Source: Laetmonice hystrix
Taxonomy: Eukaryota
Assembly (NCBI GenBank): GCA_965235115.1
Contig: OZ249436.1
Coordinates: 14,572,001-14,632,000 of the forward strand
DNA: 60,000 nucleotides
Direction: 5' to 3'
Shown: in pieces, positions 1 to 60,000 of the stretch
Position numbering within the stretch: the stretch's first letter is position 1
Layout of the letters: every line of letters begins with the position of its first letter
Made by a program: the position numbers and the translations under genes
The notes under the pieces: generated by a model
Told to the model about the DNA's origin: nothing
Databases searched by the model: none
What the model saw: only the letters and a program-made list of their open reading frames with translations

Positions 1-292
1 TGCTATAGTCATGGTACACAGAAAAGGCAAATTCCCTAAAAGTATGTCTAATATTCTATTCTTGAAAGACATTCAACTAGGCTCTCTGAGAAAAACTGCA
101 TTCTGATGACTATCCATTTAGTGGTCTCCCTCGAGACCTTTTCAGTATACTTATAGTTATACAGTAAGAAGTTATCCCCAGAGTTATATTTTCATGGTAA
201 TAATATAAATACCTGGAACTGGTTTAACCCTTAATTTTAAAAACCTCATTAAATCGAATATTTTATTCTGTACCATCCCTTTTACCGGCAAG

Positions 293-1565
293 GACTGTGA
301 AACACGGCCGGACTGGGACCACTCCGTCAGGGAAACACGGCCGGACTGGGACCACTCCGTCAGGGAAACACGGCCGGACTGAGACCACTCCGTCAGGGAA
401 ACACGGCCGGACTAGGAAACACGGTCGGACTGAGACCACTCCGTCAAGGAAACACAGCCGGACTGGGACCACTCCTTCAGGCAAACACGGCCGGACTGAG
501 ACCACTCCTTCAGGGAAACACGGTCGGACTGAGACCACTCCGTCAGGCAAACACGGCCGGACTGAGACCACTCCTTCAGGGAAACACGGCCGGACTGAGA
601 CCACTCCTTCAGGGAAACACGGCCGGACTGAGACCACTCCTTCAGGGAAACACGGTCGGACTGAGACCACTCCTTCAGGGAAACACGGCCGGACTGGGAA
701 ACACGGCCGGACTGGGACTACTCCGTCAGGGAAACACGGCCGGACTGAGACCACTCCTTCAGGGAAACACGGCCGGACTGGGACCACTCGGTCAGGGAAA
801 CACGGCCGGACTGGAAAACACGGCCGGACTGGGACCAGTCCGTCAGGGAAACACAGCCGGACTGAGACCACTCCTTCAGGGAAACACGGCCGGACTGGGA
901 CCACTCGGTCAGGGAAACACGGCCGGACTGGAAAACACGGCCGGACTGGGACCACTCCGTCAGGGAAACACGGCCGGACTGAGACCACTCCGTCAGGGAA
1001 ACACGGCCGGACTAGGAAACACGGTCGGACTGAGACCACTCCGTCAAGGAAACACAGCCGGACTGGGACCACTCCTTCAGGGAAACACGGCCGGACTGAG
1101 ACCACTCCTTCAGGGAAACACGGTCGGACTGAGACCACTCCGTCAGGCAAACACGGCCGGACTGAGACCACTCCTTCAGGGAAACACGGCCGGACTGAGA
1201 CCACTCCTTCAGGGAAACACGGCCGGACTGAGACCACTCCTTCAGGGAAACACGGTCGGACTGAGACCACTCCTTCAGGGAAACACGGCCGGACTGGGAA
1301 ACACGGCCGGACTGGGACTACTCCGTCAGGGAAACACGGCCGGACTGAGACCACTCCTTCAGGGAAACACGGCCGGACTGGGACCACTCGGTCAGGGAAA
1401 CACGGCCGGACTGGAAAACACGGCCGGACTGGGACCAGTCCGTCAGGGAAACACAGCCGGACTGGGACCACTCCGTCAGGGAAACACGGCCGGACTGGGA
1501 CCACTCCGTCAGGCAAACATGGTCGGCCCTCTGCAGGTCAATTAAGGGCAATGTACTCCACGGCT
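293..1565 (+). CDS. Candidate repetitive coding exon, (SGKHGRTETTP)n basic Thr/Gly-rich low-complexity peptide
   Basis: Open for about 424 codons, and both unit lengths are multiples of 3. A pyrimidine tract with AG lies at 291-292 and GCT|GTAAGT at 1565/1566. Several unit variants are synonymous in this frame. No homology recognised. Confidence 0.3.
299..1526. repeat. 33-bp minisatellite (consensus GGGAAACACGGCCGGACTGAGACCACTCCTTCA) with interspersed 18-bp truncated units
   Basis: About 33 long and 7 short units are visible directly. 334-864 is duplicated 600 bp downstream at 934-1464 (16 x 33 + 4 x 18 = 600). Confidence 0.97.
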
Positions 1566-1653
1566 GTAAGTGGGCTTGTCATCTGAAAGCGGGTGTTGTG
1601 TTAAAAAACGGAAATCGGTGTGCACACGTGTGCATGGGGGAGCTAGGCCGTTT

Positions 1654-1656
<3 letters not shown>

Positions 1657-1705
<49 letters not shown>
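1657..1705. repeat. (TC)24 microsatellite
   Basis: Perfect dinucleotide run. Confidence 0.97.
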
Positions 1706-1708
<3 letters not shown>

Positions 1709-2420
1709 ATATTATTCTTCCCTCTTCCGTGTATTTTTCCTATTTTTCTTCCCTTTTCCCCCATTATGTTTTCTCCTTTTTGTCTCCTTACAAAGACATA
1801 AAATGTCATCCCCTCGCCAAACAGCAAAGCCGGGGTATAGTAGACCGTTCAAAAATTAAAAGGCCTATAGATCTATGCATCCCAAAATCAAACCTCGTAT
1901 AGCGATGACAGATATAATGCCTCCAACCTGCTGCCCATTCCCAAAGGGCTCTCCTTTGTTTGGAGGTGTCTCGTGTATAAGTAGGAACAAATCGTGCATT
2001 ATTAAATTAGTACCATATTATTCCGGTTGGAATGTAACTATAGCTGTTTTTTTTGTCATGGCCATGTATAAGATACGACAGAAATTGATTACAATGTTTG
2101 CCGATGAAAGCACTACAGGAGCATTCCTACCGTGCTGGAGCTATCGAACTCGTGCGCTCCCAGATTCATACTGACCTGTAGGTAAAACAAAGACATGCAA
2201 AGTGTCAACACAGTTTCAATGTTAGTGAGCTATACGTTTTATTTCCCATTGGCGACAGCTGCACGCAAGTTCAACACCCGATTGTCTGGTTAGGTCAATT
2301 GAACTTTAAAGAAGAACAAGCATGCAACACGATGGTCTCAAATTTTTACCAGAAGTGAAAGAATTGTAGGTAGGCCTACCTAAGTTGCAGCTATGCATAG
2401 GGAAGGGCGGGCCCAGAAAT

Positions 2421-2801
2421 CTCCAGGTTACGATCTGGTTACGATGGGGGTGCGGTTTGGGGATGGGAGTTGTGGGAGATAGGCCGATACACGCTGTCAC
2501 CTTGTAGGTTCTCCTAGGTTACGATCTGGTTACGATGGGGGTGCGGGGTTGGGGATGGGAGTTGTGGGAGATAGGCCGATACACGCTGTCACCTTGTAGG
2601 TTCTCCTAGGTTACGATCTGGTTACGATGGGGGTGCGGGGTTGGGGATGGGAGTTGTGGGAGATAGGCCGATACACGCTGTCACCTTGTAGGTTCTCCTA
2701 GGTTACGATCTGGTTACGATACGATGGGGGTGCAGGGTTGGGGATGGGAGTTGTGGGGCATAGGCCGATAAGCCTACGCGCTGTCACCTTGTATGTTCTC
2801 C
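2421..2801. repeat. 92-bp tandem repeat, 4 copies, G-rich on + strand
   Basis: AGGTTACGATCTGG recurs at 2425, 2516, 2608 and 2700. Each unit has five G-runs (GGGGG-GGGG-GGGG-GGG-GGG; the second run is reduced in copy 1). Confidence 0.95.
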
Positions 2802-3359
2802 CACAAGAATAGATAAGCAGACCTATATAGGTAGCTATATACCTCCAGGCCTATATCTGTCAATTACCAAAAAATACCGTGAAGATCAATTTCTCCAGCG
2901 TAGGCTGTAGGCCTATGTGTGGCTATATATGCATACTGTTGAATAGCGTGTTTTAATTTGAAGAGCAACCTCAACAGAAATAGGCATACGGCTTAGAGAA
3001 TGAGGCCAACAACTTTAAACAAAGACAGATTTTCATAGACCTTGCAAGTTCTTGCCTATGACCCCCCCCCCCTCCCTTCTTTAAAACCTAACATGGAAAG
3101 TTGTTTTATAGCCGACACTTTGATACTTTTGGTCTTTACTAGAGTCCTATAGATCTATGCCTATAATATTCGCTGCATTTTACCCCACTTTCTGCGTTCA
3201 ACGGGAGAGAAATTTGATATTTGTTGCGGCAACCAGGTGGGCCTATAGTTTTGAGAAAGAATTTTACTCAAAAAGTTTATAGGCCTAAAGTACAGGGCGA
3301 ATCGGTGCGTTTGAGACCCCCCCCCCCCCCTCCTCCACGCTGCATGATTACAATACATT

Positions 3360-3720
3360 GCGGATGAGCTCATCGACTGAGCGCGGCCAATGAATGCATA
3401 CCCATTGACGTGTGAACACTTTTTGTTCCAGGCGCAGTGGGCAGAGGGCGACACAAGGACAGGGGAGGAGGACCCGAGTCATGCCGGCCGCCCGGCTGCG
3501 TGGCCCGGCCTCACTCAGCCGATTAGACACGCCAAGCCGCGTCGAGCCCGATCATCGGGGATAAGATAAGATCATCAAGGCTGTGACGGGGTCCGGCAAA
3601 GTGGATCAGTGACGATGGGTATGGCGATCCCTCGGCAGGGGTAGATCCGATTCCCGATGGGCCTACCTAGCATCCTACTGAGCGGTAGGCCTATAACGGG
3701 TAGGCCGAGATGACGGCGTT
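3360..3720. promoter_or_regulatory. CpG/GC-rich segment with CCAAT and TGACGT motifs; candidate promoter or 5' exon
   Basis: GC and CpG are locally high against an AT-rich background. GGCCAATG lies near 3385, TGACGT near 3406, and palindrome GATGAGCTCATC at 3364-3375. Confidence 0.3.
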
Positions 3721-3747
3721 CATACAGGTCTATAGCTACACACGTAC

Positions 3748-3927
3748 CTGTTTCTACATCTCTCCATGTTCAATGAAGCGATCCTTCTCCAGCCCAATCC
3801 AGACGGAGGAGGGCCCTGATGTCGCATACCAGCCACTCGAAAGAATAGTCAAAGCAAATCGTTACGAGACGGCAAAACGATAGGAAGGTTACTTCCATTC
3901 ATCAATGGAATAAAAGTTGCAACAAAT
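3748..3927 (-). ncRNA. Candidate 180-nt non-coding exon
   Basis: Minus-strand acceptor tttctgtctttactcctctgtaccag| and donor CAG|GTACGT. Stops occur in all three frames. Confidence 0.3.
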
Positions 3928-3979
3928 CTGGTACAGAGGAGTAAAGACAGAAATCATGTAGGCATGTAGTATAACCAAA

Positions 3980-4112
3980 GGGCCTGATCCAAAGAACGAT
4001 TTACGGCCGATTTTGAGATACGGCCGATTTTTCTCAATAGTTTTCCTATGGAGAAAAATCGGCCGTATATATATGTGAAAATCGACCGTAAATCGTTCTG
4101 TGGATCAGGCCC
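3980..4112. mobile_element. 133-bp palindromic MITE-like element (GGGCC...GGCCC termini, PIF/Harbinger-like)
   Basis: The left arm GGGCCTGATCCAAAGAACGATTTACGGCCGATTTT is the reverse complement of the right arm with 2 mismatches. An inner inverted repeat is TACGGCCGATTTTTCTC/GAGAAAAATCGGCCGTA. No clean TSD. Confidence 0.8.
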
Positions 4113-4306
4113 TTTATTGACATAGCCCCATACAGAAGAGTAACCCATATACCAAGGTAATGTTAAATTCAAGTGAGACCTAAATTTCTGCCACTGGAAG
4201 TGCATTGATGTGTAAATTGTTGATACGGGCCATAAGAAGAAAAAATGGACACGCCGCCTTCGTAATGCTGGAGCTCTTCAGGATATCCTCTCTGCTTTAT
4301 CCCCAG

Positions 4307-4439
4307 CAAGTATATTTGGGATTTCTGGGGGCATTTTGTGAAGATCAAATGACAATGCCCTTTGAAATCCTAAATGTGCCTGCAAACCTCGACGCAGACC
4401 GATCAGCGATGGGACGAAGACCGAGTAGGCCCCTAAATG
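4307..4439 (+). other. Candidate 133-nt exon (QVYLGFLGAFCEDQMTMPFEILNVPANLDADRSAMGRRPSRPLN)
   Basis: Acceptor ctctctgctttatccccag| and donor ATG|GTAAGT. Open in phase 0. No homology recognised. Confidence 0.2.
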
Positions 4440-4471
4440 GTAAGTCCAGGAGAGCGGCTTGGGGGATGGCC

Positions 4472-4487
4472 ACAGCAGAGGGCACCA
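4472..4487 (+). promoter_or_regulatory. CTCF-like motif ACAGCAGAGGGCACCA
   Basis: Matches the CCRSYAGRKGGCRS core except for the first base. Confidence 0.35.
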
Positions 4488-5282
4488 ACTACCGTAATAT
4501 ACTAATACAGGTTCATATCTGTCCACCTCAAACATTACCTTTCTCACTTGTCATTTCTACTTTAAAAAAATAAACACTTTATATGCTAGGATTTAAGTGT
4601 TGTGTGTTCCTTTCATTTGGACGGTGCTTTTATCATAGGACTAATAAAAGAATCTCACAATCTAAACATACGTTCTCGGCACCTTTTAGTACAATTATCG
4701 ATGCCATATGAAATACATGTACATGTATTCATCAACCCCCACAAAAGAAAAAATAGAAAGCATTGGGCTCAGTAATAAGGTTTGCAGGCGAAGAAATGAT
4801 TCCCATATATTTCTAAGCAAGCAGGCAAAACCTGACCAAAACAAAATGTTGCCATTGTATCTAGGCCTCAAAGTATAATTGAGAGAAAATCTTATAAAGA
4901 CAATTTAATAAAGAGGTATCTGGCTGGTATATAGAAGTCCGAACTGTCGTTTCTCTGTAAAACAACCCCTTCTTCTTTTTTACTGATTTTTCCGAAAGCA
5001 GATCTGCATCCTCTACGAAACTGCTAAAATCCGCTCAACTGCTACGATTTTACGCGGCTGTGGTTTGAACTATATGTCTGAACTTACTTTTTCGTTGCAT
5101 ACAATCTATTTGGAGAAAAGAATATGGAGCAGGTTTAAGATTTGTAGATGTTTAATATCGTTATGGTTGTGAATTAACGATATGCCCACACAATCACGTA
5201 ACACCCCCGGTATATACATCCCATGGGCTGAGGACGAACCGCCATATTAACAACCCTCTTGGACTAACCTCGACCGACCCTC

Positions 5283-5298
5283 GCACTAGATGGCGCCA
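5283..5298 (+). promoter_or_regulatory. CTCF-like motif GCACTAGATGGCGCCA
   Basis: Close match to the canonical CTCF core CCACTAGATGGCGC. Confidence 0.5.
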
Positions 5299-5399
5299 CT
5301 TCCTGATGAGATTCGCGGGAGGTCGTCAAAAGGGCAGACCATTTAATAGCTGGGGGAGGTATGTTTTTTTTTCGTAAAAAAGGTTTTTTTGCCAAGGTG

Positions 5400-5480
5400 A
5401 CCAAAAACAAAATAGTTTGCTCCCTAATGTGTGTAAAAAATAGTTTGTTTAGCAATGTGCGTGAAAAAAAATAGATTGTT
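5400..5480. repeat. Three degenerate ~28-bp units (AAAATAGTTTG...AATGTGYGT), possibly part of a decayed non-autonomous element
   Basis: AAAATAGTTTG or AAAATAGATTG recurs near 5409, 5437 and 5468. Confidence 0.4.
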
Positions 5481-5890
5481 GACAGCCAGCAGATTTATAA
5501 ACAAATCTGCCCGAAACTGCTAAAAAAATTATATGCTATAGGGCCTATACATGAATGAACATGGAAAACAAAGTACAATTTACTAGTCCGGCTACCTAGG
5601 CCTATATGTACAATACCCCATACAATACTGAGTGAAACATATCAATATTGATCAATCTGAACAATATGACATGCAAGTGAATACTAGTATGTATAACTTG
5701 ATCAATTGTTATATGTAGACATTCGCTTGCACTACAAGACATTTGAGAGCCCACAAATCTGTGAAGACAATTAGAACTTCCAATTTGCTTCATATGGCCG
5801 GTTGCGCACGTCTGTCTCAAGTTAAGGTTTAGGCCCGAGTTTAGATAGGGACTTGGAGATTGGGAAATCCCGTCTCAAGACTAGGGTCAA

Positions 5891-6116
5891 CCCCACCTGA
5901 CTGTAGTGATTAGGACTCTAGCTACCCTACCTGACTGTGTATAGTGATTAGGACCTTATATACCCATCCTGACTGTTGTGCTTAGGCACCTATACCCACC
6001 TGACTGTAGTGATTAGGAACCTATATACCCCGCCTGACCATAGTGATTAAGCCCCTATATACGCCACCTGACTGTAGTGATTCGGAACCTATACACCCCA
6101 CCTGCCTGCCATTAGG
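5891..6116. repeat. ~34-bp degenerate minisatellite (CCCACCTGACTGTAGTGATTAGGAACCTATATA), about 6.5 copies, abutting the macrosatellite
   Basis: Recurrent CCTGACTGTAGTGATTAGG core is visible directly. Confidence 0.9.
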
Positions 6117-6121
6117 CTTAC

Positions 6122-6210
6122 CTGACAACGTTAACGGACGCTTACAGACGGTCTGTAGGCGACACACATTAGATGCGAGTAGATGATAGACGAAACGTAT
6201 GGCCTGCCTC
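6122..6210 (-). ncRNA. Candidate repeat exon A (89 nt), left-edge copy; one per monomer (e.g. 7836-7924)
   Basis: Acceptor ctcatgtttcatgtttccatgcctttattgtccag|G. The donor is CAG|GTAAGC in this copy and the weaker CAG|GTCGTC in internal copies. Confidence 0.4.
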
Positions 6211-6459
6211 CTGGACAATAAAGGCATGGAAACATGAAACATGAGGCGTCCCTATCCTACTGGCTACTCTTGTATACAAGCAAACGGTACAGGGAGGCCA
6301 AACAGTACAGGGAGGAATCGCTACAAGGTATACTGTCTGGCCTAGCACCCAAGCAAACACTACAGTGAGGCCAAAGAGTACAGTGAGGCCAAACAGTACA
6401 CTGTGGGACCAAGCAATGTGGGGGGCCAACCAGTAGAGTGAGAAGTCCCGACATCTTAC

Positions 6460-6541
6460 CGACTGGCCTAGTAGCCATGCAAATACTACAGTGAGGTAGT
6501 GGAAATGAAAGGTACTGGCGAAGAGCATCTAATGTTAAAAT
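6460..6541 (-). ncRNA. Candidate repeat exon C (82 nt); one per monomer (e.g. 8172-8253)
   Basis: Acceptor tatcttctccag|A and donor TCG|GTAAGA (TCA|GTAAGA in some copies). Confidence 0.4.
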
Positions 6542-6718
6542 CTGGAGAAGATACTCAAATGGGAAGTATACACATCACAACCATATATCTGTAGCGAACG
6601 TACGAGACCTATACGTTTGACAGTTATACATCTGGCCTAAGAATCATAACTTTAGGGGGCGTAGTTTCAATTTGACGTATCAGAAATGTAGCCATTTTTC
6701 GCTTCTCATTGCTTTAAC

Positions 6719-6904
6719 CTAAGAGCCACAGGTGCCTGCCAGCCCGGCCAGGTATACGTGGTGATTCCACCGGTAGCCGGAAGATGGCAATGCAGTTACC
6801 GCCTCTGCCGCCGCTTCGGTAGAGCTGCGCTGCACCCTGGTGTTTCTTGCCTGCAACATCTCTGTACTCTTTCTTTGTTTGTTTCTTACTTGGGGATAGG
6901 ATAT
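6719..6904 (-). ncRNA. Candidate repeat exon B (186 nt to TAG|GTTAAA, or a 15-nt micro-exon 6890-6904 to CAA|GTAAGA); one per monomer (e.g. 8431-8616)
   Basis: Acceptor gttgtacgctttttctatatcag|A with two alternative downstream donors. Confidence 0.35.
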
Positions 6905-7632
6905 CTGATATAGAAAAAGCGTACAACGTCATTTGCCATTGTTAACTAAACCTTTACGGCAAACTGTCATTGGGACGACCTGACAACGTTGTCGCACGCT
7001 TAAAGATGGTCTGTAGGGGACACAGATGAGATGGGAGTAGATGATAGACGGAACGTATGACCTGCTTCCTGGACAATAAAGGCATGGAAACATGAAACAT
7101 GAGGCGTCCCTATATTACTGGCTACTGTTGTATACAAGCAAACGGTACAGGGAGGACAAACAATACAGTGAAGAATCGCTACAAGGTACTCGCTGGCCTA
7201 GCACCCCAGCGAACACTACAGTGAGGCCAAAGAGTACAGTAAGGCCAAACAGTACACTGTGAGGCCAAGCAGTGTGGGAGGCACACCAGTAGAGTGAGAA
7301 GTCACTACATCTTACCGACTGGCCTAGTAGCCATGCAAACACTACAGTCAGGTAGTGGAAATGAAAGGTACTGGCGAGGAGCATTTAATGTTAAAATCTG
7401 GAGAAGATACTCAAATGGGAAGTATACACATCACAACCATATATCTGTAGCGAACGTACGAGACCTATACGTTTGACAGTTATATATCTGGCCTAAGAAT
7501 CATAACTTTGGGGGGCGTAGTTTCAATTTGACGTATCAGAAATGTAGCCATTTTTCGCTTCTCATTGCTTTAACCTAAGAGCCACAGGTGCCTGCCAGCC
7601 CGGCCAGGTATACGTGGTGATTCCACCGGTAG

Positions 7633-7648
7633 CCGGAAGATGGCAGTG
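7633..7648 (+). promoter_or_regulatory. CTCF-like / ETS / YY1-like composite motif CCGGAAGATGGCAGTG, one per monomer
   Basis: One mismatch to CCRSYAGRKGGCRS. Contains CCGGAAG (ETS core) and AAGATGGC (YY1 core). CCGGAAGATGGCA appears invariant in the copies inspected. Confidence 0.4.
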
Positions 7649-7995
7649 CAGTCGCCTCCCCCGCCGCCGCTTCAGTAGAGCTGCGCTGCACCCTGGTGTT
7701 TCTTGCCTGCAGCATCTCTGTACTCTTTCTTTGTTTGCTTCTTACTTGGGGATGGGATATCTCATATAGAAAAAGCGTACAACGTCATTTGCCATTGTTA
7801 ACTAAACCTTTACGGCAGCCAGTCATTGGGACGACCTGACAACGTTGTCGCACGCTTAAAGATGGTCTGTAGGGGACACAGATTAGATGGGAGTAGATGA
7901 TAGACGAAACGTATTGCCTGCTTCCTGGACAATAAAGGCATGGAAACATGAAACATGAGGCGTCCCTATATTACTGGCTACTGTTGTATACAAGC

Positions 7996-8157
7996 AAACG
8001 GTACAGGGAAGACAAACAATACAGTGAGGAATCGCTACAAGGTACTGGCTGGCCTAGCACCCCAGCGAACACTACAGTGAGGCCAAAGAGTACAGTAAGG
8101 CTAAACAGTACACTGTGAGGCCAAGCAGTGTGGGAGGCCAACCAGTAGAGTGAGAAG
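7996..8157. repeat. Degenerate 18-bp sub-repeat inside each monomer (consensus AAACAGTACAGTGAGGCC), about 7 copies in two runs
   Basis: Runs at 7996-8031 and 8067-8157. Exact 18-bp unit deletions occur in monomers near 26110, 32115 and 40690. Confidence 0.85.
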
Positions 8158-11100
8158 TCCCTACATCTTACCGACTGGCCTAGTAGCCATGCAAACACTA
8201 CAGTCAGGTAGTGGAAATGAAAGGTACTGGCGAGGAGCATTTAATGTTAAAATCTGGAGAAGATACTTAAATGGGAAGTATACACATCACAACCATATAT
8301 CTGTAGCGAACGTACGAGACCTATACGTTTGACAATTACACATCTGGCCTAACAATCATAACTTTGGGGGGCGTAGTTTCAATTTGACGTATCAGAAATA
8401 TAGCCATTTTTCGCTTCTCATTGCTTTAACCTAAGAGCCACAGGTGCCTGCCAGCCCGGCCAGGTATACGTGGTGATTCCACCGGTAGCCGGAAGATGGC
8501 AGTGCAGTCGCCTCCCCCGCCGCCGCTTCAGTAGAGCTGCGCTGCACCCTGGTGTTTCTTGCCTGCAGCATCTCTGTACTCTTTCTTTGTTTGCTTCTTA
8601 CTTGGGGATGGGATATCTGATATAGAAAAGGCGTACAACGTCATTTGCCATTGTTAACTAAACCTATACGGCAAGCAGTCATTGGGACGACCTGACAACG
8701 TTGTCGCATGCTTACAGATGGTTTGTAGGGGACACAGATTAGATGGGAGTAGATGATAGACGAAAAGTATGGCCTGCCTCCTGGACAATAAAGGCATGGA
8801 AACATGAAACATGAGATGTCCCTATATTACTGGCTACTGTTGTATACAAACAAACGGTACAGGGAGGACAAACAGTACAGTGAGGAATCGCTACAAGGTA
8901 CTGGCTGGCCTAGCACCCCAGCGAACACTACAGTGAGGCCAAAGAGTACAGTGAGGCCAAACAATACACTGTGAGACTGTGAGGCCAAGCAGTGTGGGAG
9001 GCCAACCAGTACAGTGAGAAGTCCCTACATCTTACCGACTGGCCTAGTAGCCATGCAAACACTACAGTCAGGTAGTGGAAATGAAAGGTACTGGCGAGGA
9101 GCATTTAATGTAAAAAAACTGGAGAAGATACTCAAATGGCGCGGAAGTATACACGTCACAACCATATATCTGTAGCGAACGTACGAGACCTATACGTCTG
9201 ACAGGTATACATCTGGCCTAAGAATCATAACTTTGGGGGGCGTAGTTTCAATTTGACGTATCAGAAATGTAGCCATTTCTCGCTTTTCATTGCTTTAACC
9301 TAAGAGCCACCGGTGCCCACCAGCCCGGCCAGGTATACGTGGTGATTCCACCAGTAGCCGGAAGATGGCAATGCAGTCGCCCCCTCTGCCGCCGCTTCAG
9401 TAGAGCTGCGCTGCACCCTGGTGTTTCTTGCCTGCAACATGTCTGTACTCTTTCTTTGTTTGTTTCTTACTAGGGTGGGATATCTGATATAGAAAAAACG
9501 TACAGCGTCATTTGCCATTGTTAACTAAACCTTTACGGCAGCCAGTCATTGGGACGACCTGACAACGTTGTCGCACGCTTAAAGATGGTCTGTAGGGGAC
9601 ACAGATTAGATGGGAGTAGATGATAGACGAAACGTATTGCCTGCTTCCTGGACAATAAAGGCATGGAAACATGAAACATGAGGCGTCCCTATATTAGTGG
9701 CTACTGTTGTGTACAAGCAAACGGTACAGGGAAGACAAACAATACAGTGAGGAATCGCTACAAGGTACTGGCTGGCCTAGCACCCCAGCGAACACTACAG
9801 TGAGGCCAAAGAGTACAGTAAGGCTAAACAGTACACTGTGAGGCCAAGCAGTGTGGGAGGCCAATCAGTAGAGTGAGAAGTCCCTACATCTTACCGACTG
9901 GCCTAGTAGCCATGCAAACACTACAGTCAGGTCGTGGAAATGAAAGGTACTGGCGAGGAGCATTTAATGTTAAAATCTGGAGAAGATACTTAAATGGGAA
10001 GTATACACATCACAACCATATATCTGTAGCGAACGTACGAGACCTATACGTTTGACAGTTATACATCTGGCCTAACAATCATAACTTTGGGGGGCGTAGT
10101 TTCAATTTGACGTATCAGAAATGTAGCCATTTCTCGCTTTTCATTGCTTTAACCTAAAAGCCACCGGTGCCCGCCAGCCCGGCCAGGTATACGTCGTGAT
10201 TCCACCGGTAGCCGGAAGATGGCAGTGCAGTCGCCTCCCCCGCCGCCGCTTCAGTAGAGCTGCGCTGCACCCTGGTGTTTCTTGCCTGCAGCATCTCTGT
10301 ACTCTTTCTTTGTTTGCTTCTTACTTGGGGATGGGATATCTGATATAGAAAAAGCGTACAACGTCATTTGCCATTGTTAACTAAACCTTTACGGCAGCCA
10401 GTCATTGGGACGACCTGACAACGTTGTCGCACGCTTAAAGATGGTCTGTAGGGGACACAGATTAGATGGGAGTAGATGATAGACGAAACGTATTGCCTGC
10501 TTCCTGGACAATAAAGGCATGGAAACATGAAACATGAGGCGTCCCTATATTAGTGGCTACTGTTGTGTACAAGCAAACGGTACAGGGAAGACAAACAATA
10601 CAGTGAGGAATCGCTACAAGGTACTGGCTGGCCTAGCACCCCAGCGAACACTACAGTGAGGCCAAAGAGTACAGTAAGGCTAAACAGTACACTGTGAGGC
10701 CAAGCAGTGTGGGAGGCCAATCAGTAGAGTGAGAAGTCCCTACATCTTACCGACTGGCCTAGTAGCCATGCAAACACTACAGTCAGGTCGTGGAAATGAA
10801 AGGTACTGGCGAGGAGCATTTAATGTTAAAATCTGGAGAAGATACTTAAATAGGAAGTATACACATCACAACCATATATCTGTAGCGAACGTACGAGACC
10901 TATACGTTTGACAGTTATACATCTGGCCTAAGAATCATAACTTTGGGGGGCGTAGTTTCAATTTGACGTATCAGAAATGTAGCCATTTCTCGCTTTTCAT
11001 TGCTTTAACCTAACAGCCACCGGTGCCCGCCAGCCCGGCCAGGTATACGTCGTGATTCCACCGGTAGCCGGAAGATGGCAGTGCAGTCGCCTCCCCCGCC

Positions 11101-14100
11101 GCCGCTTCAGTAGAGCTGCGCTGCACCCTGGTGTTTCTTGCCTGCAGCATCTCTGTACTCTTTCTTTGTTTGCTTCTTACTTGGGGATGGGATATCTGAT
11201 ATAGAAAAAGCGTACAACGTCATTTGCCATTGTTAACTAAACCTTTACGGCAGCCAGTCATTGGGACGACCTGACAACGTTGTCGCACGCTTAAAGATGG
11301 TCTGTAGGGGACACAGATTAGATGGGAGTAGATGATAGACGAAACGTATTGCCTGCTTCCTGGACAATAAAGGCATGGAAACATGAAACATGAGGCGTCC
11401 CTATATTAGTGGCTACTGTTGTGTACAAGCAAACGGTACAGGGAAGACAAACAATACAGTGAGGAATCGCTACAAGGTACTGGCTGGCCTAGCACCCCAG
11501 CGAACACTACAGTGAGGCCAAAGAGTACAGTAAGGCTAAACAGTACACTGTGAGGCCAAGCAGTGTGGGAGGCCAATCAGTAGAGTGAGAAGTCCCTACA
11601 TCTTACCGACTGGCCTAGTAGCCATGCAAACACTACAGTCAGGTCGTGGAAATGAAAGGTACTGGCGAGGAGCATTTAATGTTAAAATCTGGAGAAGATA
11701 CTTAAATGGGAAGTATACACATCACAACCATATATCTGTAGCGAACGTACGAGACCTATACGTTTGACAGTTACACATCTGGCCTAAGAATCATAACTTT
11801 GGGGGGCGTAGTTTCAATTTGACGTATCAGAAATGTAGCCATTTCTCGCTTTTCATTGCTTTAACCTAAGAGCCACTGGTGCCCGCCTGCCCGGCCAAGT
11901 ATACGTGGTGATTCCACCGGTAGCCGGAAGATGGCAGTGCAGTCGCCTCCCCCGCCGCCGCTTCAGTAGAGCTGCGCTGCACCCTGGTGTTTCTTGCCTG
12001 CAGCATCTCTGTACTCTTTCTTTGTTTGCTTCTTACTTGGGGATGGGATATCTCATATAGAAAAAGCGTACAACGTCATTTGCCATTGTTAACTAAACCT
12101 TTACGGCAGCCAGTCATTGGGACGACCTGACAACGTTGTCGCACGCTTAAAGATGGTCTGTAGGGGACACAGATTAGATGGGAGTAGATGATAGACGAAA
12201 CGTATTGCCTGCTTCCTGGACAATAAAGGCATGGAAACATGAAACATGAGGCGTCCCTATATTACTGGCTACTGTTGTATACAAGCAAACGGTACAGGGA
12301 AGACAAACAATACAGTGAGGAATCGCTACAAGGTACTGGCTGGCCTAGCACCCCAGCGAACACTACAGTGAGGCCAAAGAGTACAGTAAGGCTAAACAGT
12401 ACACTGTGAGGCCAAGCAGTGTGGGAGGCCAACCAGTAGAGTGAGAAGTCCCTACATCTTACCGACTGGCCTAGTAGCCATGCAAACACTACAGTCAGGT
12501 AGTGGAAATGAAAGGTACTGGCGAGGAGCATTTAATGTTAAAATCTGGAGAAGATACTTAAATGGGAAGTATACACATCACAACCATATATCTGTAGCGA
12601 ACGTACGAGACCTATACGTTTGACAATTACACATCTGGCCTAACAATCATAACTTTGGGGGGCGTAGTTTCAATTTGACGTATCAGAAATATAGCCATTT
12701 TTCGCTTCTCATTGCTTTAACCTAAGAGCCACAGGTGCCTGCCAGCCCGGCCAGGTATACGTGGTGATTCCACCGGTAGCCGGAAGATGGCAGTGCAGTC
12801 GCCTCCCCCGCCGCCGCTTCAGTAGAGCTGCGCTGCACCCTGGTGTTTCTTGCCTGCAGCATCTCTGTACTCTTTCTTTGTTTGCTTCTTACTTGGGGAT
12901 GGGATATCTGATATAGAAAAGGCGTACAACGTCATTTGCCATTGTTAACTAAACCTATACGGCAAGCAGTCATTGGGACGACCTGACAACGTTGTCGCAT
13001 GCTTACAGATGGTTTGTAGGGGACACAGATTAGATGGGAGTAGATGATAGACGAAAAGTATGGCCTGCCTCCTGGACAATAAAGGCATGGAAACATGAAA
13101 CATGAGATGTCCCTATATTACTGGCTACTGTTGTATACAAACAAACGGTACAGGGAGGACAAACAGTACAGTGAGGAATCGCTACAAGGTACTGGCTGGC
13201 CTAGCACCCCAGCGAACACTACAGTGAGGCCAAAGAGTACAGTGAGGCCAAACAATACACTGTGAGACTGTGAGGCCAAGCAGTGTGGGAGGCCAACCAG
13301 TACAGTGAGAAGTCCCTACATCTTACCGACTGGCCTAGTAGCCATGCAAACACTACAGTCAGGTAGTGGAAATGAAAGGTACTGGCGAGGAGCATTTAAT
13401 GTAAAAAAACTGGAGAAGATACTCAAATGGCGCGGAAGTATACACGTCACAACCATATATCTGTAGCGAACGTACGAGACCTATACGTCTGACAGGTATA
13501 CATCTGGCCTAAGAATCATAACTTTGGGGGGCGTAGTTTCAATTTGACGTATCAGAAATGTAGCCATTTCTCGCTTTTCATTGCTTTAACCTAAGAGCCA
13601 CCGGTGCCCACCAGCCCGGCCAGGTATACGTGGTGATTCCACCAGTAGCCGGAAGATGGCAATGCAGTCGCCCCCTCTGCCGCCGCTTCAGTAGAGCTGC
13701 GCTGCACCCTGGTGTTTCTTGCCTGCAACATGTCTGTACTCTTTCTTTGTTTGTTTCTTACTAGGGTGGGATATCTGATATAGAAAAAACGTACAGCGTC
13801 ATTTGCCATTGTTAACTAAACCTTTACGGCAGCCAGTCATTGGGACGACCTGACAACGTTGTCGCACGCTTAAAGATGGTCTGTAGGGGACACAGATTAG
13901 ATGGGAGTAGATGATAGACGAAACGTATTGCCTGCTTCCTGGACAATAAAGGCATGGAAACATGAAACATGAGGCGTCCCTATATTAGTGGCTACTGTTG
14001 TGTACAAGCAAACGGTACAGGGAAGACAAACAATACAGTGAGGAATCGCTACAAGGTACTGGCTGGCCTAGCACCCCAGCGAACACTACAGTGAGGCCAA

Positions 14101-17100
14101 AGAGTACAGTAAGGCTAAACAGTACACTGTGAGGCCAAGCAGTGTGGGAGGCCAATCAGTAGAGTGAGAAGTCCCTACATCTTACCGACTGGCCTAGTAG
14201 CCATGCAAACACTACAGTCAGGTCGTGGAAATGAAAGGTACTGGCGAGGAGCATTTAATGTTAAAATCTGGAGAAGATACTTAAATGGGAAGTATACACA
14301 TCACAACCATATATCTGTAGCGAACGTACGAGACCTATACGTTTGACAGTTATACATCTGGCCTAAGAATCATAACTTTGGGGGGCGTAGTTTCAATTTG
14401 ACGTATCAGAAATGTAGCCATTTCTCGCTTTTCATTGCTTTAACCTAAAAGCCACCGGTGCCCGCCAGCCCGGCCAGGTATACGTCGTGATTCCACCGGT
14501 AGCCGGAAGATGGCAGTGCAGTCGCCTCCCCCGCCGCCGCTTCAGTAGAGCTGCGCTGCACCCTGGTGTTTCTTGCCTGCAGCATCTCTGTACTCTTTCT
14601 TTGTTTGCTTCTTACTTGGGGATGGGATATCTGATATAGAAAAAGCGTACAACGTCATTTGCCATTGTTAACTAAACCTTTACGGCAGCCAGTCATTGGG
14701 ACGACCTGACAACGTTGTCGCACGCTTAAAGATGGTCTGTAGGGGACACAGATTAGATGGGAGTAGATGATAGACGAAACGTATTGCCTGCTTCCTGGAC
14801 AATAAAGGCATGGAAACATGAAACATGAGGCGTCCCTATATTAGTGGCTACTGTTGTGTACAAGCAAACGGTACAGGGAAGACAAACAATACAGTGAGGA
14901 ATCGCTACAAGGTACTGGCTGGCCTAGCACCCCAGCGAACACTACAGTGAGGCCAAAGAGTACAGTAAGGCTAAACAGTACACTGTGAGGCCAAGCAGTG
15001 TGGGAGGCCAATCAGTAGAGTGAGAAGTCCCTACATCTTACCGACTGGCCTAGTAGCCATGCAAACACTACAGTCAGGTCGTGGAAATGAAAGGTACTGG
15101 CGAGGAGCATTTAATGTTAAAATCTGGAGAAGATACTTAAATAGGAAGTATACACATCACAACCATATATCTGTAGCGAACGTACGAGACCTATACGTTT
15201 GACAGTTATACATCTGGCCTAAGAATCATAACTTTGGGGGGCGTAGTTTCAATTTGACGTATCAGAAATGTAGCCATTTCTCGCTTTTCATTGCTTTAAC
15301 CTAACAGCCACCGGTGCCCGCCAGCCCGGCCAGGTATACGTCGTGATTCCACCGGTAGCCGGAAGATGGCAGTGCAGTCGCCTCCCCCGCCGCCGCTTCA
15401 GTAGAGCTGCGCTGCACCCTGGTGTTTCTTGCCTGCAGCATCTCTGTACTCTTTCTTTGTTTGCTTCTTACTTGGGGATGGGATATCTGATATAGAAAAA
15501 GCGTACAACGTCATTTGCCATTGTTAACTAAACCTTTACGGCAGCCAGTCATTGGGACGACCTGACAACGTTGTCGCACGCTTAAAGATGGTCTGTAGGG
15601 GACACAGATTAGATGGGAGTAGATGATAGACGAAACGTATTGCCTGCTTCCTGGACAATAAAGGCATGGAAACATGAAACATGAGGCGTCCCTATATTAG
15701 TGGCTACTGTTGTGTACAAGCAAACGGTACAGGGAAGACAAACAATACAGTGAGGAATCGCTACAAGGTACTGGCTGGCCTAGCACCCCAGCGAACACTA
15801 CAGTGAGGCCAAAGAGTACAGTAAGGCTAAACAGTACACTGTGAGGCCAAGCAGTGTGGGAGGCCAATCAGTAGAGTGAGAAGTCCCTACATCTTACCGA
15901 CTGGCCTAGTAGCCATGCAAACACTACAGTCAGGTCGTGGAAATGAAAGGTACTGGCGAGGAGCATTTAATGTTAAAATCTGGAGAAGATACTTAAATGG
16001 GAAGTATACACATCACAACCATATATCTGTAGCGAACGTACGAGACCTATACGTTTGACAGTTACACATCTGGCCTAAGAATCATAACTTTGGGGGGCGT
16101 AGTTTCAATTTGACGTATCAGAAATGTAGCCATTTCTCGCTTTTCATTGCTTTAACCTAAGAGCCACTGGTGCCCGCCTGCCCGGCCAAGTATACGTGGT
16201 GATTCCACCGGAAGCCGGAAGATGGCAGTGCAGTCGCCGCCCCCGCCGCCGCTTCAGTAGAGCTGCGCTGCACCCTGGTGTTTCTTGCCTGCAGCATCTC
16301 TGTACTCTTTCTTTGTTTGCTTCTTACTTGGGGATGGGATATCTGATATAGAAAAAGCGTACAACGTCATTTGCCATTGTTAACTAAACCTTTACGGCAG
16401 CCAGTCATTAGGACGACCTGACAACGTTGTCGCACGCTTAAAGATGGTCTGTAGGGGACACAGATTAGATGGGAGTAGATGATAGACGAAACGTATTGCC
16501 TGCTTCCTGGACAATAAAGGCATGGAAACATGAAACATGAGGCGTCCCTATATTAGTGGCTACTGTTGTGTACAAGCAAACGGTACAGGGAAGACAAACA
16601 ATACAGTGAGGAATCGCTACAAGGTACTGGCTGGCCTAGCACCCCAGCGAACACTACAGTGAGGCCAAAGAGTACAGTAAGGCTAAACAGTACACTGTGA
16701 GGCCAAGCAGTGTGGGAGGCCAATCAGTAGAGTGAGAAGTCCCTACATCTTACCGACTGGCCTAGTAGCCATGCAAACACTACAGTCAGGTCGTGGAAAT
16801 GAAAGGTACTGGCGAGGAGCATTTAATGTTAAAATCTGGAGAAGATACTTAAATGGGAAGTATACACATCACAACCATATATCTGTAGCGAACGTACGAG
16901 ACCTATACGTTTGACAGTTATACATCTGGCCTAAGAATCATAACTTTGGGGGGCGTAGTTTCAATTTGACGTATCAGAAATGTAGCCATTTCTCGCTTTT
17001 CATTGCTTTAACCTAACAGCCACCGGTGCCCGCCAGCCCGGCCAGGTATACGTCGTGATTCCACCGGTAGCCGGAAGATGGCAGTGCAGTCGCCTCCCCC

Positions 17101-20100
17101 GCCGCCGCTTCAGTAGAGCTGCGCTGCACCCTGGTGTTTCTTGCCTGCAGCATCTCTGTACTCTTTCTTTGTTTGCTTCTTACTTGGGGATGGGATATCT
17201 GATATAGAAAAAGCGTACAACGTCATTTGCCATTGTTAACTAAACCTTTACGGCAGCCAGTCATTGGGACGACCTGACAACGTTGTCGCACGCTTAAAGA
17301 TGGTCTGTAGGGGACACAGATTAGATGGGAGTAGATGATAGACGAAACGTATGGCCTGCTTCCTGGACAATAAAGGCATGGAAACATGAAACATGAGGCG
17401 TCCCTATATTACTGGCTACTGTTGTATACAAGCAAACGGTACAGGGAAGACAAACAATAAAGTGAGGAATCGCTACAAGGTACTGGCTGGCCTAGCACCC
17501 CAGCGAACACTACAGTGAGGCCAAAGAGTAGAGTAAGGCTAAACAGTACACTGTGAGGCCAAGCAGTGTGGGAGGCCAACCAGTAGAGTGAGAAGTCACT
17601 GCATCTTACTGACTGGCCTAGTAGCCATGCAGACACTACAGTCAGGTAGTGGAAATGAAAGGTACTGGCGAGGAGCATTTAATGTTAAAATCTGGAGAAG
17701 ATACTTAAATGGGAAGTATACACATCACAACCATATATCTGTAGCGAACGTACGAGACCTATACGTTTGACAGTTATACATCTGGCCTAAGAATCATAAC
17801 TTTGGGGGGCGTAGTTTCAATTTGACGTATCAGAAATGTAGCCATTTCTCGCTTTTCATTGCTTTAACCTAACAGCCACCGGTGCCCGCCAGCCCGGCCA
17901 GGTATACGTCGTGATTCCACCGGTAGCCGGAAGATGGCAGTGCAGTCGCCTCCCCCGCCGCCGCTTCAGTAGAGCTGCGCTGCACCCTGGTGTTTCTTGC
18001 CTGCAGCATCTCTGTACTCTTTCTTTGTTTGCTTCTTACTTGGGGATGGGATATCTGATATAGAAAAAGCGTACAACGTCATTTGCCATTGTTAACTAAA
18101 CCTTTACGGCAGCCAGTCATTGGGACGACCTGACAACGTTGTCGCACGCTTAAAGATGGTCTGTAGGGGACACAGATTAGATGGGAGTAGATGATAGACG
18201 AAACGTATGGCCTGCTTCCTGGACAATAAAGGCATGGAAACATGAAACATGAGGCGTCCCTATATTACTGGCTACTGTTGTATACAAGCAAACGGTACAG
18301 GGAAGACAAACAATAAAGTGAGGAATCGCTACAAGGTACTGGCTGGCCTAGCACCCCAGCGAACACTACAGTGAGGCCAAAGAGTAGAGTAAGGCTAAAC
18401 AGTACACTGTGAGGCCAAGCAGTGTGGGAGGCCAACCAGTAGAGTGAGAAGTCACTGCATCTTACTGACTGGCCTAGTAGCCATGCAGACACTACAGTCA
18501 GGTAGTGGAAATGAAAGGTACTGGCGAGGAGCATTTAATGTTAAAATCTGGAGAAGAAACTCAAATGGGAAGTATACACATCACAACCATATATCTGTAG
18601 CGAACGTACGAGACCTATACGTTTGACAGTTACACATCTGGCCTAAGAATCATAACTTTGGGGGGCGTAGTTTCAATTTGACGTATCAGAAATGTAGCCA
18701 TTTCTCGCTTTTCATTGCTTTAACCTAAGAGCCACTGGTGCCCGCCTGCCCGGCCAAGTATACGTGGTGATTCCACCGGAAGCCGGAAGATGGCAGTGCA
18801 GTCGCCGCCCCCGCCGCCGCTTCAGTAGAGCTGCGCTGCACCCTGGTGTTTCTTGCCTGCAGCATCTCTGTACTCTTTCTTTGTTTGCTTCTTACTTGGG
18901 GATGGGATATCTGATATAGAAAAAGCGTACAACGTCATTTGCCATTGTTAACTAAACCTTTACGGCAGCCAGTCATTGGGACGACCTGACAACGTTGTCG
19001 CACGCTTAAAGATGGTCTGTAGGGGACACAGATTAGATGGGAGTAGATGATAGACGAAACGTATTGCCTGCTTCCTGGACAATAAAGGCATGGAAACATG
19101 AAACATGAGGCGTCCCTATATTAGTGGCTACTGTTGTGTACAAGCAAACGGTACAGGGAAGACAAACAATACAGTAAGGAATCGCTACAAGGTACTGGCT
19201 GGCCTAGCACCCCAGCGAACACTACAGTGAGGCCAAAGAGTACAGTAAGGCTAAACAGTACACTGTGAGGCCAAGCAGTGTGGGAGGCCAATCAGTAGAG
19301 TGAGAAGTCCCTACATCTTACCGACTGGCCTAGTAGCCATGCAAACACTACAGTCAGGTAGTGGAAATGAAAGGTACTGGCGAGGAGCATTTAATGTTAA
19401 AATCTGGAGAAGATACTTAAATGGGAAGTATACACATCACAACCATATATCTGTAGCGAACGTACGAGACCTATACGTTTGACAGTTATACATCTGGCCT
19501 AAGAATCATAACTTTGGGGGGCGTAGTTTCAATTTGACGTATCAGAAATGTAGCCATTTCTCGCTTTTCATTGCTTTAACCTAACAGCCACCGGTGCCCG
19601 CCAGCCCGGCCAGGTATACGTCGTGATTCCACCGGTAGCCGGAAGATGGCAGTGCAGTCGCCTCCGCCGCCGCTTCAGTAGAGCTGCGCTGCACCCTGGT
19701 GTTTCTTGCCTGCAGCATCTCTGTACTCTTTCTTTGTTTGCTTCTTACTTGGGGATGGGATATCTGATATAGAAAAAGCGTACAACGTCATTTGCCATTG
19801 TTAACTAAACCTTTACGGCAGCCAGTCATTGGGACGACCTGACAACGTTGTCGCACGCTTAAAGATGGTCTGTAGGGGACACAGATTAGATGGGAGTAGA
19901 TGATAGACGAAACGTATGGCCTGCTTCCTGGACAATAAAGGCATGGAAACATGAAACATGAGGCGTCCCTATATTACTGGCTACTGTTGTATACAAGCAA
20001 ACGGTACAGGGAAGACAAACAATACAGTGAGGAATCGCTACAATGTACTGGCTGGCCTAGCACCCCAGCGAACACTACAGTGAGGCCAAAGAGTAGAGTA

Positions 20101-20949
20101 AGGCTAAACAGTACACTGTGAGGCCAAGCAGTGTGGGAGGCCAACCAGTAGAGTGAGAAGTCACTGCATCTTACTGACTGGCCTAGTAGCCATGCAGACA
20201 CTACAGTCAGGTAGTGGAAATGAAAGGTACTGGCGAGGAGCATTTAATGTTAAAATCTGGAGAAGAAACTCAAATGGGAAGTATACACATCACAACCATA
20301 TATCTGTAGCGAACGTACGAGACGTATACGTTTGACAGTTACACATCTGGCCTAAGAATCATAACTTTGGGGGGCGTAGTTTCAATTTGACGTATCAGAA
20401 ATGTAGCCATTTCTCGCTTTTCATTGCTTTAACCTAAGAGCCACCGGTGCCCGCCTGCCCGGCCAAGTATACGTGGTGATTCCACCGGTAGCCGGAAGAT
20501 GGCAGTGCAGTCGCCGCCCCCGCCGCCGCTTCAGTAGAGCTGCGCTGCACCCTGGTGTTTCTTGCCTGCAGTATCTCTGTACTCTTTCTTTGTTTGCTTC
20601 TTACTTGGGGATGGGATATCTGATATAGAAAAGGCGGACAATGTCATTTGCCAATGTTAACTAAACCTATACGGCAAGGAGTCATTGGGACGACCTGACA
20701 ACGTTGTCGCATGCTTACAGATGGTTTGTAGGGGACACAGATTAGATGGGAGTAGATGATAGACGAAAAGTATGGCCTGCCTCCTGGACAATAAAGGCAT
20801 GGAAACATGAAACATGAGGCGTCTCTATATTACTGGCTACTGTTGTATACAAGCAAACGGTACAGGGAGGACAAACAGTACAGTGAGGAATCGCTACAAG
20901 GTACTGGCTGGCCTAGCACCCCAGCGAACACTACAGTGAGGCCAAAGAG

Positions 20950-20957
20950 TAGGCCTA
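20950..20957. mobile_element. Putative transposon excision footprint TA-GGCC-TA (same event copied to 24403, 28682, 37254, 45827, 49282)
   Basis: Related monomers read GAG-TA-CAGTG, while these six read GAG-TA-GGCC-TA-CAGTG. Confidence 0.6.
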
Positions 20958-23900
20958 CAGTGAGGCCAAACAATACACTGTGAGACTGTGAGGCCATGCA
21001 GTGTGGGAGGCCAACCAGTAGAGTGAGAAGTCCCTACATCTTACCGACTGGCCTAGTAGCCATGCAAACACTACAGTGAGGTAGTGGAAATGAAAGGTAC
21101 TGGCGAGGAGCATCTAATGTTAAAATCTGGAGAAGATACTCAAATGGCGCGGAAGTATACACATCACAACCATATATCTGTAGCGAACGTACGAAACCTA
21201 TACGTTTGACAATTACACATCTGGCCTAACAATCATAACTTTGGGGGGCGTAGCTTCAATTTGACGTATCAGAAATGTAGCCATTTTTCGCTTCTCATTG
21301 CTTCAACCTAAGAGCCACAGGTGCCTGCCAGCCCGGCCAGGTATACGTGGTGATTCCACCGGTAGCCGGAAGATGGCAGTGCAGTCGCCTCCCCCGCCGC
21401 CGCTTCAGTAGAGCTGCGCTGCACCCTGGTGTTTCTTGCCTGCAGCATCTCTGTACTCTTTCTTTGTTTGCTTCTTACTTGGGGATGGGATATCTGATAT
21501 AGAAAAGGCGTACAACGTCATTTGCCATTGTTAACTAAACCTATACGGCAAGCAGTCATTGGGACGACCTGACAACGTTGTCGCATGCTTACAGATGGTT
21601 TGTAGGGGACACAGATTAGATGGGAGTAGATGATAGACGAAAAGTATGGCCTGCCTCCTGGACAATAAAGGCATGGAAACATGAAACATGAGATGTCCCT
21701 ATATTACTGGCTACTGTTGTATACAAGCAAACGGTACAGGGAGGACAAACAGTACAGTGAGGAATCGCTACAAGGTACTGGCTGGCCTAGCACCCCAGCG
21801 AACACTACAGTGAGGCCAAAGAGTACAGTGAGGCCAAACAATACACTGTGAGACTGTGAGGCCAAGCAGTGTGGGAGGCCATCCAGTACAGTGAGAAGTC
21901 CCTACATCTTACCGACTGGCCTAGTAGCCATGCAAACACTACAGTCAGGTAGTGGAAATGAAAGGTACTGGCGAGGAGCATTTAATGTAAAAAAACTGGA
22001 GAAGATACTCAAATGGCGCGGAAGTATACACGTCACAACCATATATCTGTAGCGAACGTACGAGACCTATACGTCTGACAGGTATACATCTGGCCTAAGA
22101 ATCATAACTTTGGGGGGCGTAGTTTCAATTTGACGTATCAGAAATGTAGCCATTTCTCGCTTTTCATTGCTTTAACCTAAGAGCCACCGGTGCCCACCAG
22201 CCCGGCCAGGTATACGTGGTGATTCCACCAGTAGCCGGAAGATGGCAATGCAGTCGCCCCCTCTGCCGCCGCTTCAGTAGAGCTGCGCTGCACCCTGGTG
22301 TTTCTTGCCTGCAACATGTCTGTACTCTTTCTTTGTTTGTTTCTTACTAGGGTGGGATATCTGATATAGAAAAAACGTACAGCGTCATTTGCCATTGTTA
22401 ACTAAACCTTTACGGCAGCCAGTCATTGGGACGACCTGACAACGTTGTCGCACGCTTAAAGATGGTCTGTAGGGGACACAGATTAGATGGGAGTAGATGA
22501 TAGACGAAACGTATTGCCTGCTTCCTGGACAATAAAGGCATGGAAACATGAAACATGAGGCGTCCCTATATTAGTGGCTACTGTTGTGTACAAGCAAACG
22601 GTACAGGGAAGACAAACAATACAGTGAGGAATCGCTACAAGGTACTGGCTGGCCTAGCACCCCAGCGAACACTACAGTGAGGCCAAAGAGTACAGTAAGG
22701 CTAAACAGTACACTGTGAGGCCAAGCAGTGTGGGAGGCCAATCAGTAGAGTGAGAAGTCCCTACATCTTACCGACTGGCCTAGTAGCCATGCAAACACTA
22801 CAGTCAGGTCGTGGAAATGAAAGGTACTGGCGAGGAGCATTTAATGTTAAAATCTGGAGAAGATACTTAAATGGGAAGTATACACATCACAACCATATAT
22901 CTGTAGCGAACGTACGAGACCTATACGTTTGACAGTTATACATCTGGCCTAAGAATCATAACTTTGGGGGGCGTAGTTTCAATTTGACGTATCAGAAATG
23001 TAGCCATTTCTCGCTTTTCATTGCTTTAACCTAACAGCCACCGGTGCCCGCCAGCCCGGCCAGGTATACGTCGTGATTCCACCGGTAGCCGGAAGATGGC
23101 AGTGCAGTCGCCTCCCCCGCCGCCGCTTCAGTAGAGCTGCGCTGCACCCTGGTGTTTCTTGCCTGCAGCATCTCTGTACTCTTTCTTTGTTTGCTTCTTA
23201 CTTGGGGATGGGATATCTGATATAGAAAAAGCGTACAACGTCATTTGCCATTGTTAACTAAACCTTTACGGCAGCCAGTCATTGGGACGACCTGACAACG
23301 TTGTCGCACGCTTAAAGATGGTCTGTAGGGGACACAGATTAGATGGGAGTAGATGATAGACGAAACGTATTGCCTGCTTCCTGGACAATAAAGGCATGGA
23401 AACATGAAACATGAGGCGTCCCTATATTACTGGCTACTGTTGTATACAAGCAAACGGTACAGGGAATACAAACAATACAGTGAGGAATCGCTACAAGGTA
23501 CTGGCTGGCCTAGCACCCCAGCGAACACTACAGTGAGGCCAAAGAGTAGAGTAAGGCTAAACAGTAGACTGTGAGGCCAAGCAGTGTGGGAGGCCAACCA
23601 GTAGAGTGAGAAGTCACTGCATCTTACTGACTGGCCTAGTAGCCATGCAGACACTACAGTCAGGTAGTGGAAATGAAAGGTACTGGCGAGGAGCATTTAA
23701 TGTTAAAATCTGGAGAAGAAACTCAAATGGGAAGTATACACATCACAACCATATATCTGTAGCGAACGTACGAGACCTATACGTTTGACAGTTACACATC
23801 TGGCCTAAGAATCATAACTTTGGGGGGCGTAGTTTCAATTTGACGTATCAGAAATGTAGCCATTTCTCGCTTTTCATTGCTTTAACCTAAGAGCCACCGG

Positions 23901-26900
23901 TGCCCGCCTGCCCGGCCAAGTATACGTGGTGATTCCACCGGTAGCCGGAAGATGGCAGTGCAGTCGCCGCCCCCGCCGCCGCTTCAGTAGAGCTGCGCTG
24001 CACCCTGGTGTTTCTTGCCTGCAGTATCTCTGTACTCTTTCTTTGTTTGCTTCTTACTTGGGGATGGGATATCTGATATAGAAAAGGCGGACAATGTCAT
24101 TTGCCAATGTTAACTAAACCTATACGGCAAGGAGTCATTGGGACGACCTGACAACGTTGTCGCATGCTTACAGATGGTTTGTAGGGGACACAGATTAGAT
24201 GGGAGTAGATGATAGACGAAAAGAATGGCCTGCCTCCTGGACAATAAAGGCATGGAAACATGAAACATGAGGCGTCTCTATATTACTGGCTACTGTTGTA
24301 TACAAGCAAACGGTACAGGGAGGACAAACAGTACAGTGAGGAATCGCTACAAGGTACTGGCTGGCCTAGCACCCCAGCGAACACTACAGTGAGGCCAAAG
24401 AGTAGGCCTACAGTGAGGCCAAACAATACACTGTGAGACTGTGAGGCCATGCAGTGTGGGAGGCCAACCAGTAGAGTGAGAAGTCCCTACATCTTACCGA
24501 CTGGCCTAGTAGCCATGCAAACACTACAGTGAGGTAGTGGAAATGAAAGGTACTGGCGAGGAGCATCTAATGTTAAAATCTGGAGAAGATACTCAAATGG
24601 CGCGGAAGTATACACATCACAACCATATATCTGTAGCGAACGTACGAAACCTATACGTTTGACAATTACACATCTGGCCTAACAATCATAACTTTGGCGG
24701 GCGTAGTTTCAATTTGACGTATCAGAAATGTAGCCATTTTTCGCTTTTCATTGCTTTAACCTAAGAGCCACCTGTGCCCGCCAGCCCGGCCAGGTATACG
24801 TCGTGATTCCACCGGTAGCCGGAAGATGGCAGTGCAGTCGCCTCCCTCGCCGCCGCTTCAGTAGAGCTGCGCTGCACCCTGGTGTTTCTTGCCTGCAGCA
24901 TCTCTGTACTCTTCCTTTGTTTGCTTCTTACTTGGGGATGGGATATCTGATATAGAAAAAGCGTACAGCGTCATTTGCCATTGTTAACTAAACCTTTACG
25001 GCAGCCAGTCATTGGGACGACCTGACAACGTTGTCGCATGCTTACAGATGGTTTGTAGGGGACACAGATTAGATGGGAGTAGATGATAGACGAAAAGTAT
25101 GGCCTGCCTCCTGGACAATAAAGGCATGGAAACATGAAACATGAGGCGTCTCTATATTACTGGCTACTGTTGTATACAAGCAAACGGTACAGGGAGGACA
25201 AACAGTACAGTGAGGAATCGCTACAAGGTACTGGCTGGCCTAGCACCCCAGCGAACACTACAGTGAGGCCAAAGGGTACAGTAAGGCTAAACAGTACACT
25301 GTGAGGCCAAGCAGTGTGGGAGGCCAACCAGTAGAGTGAGAAGTCCCTACATCTTACCGACTGGCCTAGTAGCCATGCAAACACTACAGTCAGGTAGTGG
25401 AAATGAAAGGTACTGGCGAGGAGCATTTAATGTTAAAATCTGGAGAAGATACTTAAATGGGAAGTATACACATCACAACCATATATCTGTAGCAAACGTA
25501 CGAGACCTATACGTTTGACAATTATACATCATAACTTTGGGGGGCGTAGTTTCAATTTGACGTATCAGAAATGTAGCCATTTTTCGCTTCTCATTGCTTT
25601 AACCTAAGAGCCACAGGTGCCTGCCAGCCCGGCCAGGTATACGTGGTGATTCCACCGGTAGCCGGAAGATGGCAGTGCAGTCGCCTCCCCCGCCGCCGCT
25701 TCAGTAGAGCTGCGCTGCACCCTGGTGTTTCTTGCCTGCAGCATCTCTGTACTCTTTCTTTGTTTGCTTCTTACTTGGGGATGGGATATCTGATATAGAA
25801 AAGGCGTACAACGTCATTTGCCATTGTTAACTAAACCTATACGGCAAGCAGTCATTGGGACGACCTGACAACGTTGTCGCATGCTTACAGATGGTTTGTA
25901 GGGGACACAGATTAGATGGGAGTAGATGATAGACGAAAAGTATGGCCTGCCTCCTGGACAATAAAGGCATGGAAACATGAAACATGAGATGTCCCTATAT
26001 TACTGGCTACTGTTGTATACAAGCAAACGGTACAGGGAGGACAAACAGTACAGTGAGGAATCGCTACAAGGTACTGGCTGGCCTAGCACCCCAGCGAACA
26101 CTACAGTGAGGCCAAACAATACACTGTGAGACTGTGAGGCCAAGCAGTGTGGGAGGCCAACCAGTAGAGTGAGAAGTCCCTACATCTTACCGACTGGCCT
26201 AGTAGCCATGCAAACACTACAGTCAGGTAGTGGAAATGAAAGGTACTGGCAAGGAGCATTTAATGTAAAAAAAACTGGAGAAGATACTCAAATGGCGCGG
26301 AAGTATACACGTCACAACCATATATCTGTAGCGAACGTACGAGACCTATACGTCTGACAGGTATACATCTGGCCTAAGAATCATAACTTTGGGGGGCGTA
26401 GTTTCAATTTGACGTATCAGAAATGTAGCCATTTCTCGCTTTTCATTGCTTTAACCTAAGAGCCACCGGTGCCCACCAGCCCGGCCAGGTATACGTGGTG
26501 ATTCCACCAGTAGCCGGAAGATGGCAATGCAGTCGCCCCCTCTGCCGCCGCTTCAGTAGAGCTGCGCTGCACCCTGGTGTTTCTTGCCTGCAACATGTCT
26601 GTACTCTTTCTTTGTTTATTTCTTACTAGGGTGGGATATCTGATATAGAAAAAACGTACAGCGTCATTTGCCATTGTTAACTAAACCTTTACGGCAGCCA
26701 GTCATTGGGACGACCTGACAACGTTGTCGCACGCTTAAAGATGGTCTGTAGGGGACACAGATTAGATGGGAGTAGATGATAGACGAAACGTATTGCCTGC
26801 TTCCTGGACAATAAAGGCATGGAAACATGAAACATGAGGCGTCCCTATATTAGTGGCTACTGTTGTATACAAGCAAACGGTACAGGGAAGACAAACAATA

Positions 26901-29900
26901 CAGTGAGGAATCGCTACAAGGTACTGGCTGGCCTAGCACCCCAGCGAACACTACAGTGAGGCCAAAGAGTACAGTAAGGCTAAACAGTACACTGTGAGGC
27001 CAAGCAGTGTGGGAGGCCAATCAGTAGAGTGAGAAGTCCCTACATCTTACCGACTGGCCTAGTAGCCATGCAAACACTACAGTCAGGTCGTGGAAATGAA
27101 AGGTACTGGCGAGGAACATTTAATGTTAAAATCTGGAGAAGATACTTAAATGGGAAGTATACACATCACAACCATATATCTGTAGCGAACGTACGAGACG
27201 TATACGTTTGACAGTTATACATCTGGCCTAAGAATCATAACTTTGGGGGGCGTAGTTTCAATTTGACGTATCAGAAATGTAGCCATTTCTCGCTTTTCAT
27301 TGCTTTAACCTAAGAGCCACCGGTGCCCGCCAGCCCGGCCAGGTATACGTCGTGATTCCACCGGTAGCCGGAAGATGGCAGTGCAGTCGCCTCCCCCGCC
27401 GCCGCTTCAGTAGAGCTGCGCTGCACCCTGGTGTTTCTTGCCTGCAGCATCTCTGTACTCTTTCTTTGTTTGCTTCTTACTTGGGGATGGGATATCTGAT
27501 ATAGAAAAAGCGTACAACGTCATTTGCCATTGTTAACTAAACCTTTACGGCAGCCAGTCATTGGGACGACCTGACAACGTTGTCGCACGCTTAAAGATGG
27601 TCTGTAGGGGACACAGATTAGATGGGAGTAGATGATAGACGAAACGTATGGCCTGCTTCCTGGACAATAAAGGCATGGAAACATGAAACATGAGGCGTCC
27701 CTATATTACTGGCTACTGTTGTATACAAGCAAACGGTACAGGGAAGACAAACAATACAGTGAGGAATCGCTACAAGGTACTGGCTGGCCTAGCACCCCAG
27801 CGAACACTACAGTGAGGCCAAAGAGTAGAGTAAGGCTAAACAGTACACTGTGAGGCCAAGCAGTGTGGGAGGCCAACCAGTAGAGTGAGAAGTCACTGCA
27901 TCTTACTGACTGGCCTAGTAGCCATGCAGACACTACAGTCAGGTAGTGGAAATGAAAGGTACTGGCGAGGAGCATTTAATGTTAAAATCTGGAGAAGAAA
28001 CTCAAATGGGAAGTATACACATCACAACCATATATCTGTAGCGAACGTACGAGACCTATACCTTTGACAGTTACACATCTGGCCTAAGAATCATAACTTT
28101 GGGGGGCGTAGTTTCAATTTGACGTATCAGAAATGTAGCCATTTTTCGCTTTTCATTGCTTTAACCTAAGAGCCACCGGTGCCCGCCAGCCCGGCCAGGT
28201 ATACGTGGTGATTCCACCGGTAGCCGGAAGATGGCAGTGCAGTCGCCTCCCTCGCCGCCGCTTCAGTAGAGCTGCGCTGCACCCTGGTGTTTCTTGCCTG
28301 CAGCATCTCTGTACTCTTCCTTTGTTTGCTTCTTACTTGGGGATGGGATATCTGATATAGAAAAAGCGTACAGCGTCATTTGCCATTGTTAACTAAACCT
28401 TTACGGCAGCCAGTCATTGGGACGACCTGACAACGTTGTCGCATGCTTACAGATGGTTTGTAGGGGACACAGATTAGATGGGAGTAGATGATAGACGAAA
28501 AGTATGGCCTGCCTCCTGGACAATAAAGGCATGGAAACATGAAACATGAGGCGTCTCTATATTACTGGCTACTGTTGTATACAAGCAAACGGTACAGGGA
28601 GGACAAACAGTACAGTGAGGAATCGCTACAAGGTACTGGCTGGCCTAGCACCCCAGCGAACACTACAGTGAGGCCAAAGAGTAGGCCTACAGTGAGGCCA
28701 AACAATACACTGTGAGACTGTGAGGCCATGCAGTGTGGGAGGCCAACCAGTAGAGTGAGAAGTCCCTACATCTTACCGACTGGCCTAGTAGCCATGCAAA
28801 CACTACAGTGAGGTAGTGGAAATGAAAGGTACTGGCGAGGAGCATCTAATGTTAAAATCTGGAGAAGATACTCAAATGGCGCGGAAGTATACACATCACA
28901 ACCATATATCTGTAGCGAACGTACGAAACCTATACGTTTGACAATTACACATCTGGCCTAACAATCATAACTTTGGGGGGCGTAGTTTCAATTTGACGTA
29001 TCAAAAATGTAGCCATTTTTCGCTTCTCATTGCTTTAACCTAAGAGCCACAGGTGCCTGCCAGCCCGGCCAGGTATACGTGGTGATTCCACCGGTAGCCG
29101 GAAGATGGCAGTGCAGTCGCCTCCCCCGCCGCCGCTTCAGTAGAGCTGCGCTGCACCCTGGTGTTTCTTGCCTGCAGCATCTCTGTACTCTTTCTTTGTT
29201 TGCTTCTTACTTGGGGATGGGATATCTGATATAGAAAAGGCGTACAACGTCATTTGCCATTGTTAACTAAACCTATACGGCAAGCAGTCATTGGGACGAC
29301 CTGACAACGTTGTCGCATGCTTACAGATGGTTTGTAGGGGACACAGATTAGATGGGAGTAGATGATAGACGAAAAGTATGGCCTGCCTCCTGGACAATAA
29401 AGGCATGGAAACATGAAACATGAGATGTCCCTATATTACTGGCTACTGTTGTATACAAGCAAACGGTACAGGGAGGACAAACAGTACAGTGAGGAATCGC
29501 TACAAGGTACTGGCTGGCCTAGCACCCCAGCGAACACTACAGTGAGGCCAAAGAGTACAGTGAGGCCAAACAATACACTGTGAGACTGTGAGGCCAAGCA
29601 GTGTGGGAGGCCAACCAGTAGAGTGAGAAGTCCCTACATCTTACCGACTGGCCTAGTAGCCATGCAAACACTACAGTCAGGTAGTGGAAATGAAAGGTAC
29701 TGGCGAGGAGCATTTAATGTAAAAAAACTGGAGAAGATACTCAAATGGCGCGGAAGTATACACGTCACAACCATATATCTGTAGCGAACGTACGAGACCT
29801 ATACGTCTGACAGGTATACATCTGGCCTAAGAATCATAACTTTGGGGGGCGTAGTTTCAATTTGACGTATCAGAAATGTAGCCATTTCTCGCTTTTCATT

Positions 29901-32900
29901 GCTTTAACCTAAGAGCCACCGGTGCCCGCCAGCCCGGCCAGGTATACGTCGTGATTCCACCGGTAGCCGGAAGATGGCAGTGCAGTCGCCTCCCCCGCCG
30001 CCGCTTCAGTAGAGCTGCGCTGCACCCTGGTGTTTCTTGCCTGCAGCATCTCTGTACTCTTTCTTTGTTTGCTTCTTACTTGGGGATGGGATATCTGATA
30101 TAGAAAAAGCGTACAACGTCATTTGCCATTGTTAACTAAACCTTTACGGCAGCCAGTCATTGGGACGACCTGACAACGTTGTCGCACGCTTAAAGATGGT
30201 CTGTAGGGGACACAGATTAGATGGGAGTAGATGATAGACGAAACGTATTGCCTGCTTCCTGGACAATAAAGGCATGGAAACATGAAACATGAGGCGTCCC
30301 TATATTACTGGCTACTGTTGTATACAAGCAAACGGTACAGGGAAGACAAACAATACAGTGAGGAATCGCTACAAGGTACTGGCTGGCCTAGCACCCCAGC
30401 GAACACTACAGTGAGGCCAAAGAGTAGAGTAAGGCTAAACAGTACACTGTGAGGCCAAGCAGTGTGGGAGGCCAACCAGTAGAGTGAGAAGTCACTGCAT
30501 CTTACTGACTGGCCTAGTAGCCATGAAGACACTACAGTCAGGTAGTGGAAATGAAAGGTACTGGCGAGGAGCATTTAATGTTAAAATCTGGAGAAGAAAC
30601 TCAAATGGGAAGTATACACATCACAACCATATATCTGTAGCGAACGTACGAGACCTATACGTTTGACAGTTACACATCTGGCCTAAGAATCATAACTTTG
30701 GGGGGCGTAGTTTCAATTTGACGTATCAGAAATGTAGCCATTTTTCGCTTTTCATTGCTTTAACCTAAGAGCCACCTGTGCCCGCCAGCCCGGCCAGGTA
30801 TACGTCGTGATTCCACCGGTAGCCGGAAGATGGCAGTGCAGTCGCCTCCCTCGCCGCCGCTTCAGTAGAGCTGCGCTGCACCCTGGTGTTTCTTGCCTGC
30901 AGCATCTCTGTACTCTTCCTTTGTTTGCTTCTTACTTGGGGATGGGATATCTGATATAGAAAAAGCGTACAGCGTCATTTGCCATTGTTAACTAAACCTT
31001 TACGGCAGCCAGTCATTGGGACGACCTGACAACGTTGTCGCATGCTTACAGATGATTTGTAGGGGACACAGATTAGATGGGAGTAGATGATAGACGAAAA
31101 GTATGGCCTGCCTCCTGGACAATAAAGGCATGGAAACATGAAACATGAGGCGTCTCTATATTACTGGCTACTGTTGTATACAAGCAAACGGTACAGGGAG
31201 GACAAACAGTACAGTGAGGAATCGCTACAAGGTACTGGCTGGCCTAGCACCCCAGCGAACACTACAGTGAGGCCAAAGAGTACAGTAAGGCTAAACAGTA
31301 CACTGTGAGGCCAAGCAGTGTGGGAGGCCAACCAGTAGAGTGAGAAGTCCCTACATCTTACCGACTGGCCTAGTAGCCATGCAAACACTACAGTCAGGTA
31401 GTGGAAATGAAAGGTACTGGCGAGGAGCATTTAATGTTAAAATCTGGAGAAGATACTTAAATGGGAAGTATACACATCACAACCATATATCTGTAGCAAA
31501 CGTACGAGACCTATACGGTTGACAATTATACATCATAACTTTGGGGGGCGTAGTTTCAATTTGACGTATCAGAAATGTAGCCATTTTTCGCTTCTCATTG
31601 CTTTAACCTAAGAGCCACAGGTGCCTGCCAGCCCGGCCAGGTATACGTGGTGATTCCACCGGTAGCCGGAAGATGGCAGTGCAGTCGCCTCCCCCGCCGC
31701 CGCTTCAGTAGAGCTGCGCTGCACCCTGGTGTTTCTTGCCTGCAGCATCTCTGTACTCTTTCTTTGTTTGCTTCTTACTTGGGGATGGGATATCTGATAT
31801 AGAAAAGGCGTACAACGTCATTTGCCATTGTTAACTAAACCTATACGGCAAGCAGTCATTGGGACGACCTGACAACGTTGTCGCATGCTTACAGATGGTT
31901 TGTAGGGGACACAGATTAGATGGGAGTAGATGATAGACGAAAAGTATGGCCTGCCTGCTGGACAATAAAGGCATGGAAACATGAAACATGAGATGTCCCT
32001 ATATTACTGGCTACTGTTGTATACAAGCAAACGGTACAGGGAGGACAAACAGTACAGTGAGGAATCGCTACAAGGTACTGGCTGGCCTAGCACCCCAGCG
32101 AACACTACAGTGAGGCCAAACAATACACTGTGAGACTGTGAGGCCAAGCAGTGTGGGAGGCCAACCAGTAGAGTGAGAAGTCCCTACATCTTACCGACTG
32201 GCCTAGTAGCCATGCAAACACTACAGTCAGGTAGTGGAAATGAAAGGTACTGGCAAGGAGCATTTAATGTAAAAAAAACTGGAGAAGATACTCAAATGGC
32301 GCGGAAGTATACACGTCACAACCATATATCTGTAGCGAACGTACGAGACCTATACGTCTGACAGGTATACATCTGGCCTAAGAATCATAACTTTGGGGGG
32401 CGTAGTTTCAATTTGACGTATCAGAAATGTAGCCATTTCTCGCTTTTCATTGCTTTAGCCTAAGAGCCACCGGTGCCCACCAGCCCGGCCAGGTATACGT
32501 GGTGATTCCACCAGTAGCCGGAAGATGGCAATACAGTCGCCCCCTCTGCCGCCGCTTCAGTAGAGCTGCGCTGCACCCTGGTGTTTCTTGCCTGCAACAT
32601 GTCTGTACTCTTTCTTTGTTTGTTTCTTACTAGGGTGGGATATCTGATATAGAAAAAACGTACAGCGTCATTTGCCATTGTTAACTAAACCTTTACGGCA
32701 GCCAGTCATTGGGACGACCTGACAACGTTGTCGCACGCTTAAAGATGGTCTGTAGGGGACACAGATTAGATGGGAGTAGATGATAGACGAAACGTATTGC
32801 CTGCTTCCTGGACAATAAAGGCATGGAAACATGAAACATGAGGCGTCCCTATATTAGTGGCTACTGTTGTATACAAGCAAACGGTACAGGGAAGACAAAC

Positions 32901-35900
32901 AATACAGTGAGGAATCGCTACAAGGTACTGGCTGGCCTAGCACCCCAGCGAACACTACAGTGAGGCCAAAGAGTACAGTAAGGCTAAACAGTACACTGTG
33001 AGGCCAAGCAGTGTGGGAGGCCAATCAGTAGAGTGAGAAGTCCCTACATCTTACCGACTGGCCTAGTAGCCATGCAAACACTACAGTCAGGTCGTGGAAA
33101 TGAAAGGTACTGGCGAGGAACATTTAATGTTAAAATCTGGAGAAGATACTTAAATGGGAAGTATACACATCACAACCATATATCTGTAGCGAACGTACGA
33201 GACCTATACGTTTGACAGTTATACATCTGGCCTAAGAATCATAACTTTGGGGGGCGTAGTTTCAATTTGACGTATCAGAAATGTAGCCATTTCTCGCTTT
33301 TCATTGCTTTAACCTAAGAGCCACCGGTGCCCGCCAGCCCGGCCAGGTATACGTCGTGATTCCACCGGTAGCCGGAAGATGGCAGTGCAGTCGCCTCCCC
33401 CGCCGCCGCTTCAGTAGAGCTGCGCTGCACCCTGGTGTTTCTTGCCTGCAGCATCTCTGTACTCTTTCTTTGTTTGCTTCTTACTTGGGGATGGGATATC
33501 TGATATAGAAAAAGCGTACAACGTCATTTGCCATTGTTAACTAAACCTTTACGGCAGCCAGTCATTGGGACGACCTGACAACGTTGTCGCACGCTTAAAG
33601 ATGGTCTGTAGGGGACACAGATTAGATGGGAGTAGATGATAGACGAAACGTATGGCCTGCTTCCTGGACAATAAAGGCATGGAAACATGAAACATGAGGC
33701 GTCCCTATATTACTGGCTACTGTTGTATACAAGCAAACGGTACAGGGAAGACAAACAATGCAGTGAGGAATCGCTACAAGGTACTGGCTGGCCTAGCACC
33801 CCAGCGAACACTACAGTGAGGCCAAAGAGTAGAGTAAGGCTAAACAGTACACTGTGAGGCCAAGCAGTGTGGGAGGCCAACCAGTAGAGTGAGAAGTCAC
33901 TGCATCTTACTGACTGGCCTAGTAGCCATGCAGACACTACAGTCAGGTAGTGGAAATGAAAGGTACTGGCGAGGAGCATTTAATGTTAAAATCTGGAGAA
34001 GAAACTCAAATGGGAAGTATACACATCACAACCATATATCTGTAGCGAACGTACGAGACCTATACGTTTGACAGTTACACATCTGGCCTAAGAATCATAA
34101 CTTTGGGGGGCGTAGTTTCAATTTGACGTATCAGAAATGTAGCCATTTTTCGCTTTTCATTGCTTTAACCTAAGAGCCACCGGTGCCCGCCAGCCCGGCC
34201 AGGTATACGTGGTGATTCCACCGGTAGCCGGAAGATGGCAGTGCAGTCGCCTCCCTCGCCGCCGCTTCAGTAGAGCTGCGCTGCAACCTGGTGTTTCTTG
34301 CCTGCAGCATCTCTGTACTCTTCCTTTGTTTGCTTCTTACTTGGGGATGGGATATCTGATATAGAAAAAGCGTACAGCGTCATTTGCCATTGTTAACTAA
34401 ACCTTTACGGCAGCCAGTCATTGGGACGACCTGACAACGTTGTCGCACGCTTAAAGATGGTCTGTAGGGGACACAGATTAGATGGGAGTAGATGATAGAC
34501 GAAACGTATGGCCTGCTTCCTGGACAATAAAGGCATGGAAACATGAAACATGAGGCGTCCCTATATTACTGGCTACTGTTGTATACAAGCAAACGGTACA
34601 GGGAAGACAAACAATACAGTGAGGAATCGCTACAAGGTACTGGCTGGCCTAGCACCCCAGCGAACACTACAGTGAGGCCAAAGAGTACAGTAAGGCTAAA
34701 CAGTACACTGTGAGGCCAAGCAGTGTGGGAGGCCAATCAGTAGAGTGAGAAGTCCCTACATCTTACCGACTGGCCTAGTAGCCATGCAAACACTACAGTC
34801 AGGTCGTGGAAATGAAAGGTACTGGCGAGGAACATTTAATGTTAAAATCTGGAGAAGATACTTAAATGGGAAGTATACACATCACAACCATATATCTGTA
34901 GCGAACGTACGAGACCTATACGTTTGACAGTTATACATCTGGCCTAAGAATCATAACTTTGGGGGGCGTAGTTTCAATTTGACGTATCAGAAATGTAGCC
35001 ATTTCTCGCTTTTCATTGCTTTAACCTAAGAGCCACCGGTGCCCGCCAGCCCGGCCAGGTATACGTCGTGATTCCACCGGTAGCCGGAAGATGGCAGTGC
35101 AGTCGCCTCCCCCGCCGCCGCTTCAGTAGAGCTGCGCTGCACCCTGGTGTTTCTTGCCTGCAGCATCTCTGTACTCTTTCTTTGTTTGCTTCTTACTTGG
35201 GGATGGGATATCTGATATAGAAAAAGCGTACAACGTCATTTGCCATTGTTAACTAAACCTTTACGGCAGCCAGTCATTGGGACGACCTGACAACGTTGTC
35301 GCACGCTTAAAGATGGTCTGTAGGGGACACAGATTAGATGGGAGTAGATGATAGACGAAACGTATGGCCTGCTTCCTGGACAATAAAGGCATGGAAACAT
35401 GAAACATGAGGCGTCCCTATATTACTGGCTACTGTTGTATACAAGCAAACGGTACAGGGAAGACAAACAATGCAGTGAGGAATCGCTACAAGGTACTGGC
35501 TGGCCTAGCACCCCAGCGAACACTACAGTGAGGCCAAAGAGTAGAGTAAGGCTAAACAGTACACTGTGAGGCCAAGCAGTGTGGGAGGCCAACCAGTAGA
35601 GTGAGAAGTCACTGCATCTTACTGACTGGCCTAGTAGCCATGCAGACACTACAGTCAGGTAGTGGAAATGAAAGGTACTGGCGAGGAGCATTTAATGTTA
35701 AAATCTGGAGAAGAAACTCAAATGGGAAGTATACACATCACAACCATATATCTGTAGCGAACGTACGAGACCTATACGTTTGACAGTTACACATCTGGCC
35801 TAAGAATCATAACTTTGGGGGGCGTAGTTTCAATTTGACGTATCAGAAATGTAGCCATTTTTCGCTTTTCATTGCTTTAACCTAAGAGCCACCGGTGCCC

Positions 35901-38900
35901 GCCAGCCCGGCCAGGTATACGTGGTGATTCCACCGGTAGCCGGAAGATGGCAGTGCAGTCGCCTCCCTCGCCGCCGCTTCAGTAGAGCTGCGCTGCAACC
36001 TGGTGTTTCTTGCCTGCAGCATCTCTGTACTCTTCCTTTGTTTGCTTCTTACTTGGGGATGGGATATCTGATATAGAAAAAGCGTACAGCGTCATTTGCC
36101 ATTGTTAACTAAACCTTTACGGCAGCCAGTCATTGGGACGACCTGACAACGTTGTCGCACGCTTAAAGATGGTCTGTAGGGGACACAGATTAGATGGGAG
36201 TAGATGATAGACGAAACGTATGGCCTGCTTCCTGGACAATAAAGGCATGGAAACATGAAACATGAGGCGTCCCTATATTACTGGCTACTGTTGTATACAA
36301 GCAAACGGTACAGGGAAGACAAACAATACAGTGAGGAATCGCTACAAGGTACTGGCTGGCCTAGCACCCCAGCGAACACTACAGTGAGGCCAAAGAGTAG
36401 AGTAAGGCTAAACAGTACACGGTGAGGCCAAGCAGTGTGGGAGGCCAACCAGTAGAGTGAGAAGTCACTGCATCTTACTGACTGGCCTAGTAGCCATGCA
36501 GACACTACAGTCAGGTAGTGGAAATGAAAGGTACTGGCGAGGAGCATTTAATGTTAAAATCTGGAGAAGAAACTCAAATGGGAAGTATACACATCACAAC
36601 CATATATCTGTAGCGAACGTACGAGACCTATACGTTTGACAGTTACACATCTGGCCTAAGAATCATAACTTTGGGGGGCGTAGTTTCAATTTGACGTATC
36701 AGAAATGTAGCCATTTTTCGCTTTTCATTGCTTTAACCTAAGAGCCACCGGTGCCCGCCAGCCCGGCCAGGTATACGTGGTGATTCCACCGGTAGCCGGA
36801 AGATGGCAGTGCAGTCGCCTCCCTCGCCGCCGCTTCAGTAGAGCTGCGCTGCACCCTGGTGTTTCTTGCCTGCAGCATCTCTGTACTCTTCCTTTGTTTG
36901 CTTCTTACTTGGGGATGGGATATCTGATATAGAAAAAGCGTACAGCGTCATTTGCCATTGTTAACTAAACCTTTACGGCAGCCAGTCATTGGGACGACCT
37001 GACAACGTTGTCGCATGCTTACAGATGGTTTGTAGGGGACACAGATTAGATGGGAGTAGATGATAGACGAAAAGTATGGCCTGCCTCCTGGACAATAAAG
37101 GCATGGAAACATGAAACATGAGGCGTCTCTATATTACTGGCTACTGTTGTATACAAGCAAACGGTACAGGGAGGACAAACAGTACAGTGAGGAATCGCTA
37201 CAAGGTACTGGCTGGCCTAGCACCCCAGCGAACACTACAGTGAGGCCAAAGAGTAGGCCTACAGTGAGGCCAAACAATACACTGTGAGACTGTGAGGCCA
37301 TGCAGTGTGGGAGGCCAACCAGTAGAGTGAGAAGTCCCTACATCTTACCGACTGGCCTAGTAGCCATGCAAACACTACAGTGAGGTAGTGGAAATGAAAG
37401 GTACTGGCGAGGAGCATCTAATGTTAAAATCTGGAGAAGATACTCAAATGGCGCGGAAGTATACACATCACAACCATATATCTGTAGCGAACGTACGAAA
37501 CCTATACGTTTGACAATTACACATCTGGCCTAACAATCATAACTTTGGGGGGCGTAGTTTCAATTTGACGTATCAAAAATGTAGCCATTTTTCGCTTCTC
37601 ATTGCTTTAACCTAAGAGCCACAGGTGCCTGCCAGCCCGGCCAGGTATACGTGGTGATTCCACCGGTAGCCGGAAGATGGCAGTGCAGTCGCCTCCCCCG
37701 CCGCCGCTTCAGTAGAGCTGCGCTGCACCCTGGTGTTTCTTGCCTGCAGCATCTCTGTACTCTTTCTTTGTTTGCTTCTTACTTGGGGATGGGATATCTG
37801 ATATAGAAAAGGCGTACAACGTCATTTGCCATTGTTAACTAAACCTATACGGCAAGCAGTCATTGGGACGACCTGACAACGTTGTCGCATGCTTACAGAT
37901 GGTTTGTAGGGGACACAGATTAGATGGGAGTAGATGATAGACGAAAAGTATGGCCTGCCTCCTGGACAATAAAGGCATGGAAACATGAAACATGAGATGT
38001 CCCTATATTACTGGCTACTGTTGTATACAAGCAAACGGTACAGGGAGGACAAACAGTACAGTGAGGAATCGCTACAAGGTACTGGCTGGCCTAGCACCCC
38101 AGCGAACACTACAGTGAGGCCAAAGAGTACAGTGAGGCCAAACAATACACTGTGAGACTGTGAGGCCAAGCAGTGTGGGAGGCCAACCAGTAGAGTGAGA
38201 AGTCCCTACATCTTACCGACTGGCCTAGTAGCCATGCAAACACTACAGTCAGGTAGTGGAAATGAAAGGTACTGGCGAGGAGCATTTAATGTAAAAAAAA
38301 CTGGAGAAGATACTCAAATGGCGCGGAAGTATACACGTCACAACCATATATCTGTAGCGAACGTACGAGACCTATACGTCTGACAGGTATACATCTGGCC
38401 TAAGAATCATAACTTTGGGGGGCGTAGTTTCAATTTGACGTATCAGAAATGTAGCCATTTCTCGCTTTTCATTGCTTTAACCTAAGAGCCACCGGTGCCC
38501 GCCAGCCCGGCCAGGTATACGTCGTGATTCCATCGGTAGCCGGAAGATGGCAGTGCAGTCGCCTCCCCCGCCGCCGCTTCAGTAGAGCTGCGCTGCACCC
38601 TGGTGTTTCTTGCCTGCAGCATCTCTGTACTCTTTCTTTGTTTGCTTCTTACTTGGGGATGGGATATCTGATATAGAAAAAGCGTACAACGTCATTTGCC
38701 ATTGTTAACTAAACCTTTACGGCAGCCAGTCATTGGGACGACCTGACAACGTTGTCGCACGCTTAAAGATGGTCTGTAGGGGACACAGATTAGATGGGAG
38801 TAGATGATAGACGAAACGTATTGCCTGCTTCCTGGACAATAAAGGCATGGAAACATGAAACATGAGGCGTCCCTATATTACTGGCTACTGTTGTATACAA

Positions 38901-41900
38901 GCAAACGGTACAGGGAAGACAAACAATACAGTGAGGAATCGCTACAAGGTACTGGCTGGCCTAGCACCCCAGCGAACACTACAGTGAGGCCAAAGAGTAG
39001 AGTAAGGCTAAACAGTACACTGTGAGGCCAAGCAGTGTGGGAGGCCAACCAGTAGAGTGAGAAGTCACTGCATCTTACTGACTGGCCTAGTAGCCATGCA
39101 GACACTACAGTCAGGTAGTGGAAATGAAAGGTACTGGCGAGGAGCATTTAATGTTAAAATCTGGAGAAGAAACTCAAATGGGAAGTATACACATCACAAC
39201 CATATATCTGTAGCGAACGTACGAGACCTATACGTTTGACAGTTACACATCTGGCCTAAGAATCATAACTTTGGGGGGCGTAGTTTCAATTTGACGTATC
39301 AGAAATGTAGCCATTTTTCGCTTTTCATTGCTTTAACCTAAGAGCCACCTGTGCCCGCCAGCCCGGCCAGGTATACGTCGTGATTCCACCGGTAGCCGGA
39401 AGATGGCAGTGCAGTCGCCTCCCTCGCCGCCGCTTCAGTAGAGCTGCGCTGCACCCTGGTGTTTCTTGCCTGCAGCATCTCTGTACTCTTCCTTTGTTTG
39501 CTTCTTACTTGGGGATGGGATATCTGATATAGAAAAAGCGTACAGCGTCATTTGCCATTGTTAACTAAACCTTTACGGCAGCCAGTCATTGGGACGACCT
39601 GACAACGTTGTCGCATGCTTACAGATGATTTGTAGGGGACACAGATTAGATGGGAGTAGATGATAGACGAAAAGTATGGCCTGCCTCCTGGACAATAAAG
39701 GCATGGAAACATGAAACATGAGGCGTCTCTATATTACTGGCTACTGTTGTATACAAGCAAACGGTACAGGGAGGACAAACAGTACAGTGAGGAATCGCTA
39801 CAAGGTACTGGCTGGCCTAGCACCCCAGCGAACACTACAGTGAGGCCAAAGAGTACAGTAAGGCTAAACAGTACACTGTGAGGCCAAGCAGTGTGGGAGG
39901 CCAACCAGTAGAGTGAGAAGTCCCTACATCTTACCGACTGGCCTAGTAGCCATGCAAACACTACAGTCAGGTAGTGGAAATGAAAGGTACTGGCGAGGAG
40001 CATTTAATGTTAAAATCTGGAGAAGATACTTAAATGGGAAGTATACACATCACAACCATATATCTGTAGCAAACGTACGAGACCTATACGTTTGACAATT
40101 ATACATCATAACTTTGGGGGGCGTAGTTTCAATTTGACGTATCAGAAATGTAGCCATTTTTCGCTTCTCATTGCTTTAACCTAAGAGCCACAGGTGCCTG
40201 CCAGCCCGGCCAGGTATACGTGGTGATTCCACCGGTAGCCGGAAGATGGCAGTGCAGTCGCCTCCCCCGCCGCCGCTTCAGTAGAGCTGCGCTGCACCCT
40301 GGTGTTTCTTGCCTGCAGCATCTCTGTACTCTTTCTTTGTTTGCTTCTTACTTGGGGATGGGATATCTGATATAGAAAAGGCGTACAACGTCATTTGCCA
40401 TTGTTAACTAAACCTATACGGCAAGCAGTCATTGGGACGACCTGACAACGTTGTCGCATGCTTACAGATGGTTTGTAGGGGACACAGATTAGATGGGAGT
40501 AGATGATAGACGAAAAGTATGGCCTGCCTCCTGGACAATAAAGGCATGGAAACATGAAACATGAGATGTCCCTATATTACTGGCTACTGTTGTATACAAG
40601 CAAACGGTACAGGGAGGACAAACAGTACAGTGAGGAATCGCTACAAGGTACTGGCTGGCCTAGCACCCCAGCGAACACTACAGTGAGGCCAAACAATACA
40701 CTGTGAGACTGTGAGGCCAAGCAGTGTGGGAGGCCAACCAGTAGAGTGAGAAGTCCCTACATCTTACCGACTGGCCTAGTAGCCATGCAAACACTACAGT
40801 CAGGTAGTGGAAATGAAAGGTACTGGCAAGGAGCATTTAATGTAAAAAAAACTGGAGAAGATACTCAAATGGCGCGGAAGTATACACGTCACAACCATAT
40901 ATCTGTAGCGAACGTACGAGACCTATACGTCTGACAGGTATACATCTGGCCTAAGAATCATAACTTTGGGGGGCGTAGTTTCAATTTGACGTATCAGAAA
41001 TGTAGCCATTTCTCGCTTTTCATTGCTTTAACCTAAGAGCCACCGGTGCCCACCAGCCCGGCCAGGTATACGTGGTGATTCCACCAGTAGCCGGAAGATG
41101 GCAATACAGTCGCCCCCTCTGCCGCCGCTTCAGTAGAGCTGCGCTGCACCCTGGTGTTTCTTGCCTGCAACATGTCTGTACTCTTTCTTTGTTTGTTTCT
41201 TACTAGGGTGGGATATCTGATATAGAAAAAACGTACAGCGTCATTTGCCATTGTTAACTAAACCTTTACGGCAGCCAGTCATTGGGACGACCTGACAACG
41301 TTGTCGCACGCTTAAAGATGGTTTGTAGGGGACACAGATTAGATGGGAGTAGATGATAGACGAAACGTATTGCCTGCTTCCTGGACAATAAAGGCATGGA
41401 AACATGAAACATGAGGCGTCCCTATATTAGTGGCTACTGTTGTATACAAGCAAACGGTACAGGGAAGACAAACAATACAGTGAGGAATCGCTACAAGGTA
41501 CTGGCTGGCCTAGCACCCCAGCGAACACTACAGTGAGGCCAAAGAGTACAGTAAGGCTAAACAGTACACTGTGAGGCCAAGCAGTGTGGGAGGCCAATCA
41601 GTAGAGTGAGAAGTCCCTACATCTTACCGACTGGCCTAGTAGCCATGCAAACACTACAGTCAGGTCGTGGAAATGAAAGGTACTGGCGAGGAACATTTAA
41701 TGTTAAAATCTGGAGAAGATACTTAAATGGGAAGTATACACATCACAACCATATATCTGTAGCGAACGTACGAGACGTATACGTTTGACAGTTATACATC
41801 TGGCCTAAGAATCATAACTTTGGGGGGCGTAGTTTCAATTTGACGTATCAGAAATGTAGCCATTTCTCGCTTTTCATTGCTTTAACCTAAGAGCCACCGG

Positions 41901-44900
41901 TGCCCGCCAGCCCGGCCAGGTATACGTCGTGATTCCACCGGTAGCCGGAAGATGGCAGTGCAGTCGCCTCCCCCGCCGCCGCTTCAGTAGAGCTGCGCTG
42001 CACCCTGGTGTTTCTTGCCTGCAGCATCTCTGTACTCTTTCTTTGTTTGCTTCTTACTTGGGGATGGGATATCTGATATAGAAAAAGCGTACAACGTCAT
42101 TTGCCATTGTTAACTAAACCTTTACGGCAGCCAGTCATTGGGACGACCTGACAACGTTGTCGCACGCTTAAAGATGGTCTGTAGGGGACACAGATTAGAT
42201 GGGAGTAGATGATAGACGAAACGTATGGCCTGCTTCCTGGACAATAAAGGCATGGAAACATGAAACATGAGGCGTCCCTATATTACTGGCTACTGTTGTA
42301 TACAAGCAAACGGTACAGGGAAGACAAACAATACAGTGAGGAATCGCTACAAGGTACTGGCTGGCCTAGCACCCCAGCGAACACTACAGTGAGGCCAAAG
42401 AGTACAGTAAGGCTAAACAGTACACTGTGAGGCCAAGCAGTGTGGGAGGCCAATCAGTAGAGTGAGAAGTCCCTACATCTTACCGACTGGCCTAGTAGCC
42501 ATGCAAACACTACAGTCAGGTCGTGGAAATGAAAGGTACTGGCGAGGAGCATTTAATGTTAAAATCTGGAGAAGATACTTAAATGGGAAGTATACACATC
42601 ACAACCATATATCTGTAGCGAACGTACGAGACGTATACGTTTGACAGTTATACATCTGGCCTAAGAATCATAACTTTGGGGGGCGTAGTTTCAATTTGAC
42701 GTATCAGAAATGTAGCCATTTCTCGCTTTTCATTGCTTTAACCTAAGAGCCACCGGTGCCCGCCAGCCCGGCCAGGTATACGTCGTGATTCCACCGGTAG
42801 CCGGAAGATGGCAGTGCAGTCGCCTCCCCCGCCGCCGCTTCAGTAGAGCTGCGCTGCACCCTGGTGTTTCTTGCCTGCAGCATCTCTGTACTCTTTCTTT
42901 GTTTGCTTCTTACTTGGGGATGGGATATCTGATATAGAAAAAGCGTACAACGTCATTTGCCATTGTTAACTAAACCTTTACGGCAGCCAGTCATTGGGAC
43001 GACCTGACAACGTTGTCGCACGCTTAAAGATGGTCTGTAGGGGACACAGATTAGATGGGAGTAGATGATAGACGAAACGTATGGCCTGCTTCCTGGACAA
43101 TAAAGGCATGGAAACATGAAACATGAGGCGTCCCTATATTACTGGCTACTGTTGTATACAAGCAAACGGTACAGGGAAGACAAACAATACAGTGAGGAAT
43201 CGCTACAAGGTACTGGCTGGCCTAGCACCCCAGCGAACACTACAGTGAGGCCAAAGAGTAGAGTAAGGCTAAACAGTACACTGTGAGGCCAAGCAGTGTG
43301 GGAGGCCAACCAGTAGAGTGAGAAGTCACTGCATCTTACTGACTGGCCTAGTAGCCATGCAGACACTACAGTCAGGTAGTGGAAATGAAAGGTACTGGCG
43401 AGGAGCATTTAATGTTAAAATCTGGAGAAGAAACTCAAATGGGAAGTATACACATCACAACCATATATCTGTAGCGAACGTACGAGACCTATACGTTTGA
43501 CAGTTACACATCTGGCCTAAGAATCATAACTTTGGGGGGCGTAGTTTCAATTTGACGTATCAGAAATGTAGCCATTTTTCGCTTTTCATTGCTTTAACCT
43601 AAGAGCCACCGGTGCCCGCCAGCCCGGCCAGGTATACGTGGTGATTCCACCGGTAGCCGGAAGATGGCAGTGCAGTCGCCTCCCTCGCCGCCGCTTCAGT
43701 AGAGCTGCGCTGCAACCTGGTGTTTCTTGCCTGCAGCATCTCTGTACTCTTCCTTTGTTTGCTTCTTACTTGGGGATGGGATATCTGATATAGAAAAAGC
43801 GTACAGCGTCATTTGCCATTGTTAACTAAACCTTTACGGCAGCCAGTCATTGGGACGACCTGACAACGTTGTCGCACGCTTAAAGATGGTCTGTAGGGGA
43901 CACAGATTAGATGGGAGTAGATGATAGACGAAACGTATTGCCTGCTTCCTGGACAATAAAGGCATGGAAACATGAAACATGAGGCGTCCCTATATTAGTG
44001 GCTACTGTTGTATACAAGCAAACGGTACAGGGAAGACAAACAATACAGTGAGGAATCGCTACAAGGTACTGGCTGGCCTAGCACCCCAGCGAACACTACA
44101 GTGAGGCCAAAGAGTACAGTAAGGCTAAACAGTACACTGTGAGGCCAAGCAGTGTGGGAGGCCAATCAGTAGAGTGAGAAGTCCCTACATCTTACCGACT
44201 GGCCTAGTAGCCATGCAAACACTACAGTCAGGTCGTGGAAATGAAAGGTACTGGCGAGGAGCATTTAATGTTAAAATCTGGAGAAGATACTTAAATGGGA
44301 AGTATACACATCACAACCATATATCTGTAGCGAACGTACGAGACCTATACGTTTGACAGTTATACATCTGGCCTAAGAATCATAACTTTGGGGGGCGTAG
44401 TTTCAATTTGACGTATCAGAAATGTAGCCATTTCTCGCTTTTCATTGCTTTAACCTAAGAGCCACCGGTGCCCGCCAGCCCGGCCAGGTATACGTCGTGA
44501 TTCCACCGGTAGCCGGAAGATGGCAGTGCAGTCGCCTCCCCCGCCGCCGCTTCAGTAGAGCTGCGCTGCACCCTGGTGTTTCTTGCCTGCAGCATCTCTG
44601 TACTCTTTCTTTGTTTGCTTCTTACTTGGGGATGGGATATCTGATATAGAAAAAGCGTACAACGTCATTTGCCATTGTTAACTAAACCTTTACGGCAGCC
44701 AGTCATTGGGACGACCTGACAACGTTGTCGCACGCTTAAAGATGGTCTGTAGGGGACACAGATTAGATGGGAGTAGATGATAGACGAAACGTATGGCCTG
44801 CTTCCTGGACAATAAAGGCATGGAAACATGAAACATGAGGCGTCCCTATATTACTGGCTACTGTTGTATACAAGCAAACGGTACAGGGAAGACAAACAAT

Positions 44901-47900
44901 ACAGTGAGGAATCGCTACAAGGTACTGGCTGGCCTAGCACCCCAGCGAACACTACAGTGAGGCCAAAGAGTAGAGTAAGGCTAAACAGTACACGGTGAGG
45001 CCAAGCAGTGTGGGAGGCCAACCAGTAGAGTGAGAAGTCACTGCATCTTACTGACTGGCCTAGTAGCCATGCAGACACTACAGTCAGGTAGTGGAAATGA
45101 AAGGTACTGGCGAGGAGCATTTAATGTTAAAATCTGGAGAAGAAACTCAAATGGGAAGTATACACATCACAACCATATATCTGTAGCGAACGTACGAGAC
45201 CTATACGTTTGACAGTTACACATCTGGCCTAAGAATCATAACTTTGGGGGGCGTAGTTTCAATTTGACGTATCAGAAATGTAGCCATTTTTCGCTTTTCA
45301 TTGCTTTAACCTAAGAGCCACCGGTGCCCGCCAGCCCGGCCAGGTATACGTGGTGATTCCACCGGTAGCCGGAAGATGGCAGTGCAGTCGCCTCCCTCGC
45401 CGCCGCTTCAGTAGAGCTGCGCTGCAACCTGGTGTTTCTTGCCTGCAGCATCTCTGTACTCTTCCTTTGTTTGCTTCTTACTTGGGGATGGGATATCTGA
45501 TATAGAAAAAGCGTACAGCGTCATTTGCCATTGTTAACTAAACCTTTACGGCAGCCAGTCATTGGGACGACCTGACAACGTTGTCGCATGCTTACAGATG
45601 GTTTGTAGGGGACACAGATTAGATGGGAGTAGATGATAGACGAAAAGTATGGCCTGCCTCCTGGACAATAAAGGCATGGAAACATGAAACATGAGGCGTC
45701 TCTATATTACTGGCTACTGTTGTATACAAGCAAACGGTACAGGGAGGACAAACAGTACAGTGAGGAATCGCTACAAGGTACTGGCTGGCCTAGCACCCCA
45801 GCGAACACTACAGTGAGGCCAAAGAGTAGGCCTACAGTGAGGCCAAACAATACACTGTGAGACTGTGAGGCCATGCAGTGTGGGAGGCCAACCAGTAGAG
45901 TGAGAAGTCCCTACATCTTACCGACTGGCCTAGTAGCCATGCAAACACTACAGTGAGGTAGTGGAAATGAAAGGTACTGGCGAGGAGCATCTAATGTTAA
46001 AATCTGGAGAAGATACTCAAATGGCGCGGAAGTATACACATCACAACCATATATCTGTAGCGAACGTACGAAACCTATACGTTTGACAATTACACATCTG
46101 GCCTAATAATCATAACTTTGGGGGGCGTAGTTTCAATTTGACGTATCAAAAATGTAGCCATTTTTCGCTTCTCATTGCTTTAACCTAAGAGCCACAGGTG
46201 CCTGCCAGCCCGGCCAGGTATACGTGGTGATTCCACCGGTAGCCGGAAGATGGCAGTGCAGTCGCCTCCCCCGCCGCCGCTTCAGTAGAGCTGCGCTGCA
46301 CGCTGGTGTTTCTTGCCTGCAGCATCTCTGTACTCTTTCTTTGTTTGCTTCTTACTTGGGGATGGGATATCTGATATAGAAAAGGCGTACAACGTCATTT
46401 GCCATTGTTAACTAAACCTATACGGCAAGCAGTCATTGGGACGACCTGACAACGTTGTCGCATGCTTACAGATGGTTTGTAGGGGACACAGATTAGATGG
46501 GAGTAGATGATAGACGAAAAGTATGGCCTGCCTCCTGGACAATAAAGGCATGGAAACATGAAACATGAGATGTCCCTATATTACTGGCTACTGTTGTATA
46601 CAAGCAAACGGTACAGGGAGGACAAACAGTACAGTGAGGAATCGCTACAAGGTACTGGCTGGCCTAGCACCCCAGCGAACACTACAGTGAGGCCAAAGAG
46701 TACAGTGAGGCCAAACAATACACTGTGAGACTGTGAGGCCAAGCAGTGTGGGAGGCCAACCAGTAGAGTGAGAAGTCCCTACATCTTACCGACTGGCCTA
46801 GTAGCCATGCAAACACTACAGTCAGGTAGTGGAAATGAAAGGTACTGGCGAGGAGCATTTAATGTAAAAAAACTGGAGAAGATACTCAAATGGCGCGGAA
46901 GTATACACGTCACAACCATATATCTGTAGCGAACGTACGAGACCTATACGTCTGACAGGTATACATCTGGCCTAAGAATCATAACTTTGGGGGGCGTAGT
47001 TTCAATTTGACGTATCAGAAATGTAGCCATTTCTCGCTTTTCATTGCTTTAACCTAAGAGCCACCGGTGCCCGCCAGCCCGGCCAGGTATACGTGGTGAT
47101 TCCACCGGTAGCCGGAAGATGGCAGTGCAGTCGCCTCCCTCGCCGCCGCTTCAGTAGAGCTGCGCTGCAACCTGGTGTTTCTTGCCTGCAGCATCTCTGT
47201 ACTCTTCCTTTGTTTGCTTCTTACTTGGGGATGGGATATCTGATATAGAAAAAGCGTACAGCGTCATTTGCCATTGTTAACTAAACCTTTACGGCAGCCA
47301 GTCATTGGGACGACCTGACAACGTTGTCGCACGCTTAAAGATGGTCTGTAGGGGACACAGATTAGATGGGAGTAGATGATAGACGAAACGTATTGCCTGC
47401 TTCCTGGACAATAAAGGCATGGAAACATGAAACATGAGGCGTCCCTATATTAGTGGCTACTGTTGTATACAAGCAAACGGTACAGGGAAGACAAACAATA
47501 CAGTGAGGAATCGCTACAAGGTACTGGCTGGCCTAGCACCCCAGCGAACACTACAGTGAGGCCAAAGAGTACAGTAAGGCTAAACAGTACACTGTGAGGC
47601 CAAGCAGTGTGGGAGGCCAATCAGTAGAGTGAGAAGTCCCTACATCTTACCGACTGGCCTAGTAGCCATGCAAACACTACAGTCAGGTCGTGGAAATGAA
47701 AGGTACTGGCGAGGAGCATTTAATGTTAAAATCTGGAGAAGATACTTAAATGGGAAGTATACACATCACAACCATATATCTGTAGCGAACGTACGAGACC
47801 TATACGTTTGACAGTTATACATCTGGCCTAAGAATCATAACTTTGGGGGGCGTAGTTTCAATTTGACGTATCAGAAATGTAGCCATTTCTCGCTTTTCAT

Positions 47901-50900
47901 TGCTTTAACCTAAGAGCCACCGGTGCCCGCCAGCCCGGCCAGGTATACGTCGTGATTCCACCGGTAGCCGGAAGATGGCAGTGCAGTCGCCTCCCCCGCC
48001 GCCGCTTCAGTAGAGCTGCGCTGCACCCTGGTGTTTCTTGCCTGCAGCATCTCTGTACTCTTTCTTTGTTTGCTTCTTACTTGGGGATGGGATATCTGAT
48101 ATAGAAAAAGCGTACAACGTCATTTGCCATTGTTAACTAAACCTTTACGGCAGCCAGTCATTGGGACGACCTGACAACGTTGTCGCACGCTTAAAGATGG
48201 TCTGTAGGGGACACAGATTAGATGGGAGTAGATGATAGACGAAACGTATGGCCTGCTTCCTGGACAATAAAGGCATGGAAACATGAAACATGAGGCGTCC
48301 CTATATTACTGGCTACTGTTGTATACAAGCAAACGGTACAGGGAAGACAAACAATACAGTGAGGAATCGCTACAAGGTACTGGCTGGCCTAGCACCCCAG
48401 CGAACACTACAGTGAGGCCAAAGAGTAGAGTAAGGCTAAACAGTACACGGTGAGGCCAAGCAGTGTGGGAGGCCAACCAGTAGAGTGAGAAGTCACTGCA
48501 TCTTACTGACTGGCCTAGTAGCCATGCAGACACTACAGTCAGGTAGTGGAAATGAAAGGTACTGGCGAGGAGCATTTAATGTTAAAATCTGGAGAAGAAA
48601 CTCAAATGGGAAGTATACACATCACAACCATATATCTGTAGCGAACGTACGAGACCTATACGTTTGACAGTTACACATCTGGCCTAAGAATCATAACTTT
48701 GGGGGGCGTAGTTTCAATTTGACGTATCAGAAATGTAGCCATTTTTCGCTTTTCATTGCTTTAACCTAAGAGCCACCGGTGCCGGCCAGCCCGGCCAGGT
48801 ATACGTGGTGATTCCACCGGTAGCCGGAAGATGGCAGTGCAGTCGCCTCCCTCGCCGCCGCTTCAGTAGAGCTGCGCTGCAACCTGGTGTTTCTTGCCTG
48901 CAGCATCTCTGTACTCTTCCTTTGTTTGCTTCTTACTTGGGGATGGGATATCTGATATAGAAAAAGCGTACAGCGTCATTTGCCATTGTTAACTAAACCT
49001 TTACGGCAGCCAGTCATTGGGACGACCTGACAACGTTGTCGCATGCTTACAGATGGTTTGTAGGGGACACAGATTAGATGGGAGTAGATGATAGACGAAA
49101 AGTATGGCCTGCCTCCTGGACAATAAAGGCATGGAAACATGAAACATGAGGCGTCTCTATATTACTGGCTACTGTTGTATACAAGCAAACGGTACAGGGA
49201 GGACAAACAGTACAGTGAGGAATCGCTACAAGGTACTGGCTGGCCTAGCACCCCAGCGAACACTACAGTGAGGCCAAAGAGTAGGCCTACAGTGAGGCCA
49301 AACAATACACTGTGAGACTGTGAGGCCATGCAGTGTGGGAGGCCAACCAGTAGAGTGAGAAGTCCCTACATCTTACCGACTGGCCTAGTAGCCATGCAAA
49401 CACTACAGTGAGGTAGTGGAAATGAAAGGTACTGGCGAGGAGCATCTAATGTTAAAATCTGGAGAAGATACTCAAATGGCGCGGAAGTATACACATCACA
49501 ACCATATATCTGTAGCGAACGTACGAAACCTATACGTTTGACAATTACACATCTGGCCTAATAATCATAACTTTGGGGGGCGTAGTTTCAATTTGACGTA
49601 TCAAAAATGTAGCCATTTTTCGCTTCTCATTGCTTTAACCTAAGAGCCACAGGTGCCTGCCAGCCCGGCCAGGTATACGTGGTGATTCCACCGGTAGCCG
49701 GAAGATGGCAGTGCAGTCGCCTCCCCCGCCGCCGCTTCAGTAGAGCTGCGCTGCACGCTGGTGTTTCTTGCCTGCAGCATCTCTGTACTCTTTCTTTGTT
49801 TGCTTCTTACTTGGGGATGGGATATCTGATATAGAAAAGGCGTACAACGTCATTTGCCATTGTTAACTAAACCTATACGGCAAGCAGTCATTGGGACGAC
49901 CTGACAACGTTGTCGCATGCTTACAGATGGTTTGTAGGGGACACAGATTAGATGGGAGTAGATGATAGACGAAAAGTATGGCCTGCCTCCTGGACAATAA
50001 AGGCATGGAAACATGAAACATGAGATGTCCCTATATTACTGGCTACTGTTGTATACAAGCAAACGGTACAGGGAGGACAAACAGTACAGTGAGGAATCGC
50101 TACAAGGTACTGGCTGGCCTAGCACCCCAGCGAACACTACAGTGAGGCCAAAGAGTACAGTGAGGCCAAACAATACACTGTGAGACTGTGAGGCCAAGCA
50201 GTGTGGGAGGCCAACCAGTAGAGTGAGAAGTCCCTACATCTTACCGACTGGCCTAGTAGCCATGCAAACACTACAGTCAGGTAGTGGAAATGAAAGGTAC
50301 TGGCGAGGAGCATTTAATGTAAAAAAACTGGAGAAGATACTCAAATGGCGCGGAAGTATACACGTCACAACCATATATCTGTAGCGAACGTACGAGACCT
50401 ATACGTCTGACAGGTATACATCTGGCCTAAGAATCATAACTTTGGGGGGCGTAGTTTCAATTTGACGTATCAGAAATGTAGCCATTTCTCGCTTTTCATT
50501 GCTTTAACCTAAGAGCCACCGGTGCCCGCCAGCCCGGCCAGGTATACGTCGTGATTCCATCGGTAGCCGGAAGATGGCAGTGCAGTCGCCTCCCCCGCCG
50601 CCGCTTCAGTAGAGCTGCGCTGCACCCTGGTGTTTCTTGCCTGCAGCATCTCTGTACTCTTTCTTTGTTTGCTTCTTACTTGGGGATGGGATATCTGATA
50701 TAGAAAAAGCGTACAACGTCATTTGCCATTGTTAACTAAACCTTTACGGCAGCCAGTCATTGGGACGACCTGACAACGTTGTCGCACGCTTAAAGATGGT
50801 CTGTAGGGGACACAGATTAGATGGGAGTAGATGATAGACGAAACGTATTGCCTGCTTCCTGGACAATAAAGGCATGGAAACATGAAACATGAGGCGTCCC

Positions 50901-53900
50901 TATATTACTGGCTACTGTTGTATACAAGCAAACGGTACAGGGAAGACAAACAATACAGTGAGGAATCGCTACAAGGTACTGGCTGGCCTAGCACCCCAGC
51001 GAACACTACAGTGAGGCCAAAGAGTAGAGTAAGGCTAAACAGTACACTGTGAGGCCAAGCAGTGTGGGAGGCCAACCAGTAGAGTGAGAAGTCACTGCAT
51101 CTTACTGACTGGCCTAGTAGCCATGCAGACACTACAGTCAGGTAGTGGAAATGAAAGGTACTGGCGAGGAGCATTTAATGTTAAAATCTGGAGAAGAAAC
51201 TCAAATGGGAAGTATACACATCACAACCATATATCTGTAGCGAACGTACGAGACCTATACGTTTGACAGTTACACATCTGGCCTAAGAATCATAACTTTG
51301 GGGGGCGTAGTTTCAATTTGACGTATCAGAAATGTAGCCATTTTTCGCTTTTCATTGCTTTAACCTAAGAGCCACCGGTGCCCGCCAGCCCGGCCAGGTA
51401 TACGTGGTGATTCCACCGGTAGCCGGAAGATGGCAGTGCAGTCGCCTCCCTCGCCGCCGCGTCAGTAGAGCTGCGCTGCACCCTGGTGTTTCTTGCCTGC
51501 AGCATCTCTGTACTCTTCCTTTGTTTGCTTCTTACTTGGGGATGGGATATCTGATATAGAAAAAGCGTACAGCGTCATTTGCCATTGTTAACTAAACCTT
51601 TACGGCAGCCAGTCATTGGGACGACCTGACAACGTTGTCGCATGCTTACAGATGGTTTGTAGGGGACACAGATTAGATGGGAGTAGATGATAGACGAAAA
51701 GTATGGCCTGCCTCCTGGACAATAAAGGCATGGAAACATGAAACGTGAGGCGTCTCTATATTACTGGCTACTGTTGTATACAAGCAAACGGTACAGGGAG
51801 GACAAACAGTACAGTGAGGAATCGCTACAAGGTACTGGCTGGCCTAGCACCCCAGCGAACACTACAGTGAGGCCAAAGAGTACAGTAAGGCTAAACAGTA
51901 CACTGTGAGGCCAAGCAGTGTGGGAGGCCAACCAGTAGAGTGAGAAGTCCCTACATCTTACCGACTGGCCTAGTAGCCATGCAAACACTACAGTCAGGTA
52001 GTGGAAATGAAAGGTACTGGCAAGGAGCATTTAATGTTAAAATCTGGAGAAGATACTTAAATGGGAAGTATACACATCACAACCATATATCTGTAGCGAA
52101 CGTACGAGACCTATACGTTTGACAATTATACATCATAACTTTGGGGGGCGTAGTTTCAATTTGACGTATCAGAAATGTAGCCATTTTTCGCTTCTCATTG
52201 CTTTAACCTAAGAGCCACAGGTGCCTGCCAGCCCGGCCAGGTATACGTGGTGATTCCACCGGTAGCCGGAAGATGGCAGTGCAGTCGCTTCCCCCTCCGC
52301 CGCTTCAGTAGAGCTGCGCTGCACCCTGGTGTTTCTTGCCTGCAGCATCTCTGTACTCTTTCTTTGTTTGCTTCTTACTTGGGGATGGGATATCTGATAT
52401 AGAAAAGGCGTACAACGTCATTTGCCATTGTTAACTAAACCTATACGGCAAGCAGTCATTGGGACGACCTGACAACGTTGTCGCATGCTTACAGATGGTT
52501 TGTAGGGGACACAGATTAGATGGGAGTAGATGATAGACGAAAAGTATGGCCTGCCTCCTGGACAATAAAGGCATGGAAACATGAAACATGAGATGTCCCT
52601 ATATTACTGGCTACTGTTGTATACAAGCAAACGGTACAGGGAGGACAAACAGTACAGTGAGGAATCGCTACAAGGTACTGGCTGGCCTAGCACCCCAGCG
52701 AACGCTACAGTGAGGCCAAAGAGTGCAGTGAGGCCAAACAATACACTGTGAGACTGTGAGGCCAAGCAGTGTGGGAGGCCAACCAGTAGAGTGAGAAGTC
52801 CCTACATCTTACCGACTGGCCTAGTAGCCATGCAAACACTACAGTCAGGTAGTGGAAATGAAAGGTACTGGCGAGGAGCATTTAATGTTAAAATCTGGAG
52901 AAGATACTTAAATGGGAAGTATACACATCACAACCATATATCTGTAGCGAACGTACGAGACCTATACGTTTGACAATTATACATCATAACTTTGGGGGGC
53001 GTAGTTTCAATTTGACGTATCAGAAATGTAGCCATTTTTCGCTTCTCATTGCTTTAACCTAAGAGCCACAGGTGCCTGCCAGCCCGGCCAGGTATACGTG
53101 GTGATTCCACCGGTAGCCGGAAGATGGCAGTGCAGTCGCCTCCCCCGCCGCCGCTTCAGTAGAGCTGCGCTGCACCCTGGTGTTTCTTGCCTGCAGCATC
53201 TCTGTACTCTTTCTTTGTTTGCTTCTTACTTGGGGATGGGATATCTGATATAGAAAAGGCGTACAACGTCATTTGCCATTGTTAACTAAACCTATATGGC
53301 AAGCAGTCATTGGGACGACCTGACAACGTTGTCGCATGCTTACAGATGGTTTGTAGGGGACACAGATTAGATGGGAGTAGATGATAGACGAAAAGTATGG
53401 CCTGCCTCCTGGACAATAAAGGCATGGAAACATGAAACATGAGATGTCCCTATATTACTGGCTACTGTTGTTTACAAGCAAACGGTACAGGGAGGACAAA
53501 CAGTACAGTGAGGAATCGCTACAAGGTACTGGCTGGCCTAGCACCCCAGCGAACACTACAGTGAGGCCAAAGAGTACAGTGAGGCCAAACAATACACTGT
53601 GAGACTGTGAGGCCAAGCAGTGTGGGAGGCCAACCAGTAGAGTGAGAAGTCCCTACATCTTACCGACTGGCCTAGTAGCCATGCAAACACTACAGTCAGG
53701 TAGTGGAAATGAAAGGTACTGGCGAGGAGCATTTAATGTAAAAAAACTGGAGAAGATACTCAAATGGCGCGGAAGTATACACGTCACAACCATATATCTG
53801 TAGCGAACGTACGAGACCTATACGTCTGACAGGTATACATCTGGCCTAAGAATCATAACTTTGGGGGGCGTAGTTTCAATTTGACGTATCAGAAATGTAG

Positions 53901-56900
53901 CCATTTCTCGCTTTTCATTGCTTTAACCTAAGAGCCACAGGTGCCTGCCAGCCCGGCCAGGTATACGTGGTGATTCCACCGGTAGCCGGAAGATGGCAGT
54001 GCAGTCGCCTCCCCCGCCGCCGCTTCAGTAGAGCTGCGCTGCACCCTGGTGTTTCTTGCCTGCAACATCTCTGTACTCTTTCTTTGTTTGTTTCTTACTT
54101 GGGGATGGGATATCTGATATAGAAAAAGCGTACAACGTCATTTGCTATTTTTAACTAAACCTTTACGGCAAACAGTCATTGGGACGACCTGACAACGTTG
54201 TCGCACGCTTACAGATGGTTTGTAGGGGACACAGATTAGATGGGAGTAGATGATAGCCGAAAAGTATGGCCTGCCTCCTGGACAATAAAGGCATGGAAAC
54301 ATGAAACATGAGGCGTCCCTATATTACTGGCTACTGTTGTATACAAGCAGACGGTACAGGGAGGACAAACAGTACAGTGAGGAATCGCTACAAGGTACTG
54401 GCTGGCCTAGCACCCCAGCGAACACTACAGTGCGGCCAAAGAGTACAGTGAGGCCAAACAATACACTGTGAGACTGTGAGGCCAAGCAGTGTCGGAGGCC
54501 AACCAGTAGAGTGAGAAGTCCCTACATCTTACCGACTGGCCTAGTAGCCATGCAAACACTACGGTGAGGTAGTGGAAATGAAAGGTACTGGCGAGGAGCA
54601 TCTAATGTTAAAATCTGGAGAAGATACTCAAATGGCGCGGAAGTATACACATCACAACCATATATCTGTAGCGAACGTACGAAACCTATACGTTTGACAG
54701 TTACACATCTGGCCTAACAATCATAATTTGGGGGGCGTAGTTTCAATTTGACGTATCAGAAATGTAGCCATTTTTCGCTTCTCATTGCTTTAACCTAAGA
54801 GCCACAGGTGCCTGCCAGCCCGGCCAGGTATACGTGGTGATTCCACCGGTAGCCGGAAGATGGCAGTGCAGTCGCCTCCCCCGCCGCCGCTTCAGTAGAG
54901 CTGCGCTGCACCCTGGTGTTTCTTGCCTGCAGCATCTCTGTACTCTTTCTTTGTTTGCTTCTTACTTGGGGATGGGATATCTGATATAGAAAAGGCGTAC
55001 AACGTCATTTGCCATTGTTAACTAAACCTATACGGCAAGCAGTCATTGGGACGACCTGACAACGTTGTCGCATGCTTACAGATGGTTTGTAGGGGACACA
55101 GATTAGATGGGAGTAGATGATAGACGAAAAGTATGGCCTGCCTCCTGGACAATAAAGGCATGGAAACATGAAACATGAGATGTCCCTATATTACTGGCTA
55201 CTGTTGTATACAAGCAAACGGTACAGGGAGGACAAACAGTACAGTGAGGAATCGCTACAAGGTACTGGCTGGCCTAGCACCCCAGCGAACACTACAGTGA
55301 GGCCAAAGAGTACAGTGAGGCCAAACAATACACTGTGAGACTGTGAGGCCAAGCAGTGTGGGAGGCCAACCAGTAGAGTGAGAAGTCCCTACATCCTACC
55401 GACTGGCCTAGTAGCCATGCAAACACTACAGTCAGGTAGTAGAAATGAAAGGTACTGGCGAGGAGCATTTAATGTTAAAATCTGGAGAAGATACTTAAAT
55501 GGGAAGTATACACATCACAACCATATATCTGTAGCGAACGTACGAGACCTATACGTTTGACAGTTATACATCTGGCCTAAGAATCATAACTTTGGGGGGC
55601 GTAGTTTCAATTTGACGTATCAGAAATGTAGCCATTTCTCGCTTTTCATTGCTTTAACCTAAGAGCCACCGGTGCCCGGCAGCCCGGCCAGGTATACGTG
55701 GTGATTCCACCGGTAGCCGGAAGATGGCAGTGCAGTCGCCTCCCTCGCCGCCGCTTCAGTAGAGCTGCGCTGCACCCTGGTGTTTCTTGCCTGCAGCATC
55801 TCTGTACTCTTTCTTTGTTGGCTTCTTACTTGGGGATGGGATATCTGATATAGAAAAAGCGTACAACGTCATTTGCCATTGTTAACTAAACCTTTACGGC
55901 AGCCAGTCATTGGGATGACCTGACAACGTTGTCGCACGCTTAAAGATGGTCTGTAGGGGCCACAGATTAGATGGGAGTAGATGATAGACGAAACGTATGG
56001 CCTGCTTCCTGGACAATAAAGGCATTGAAACATGAAACATGAGATGTCCCTATATTACTGGCTACTGTTGTATACAAGCAAACGGTACAGGGAGGACAAA
56101 CAGTACAGTGAGGAATCGCTACAAGGTACTGGCTGGCCTAGCACCCCAGCGAACACTACAGTGAGGCCAAAGAGTACAGTGAGGCCAAACAATACACTGT
56201 GAGACTGTGATGCCAAGCAGTGTGGGAGGCCAACCAGTAGAGTGAGAAGTCCCTACATCTTACTGACTGGCCTAGTAGCCATGCAAACACTACAGTCAGG
56301 TAGTGGAAATTAAAGGTACTGGCGAGGAGCATTGGAGAAGAAACTCAAATGGAAAGTATAGACATCACAACCATATATCTGTAGCGAACGTACGAAACCT
56401 AAACGTTTGACAGTTACACATCTGGCCTAACAATCATAACTTTGGGGGGCGTAGTTTCAATTTGACGTATCAGAAATGTAGCCATTTTTCGCTTCTCATT
56501 GCTTTAACCTAAGAGCCACAGGTGCCTGCCAGCCCGGCCAGGTATACGTGGTGATTCCACCGGTAGCCGGAAGATGGCAGTGCAGTCGCCTCCCCCGCCG
56601 CCGCTTCAGTAGAGCTGCGCTGCACCCTGGTGTTTCTTGCCTGCAGCATCTCTGTACTCTTTCTTTGTTTGCTTCTTACTTGGGGATGGGATATCTGATA
56701 TAGAAAAGGCGTACAACGTCATTTGCCATTGTTAACTAAACCTATACGACAAGCAGTCATTGGGACGACCTGACAACGTTGTCGCATGCTTACAGATGGT
56801 ATGTAGGGGACACAGATTAGATGGGAGTAGATGATAGACGAAAAGTATGGCCTGCCTCCTGGACAATAAAGGCATGGAAACATGAAACATGAGATGTCCC

Positions 56901-57225
56901 TATATTACTGGCTACTGTTGTATACAAGCAAACGGTACAGGGAGGACAAACAGTACAGTGAGGAATCGCTACAAGGTACTGGCTGGCCTAGCACCCCAGC
57001 GAACACTACAGTGAGGCCAAAGAGTACAGTGAGGCCAAACAATACACTGTGAGACTGTGAGGCCAAGCAGTGTGGGAGGCCAACCAGTAGAGTGAGAAGT
57101 CCCTACATCTTACCGACTGGCCTAGTAGCCATGCAAACCCTACAGTCAGGTAGTGGAAATGAAAGGTACTGGCGAGGAGCATTTAATGTAAAAAAACTGG
57201 AGAAGATACTCAAATGGCGCGGAAG

Positions 57226-57233
57226 TAGGCCTA
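57226..57233. mobile_element. Second independent TA-GGCC-TA footprint
   Basis: Related monomers read GGAAG-TA-TACAC, while this one reads GGAAG-TA-GGCC-TA-TACAC. Confidence 0.6.
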
Positions 57234-58556
57234 TACACGTCACAACCATATATCTGTAGCGAACGTACGAGACCTATACGTCTGACAGGTATACATCTGG
57301 CCTAAGAATCATAACTTTGGGGGGCGTAGTTTCAATTTGACGTATCAGAAATGTAGCCATTTCTCGCTTTTCACTGCTTTAACCTAAGAGCCACAGGTGC
57401 CCGCCAGCCCGGCCAGGTATACGTGGTGATTCCACCGGTAGCCGGAAGATGGCAGTGCAGTCGCCTCCCCCGCCGGCGCTTCAGTAGAGCTGCGCTGCAC
57501 CCTGGTGTTTCTTGCCTGCAGCATCTCTGTACTCTTTCTTTGTTTGCTTCTTACTTGGGGATGGGATATCTGATATAGAAAAGGCGTACAACGTCATTTG
57601 CCATTGTTAACTAAACCTATACGGCAAGCAGTCATTGGGACGACCTGACAACGTTGTCGCATGCTTACAGATGGTTTGTAGGGGACACAGATTAGATGGG
57701 AGTAGATGATAGACGAAACGTATTGCCTGCTTCCTGGACAATAAAGGCATGGAAACATGAAACATGAGGCGTCCCTATATTACTGGCTACTGTTGTATAC
57801 AAGCAAACGGTACAGGGAAGACAAACAATACAGTGAGGAATCGTTACAAGGTACTGGCTGGCCTAGCACCCCAGCGAACACTACAGTGAGGCCAAAGAGT
57901 ACAGTAAGGCTAAACAGTACACTGTGAGGCCAAGCAGTGTGGGAGGCCAACCAGTAGAGTGAGAAGTCCCTACATCTTACCGACTGGCCTAGTAGCCATG
58001 CAAACACTACAGTCAGCTAGTGGAAATGAAAGGTACTGGCGAGGAGCATTTAATGTTAAAATCTGGAGAAGATACTTAAATGGGAAGTATACACATCACA
58101 ACCATATATCTGTAGCGAACGTACGAGACCTATACGTTTGACAATTACACATCTGGCCTAACAATCATAACTTTGGGGGGGCGTAGTTTCAATTTGACGT
58201 ATCAGAAATGTAGCCATTTTTCGCTTCTCATTGCTGTAACCTAAGAGCCACAGGTGCCTGCCAGCCCGGCCAGGTATACGTGGTGATTCCACCGGTAGCC
58301 GGAAGATGGCAGTGCAGTCGCCTCCCCCGCCGCCGCTTCAGTAGAGCTGCGCTGCACCCTGGTGTTTCTTGCCTGCAGCATCTCTGTACTCTTTCTTTGT
58401 TTGCTTCTTACTTGGGGATGGGATATCTGATATAGAAAAGGCGTACAACGTCATTTGCCATTGTTAACTAAACCTATACGGCAAGCAGTCATTTGGACGA
58501 CCTGACAACGTTGTCGCATGCTTACAGATGGTTTGTAGGGGACACAGATTAGATGC

Positions 58557-58673
58557 TAAAGAGCTTTCGGTGGAGACCCTTTGGTCAAAATTAAATTGAT
58601 GAAAATTATCACCTGTTATTATAAAATGGCCGAGAGCAGAGTGGGGTCACGAACCCACCCGGATCCGCGCCTG
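58557..58673. mobile_element. Possible one-ended fragment of a short DNA-transposon-derived repeat at the array's right junction
   Basis: Ends in GGATCCGCGCCTG, resembling CAGGCGCGGATCC-type termini of invertebrate MITEs. No partner terminus was seen. Confidence 0.25.
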
Positions 58674-59463
58674 TCTATACAGTGATGCAACGCCTAGATA
58701 ATGTATTTAAAAAAAATATAAATTGGGATTCGCTGATAGCAAAATACTGTACTTGACCTCACAGACCCCCTCCATATAGCACGTTCCAGATTTAGTGCAA
58801 GTGCCCCTCGTGCCCGATTGTGCTGGGGTACATGAAAACAAAGCCGGCCCTTAGGTGGACTGTTTTACTATTTTAATGTGGATAATCTGACCACAATGTC
58901 AATCATTTTTTAAAACGTATCAGAGAACTCAACGTTAGTGATCACAACATGACAACAGACCGTGACATATGTATGGAACCCTGAGAATACTACCCTTCAT
59001 ACAGCTGGCGATATCTATTATTTCTTTCCTTTTCTTTCCTTTAAAAACTGCGATCAGTTCTCGCCACCCCCTCCCCCCCCCCCCCCCGCTCCACCATGCT
59101 GCGTGCACATAGCTGTCATCTGAGAAGTACTGAGATTCTTACTTCAAAAATAGTTAATCCCCTTCAATCTCTCGGAACCCCCCCCCCCCCCTCCGTCCCC
59201 GGCCTTCTTACAAACGGCAGCTTACAGAAGGTGGTCATATACATGTAACGTTGTTTTACATTCTCCGGTATTGGATTTCACAGCTCTGACGCACACCTTC
59301 TCTTCCCAAGCATTATCTTCTCTGATTACTGTGCGCGTAAAGTAATTCGACAGATCGTCTCGCAATTTAATGACACTTTACTGTCCAACCATATATAACC
59401 GACAATTTTTACCCTGAATACTGTACAGCAATCAGTTGGTCTCTCAACCTCAAACCTTCCATG

Positions 59464-59684
59464 TAATGCCTGATTTCCACCGCACGCGAGCAAGCAATTT
59501 GTTTTGGTGCGCATGTGCCAAAAGTAGAAATAGTATAAGAGATTGGCGTAATTTCCGCCAGACGCGTGCGCACTCGCTCTCTCGCGTCTGTTGGAAATTA
59601 CTGGAATCAAAACTATTTCTACTTTTGACACGCACGCGCACCAAAACAAATCGCTTGCTCACGTCTGGTGTAAATCGGGCATTA
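59464..59684. mobile_element. 221-bp fold-back MITE-like element (Harbinger-like, TAA/TTA at the ends)
   Basis: TAATGCCTGATTTCCACC...AAAAGTAGAAATAGT pairs over about 70 bp with ACTATTTCTACTTTT...GGTGTAAATCGGGCATTA. An inner inverted repeat is GTAATTTCCGCCAGACGCG/CGCGTCTGTTGGAAATTAC. Confidence 0.82.
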
Positions 59685-60000
59685 GACTACCTCCTGCACA
59701 TTTTGAACCACGATTAATTTAAATTAATCGTTTCTAAACGTAACCAGTAGTCACGATTCTTTATCTGCCGTTTCCTGGCACATTCATTCTGTTGAAGTTA
59801 GTTCAAAACGTATCAGATAATATAGAATTCGAAACAGACGTTTATTTAAACGTAAACATCTGTCAGCGAAGAGGCACGGACTTATCTTGACAGTATTGAA
59901 GTAGATTTGCAATGATTATCCAAACTGTCAACTCAACCTAGAAAACATTCAGATCAGCAATTCAATCATGCTATGTAACATTTACTGAACGTTTTCTCAA

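Follow-up and report, generated by a model that had tools for sequence, protein, structure and literature searches.

In the part of PMC6943129 that deals with them, the excision footprints of Tc1/mariner transposons are described as the first or last 2-4 letters of the element, left between two TA pairs, those of Sleeping Beauty being TACAGTA and TACTGTA. The footprint of Tc1 in C. elegans is taCATGta, as cited in an excerpt of PMC3520976. A second group of interest is ISL2EU (PHIS), which occurs in animals; portions of PMC4482050 and PMC4122938 give its TIRs as usually starting with GG and its target duplication as 2 bp, "typically AT", in the target A|AT|T. Sailor elements are described, again in part of the literature, as having GT or CC ends and a TATA duplication.

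Minos, a member of the Tc1 family, leaves a 6-bp footprint made of four terminal letters plus TA, and some IS4EU families in Repbase duplicate TA. Our literature search returned no paper describing the Minos footprint, and no natural footprints of the ISL2EU/PHIS group were found in the portions of the literature examined.

In the window, i.e. the whole 60,000-nucleotide stretch of Laetmonice hystrix DNA analysed here, two TA sites of a satellite monomer (sites A and B) have each become TAGGCCTA. Like Tc1/mariner (ITm) footprints, this word consists of a short core of fixed sequence with a TA on each side, at what was formerly a plain TA, the gain being the core plus one TA. Unlike them, its core is GGCC and not the CA or CAG ends, and no element is linked to it here; it is also part of natural heritable variation, at about one per kb of the left flank, whereas that of Tc1 has been called rare. 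The net gain of 6 bp is that of Minos, and either end of an element starting with GGCC would produce the word, but the core differs. GG-starting ends, as deduced from the scars alone, would fit the TIRs of ISL2EU; however, the empty sites read G-TA-C and G-TA-T and not AT within A|AT|T. Finally, sites A and B duplicate TA only, unlike PIF/Harbinger (TWA), Spy (no duplication) and Sailor (TATA), as far as these are characterized in the excerpts cited.

Two insertion sites in the satellite array

The array (6110..58556, forward strand, the start being approximate and read by eye) is a tandem satellite of 60 full monomers of ~856 bp (843-875) plus partial ends. The full monomers, aligned using 61 anchors, differ pairwise by a mean of 3.2%. 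TAGGCCTA is present 12 times in the window, at precisely the positions listed in the initial annotation, namely: at site A (20950..20957, 24403..24410, 28682..28689, 37254..37261, 45827..45834 and 49282..49289), at site B (57226..57233) and in the left flank (starting at 2371, 2908, 3280, 3686 and 5597). In the monomer alignment, the 6-bp gain that turns TA into TA-GGCC-TA is found in 6 of the 60 monomers at site A and in a single one at site B. The empty state of site A, GAG-TA-CAG, is kept in 51 monomers, and an 18-bp deletion has removed the site from 3 others; site B is empty, as AAG-TA-TAC, in 59 of the 60. The claim of two independent gains of GGCCTA after a TA, one in six copies and one unique, with sister monomers supplying the empty site, is thus borne out. 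Sites A and B account for two of the four insertion types of at least 4 bp among the aligned monomers. At both, TA is duplicated at the net insertion relative to the sister monomers, as in Tc1/mariner-type footprints, and the GGCC core is fixed despite differing flanks, as expected of a footprint core of 2-4 letters that does not depend on its surroundings.

Both sites are empty in the partial monomer at the left edge, and the internal 18-bp sub-repeat is intact in the empty state of site A, which indicates that the inserted state is derived. All six site-A copies have in common a private substitution ~40 bp downstream (column 634, 6/60), which supports a single origin, the scar having been copied along with the array. 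These copies do not form one clade in the whole-monomer tree, and the monomers appear to be mosaic. The site-B monomer is 4 substitutions away from its nearest sisters. A reading of the array as an RNA-gene cluster was rejected, as positions 1-9300 of the window contain no Rfam family at the gathering score.

The array contains sequence from which the inserted letters might have been copied: a strand that has broken or slipped and terminates in TA could copy GGCC from a nearby inverted GGCCTA, of which each monomer has three, and then return. The distance to such a template is 40 bp at site A and 8 bp at a further event at 2769 (see below), and site B has them 73 and 107 bp away; GAGGCC sub-repeats are abundant in the monomer. 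However, priming would be possible only by the two letters TA, and none of the 19 TA-NNNN templates within 50 bp of site B offers GGCC. If templates within 110 bp were used at random, the probability that both sites receive GGCC is 0.0034, and that they receive any same 4-mer, 0.016. Local copying would also leave the excess of the word in the non-array flank and in other organisms unexplained. The initial annotation had held this mechanism in reserve as the better explanation should the footprint reading fail; it fits poorly, and we regard it as very improbable.

The word in the flanks and in metagenome loci

In the 5.7 kb of non-tandem flank, TAGGCCTA occurs 5 times vs. 0.08-0.31 expected (Markov orders 0-3; p 2e-8 to 2e-5, for a word picked after being seen). 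All five lie in the left flank, in agreement with the earlier count of at least five there, and the 1.4-kb right flank has none. Words with one mismatch are also in excess (9 vs. 2.35, p 7e-4), a similar ratio being reached by only one other of the 16 TA-NNNN-TA palindromes, that with ACGT (5 vs. 1.7). The letter next to TA is a purine on 12 of 14 sides (background 0.55, p 0.017). TACATGTA, another TA-palindrome of footprint form, is seen 3 times vs. 0.17. TAGGCTA/TAGCCTA is absent (0 vs. 0.6 background).

The word at 2371, which has no available empty site, is part of a chain TA-GG-TA-GGCC-TA-CC-TA (2367..2382), and the last one (5597..5604) lies within a dispersed repeat and is present in a paralogous contig too, adjoining a TACATGTA word, so that it may have been inherited with the repeat. 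At 2769..2776, copy 4 of a 92-bp tandem repeat (2420-2801) has TA-AGCC-TA in place of TA, one mismatch from the word; this is probably a third captured event, although TAGGCC sits just 8 bp upstream. Two variant words, TA-GGCCCC-TA (4426..4435) and TA-GGGCC-TA (5539..5547), belong to classes that are enriched in the metagenome loci described below.

Sample S1 (three runs from one sample of one study, contigs only), which is ~1% diverged from the window, was compared over 2694-5889. The word at 2769 and those at 2908..2915, 3280..3287 and 3686..3693 are all present in its contigs, which reach the last letter of the latter. The 12 of 62 indel rows listed include no 6-bp one, and among them no scar site is polymorphic between window and S1 (~0.4 expected); neither a full-element nor an empty allele was seen in this one sample over the same interval.

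Outside this genome, the word was counted in animal-type metagenome contigs (111 of 121 loci, 304 kb, possibly of mixed species), with the matches used for selection masked and with 121 viral loci chosen by the same pattern as control. TAGGCCTA is found 128 times vs. 2.8 expected, i.e. ~46-fold enriched, compared to a ratio of 2.4 in the viral loci. It is accompanied by TA-GGC-TA and TA-GGGCC-TA: the counts are 120 vs. 26 for TAGGCTA/TAGCCTA (viral ratio 0.7) and 24 vs. 1.2 for TAGGGCCTA/TAGGCCCTA (viral ratio 0.6). TA-GGGGCC-TA is enriched as well (9 vs. 0.3). Empty sister repeats exist for 4 of 15 testable TAGGCCTA words and 4 of 7 TAGGCTA/TAGCCTA words in these loci, as opposed to none of 8 TAGGTA/TACCTA and 1 of 22 control words. 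TAGGTA/TACCTA is not enriched here (86 vs. 97) and numbers only 6 vs. 2.9 in the flanks of the window, which weakens the chains of the type seen at 2367 as proof of a 2-nt GG overhang.

The empty sisters in other organisms also bear on the idea that TAGGCCTA is either a protein-binding site under selection or an artefact of assembly, with the two array events arising by coincidence. There is some precedent for the former, since TACATGTA in Phytophthora was read as a transcription-factor site by authors who rejected a footprint reading, according to part of PMC3520976, and site B is a single copy known from the assembly alone. Selection, however, would not generate an identical 6-bp insertion at two sites of a satellite. 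In addition, the site-A insertion is shared by six linked copies, four of the flank words recur in separate sequencing contigs, and sister repeats in other organisms are empty. We find this explanation hardly credible.

A host process that involves no mobile element is unlikely, though less so. Here, TA would be cut in a staggered fashion by a nuclease, perhaps a domesticated transposase, and the two ends would receive G from a polymerase or a fixed short template and then be joined; in one version, telomerase supplies GG from TTAGGG. Such a process would account for the lack of a source element in loci where a TA|CAC family is detectable, for the word being TAGG joined to its own reverse complement, and for the enrichment of all of the G-run variants G2C1, G3C2 and G4C2. 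Independent addition of G, however, predicts the G3C1 words TAGGGCTA/TAGCCCTA, which are not enriched in the 111 loci (5 vs. 5.6); these loci have no G3C3. Against telomerase, no telomere-repeat extension precedes the word anywhere in the 304 kb and the one-sided TAGGTA/TACCTA shows no excess. These tests are weakened by the possible mixing of species. Moreover, the TA-NNNN-TA words differ among genomes (e.g. TACATGTA in urchin, TACCGGTA in a diatom), as would be more readily expected if they derive from the ends of elements than from a single host enzyme.

Search for a source element

The initial annotation had proposed that a TIR family of the form TA|GG...CC|TA with its transposase should exist, and the search for one came back empty in the window and in the 111 scar-rich loci. 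No TA|GG inverted-repeat element survived inspection in the window ends or in 119 metagenome loci, and a repeat-end search of the 111 loci (304 kb) yielded a TA|CAC family with 5 ends and no TA|GG family. TAGGCCTA is ~5 times commoner than TACATGTA in these 111 loci, yet no TA|GG family was found there. The 69 long ORFs that were scanned, of 83 in the metagenome loci, include no DNA transposase. The three or four long frames of the window lie over a 33-bp minisatellite.

Several candidates were rejected. A putative TA|GGCC...GGCC|TA element at L017:1008-3175 has arms formed by a dispersed repeat, which we take to be HINE/Helentron-like: each arm is the end of one of two inverted copies, and homology to L079 continues past the TA into the flank. 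Candidates in L049 and L059 are, by eye, the same type of inverted-copy pair, while those in L082 and L109 are tandem arrays. At L003:822-2785, a 16-letter match consists mostly of two TAGGCCTA words and failed a stricter test. Within the window, a GGCC-ended MITE (3980-4112) sits in AAA|TTT without a TA duplication and was dismissed as the source; another MITE, at 59468-59680, sits in A-AT...AT-T.

The literature searched, which included few subscription journals and not Repbase Reports, contains no account of TAGGCCTA or GGCCTA as a footprint, and the main texts examined describe no family that combines TA duplication with GG ends. A TA-flanked, GG-ended family may be listed in the supplementary TIR/TSD tables of PMC4482050, PMC7386202 and PMC10379824.

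Excision as the probable origin of the inserted letters

We interpret the inserted letters as excision footprints of a cut-and-paste, TA-duplicating DNA transposon, a reading to which we assign a probability of about 0.65, the element itself not being found in the loci searched. The initial proposal is thus supported in part: the gains are independent, fixed in sequence and TA-duplicating and fit local templates poorly, and the word is in excess beyond the array as well as in animal-type DNA from elsewhere, where sister repeats are empty. Neither the element nor its transposase was found in the window or in the 111 loci. By analogy with Tc1/mariner chemistry, such an element would insert at TA, with a mild purine-TA-pyrimidine preference, and duplicate it. 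On excision, 2-4 of its own terminal letters would stay behind on the host DNA as 3' overhangs, whose joining would give TA-GGCC-TA. A scar within a satellite monomer then multiplies with the array, as the six site-A copies show.

The likeliest ends would be GGC...GCC, because two GGC-3' overhangs, paired at their final two letters and then filled in, produce GGCC, other pairing registers giving GGC/GCC and GGGCC/GGCCC. Ends of GG (2-nt) or GGCC (4-nt) would yield the same main product and are less likely alternatives for this genome. The "GG/CC termini" with Tc1 geometry of the earlier proposal are therefore one of three geometries that give the word. Word counts in the metagenome organisms point to GGC-type ends, while the window alone is compatible with all three; the GGC geometry rests on those other organisms since TAGGCTA/TAGCCTA is absent from the window flanks. 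The enrichment of TA-GGGGCC-TA is not predicted by GGC ends.

As for timing, the element had been described as recently very active. The site-B event is indeed recent, as judged from its distance to the sister monomers, but the excess of decayed, one-mismatch words and the four flank words shared with S1 fit a slow and long accumulation, so that the process looks long-running and not only recent. It is distinctly improbable that no matching mobile element exists or ever existed and that GGCC plus TA is instead inserted at plain TA, at steady state and about once per 80 substitutions, by a standing sequence-specific process in several animal lineages, e.g. one based on a transposase or nuclease that the host has retained and that uses a fixed short donor.

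Excision is the half of DNA-transposon biology that goes unseen, since the element leaves and only the scar remains. If the words are footprints, they would provide a countable and datable record of past excisions and constitute a class of small-insertion mutations with one fixed sequence, at roughly 1% of substitutions. They would also predict an unrecognized TA-targeting element with GG(C) ends and caution that the most frequent palindromic 8-mers of such genomes may have no regulatory role. Tandem arrays serve as built-in before/after records from which the rate can be measured. Under the excision reading, the rate is estimated at ~0.17 events per TA per substitution per base (range 0.02-0.6), or about one scar per 80 substitutions, an estimate that rests on 2 events. 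With this array-derived rate, 8.8 perfect words (1.1-32) would be expected in the flanks at steady state; 5 are observed.

Insertions at TA in the satellite array

The DNA of the window is non-coding and of animal type. A satellite with monomers of ~856 bp runs from ~6110 to 58556, between a mixed left flank of ~4 kb, which contains a 92-bp and a 34-bp tandem repeat, and a right flank of 1.4 kb. Several dispersed repeats adjoin the left edge of the satellite (5262-5889), followed by a degenerate 34-bp tandem repeat (5890-6108). The array was cut at 61 anchors and 60 full monomers were aligned; their mean pairwise difference is 3.2%, with 164 distinct substitution variants and 13 indel variants. 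From 6648 to 58170, runs of monomer lengths recur (e.g. 874, 869; 843, 852, 854), which points to higher-order block duplication with mosaic monomers.

The initial annotation listed 12 occurrences of TAGGCCTA, a word of the form TA-GGCC-TA, and a word count of the window finds every one of them where it was placed. Relative to the majority state, the 60 monomers contain four types of insertions of at least 4 bp, namely: one of 8 bp that is a repeat of the letters beside it; one of 4 bp, GCGC; and two distinct 6-bp gains, each converting TA to TAGGCCTA, at site A in 6 of the 60 monomers and at site B in 1. The GCGC is found in 19 of the 60 (at 9139 and in 18 others), does not repeat its flanking letters in tandem, and sits 9 alignment columns ahead of site B. 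The empty state, i.e. plain TA, is ancestral at both sites, since it is in the majority, the partial monomer at the left edge is empty at both, and the empty form of site A retains an internal 18-bp sub-repeat. All six site-A copies share one substitution that is absent from every other monomer, and thus likely have one origin. In the whole-monomer tree, the bootstrap of which is unsettled, they are not grouped in a single clade, and we read their scatter as mosaic monomers. The site-B monomer is 4 substitutions from its nearest sisters, and the site-B event is therefore young. The insertions at TA at sites A and B are real, independent and fixed in sequence. At 2769, which the initial annotation did not list, TA-AGCC-TA stands in copy 4 of the 92-bp repeat, whereas copies 1-3 have plain TA. 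This is probably a third insertion event, though weaker as evidence because of its one mismatch, several other substitutions in the same copy and a TAGGCC 8 bp upstream.

We regard the insertions at sites A and B, with a probability of about 0.65, as excision footprints of a putative TA-duplicating cut-and-paste DNA transposon. They work like Tc1/mariner excision footprints in that fixed letters are gained at TA; the likeness does not establish membership, since neither an element nor a transposase was found in the window or the metagenome loci searched. Alternatively, a nearby GGCCTA in the monomer could be copied locally, with its complementary strand offering TA-GGCC as template. Each monomer has three GGCCTA words that are such templates, the nearest to site A lying 40 bp away, but priming would be on two letters only, and for site B none of the 19 TA-NNNN templates up to 50 bp away is GGCC, the nearest that are lying at 73 and 107 bp. 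With random template choice within 110 bp, GGCC in both events has a probability of 0.0034, and any 4-mer shared by both one of 0.016. Nor does local copying explain the excess of TAGGCCTA in the flanks.

Abundance and age of the word in the flanks

The non-tandem flank (5.7 kb) contains five TAGGCCTA words, all on the left side, vs. 0.08-0.31 expected, as well as nine one-mismatch words vs. 2.35 expected (p = 7e-4). A steady process should give one-mismatch and perfect words at 8 to 7, whereas a fresh burst should leave almost no one-mismatch words; the observed excess is about 7 to 5. In the array, 2 events at 63 TA sites vs. 164 substitutions at 856 sites correspond to 0.17 events per TA per substitution per base (95% range 0.02-0.6), a rough value from two events. 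The steady state predicted from this rate is 8.8 perfect words in the flanks (1.1-32), with 5 observed. These figures, although rough, are mutually consistent. The initial annotation had proposed a recently very active element: recent activity is borne out by the young site B, while the one-mismatch excess and the agreement with a steady state speak against activity that is merely recent, and we therefore describe the process as long-running and still active recently. Purines stand beside TA on 12 of 14 sides (background 0.55; p = 0.017, post hoc).

The left flank is matched by contigs from three runs of one sample, S1, in one study. They are not independent, and S1 could come from the source animal itself or from a relative. 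A single contig covers 2712-3693 without gaps and with 7 differing letters; S1 therefore shares with the window the words at 2769, 2908, 3280 and 3686. None of the 12 indel rows listed for S1 contigs against the left flank is a 6-bp indel. Since only about 0.4 polymorphic scars are expected, by our estimate, at this divergence over 3.2 kb, the comparison speaks neither for nor against footprints. The segment 5262-5889 is a dispersed repeat, and one paralogous contig has the 5597 word beside a TACATGTA word; the 5597 word may therefore be older than this repeat copy.

The word in metagenome loci and the geometry of the ends

A metagenome scan for two TAGGCCTA copies within 30 bp returned at least 121 loci (at least 348 kb). 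In the listed loci, 69 of 83 frames of at least 150 aa were scanned, excluding those of the window itself and alternates that overlap others. Five of the listed loci have animal-type domains (RING/B-box, fibrinogen, ligand-gated channel, RasGEF and ubiquitin hydrolase); among the matches listed, three are bacterial or phage-like and one has a reverse transcriptase, and the 69 frames scanned contain no DNA transposase. Many other listed loci have repeats in common with the animal-type ones, and for most loci the animal-type label is inferred from these repeats. Two animal-type contigs have long frames with no Pfam match (L053:2-3079 (-), 1026 aa; L071:13569-14975 (-), 469 aa). The listed loci are not homologous to the window, and therefore show breadth rather than identity of cause.

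Ten loci were dropped, 3 as bacterial or phage-like (Pfam) and 7 by eye (tandem or palindromic arrays, or atypical), and the matches used for selection were masked before counting. In the remaining 111 loci among the matches listed, there are 128 TAGGCCTA vs. 2.8 expected, 120 TAGGCTA/TAGCCTA vs. 26, and 24 TAGGGCCTA/TAGGCCCTA vs. 1.2. With all 121 listed loci kept, the ratios are 37, 3.7 and 14, respectively; 121 viral control loci chosen with the same pattern give 2.4, 0.7 and 0.6. At testable sites among the matches listed, a sister repeat is empty for 4 of 15 TAGGCCTA and 4 of 7 TAGGCTA/TAGCCTA, vs. 0 of 8 TAGGTA/TACCTA and 1 of 22 control words. Two loci of the same repeat family (L030:6293 and L048:3140) have TAGGCCTA at nearly one TA-rich spot, with most sisters empty, as either two hot-spot events or one common event.

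According to the available part of PMC6943129, the cuts of Tc1/mariner transposases fall a few letters into the element and produce 3′ overhangs, and repair leaves 2-4 first or last element letters between the TA pairs. TA-GGCC-TA could thus arise from GG ends if both 2-nt overhangs persist, as for the Tc1 word, or from GGC ends with 3-nt overhangs pairing via their last two letters. GGCC ends would also yield it if their overhangs are 4 nt long and cohesive, which is the overhang pattern of Minos. The word spectrum of the metagenome loci favours GGC ends. In the 111 loci among the matches listed, GGC/GCC cores are 94 above expectation, far above the single-transition neighbour pairs (5.6-26.6), and are therefore probably a primary product; no enrichment is seen for one-sided GG/CC (86 vs. 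97) or for GGGC/GCCC (5 vs. 5.6), and GGGCCC is absent. A GGGCC/GGCCC core fits a one-letter overlap of GGC ends. Against GGC ends, they do not predict the enriched GGGGCC/GGCCCC (9 vs. 0.3 in these 111 listed loci), and the full GGCGCC core is absent. Telomerase could add G letters, but the counts speak against it, since none of these 111 listed loci has a telomere-extended TAGGCCTA. The window flanks have no GGC/GCC word (0.6 expected) but do have chains of TA-GG-TA and TA-CC-TA beside the main word (6 such words vs. 2.9 expected, not significant), and the listed loci are possibly of mixed species; in this genome the ends may therefore be GG, GGC or GGCC.

Search for a source element

Two MITE-like inverted-repeat elements are present in the window. 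The first (3980-4112; 44-nt arms, GGGCC ends) lies between AAA and TTT without duplication, like Spy elements as described in PMC4122938; its depth in S1 is about a thousand-fold that of single-copy DNA, and related copies start with GGCCC. The second (59468-59680; ~213 bp, 52-nt arms, inner hairpins, GCC...GGC ends) has flanks A-AT and AT-T that fit the ISL2EU target in the available text of PMC4482050. Neither combines a TA duplication with GG ends. The best TA/GGCC...GGCC/TA candidate among the matches listed, L017, turned out to be a dispersed repeat present in two copies of opposite orientation. When the 111 loci among the matches listed (304 kb) were searched for repeat ends shared at TA, the search detected one TA-flanked, Tc1/mariner-like MITE family with CAC-type ends (five ends in three loci: L034:12351-12549, L071:1231-2157 and L077:1344), which indicates that the method works, and no TA/GG family.

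Of the TA-flanked GG...CC element initially proposed, the footprint-like insertions stand, while the element itself is found neither in the window nor in 304 kb of the listed loci. The main weakness of the footprint reading is that these 304 kb, in which scars abound, reveal no source for them. The missing source would be explained by an element that is low-copy, excises often or has since been lost, and also by a host process with no source element.

Among known systems, as far as the cited excerpts go, ISL2EU has GG ends and typically an AT duplication (PMC4482050, PMC4122938), Sailor has GT or CC ends and TATA (PMC8533490), and Zator has 3-bp duplications (PMC10045372). The available main text of PMC7386202, PMC10379824 and PMC9179366 names no TA-flanked GG-ended family, and that of PMC13320814 has nothing on footprints. 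In the accessible part of PMC3520976, taCATGta is a rare Tc1 footprint, and that origin is rejected for an abundant Phytophthora motif. Our literature search found no published description of TAGGCCTA.

Other TA-NNNN-TA palindromes also exceed expectation in the flanks, namely: TACATGTA (3, two of them chained), TAGATCTA (2), TATGCATA (2) and TACTAGTA (1), at 4714-4727, 59240, 1868, 3150, 2392, 2928 and 5682; these are possibly scars of other families. An 80-bp hairpin at 4304-4384 matches several miRNA models below the gathering score (best E 7e-7) and is probably a small inverted repeat. Finally, a GC-rich 33-bp minisatellite (299-1526) has higher-order units of 84 and 117 bp, and the three or four frames open over it for more than 400 codons are probably a by-product.
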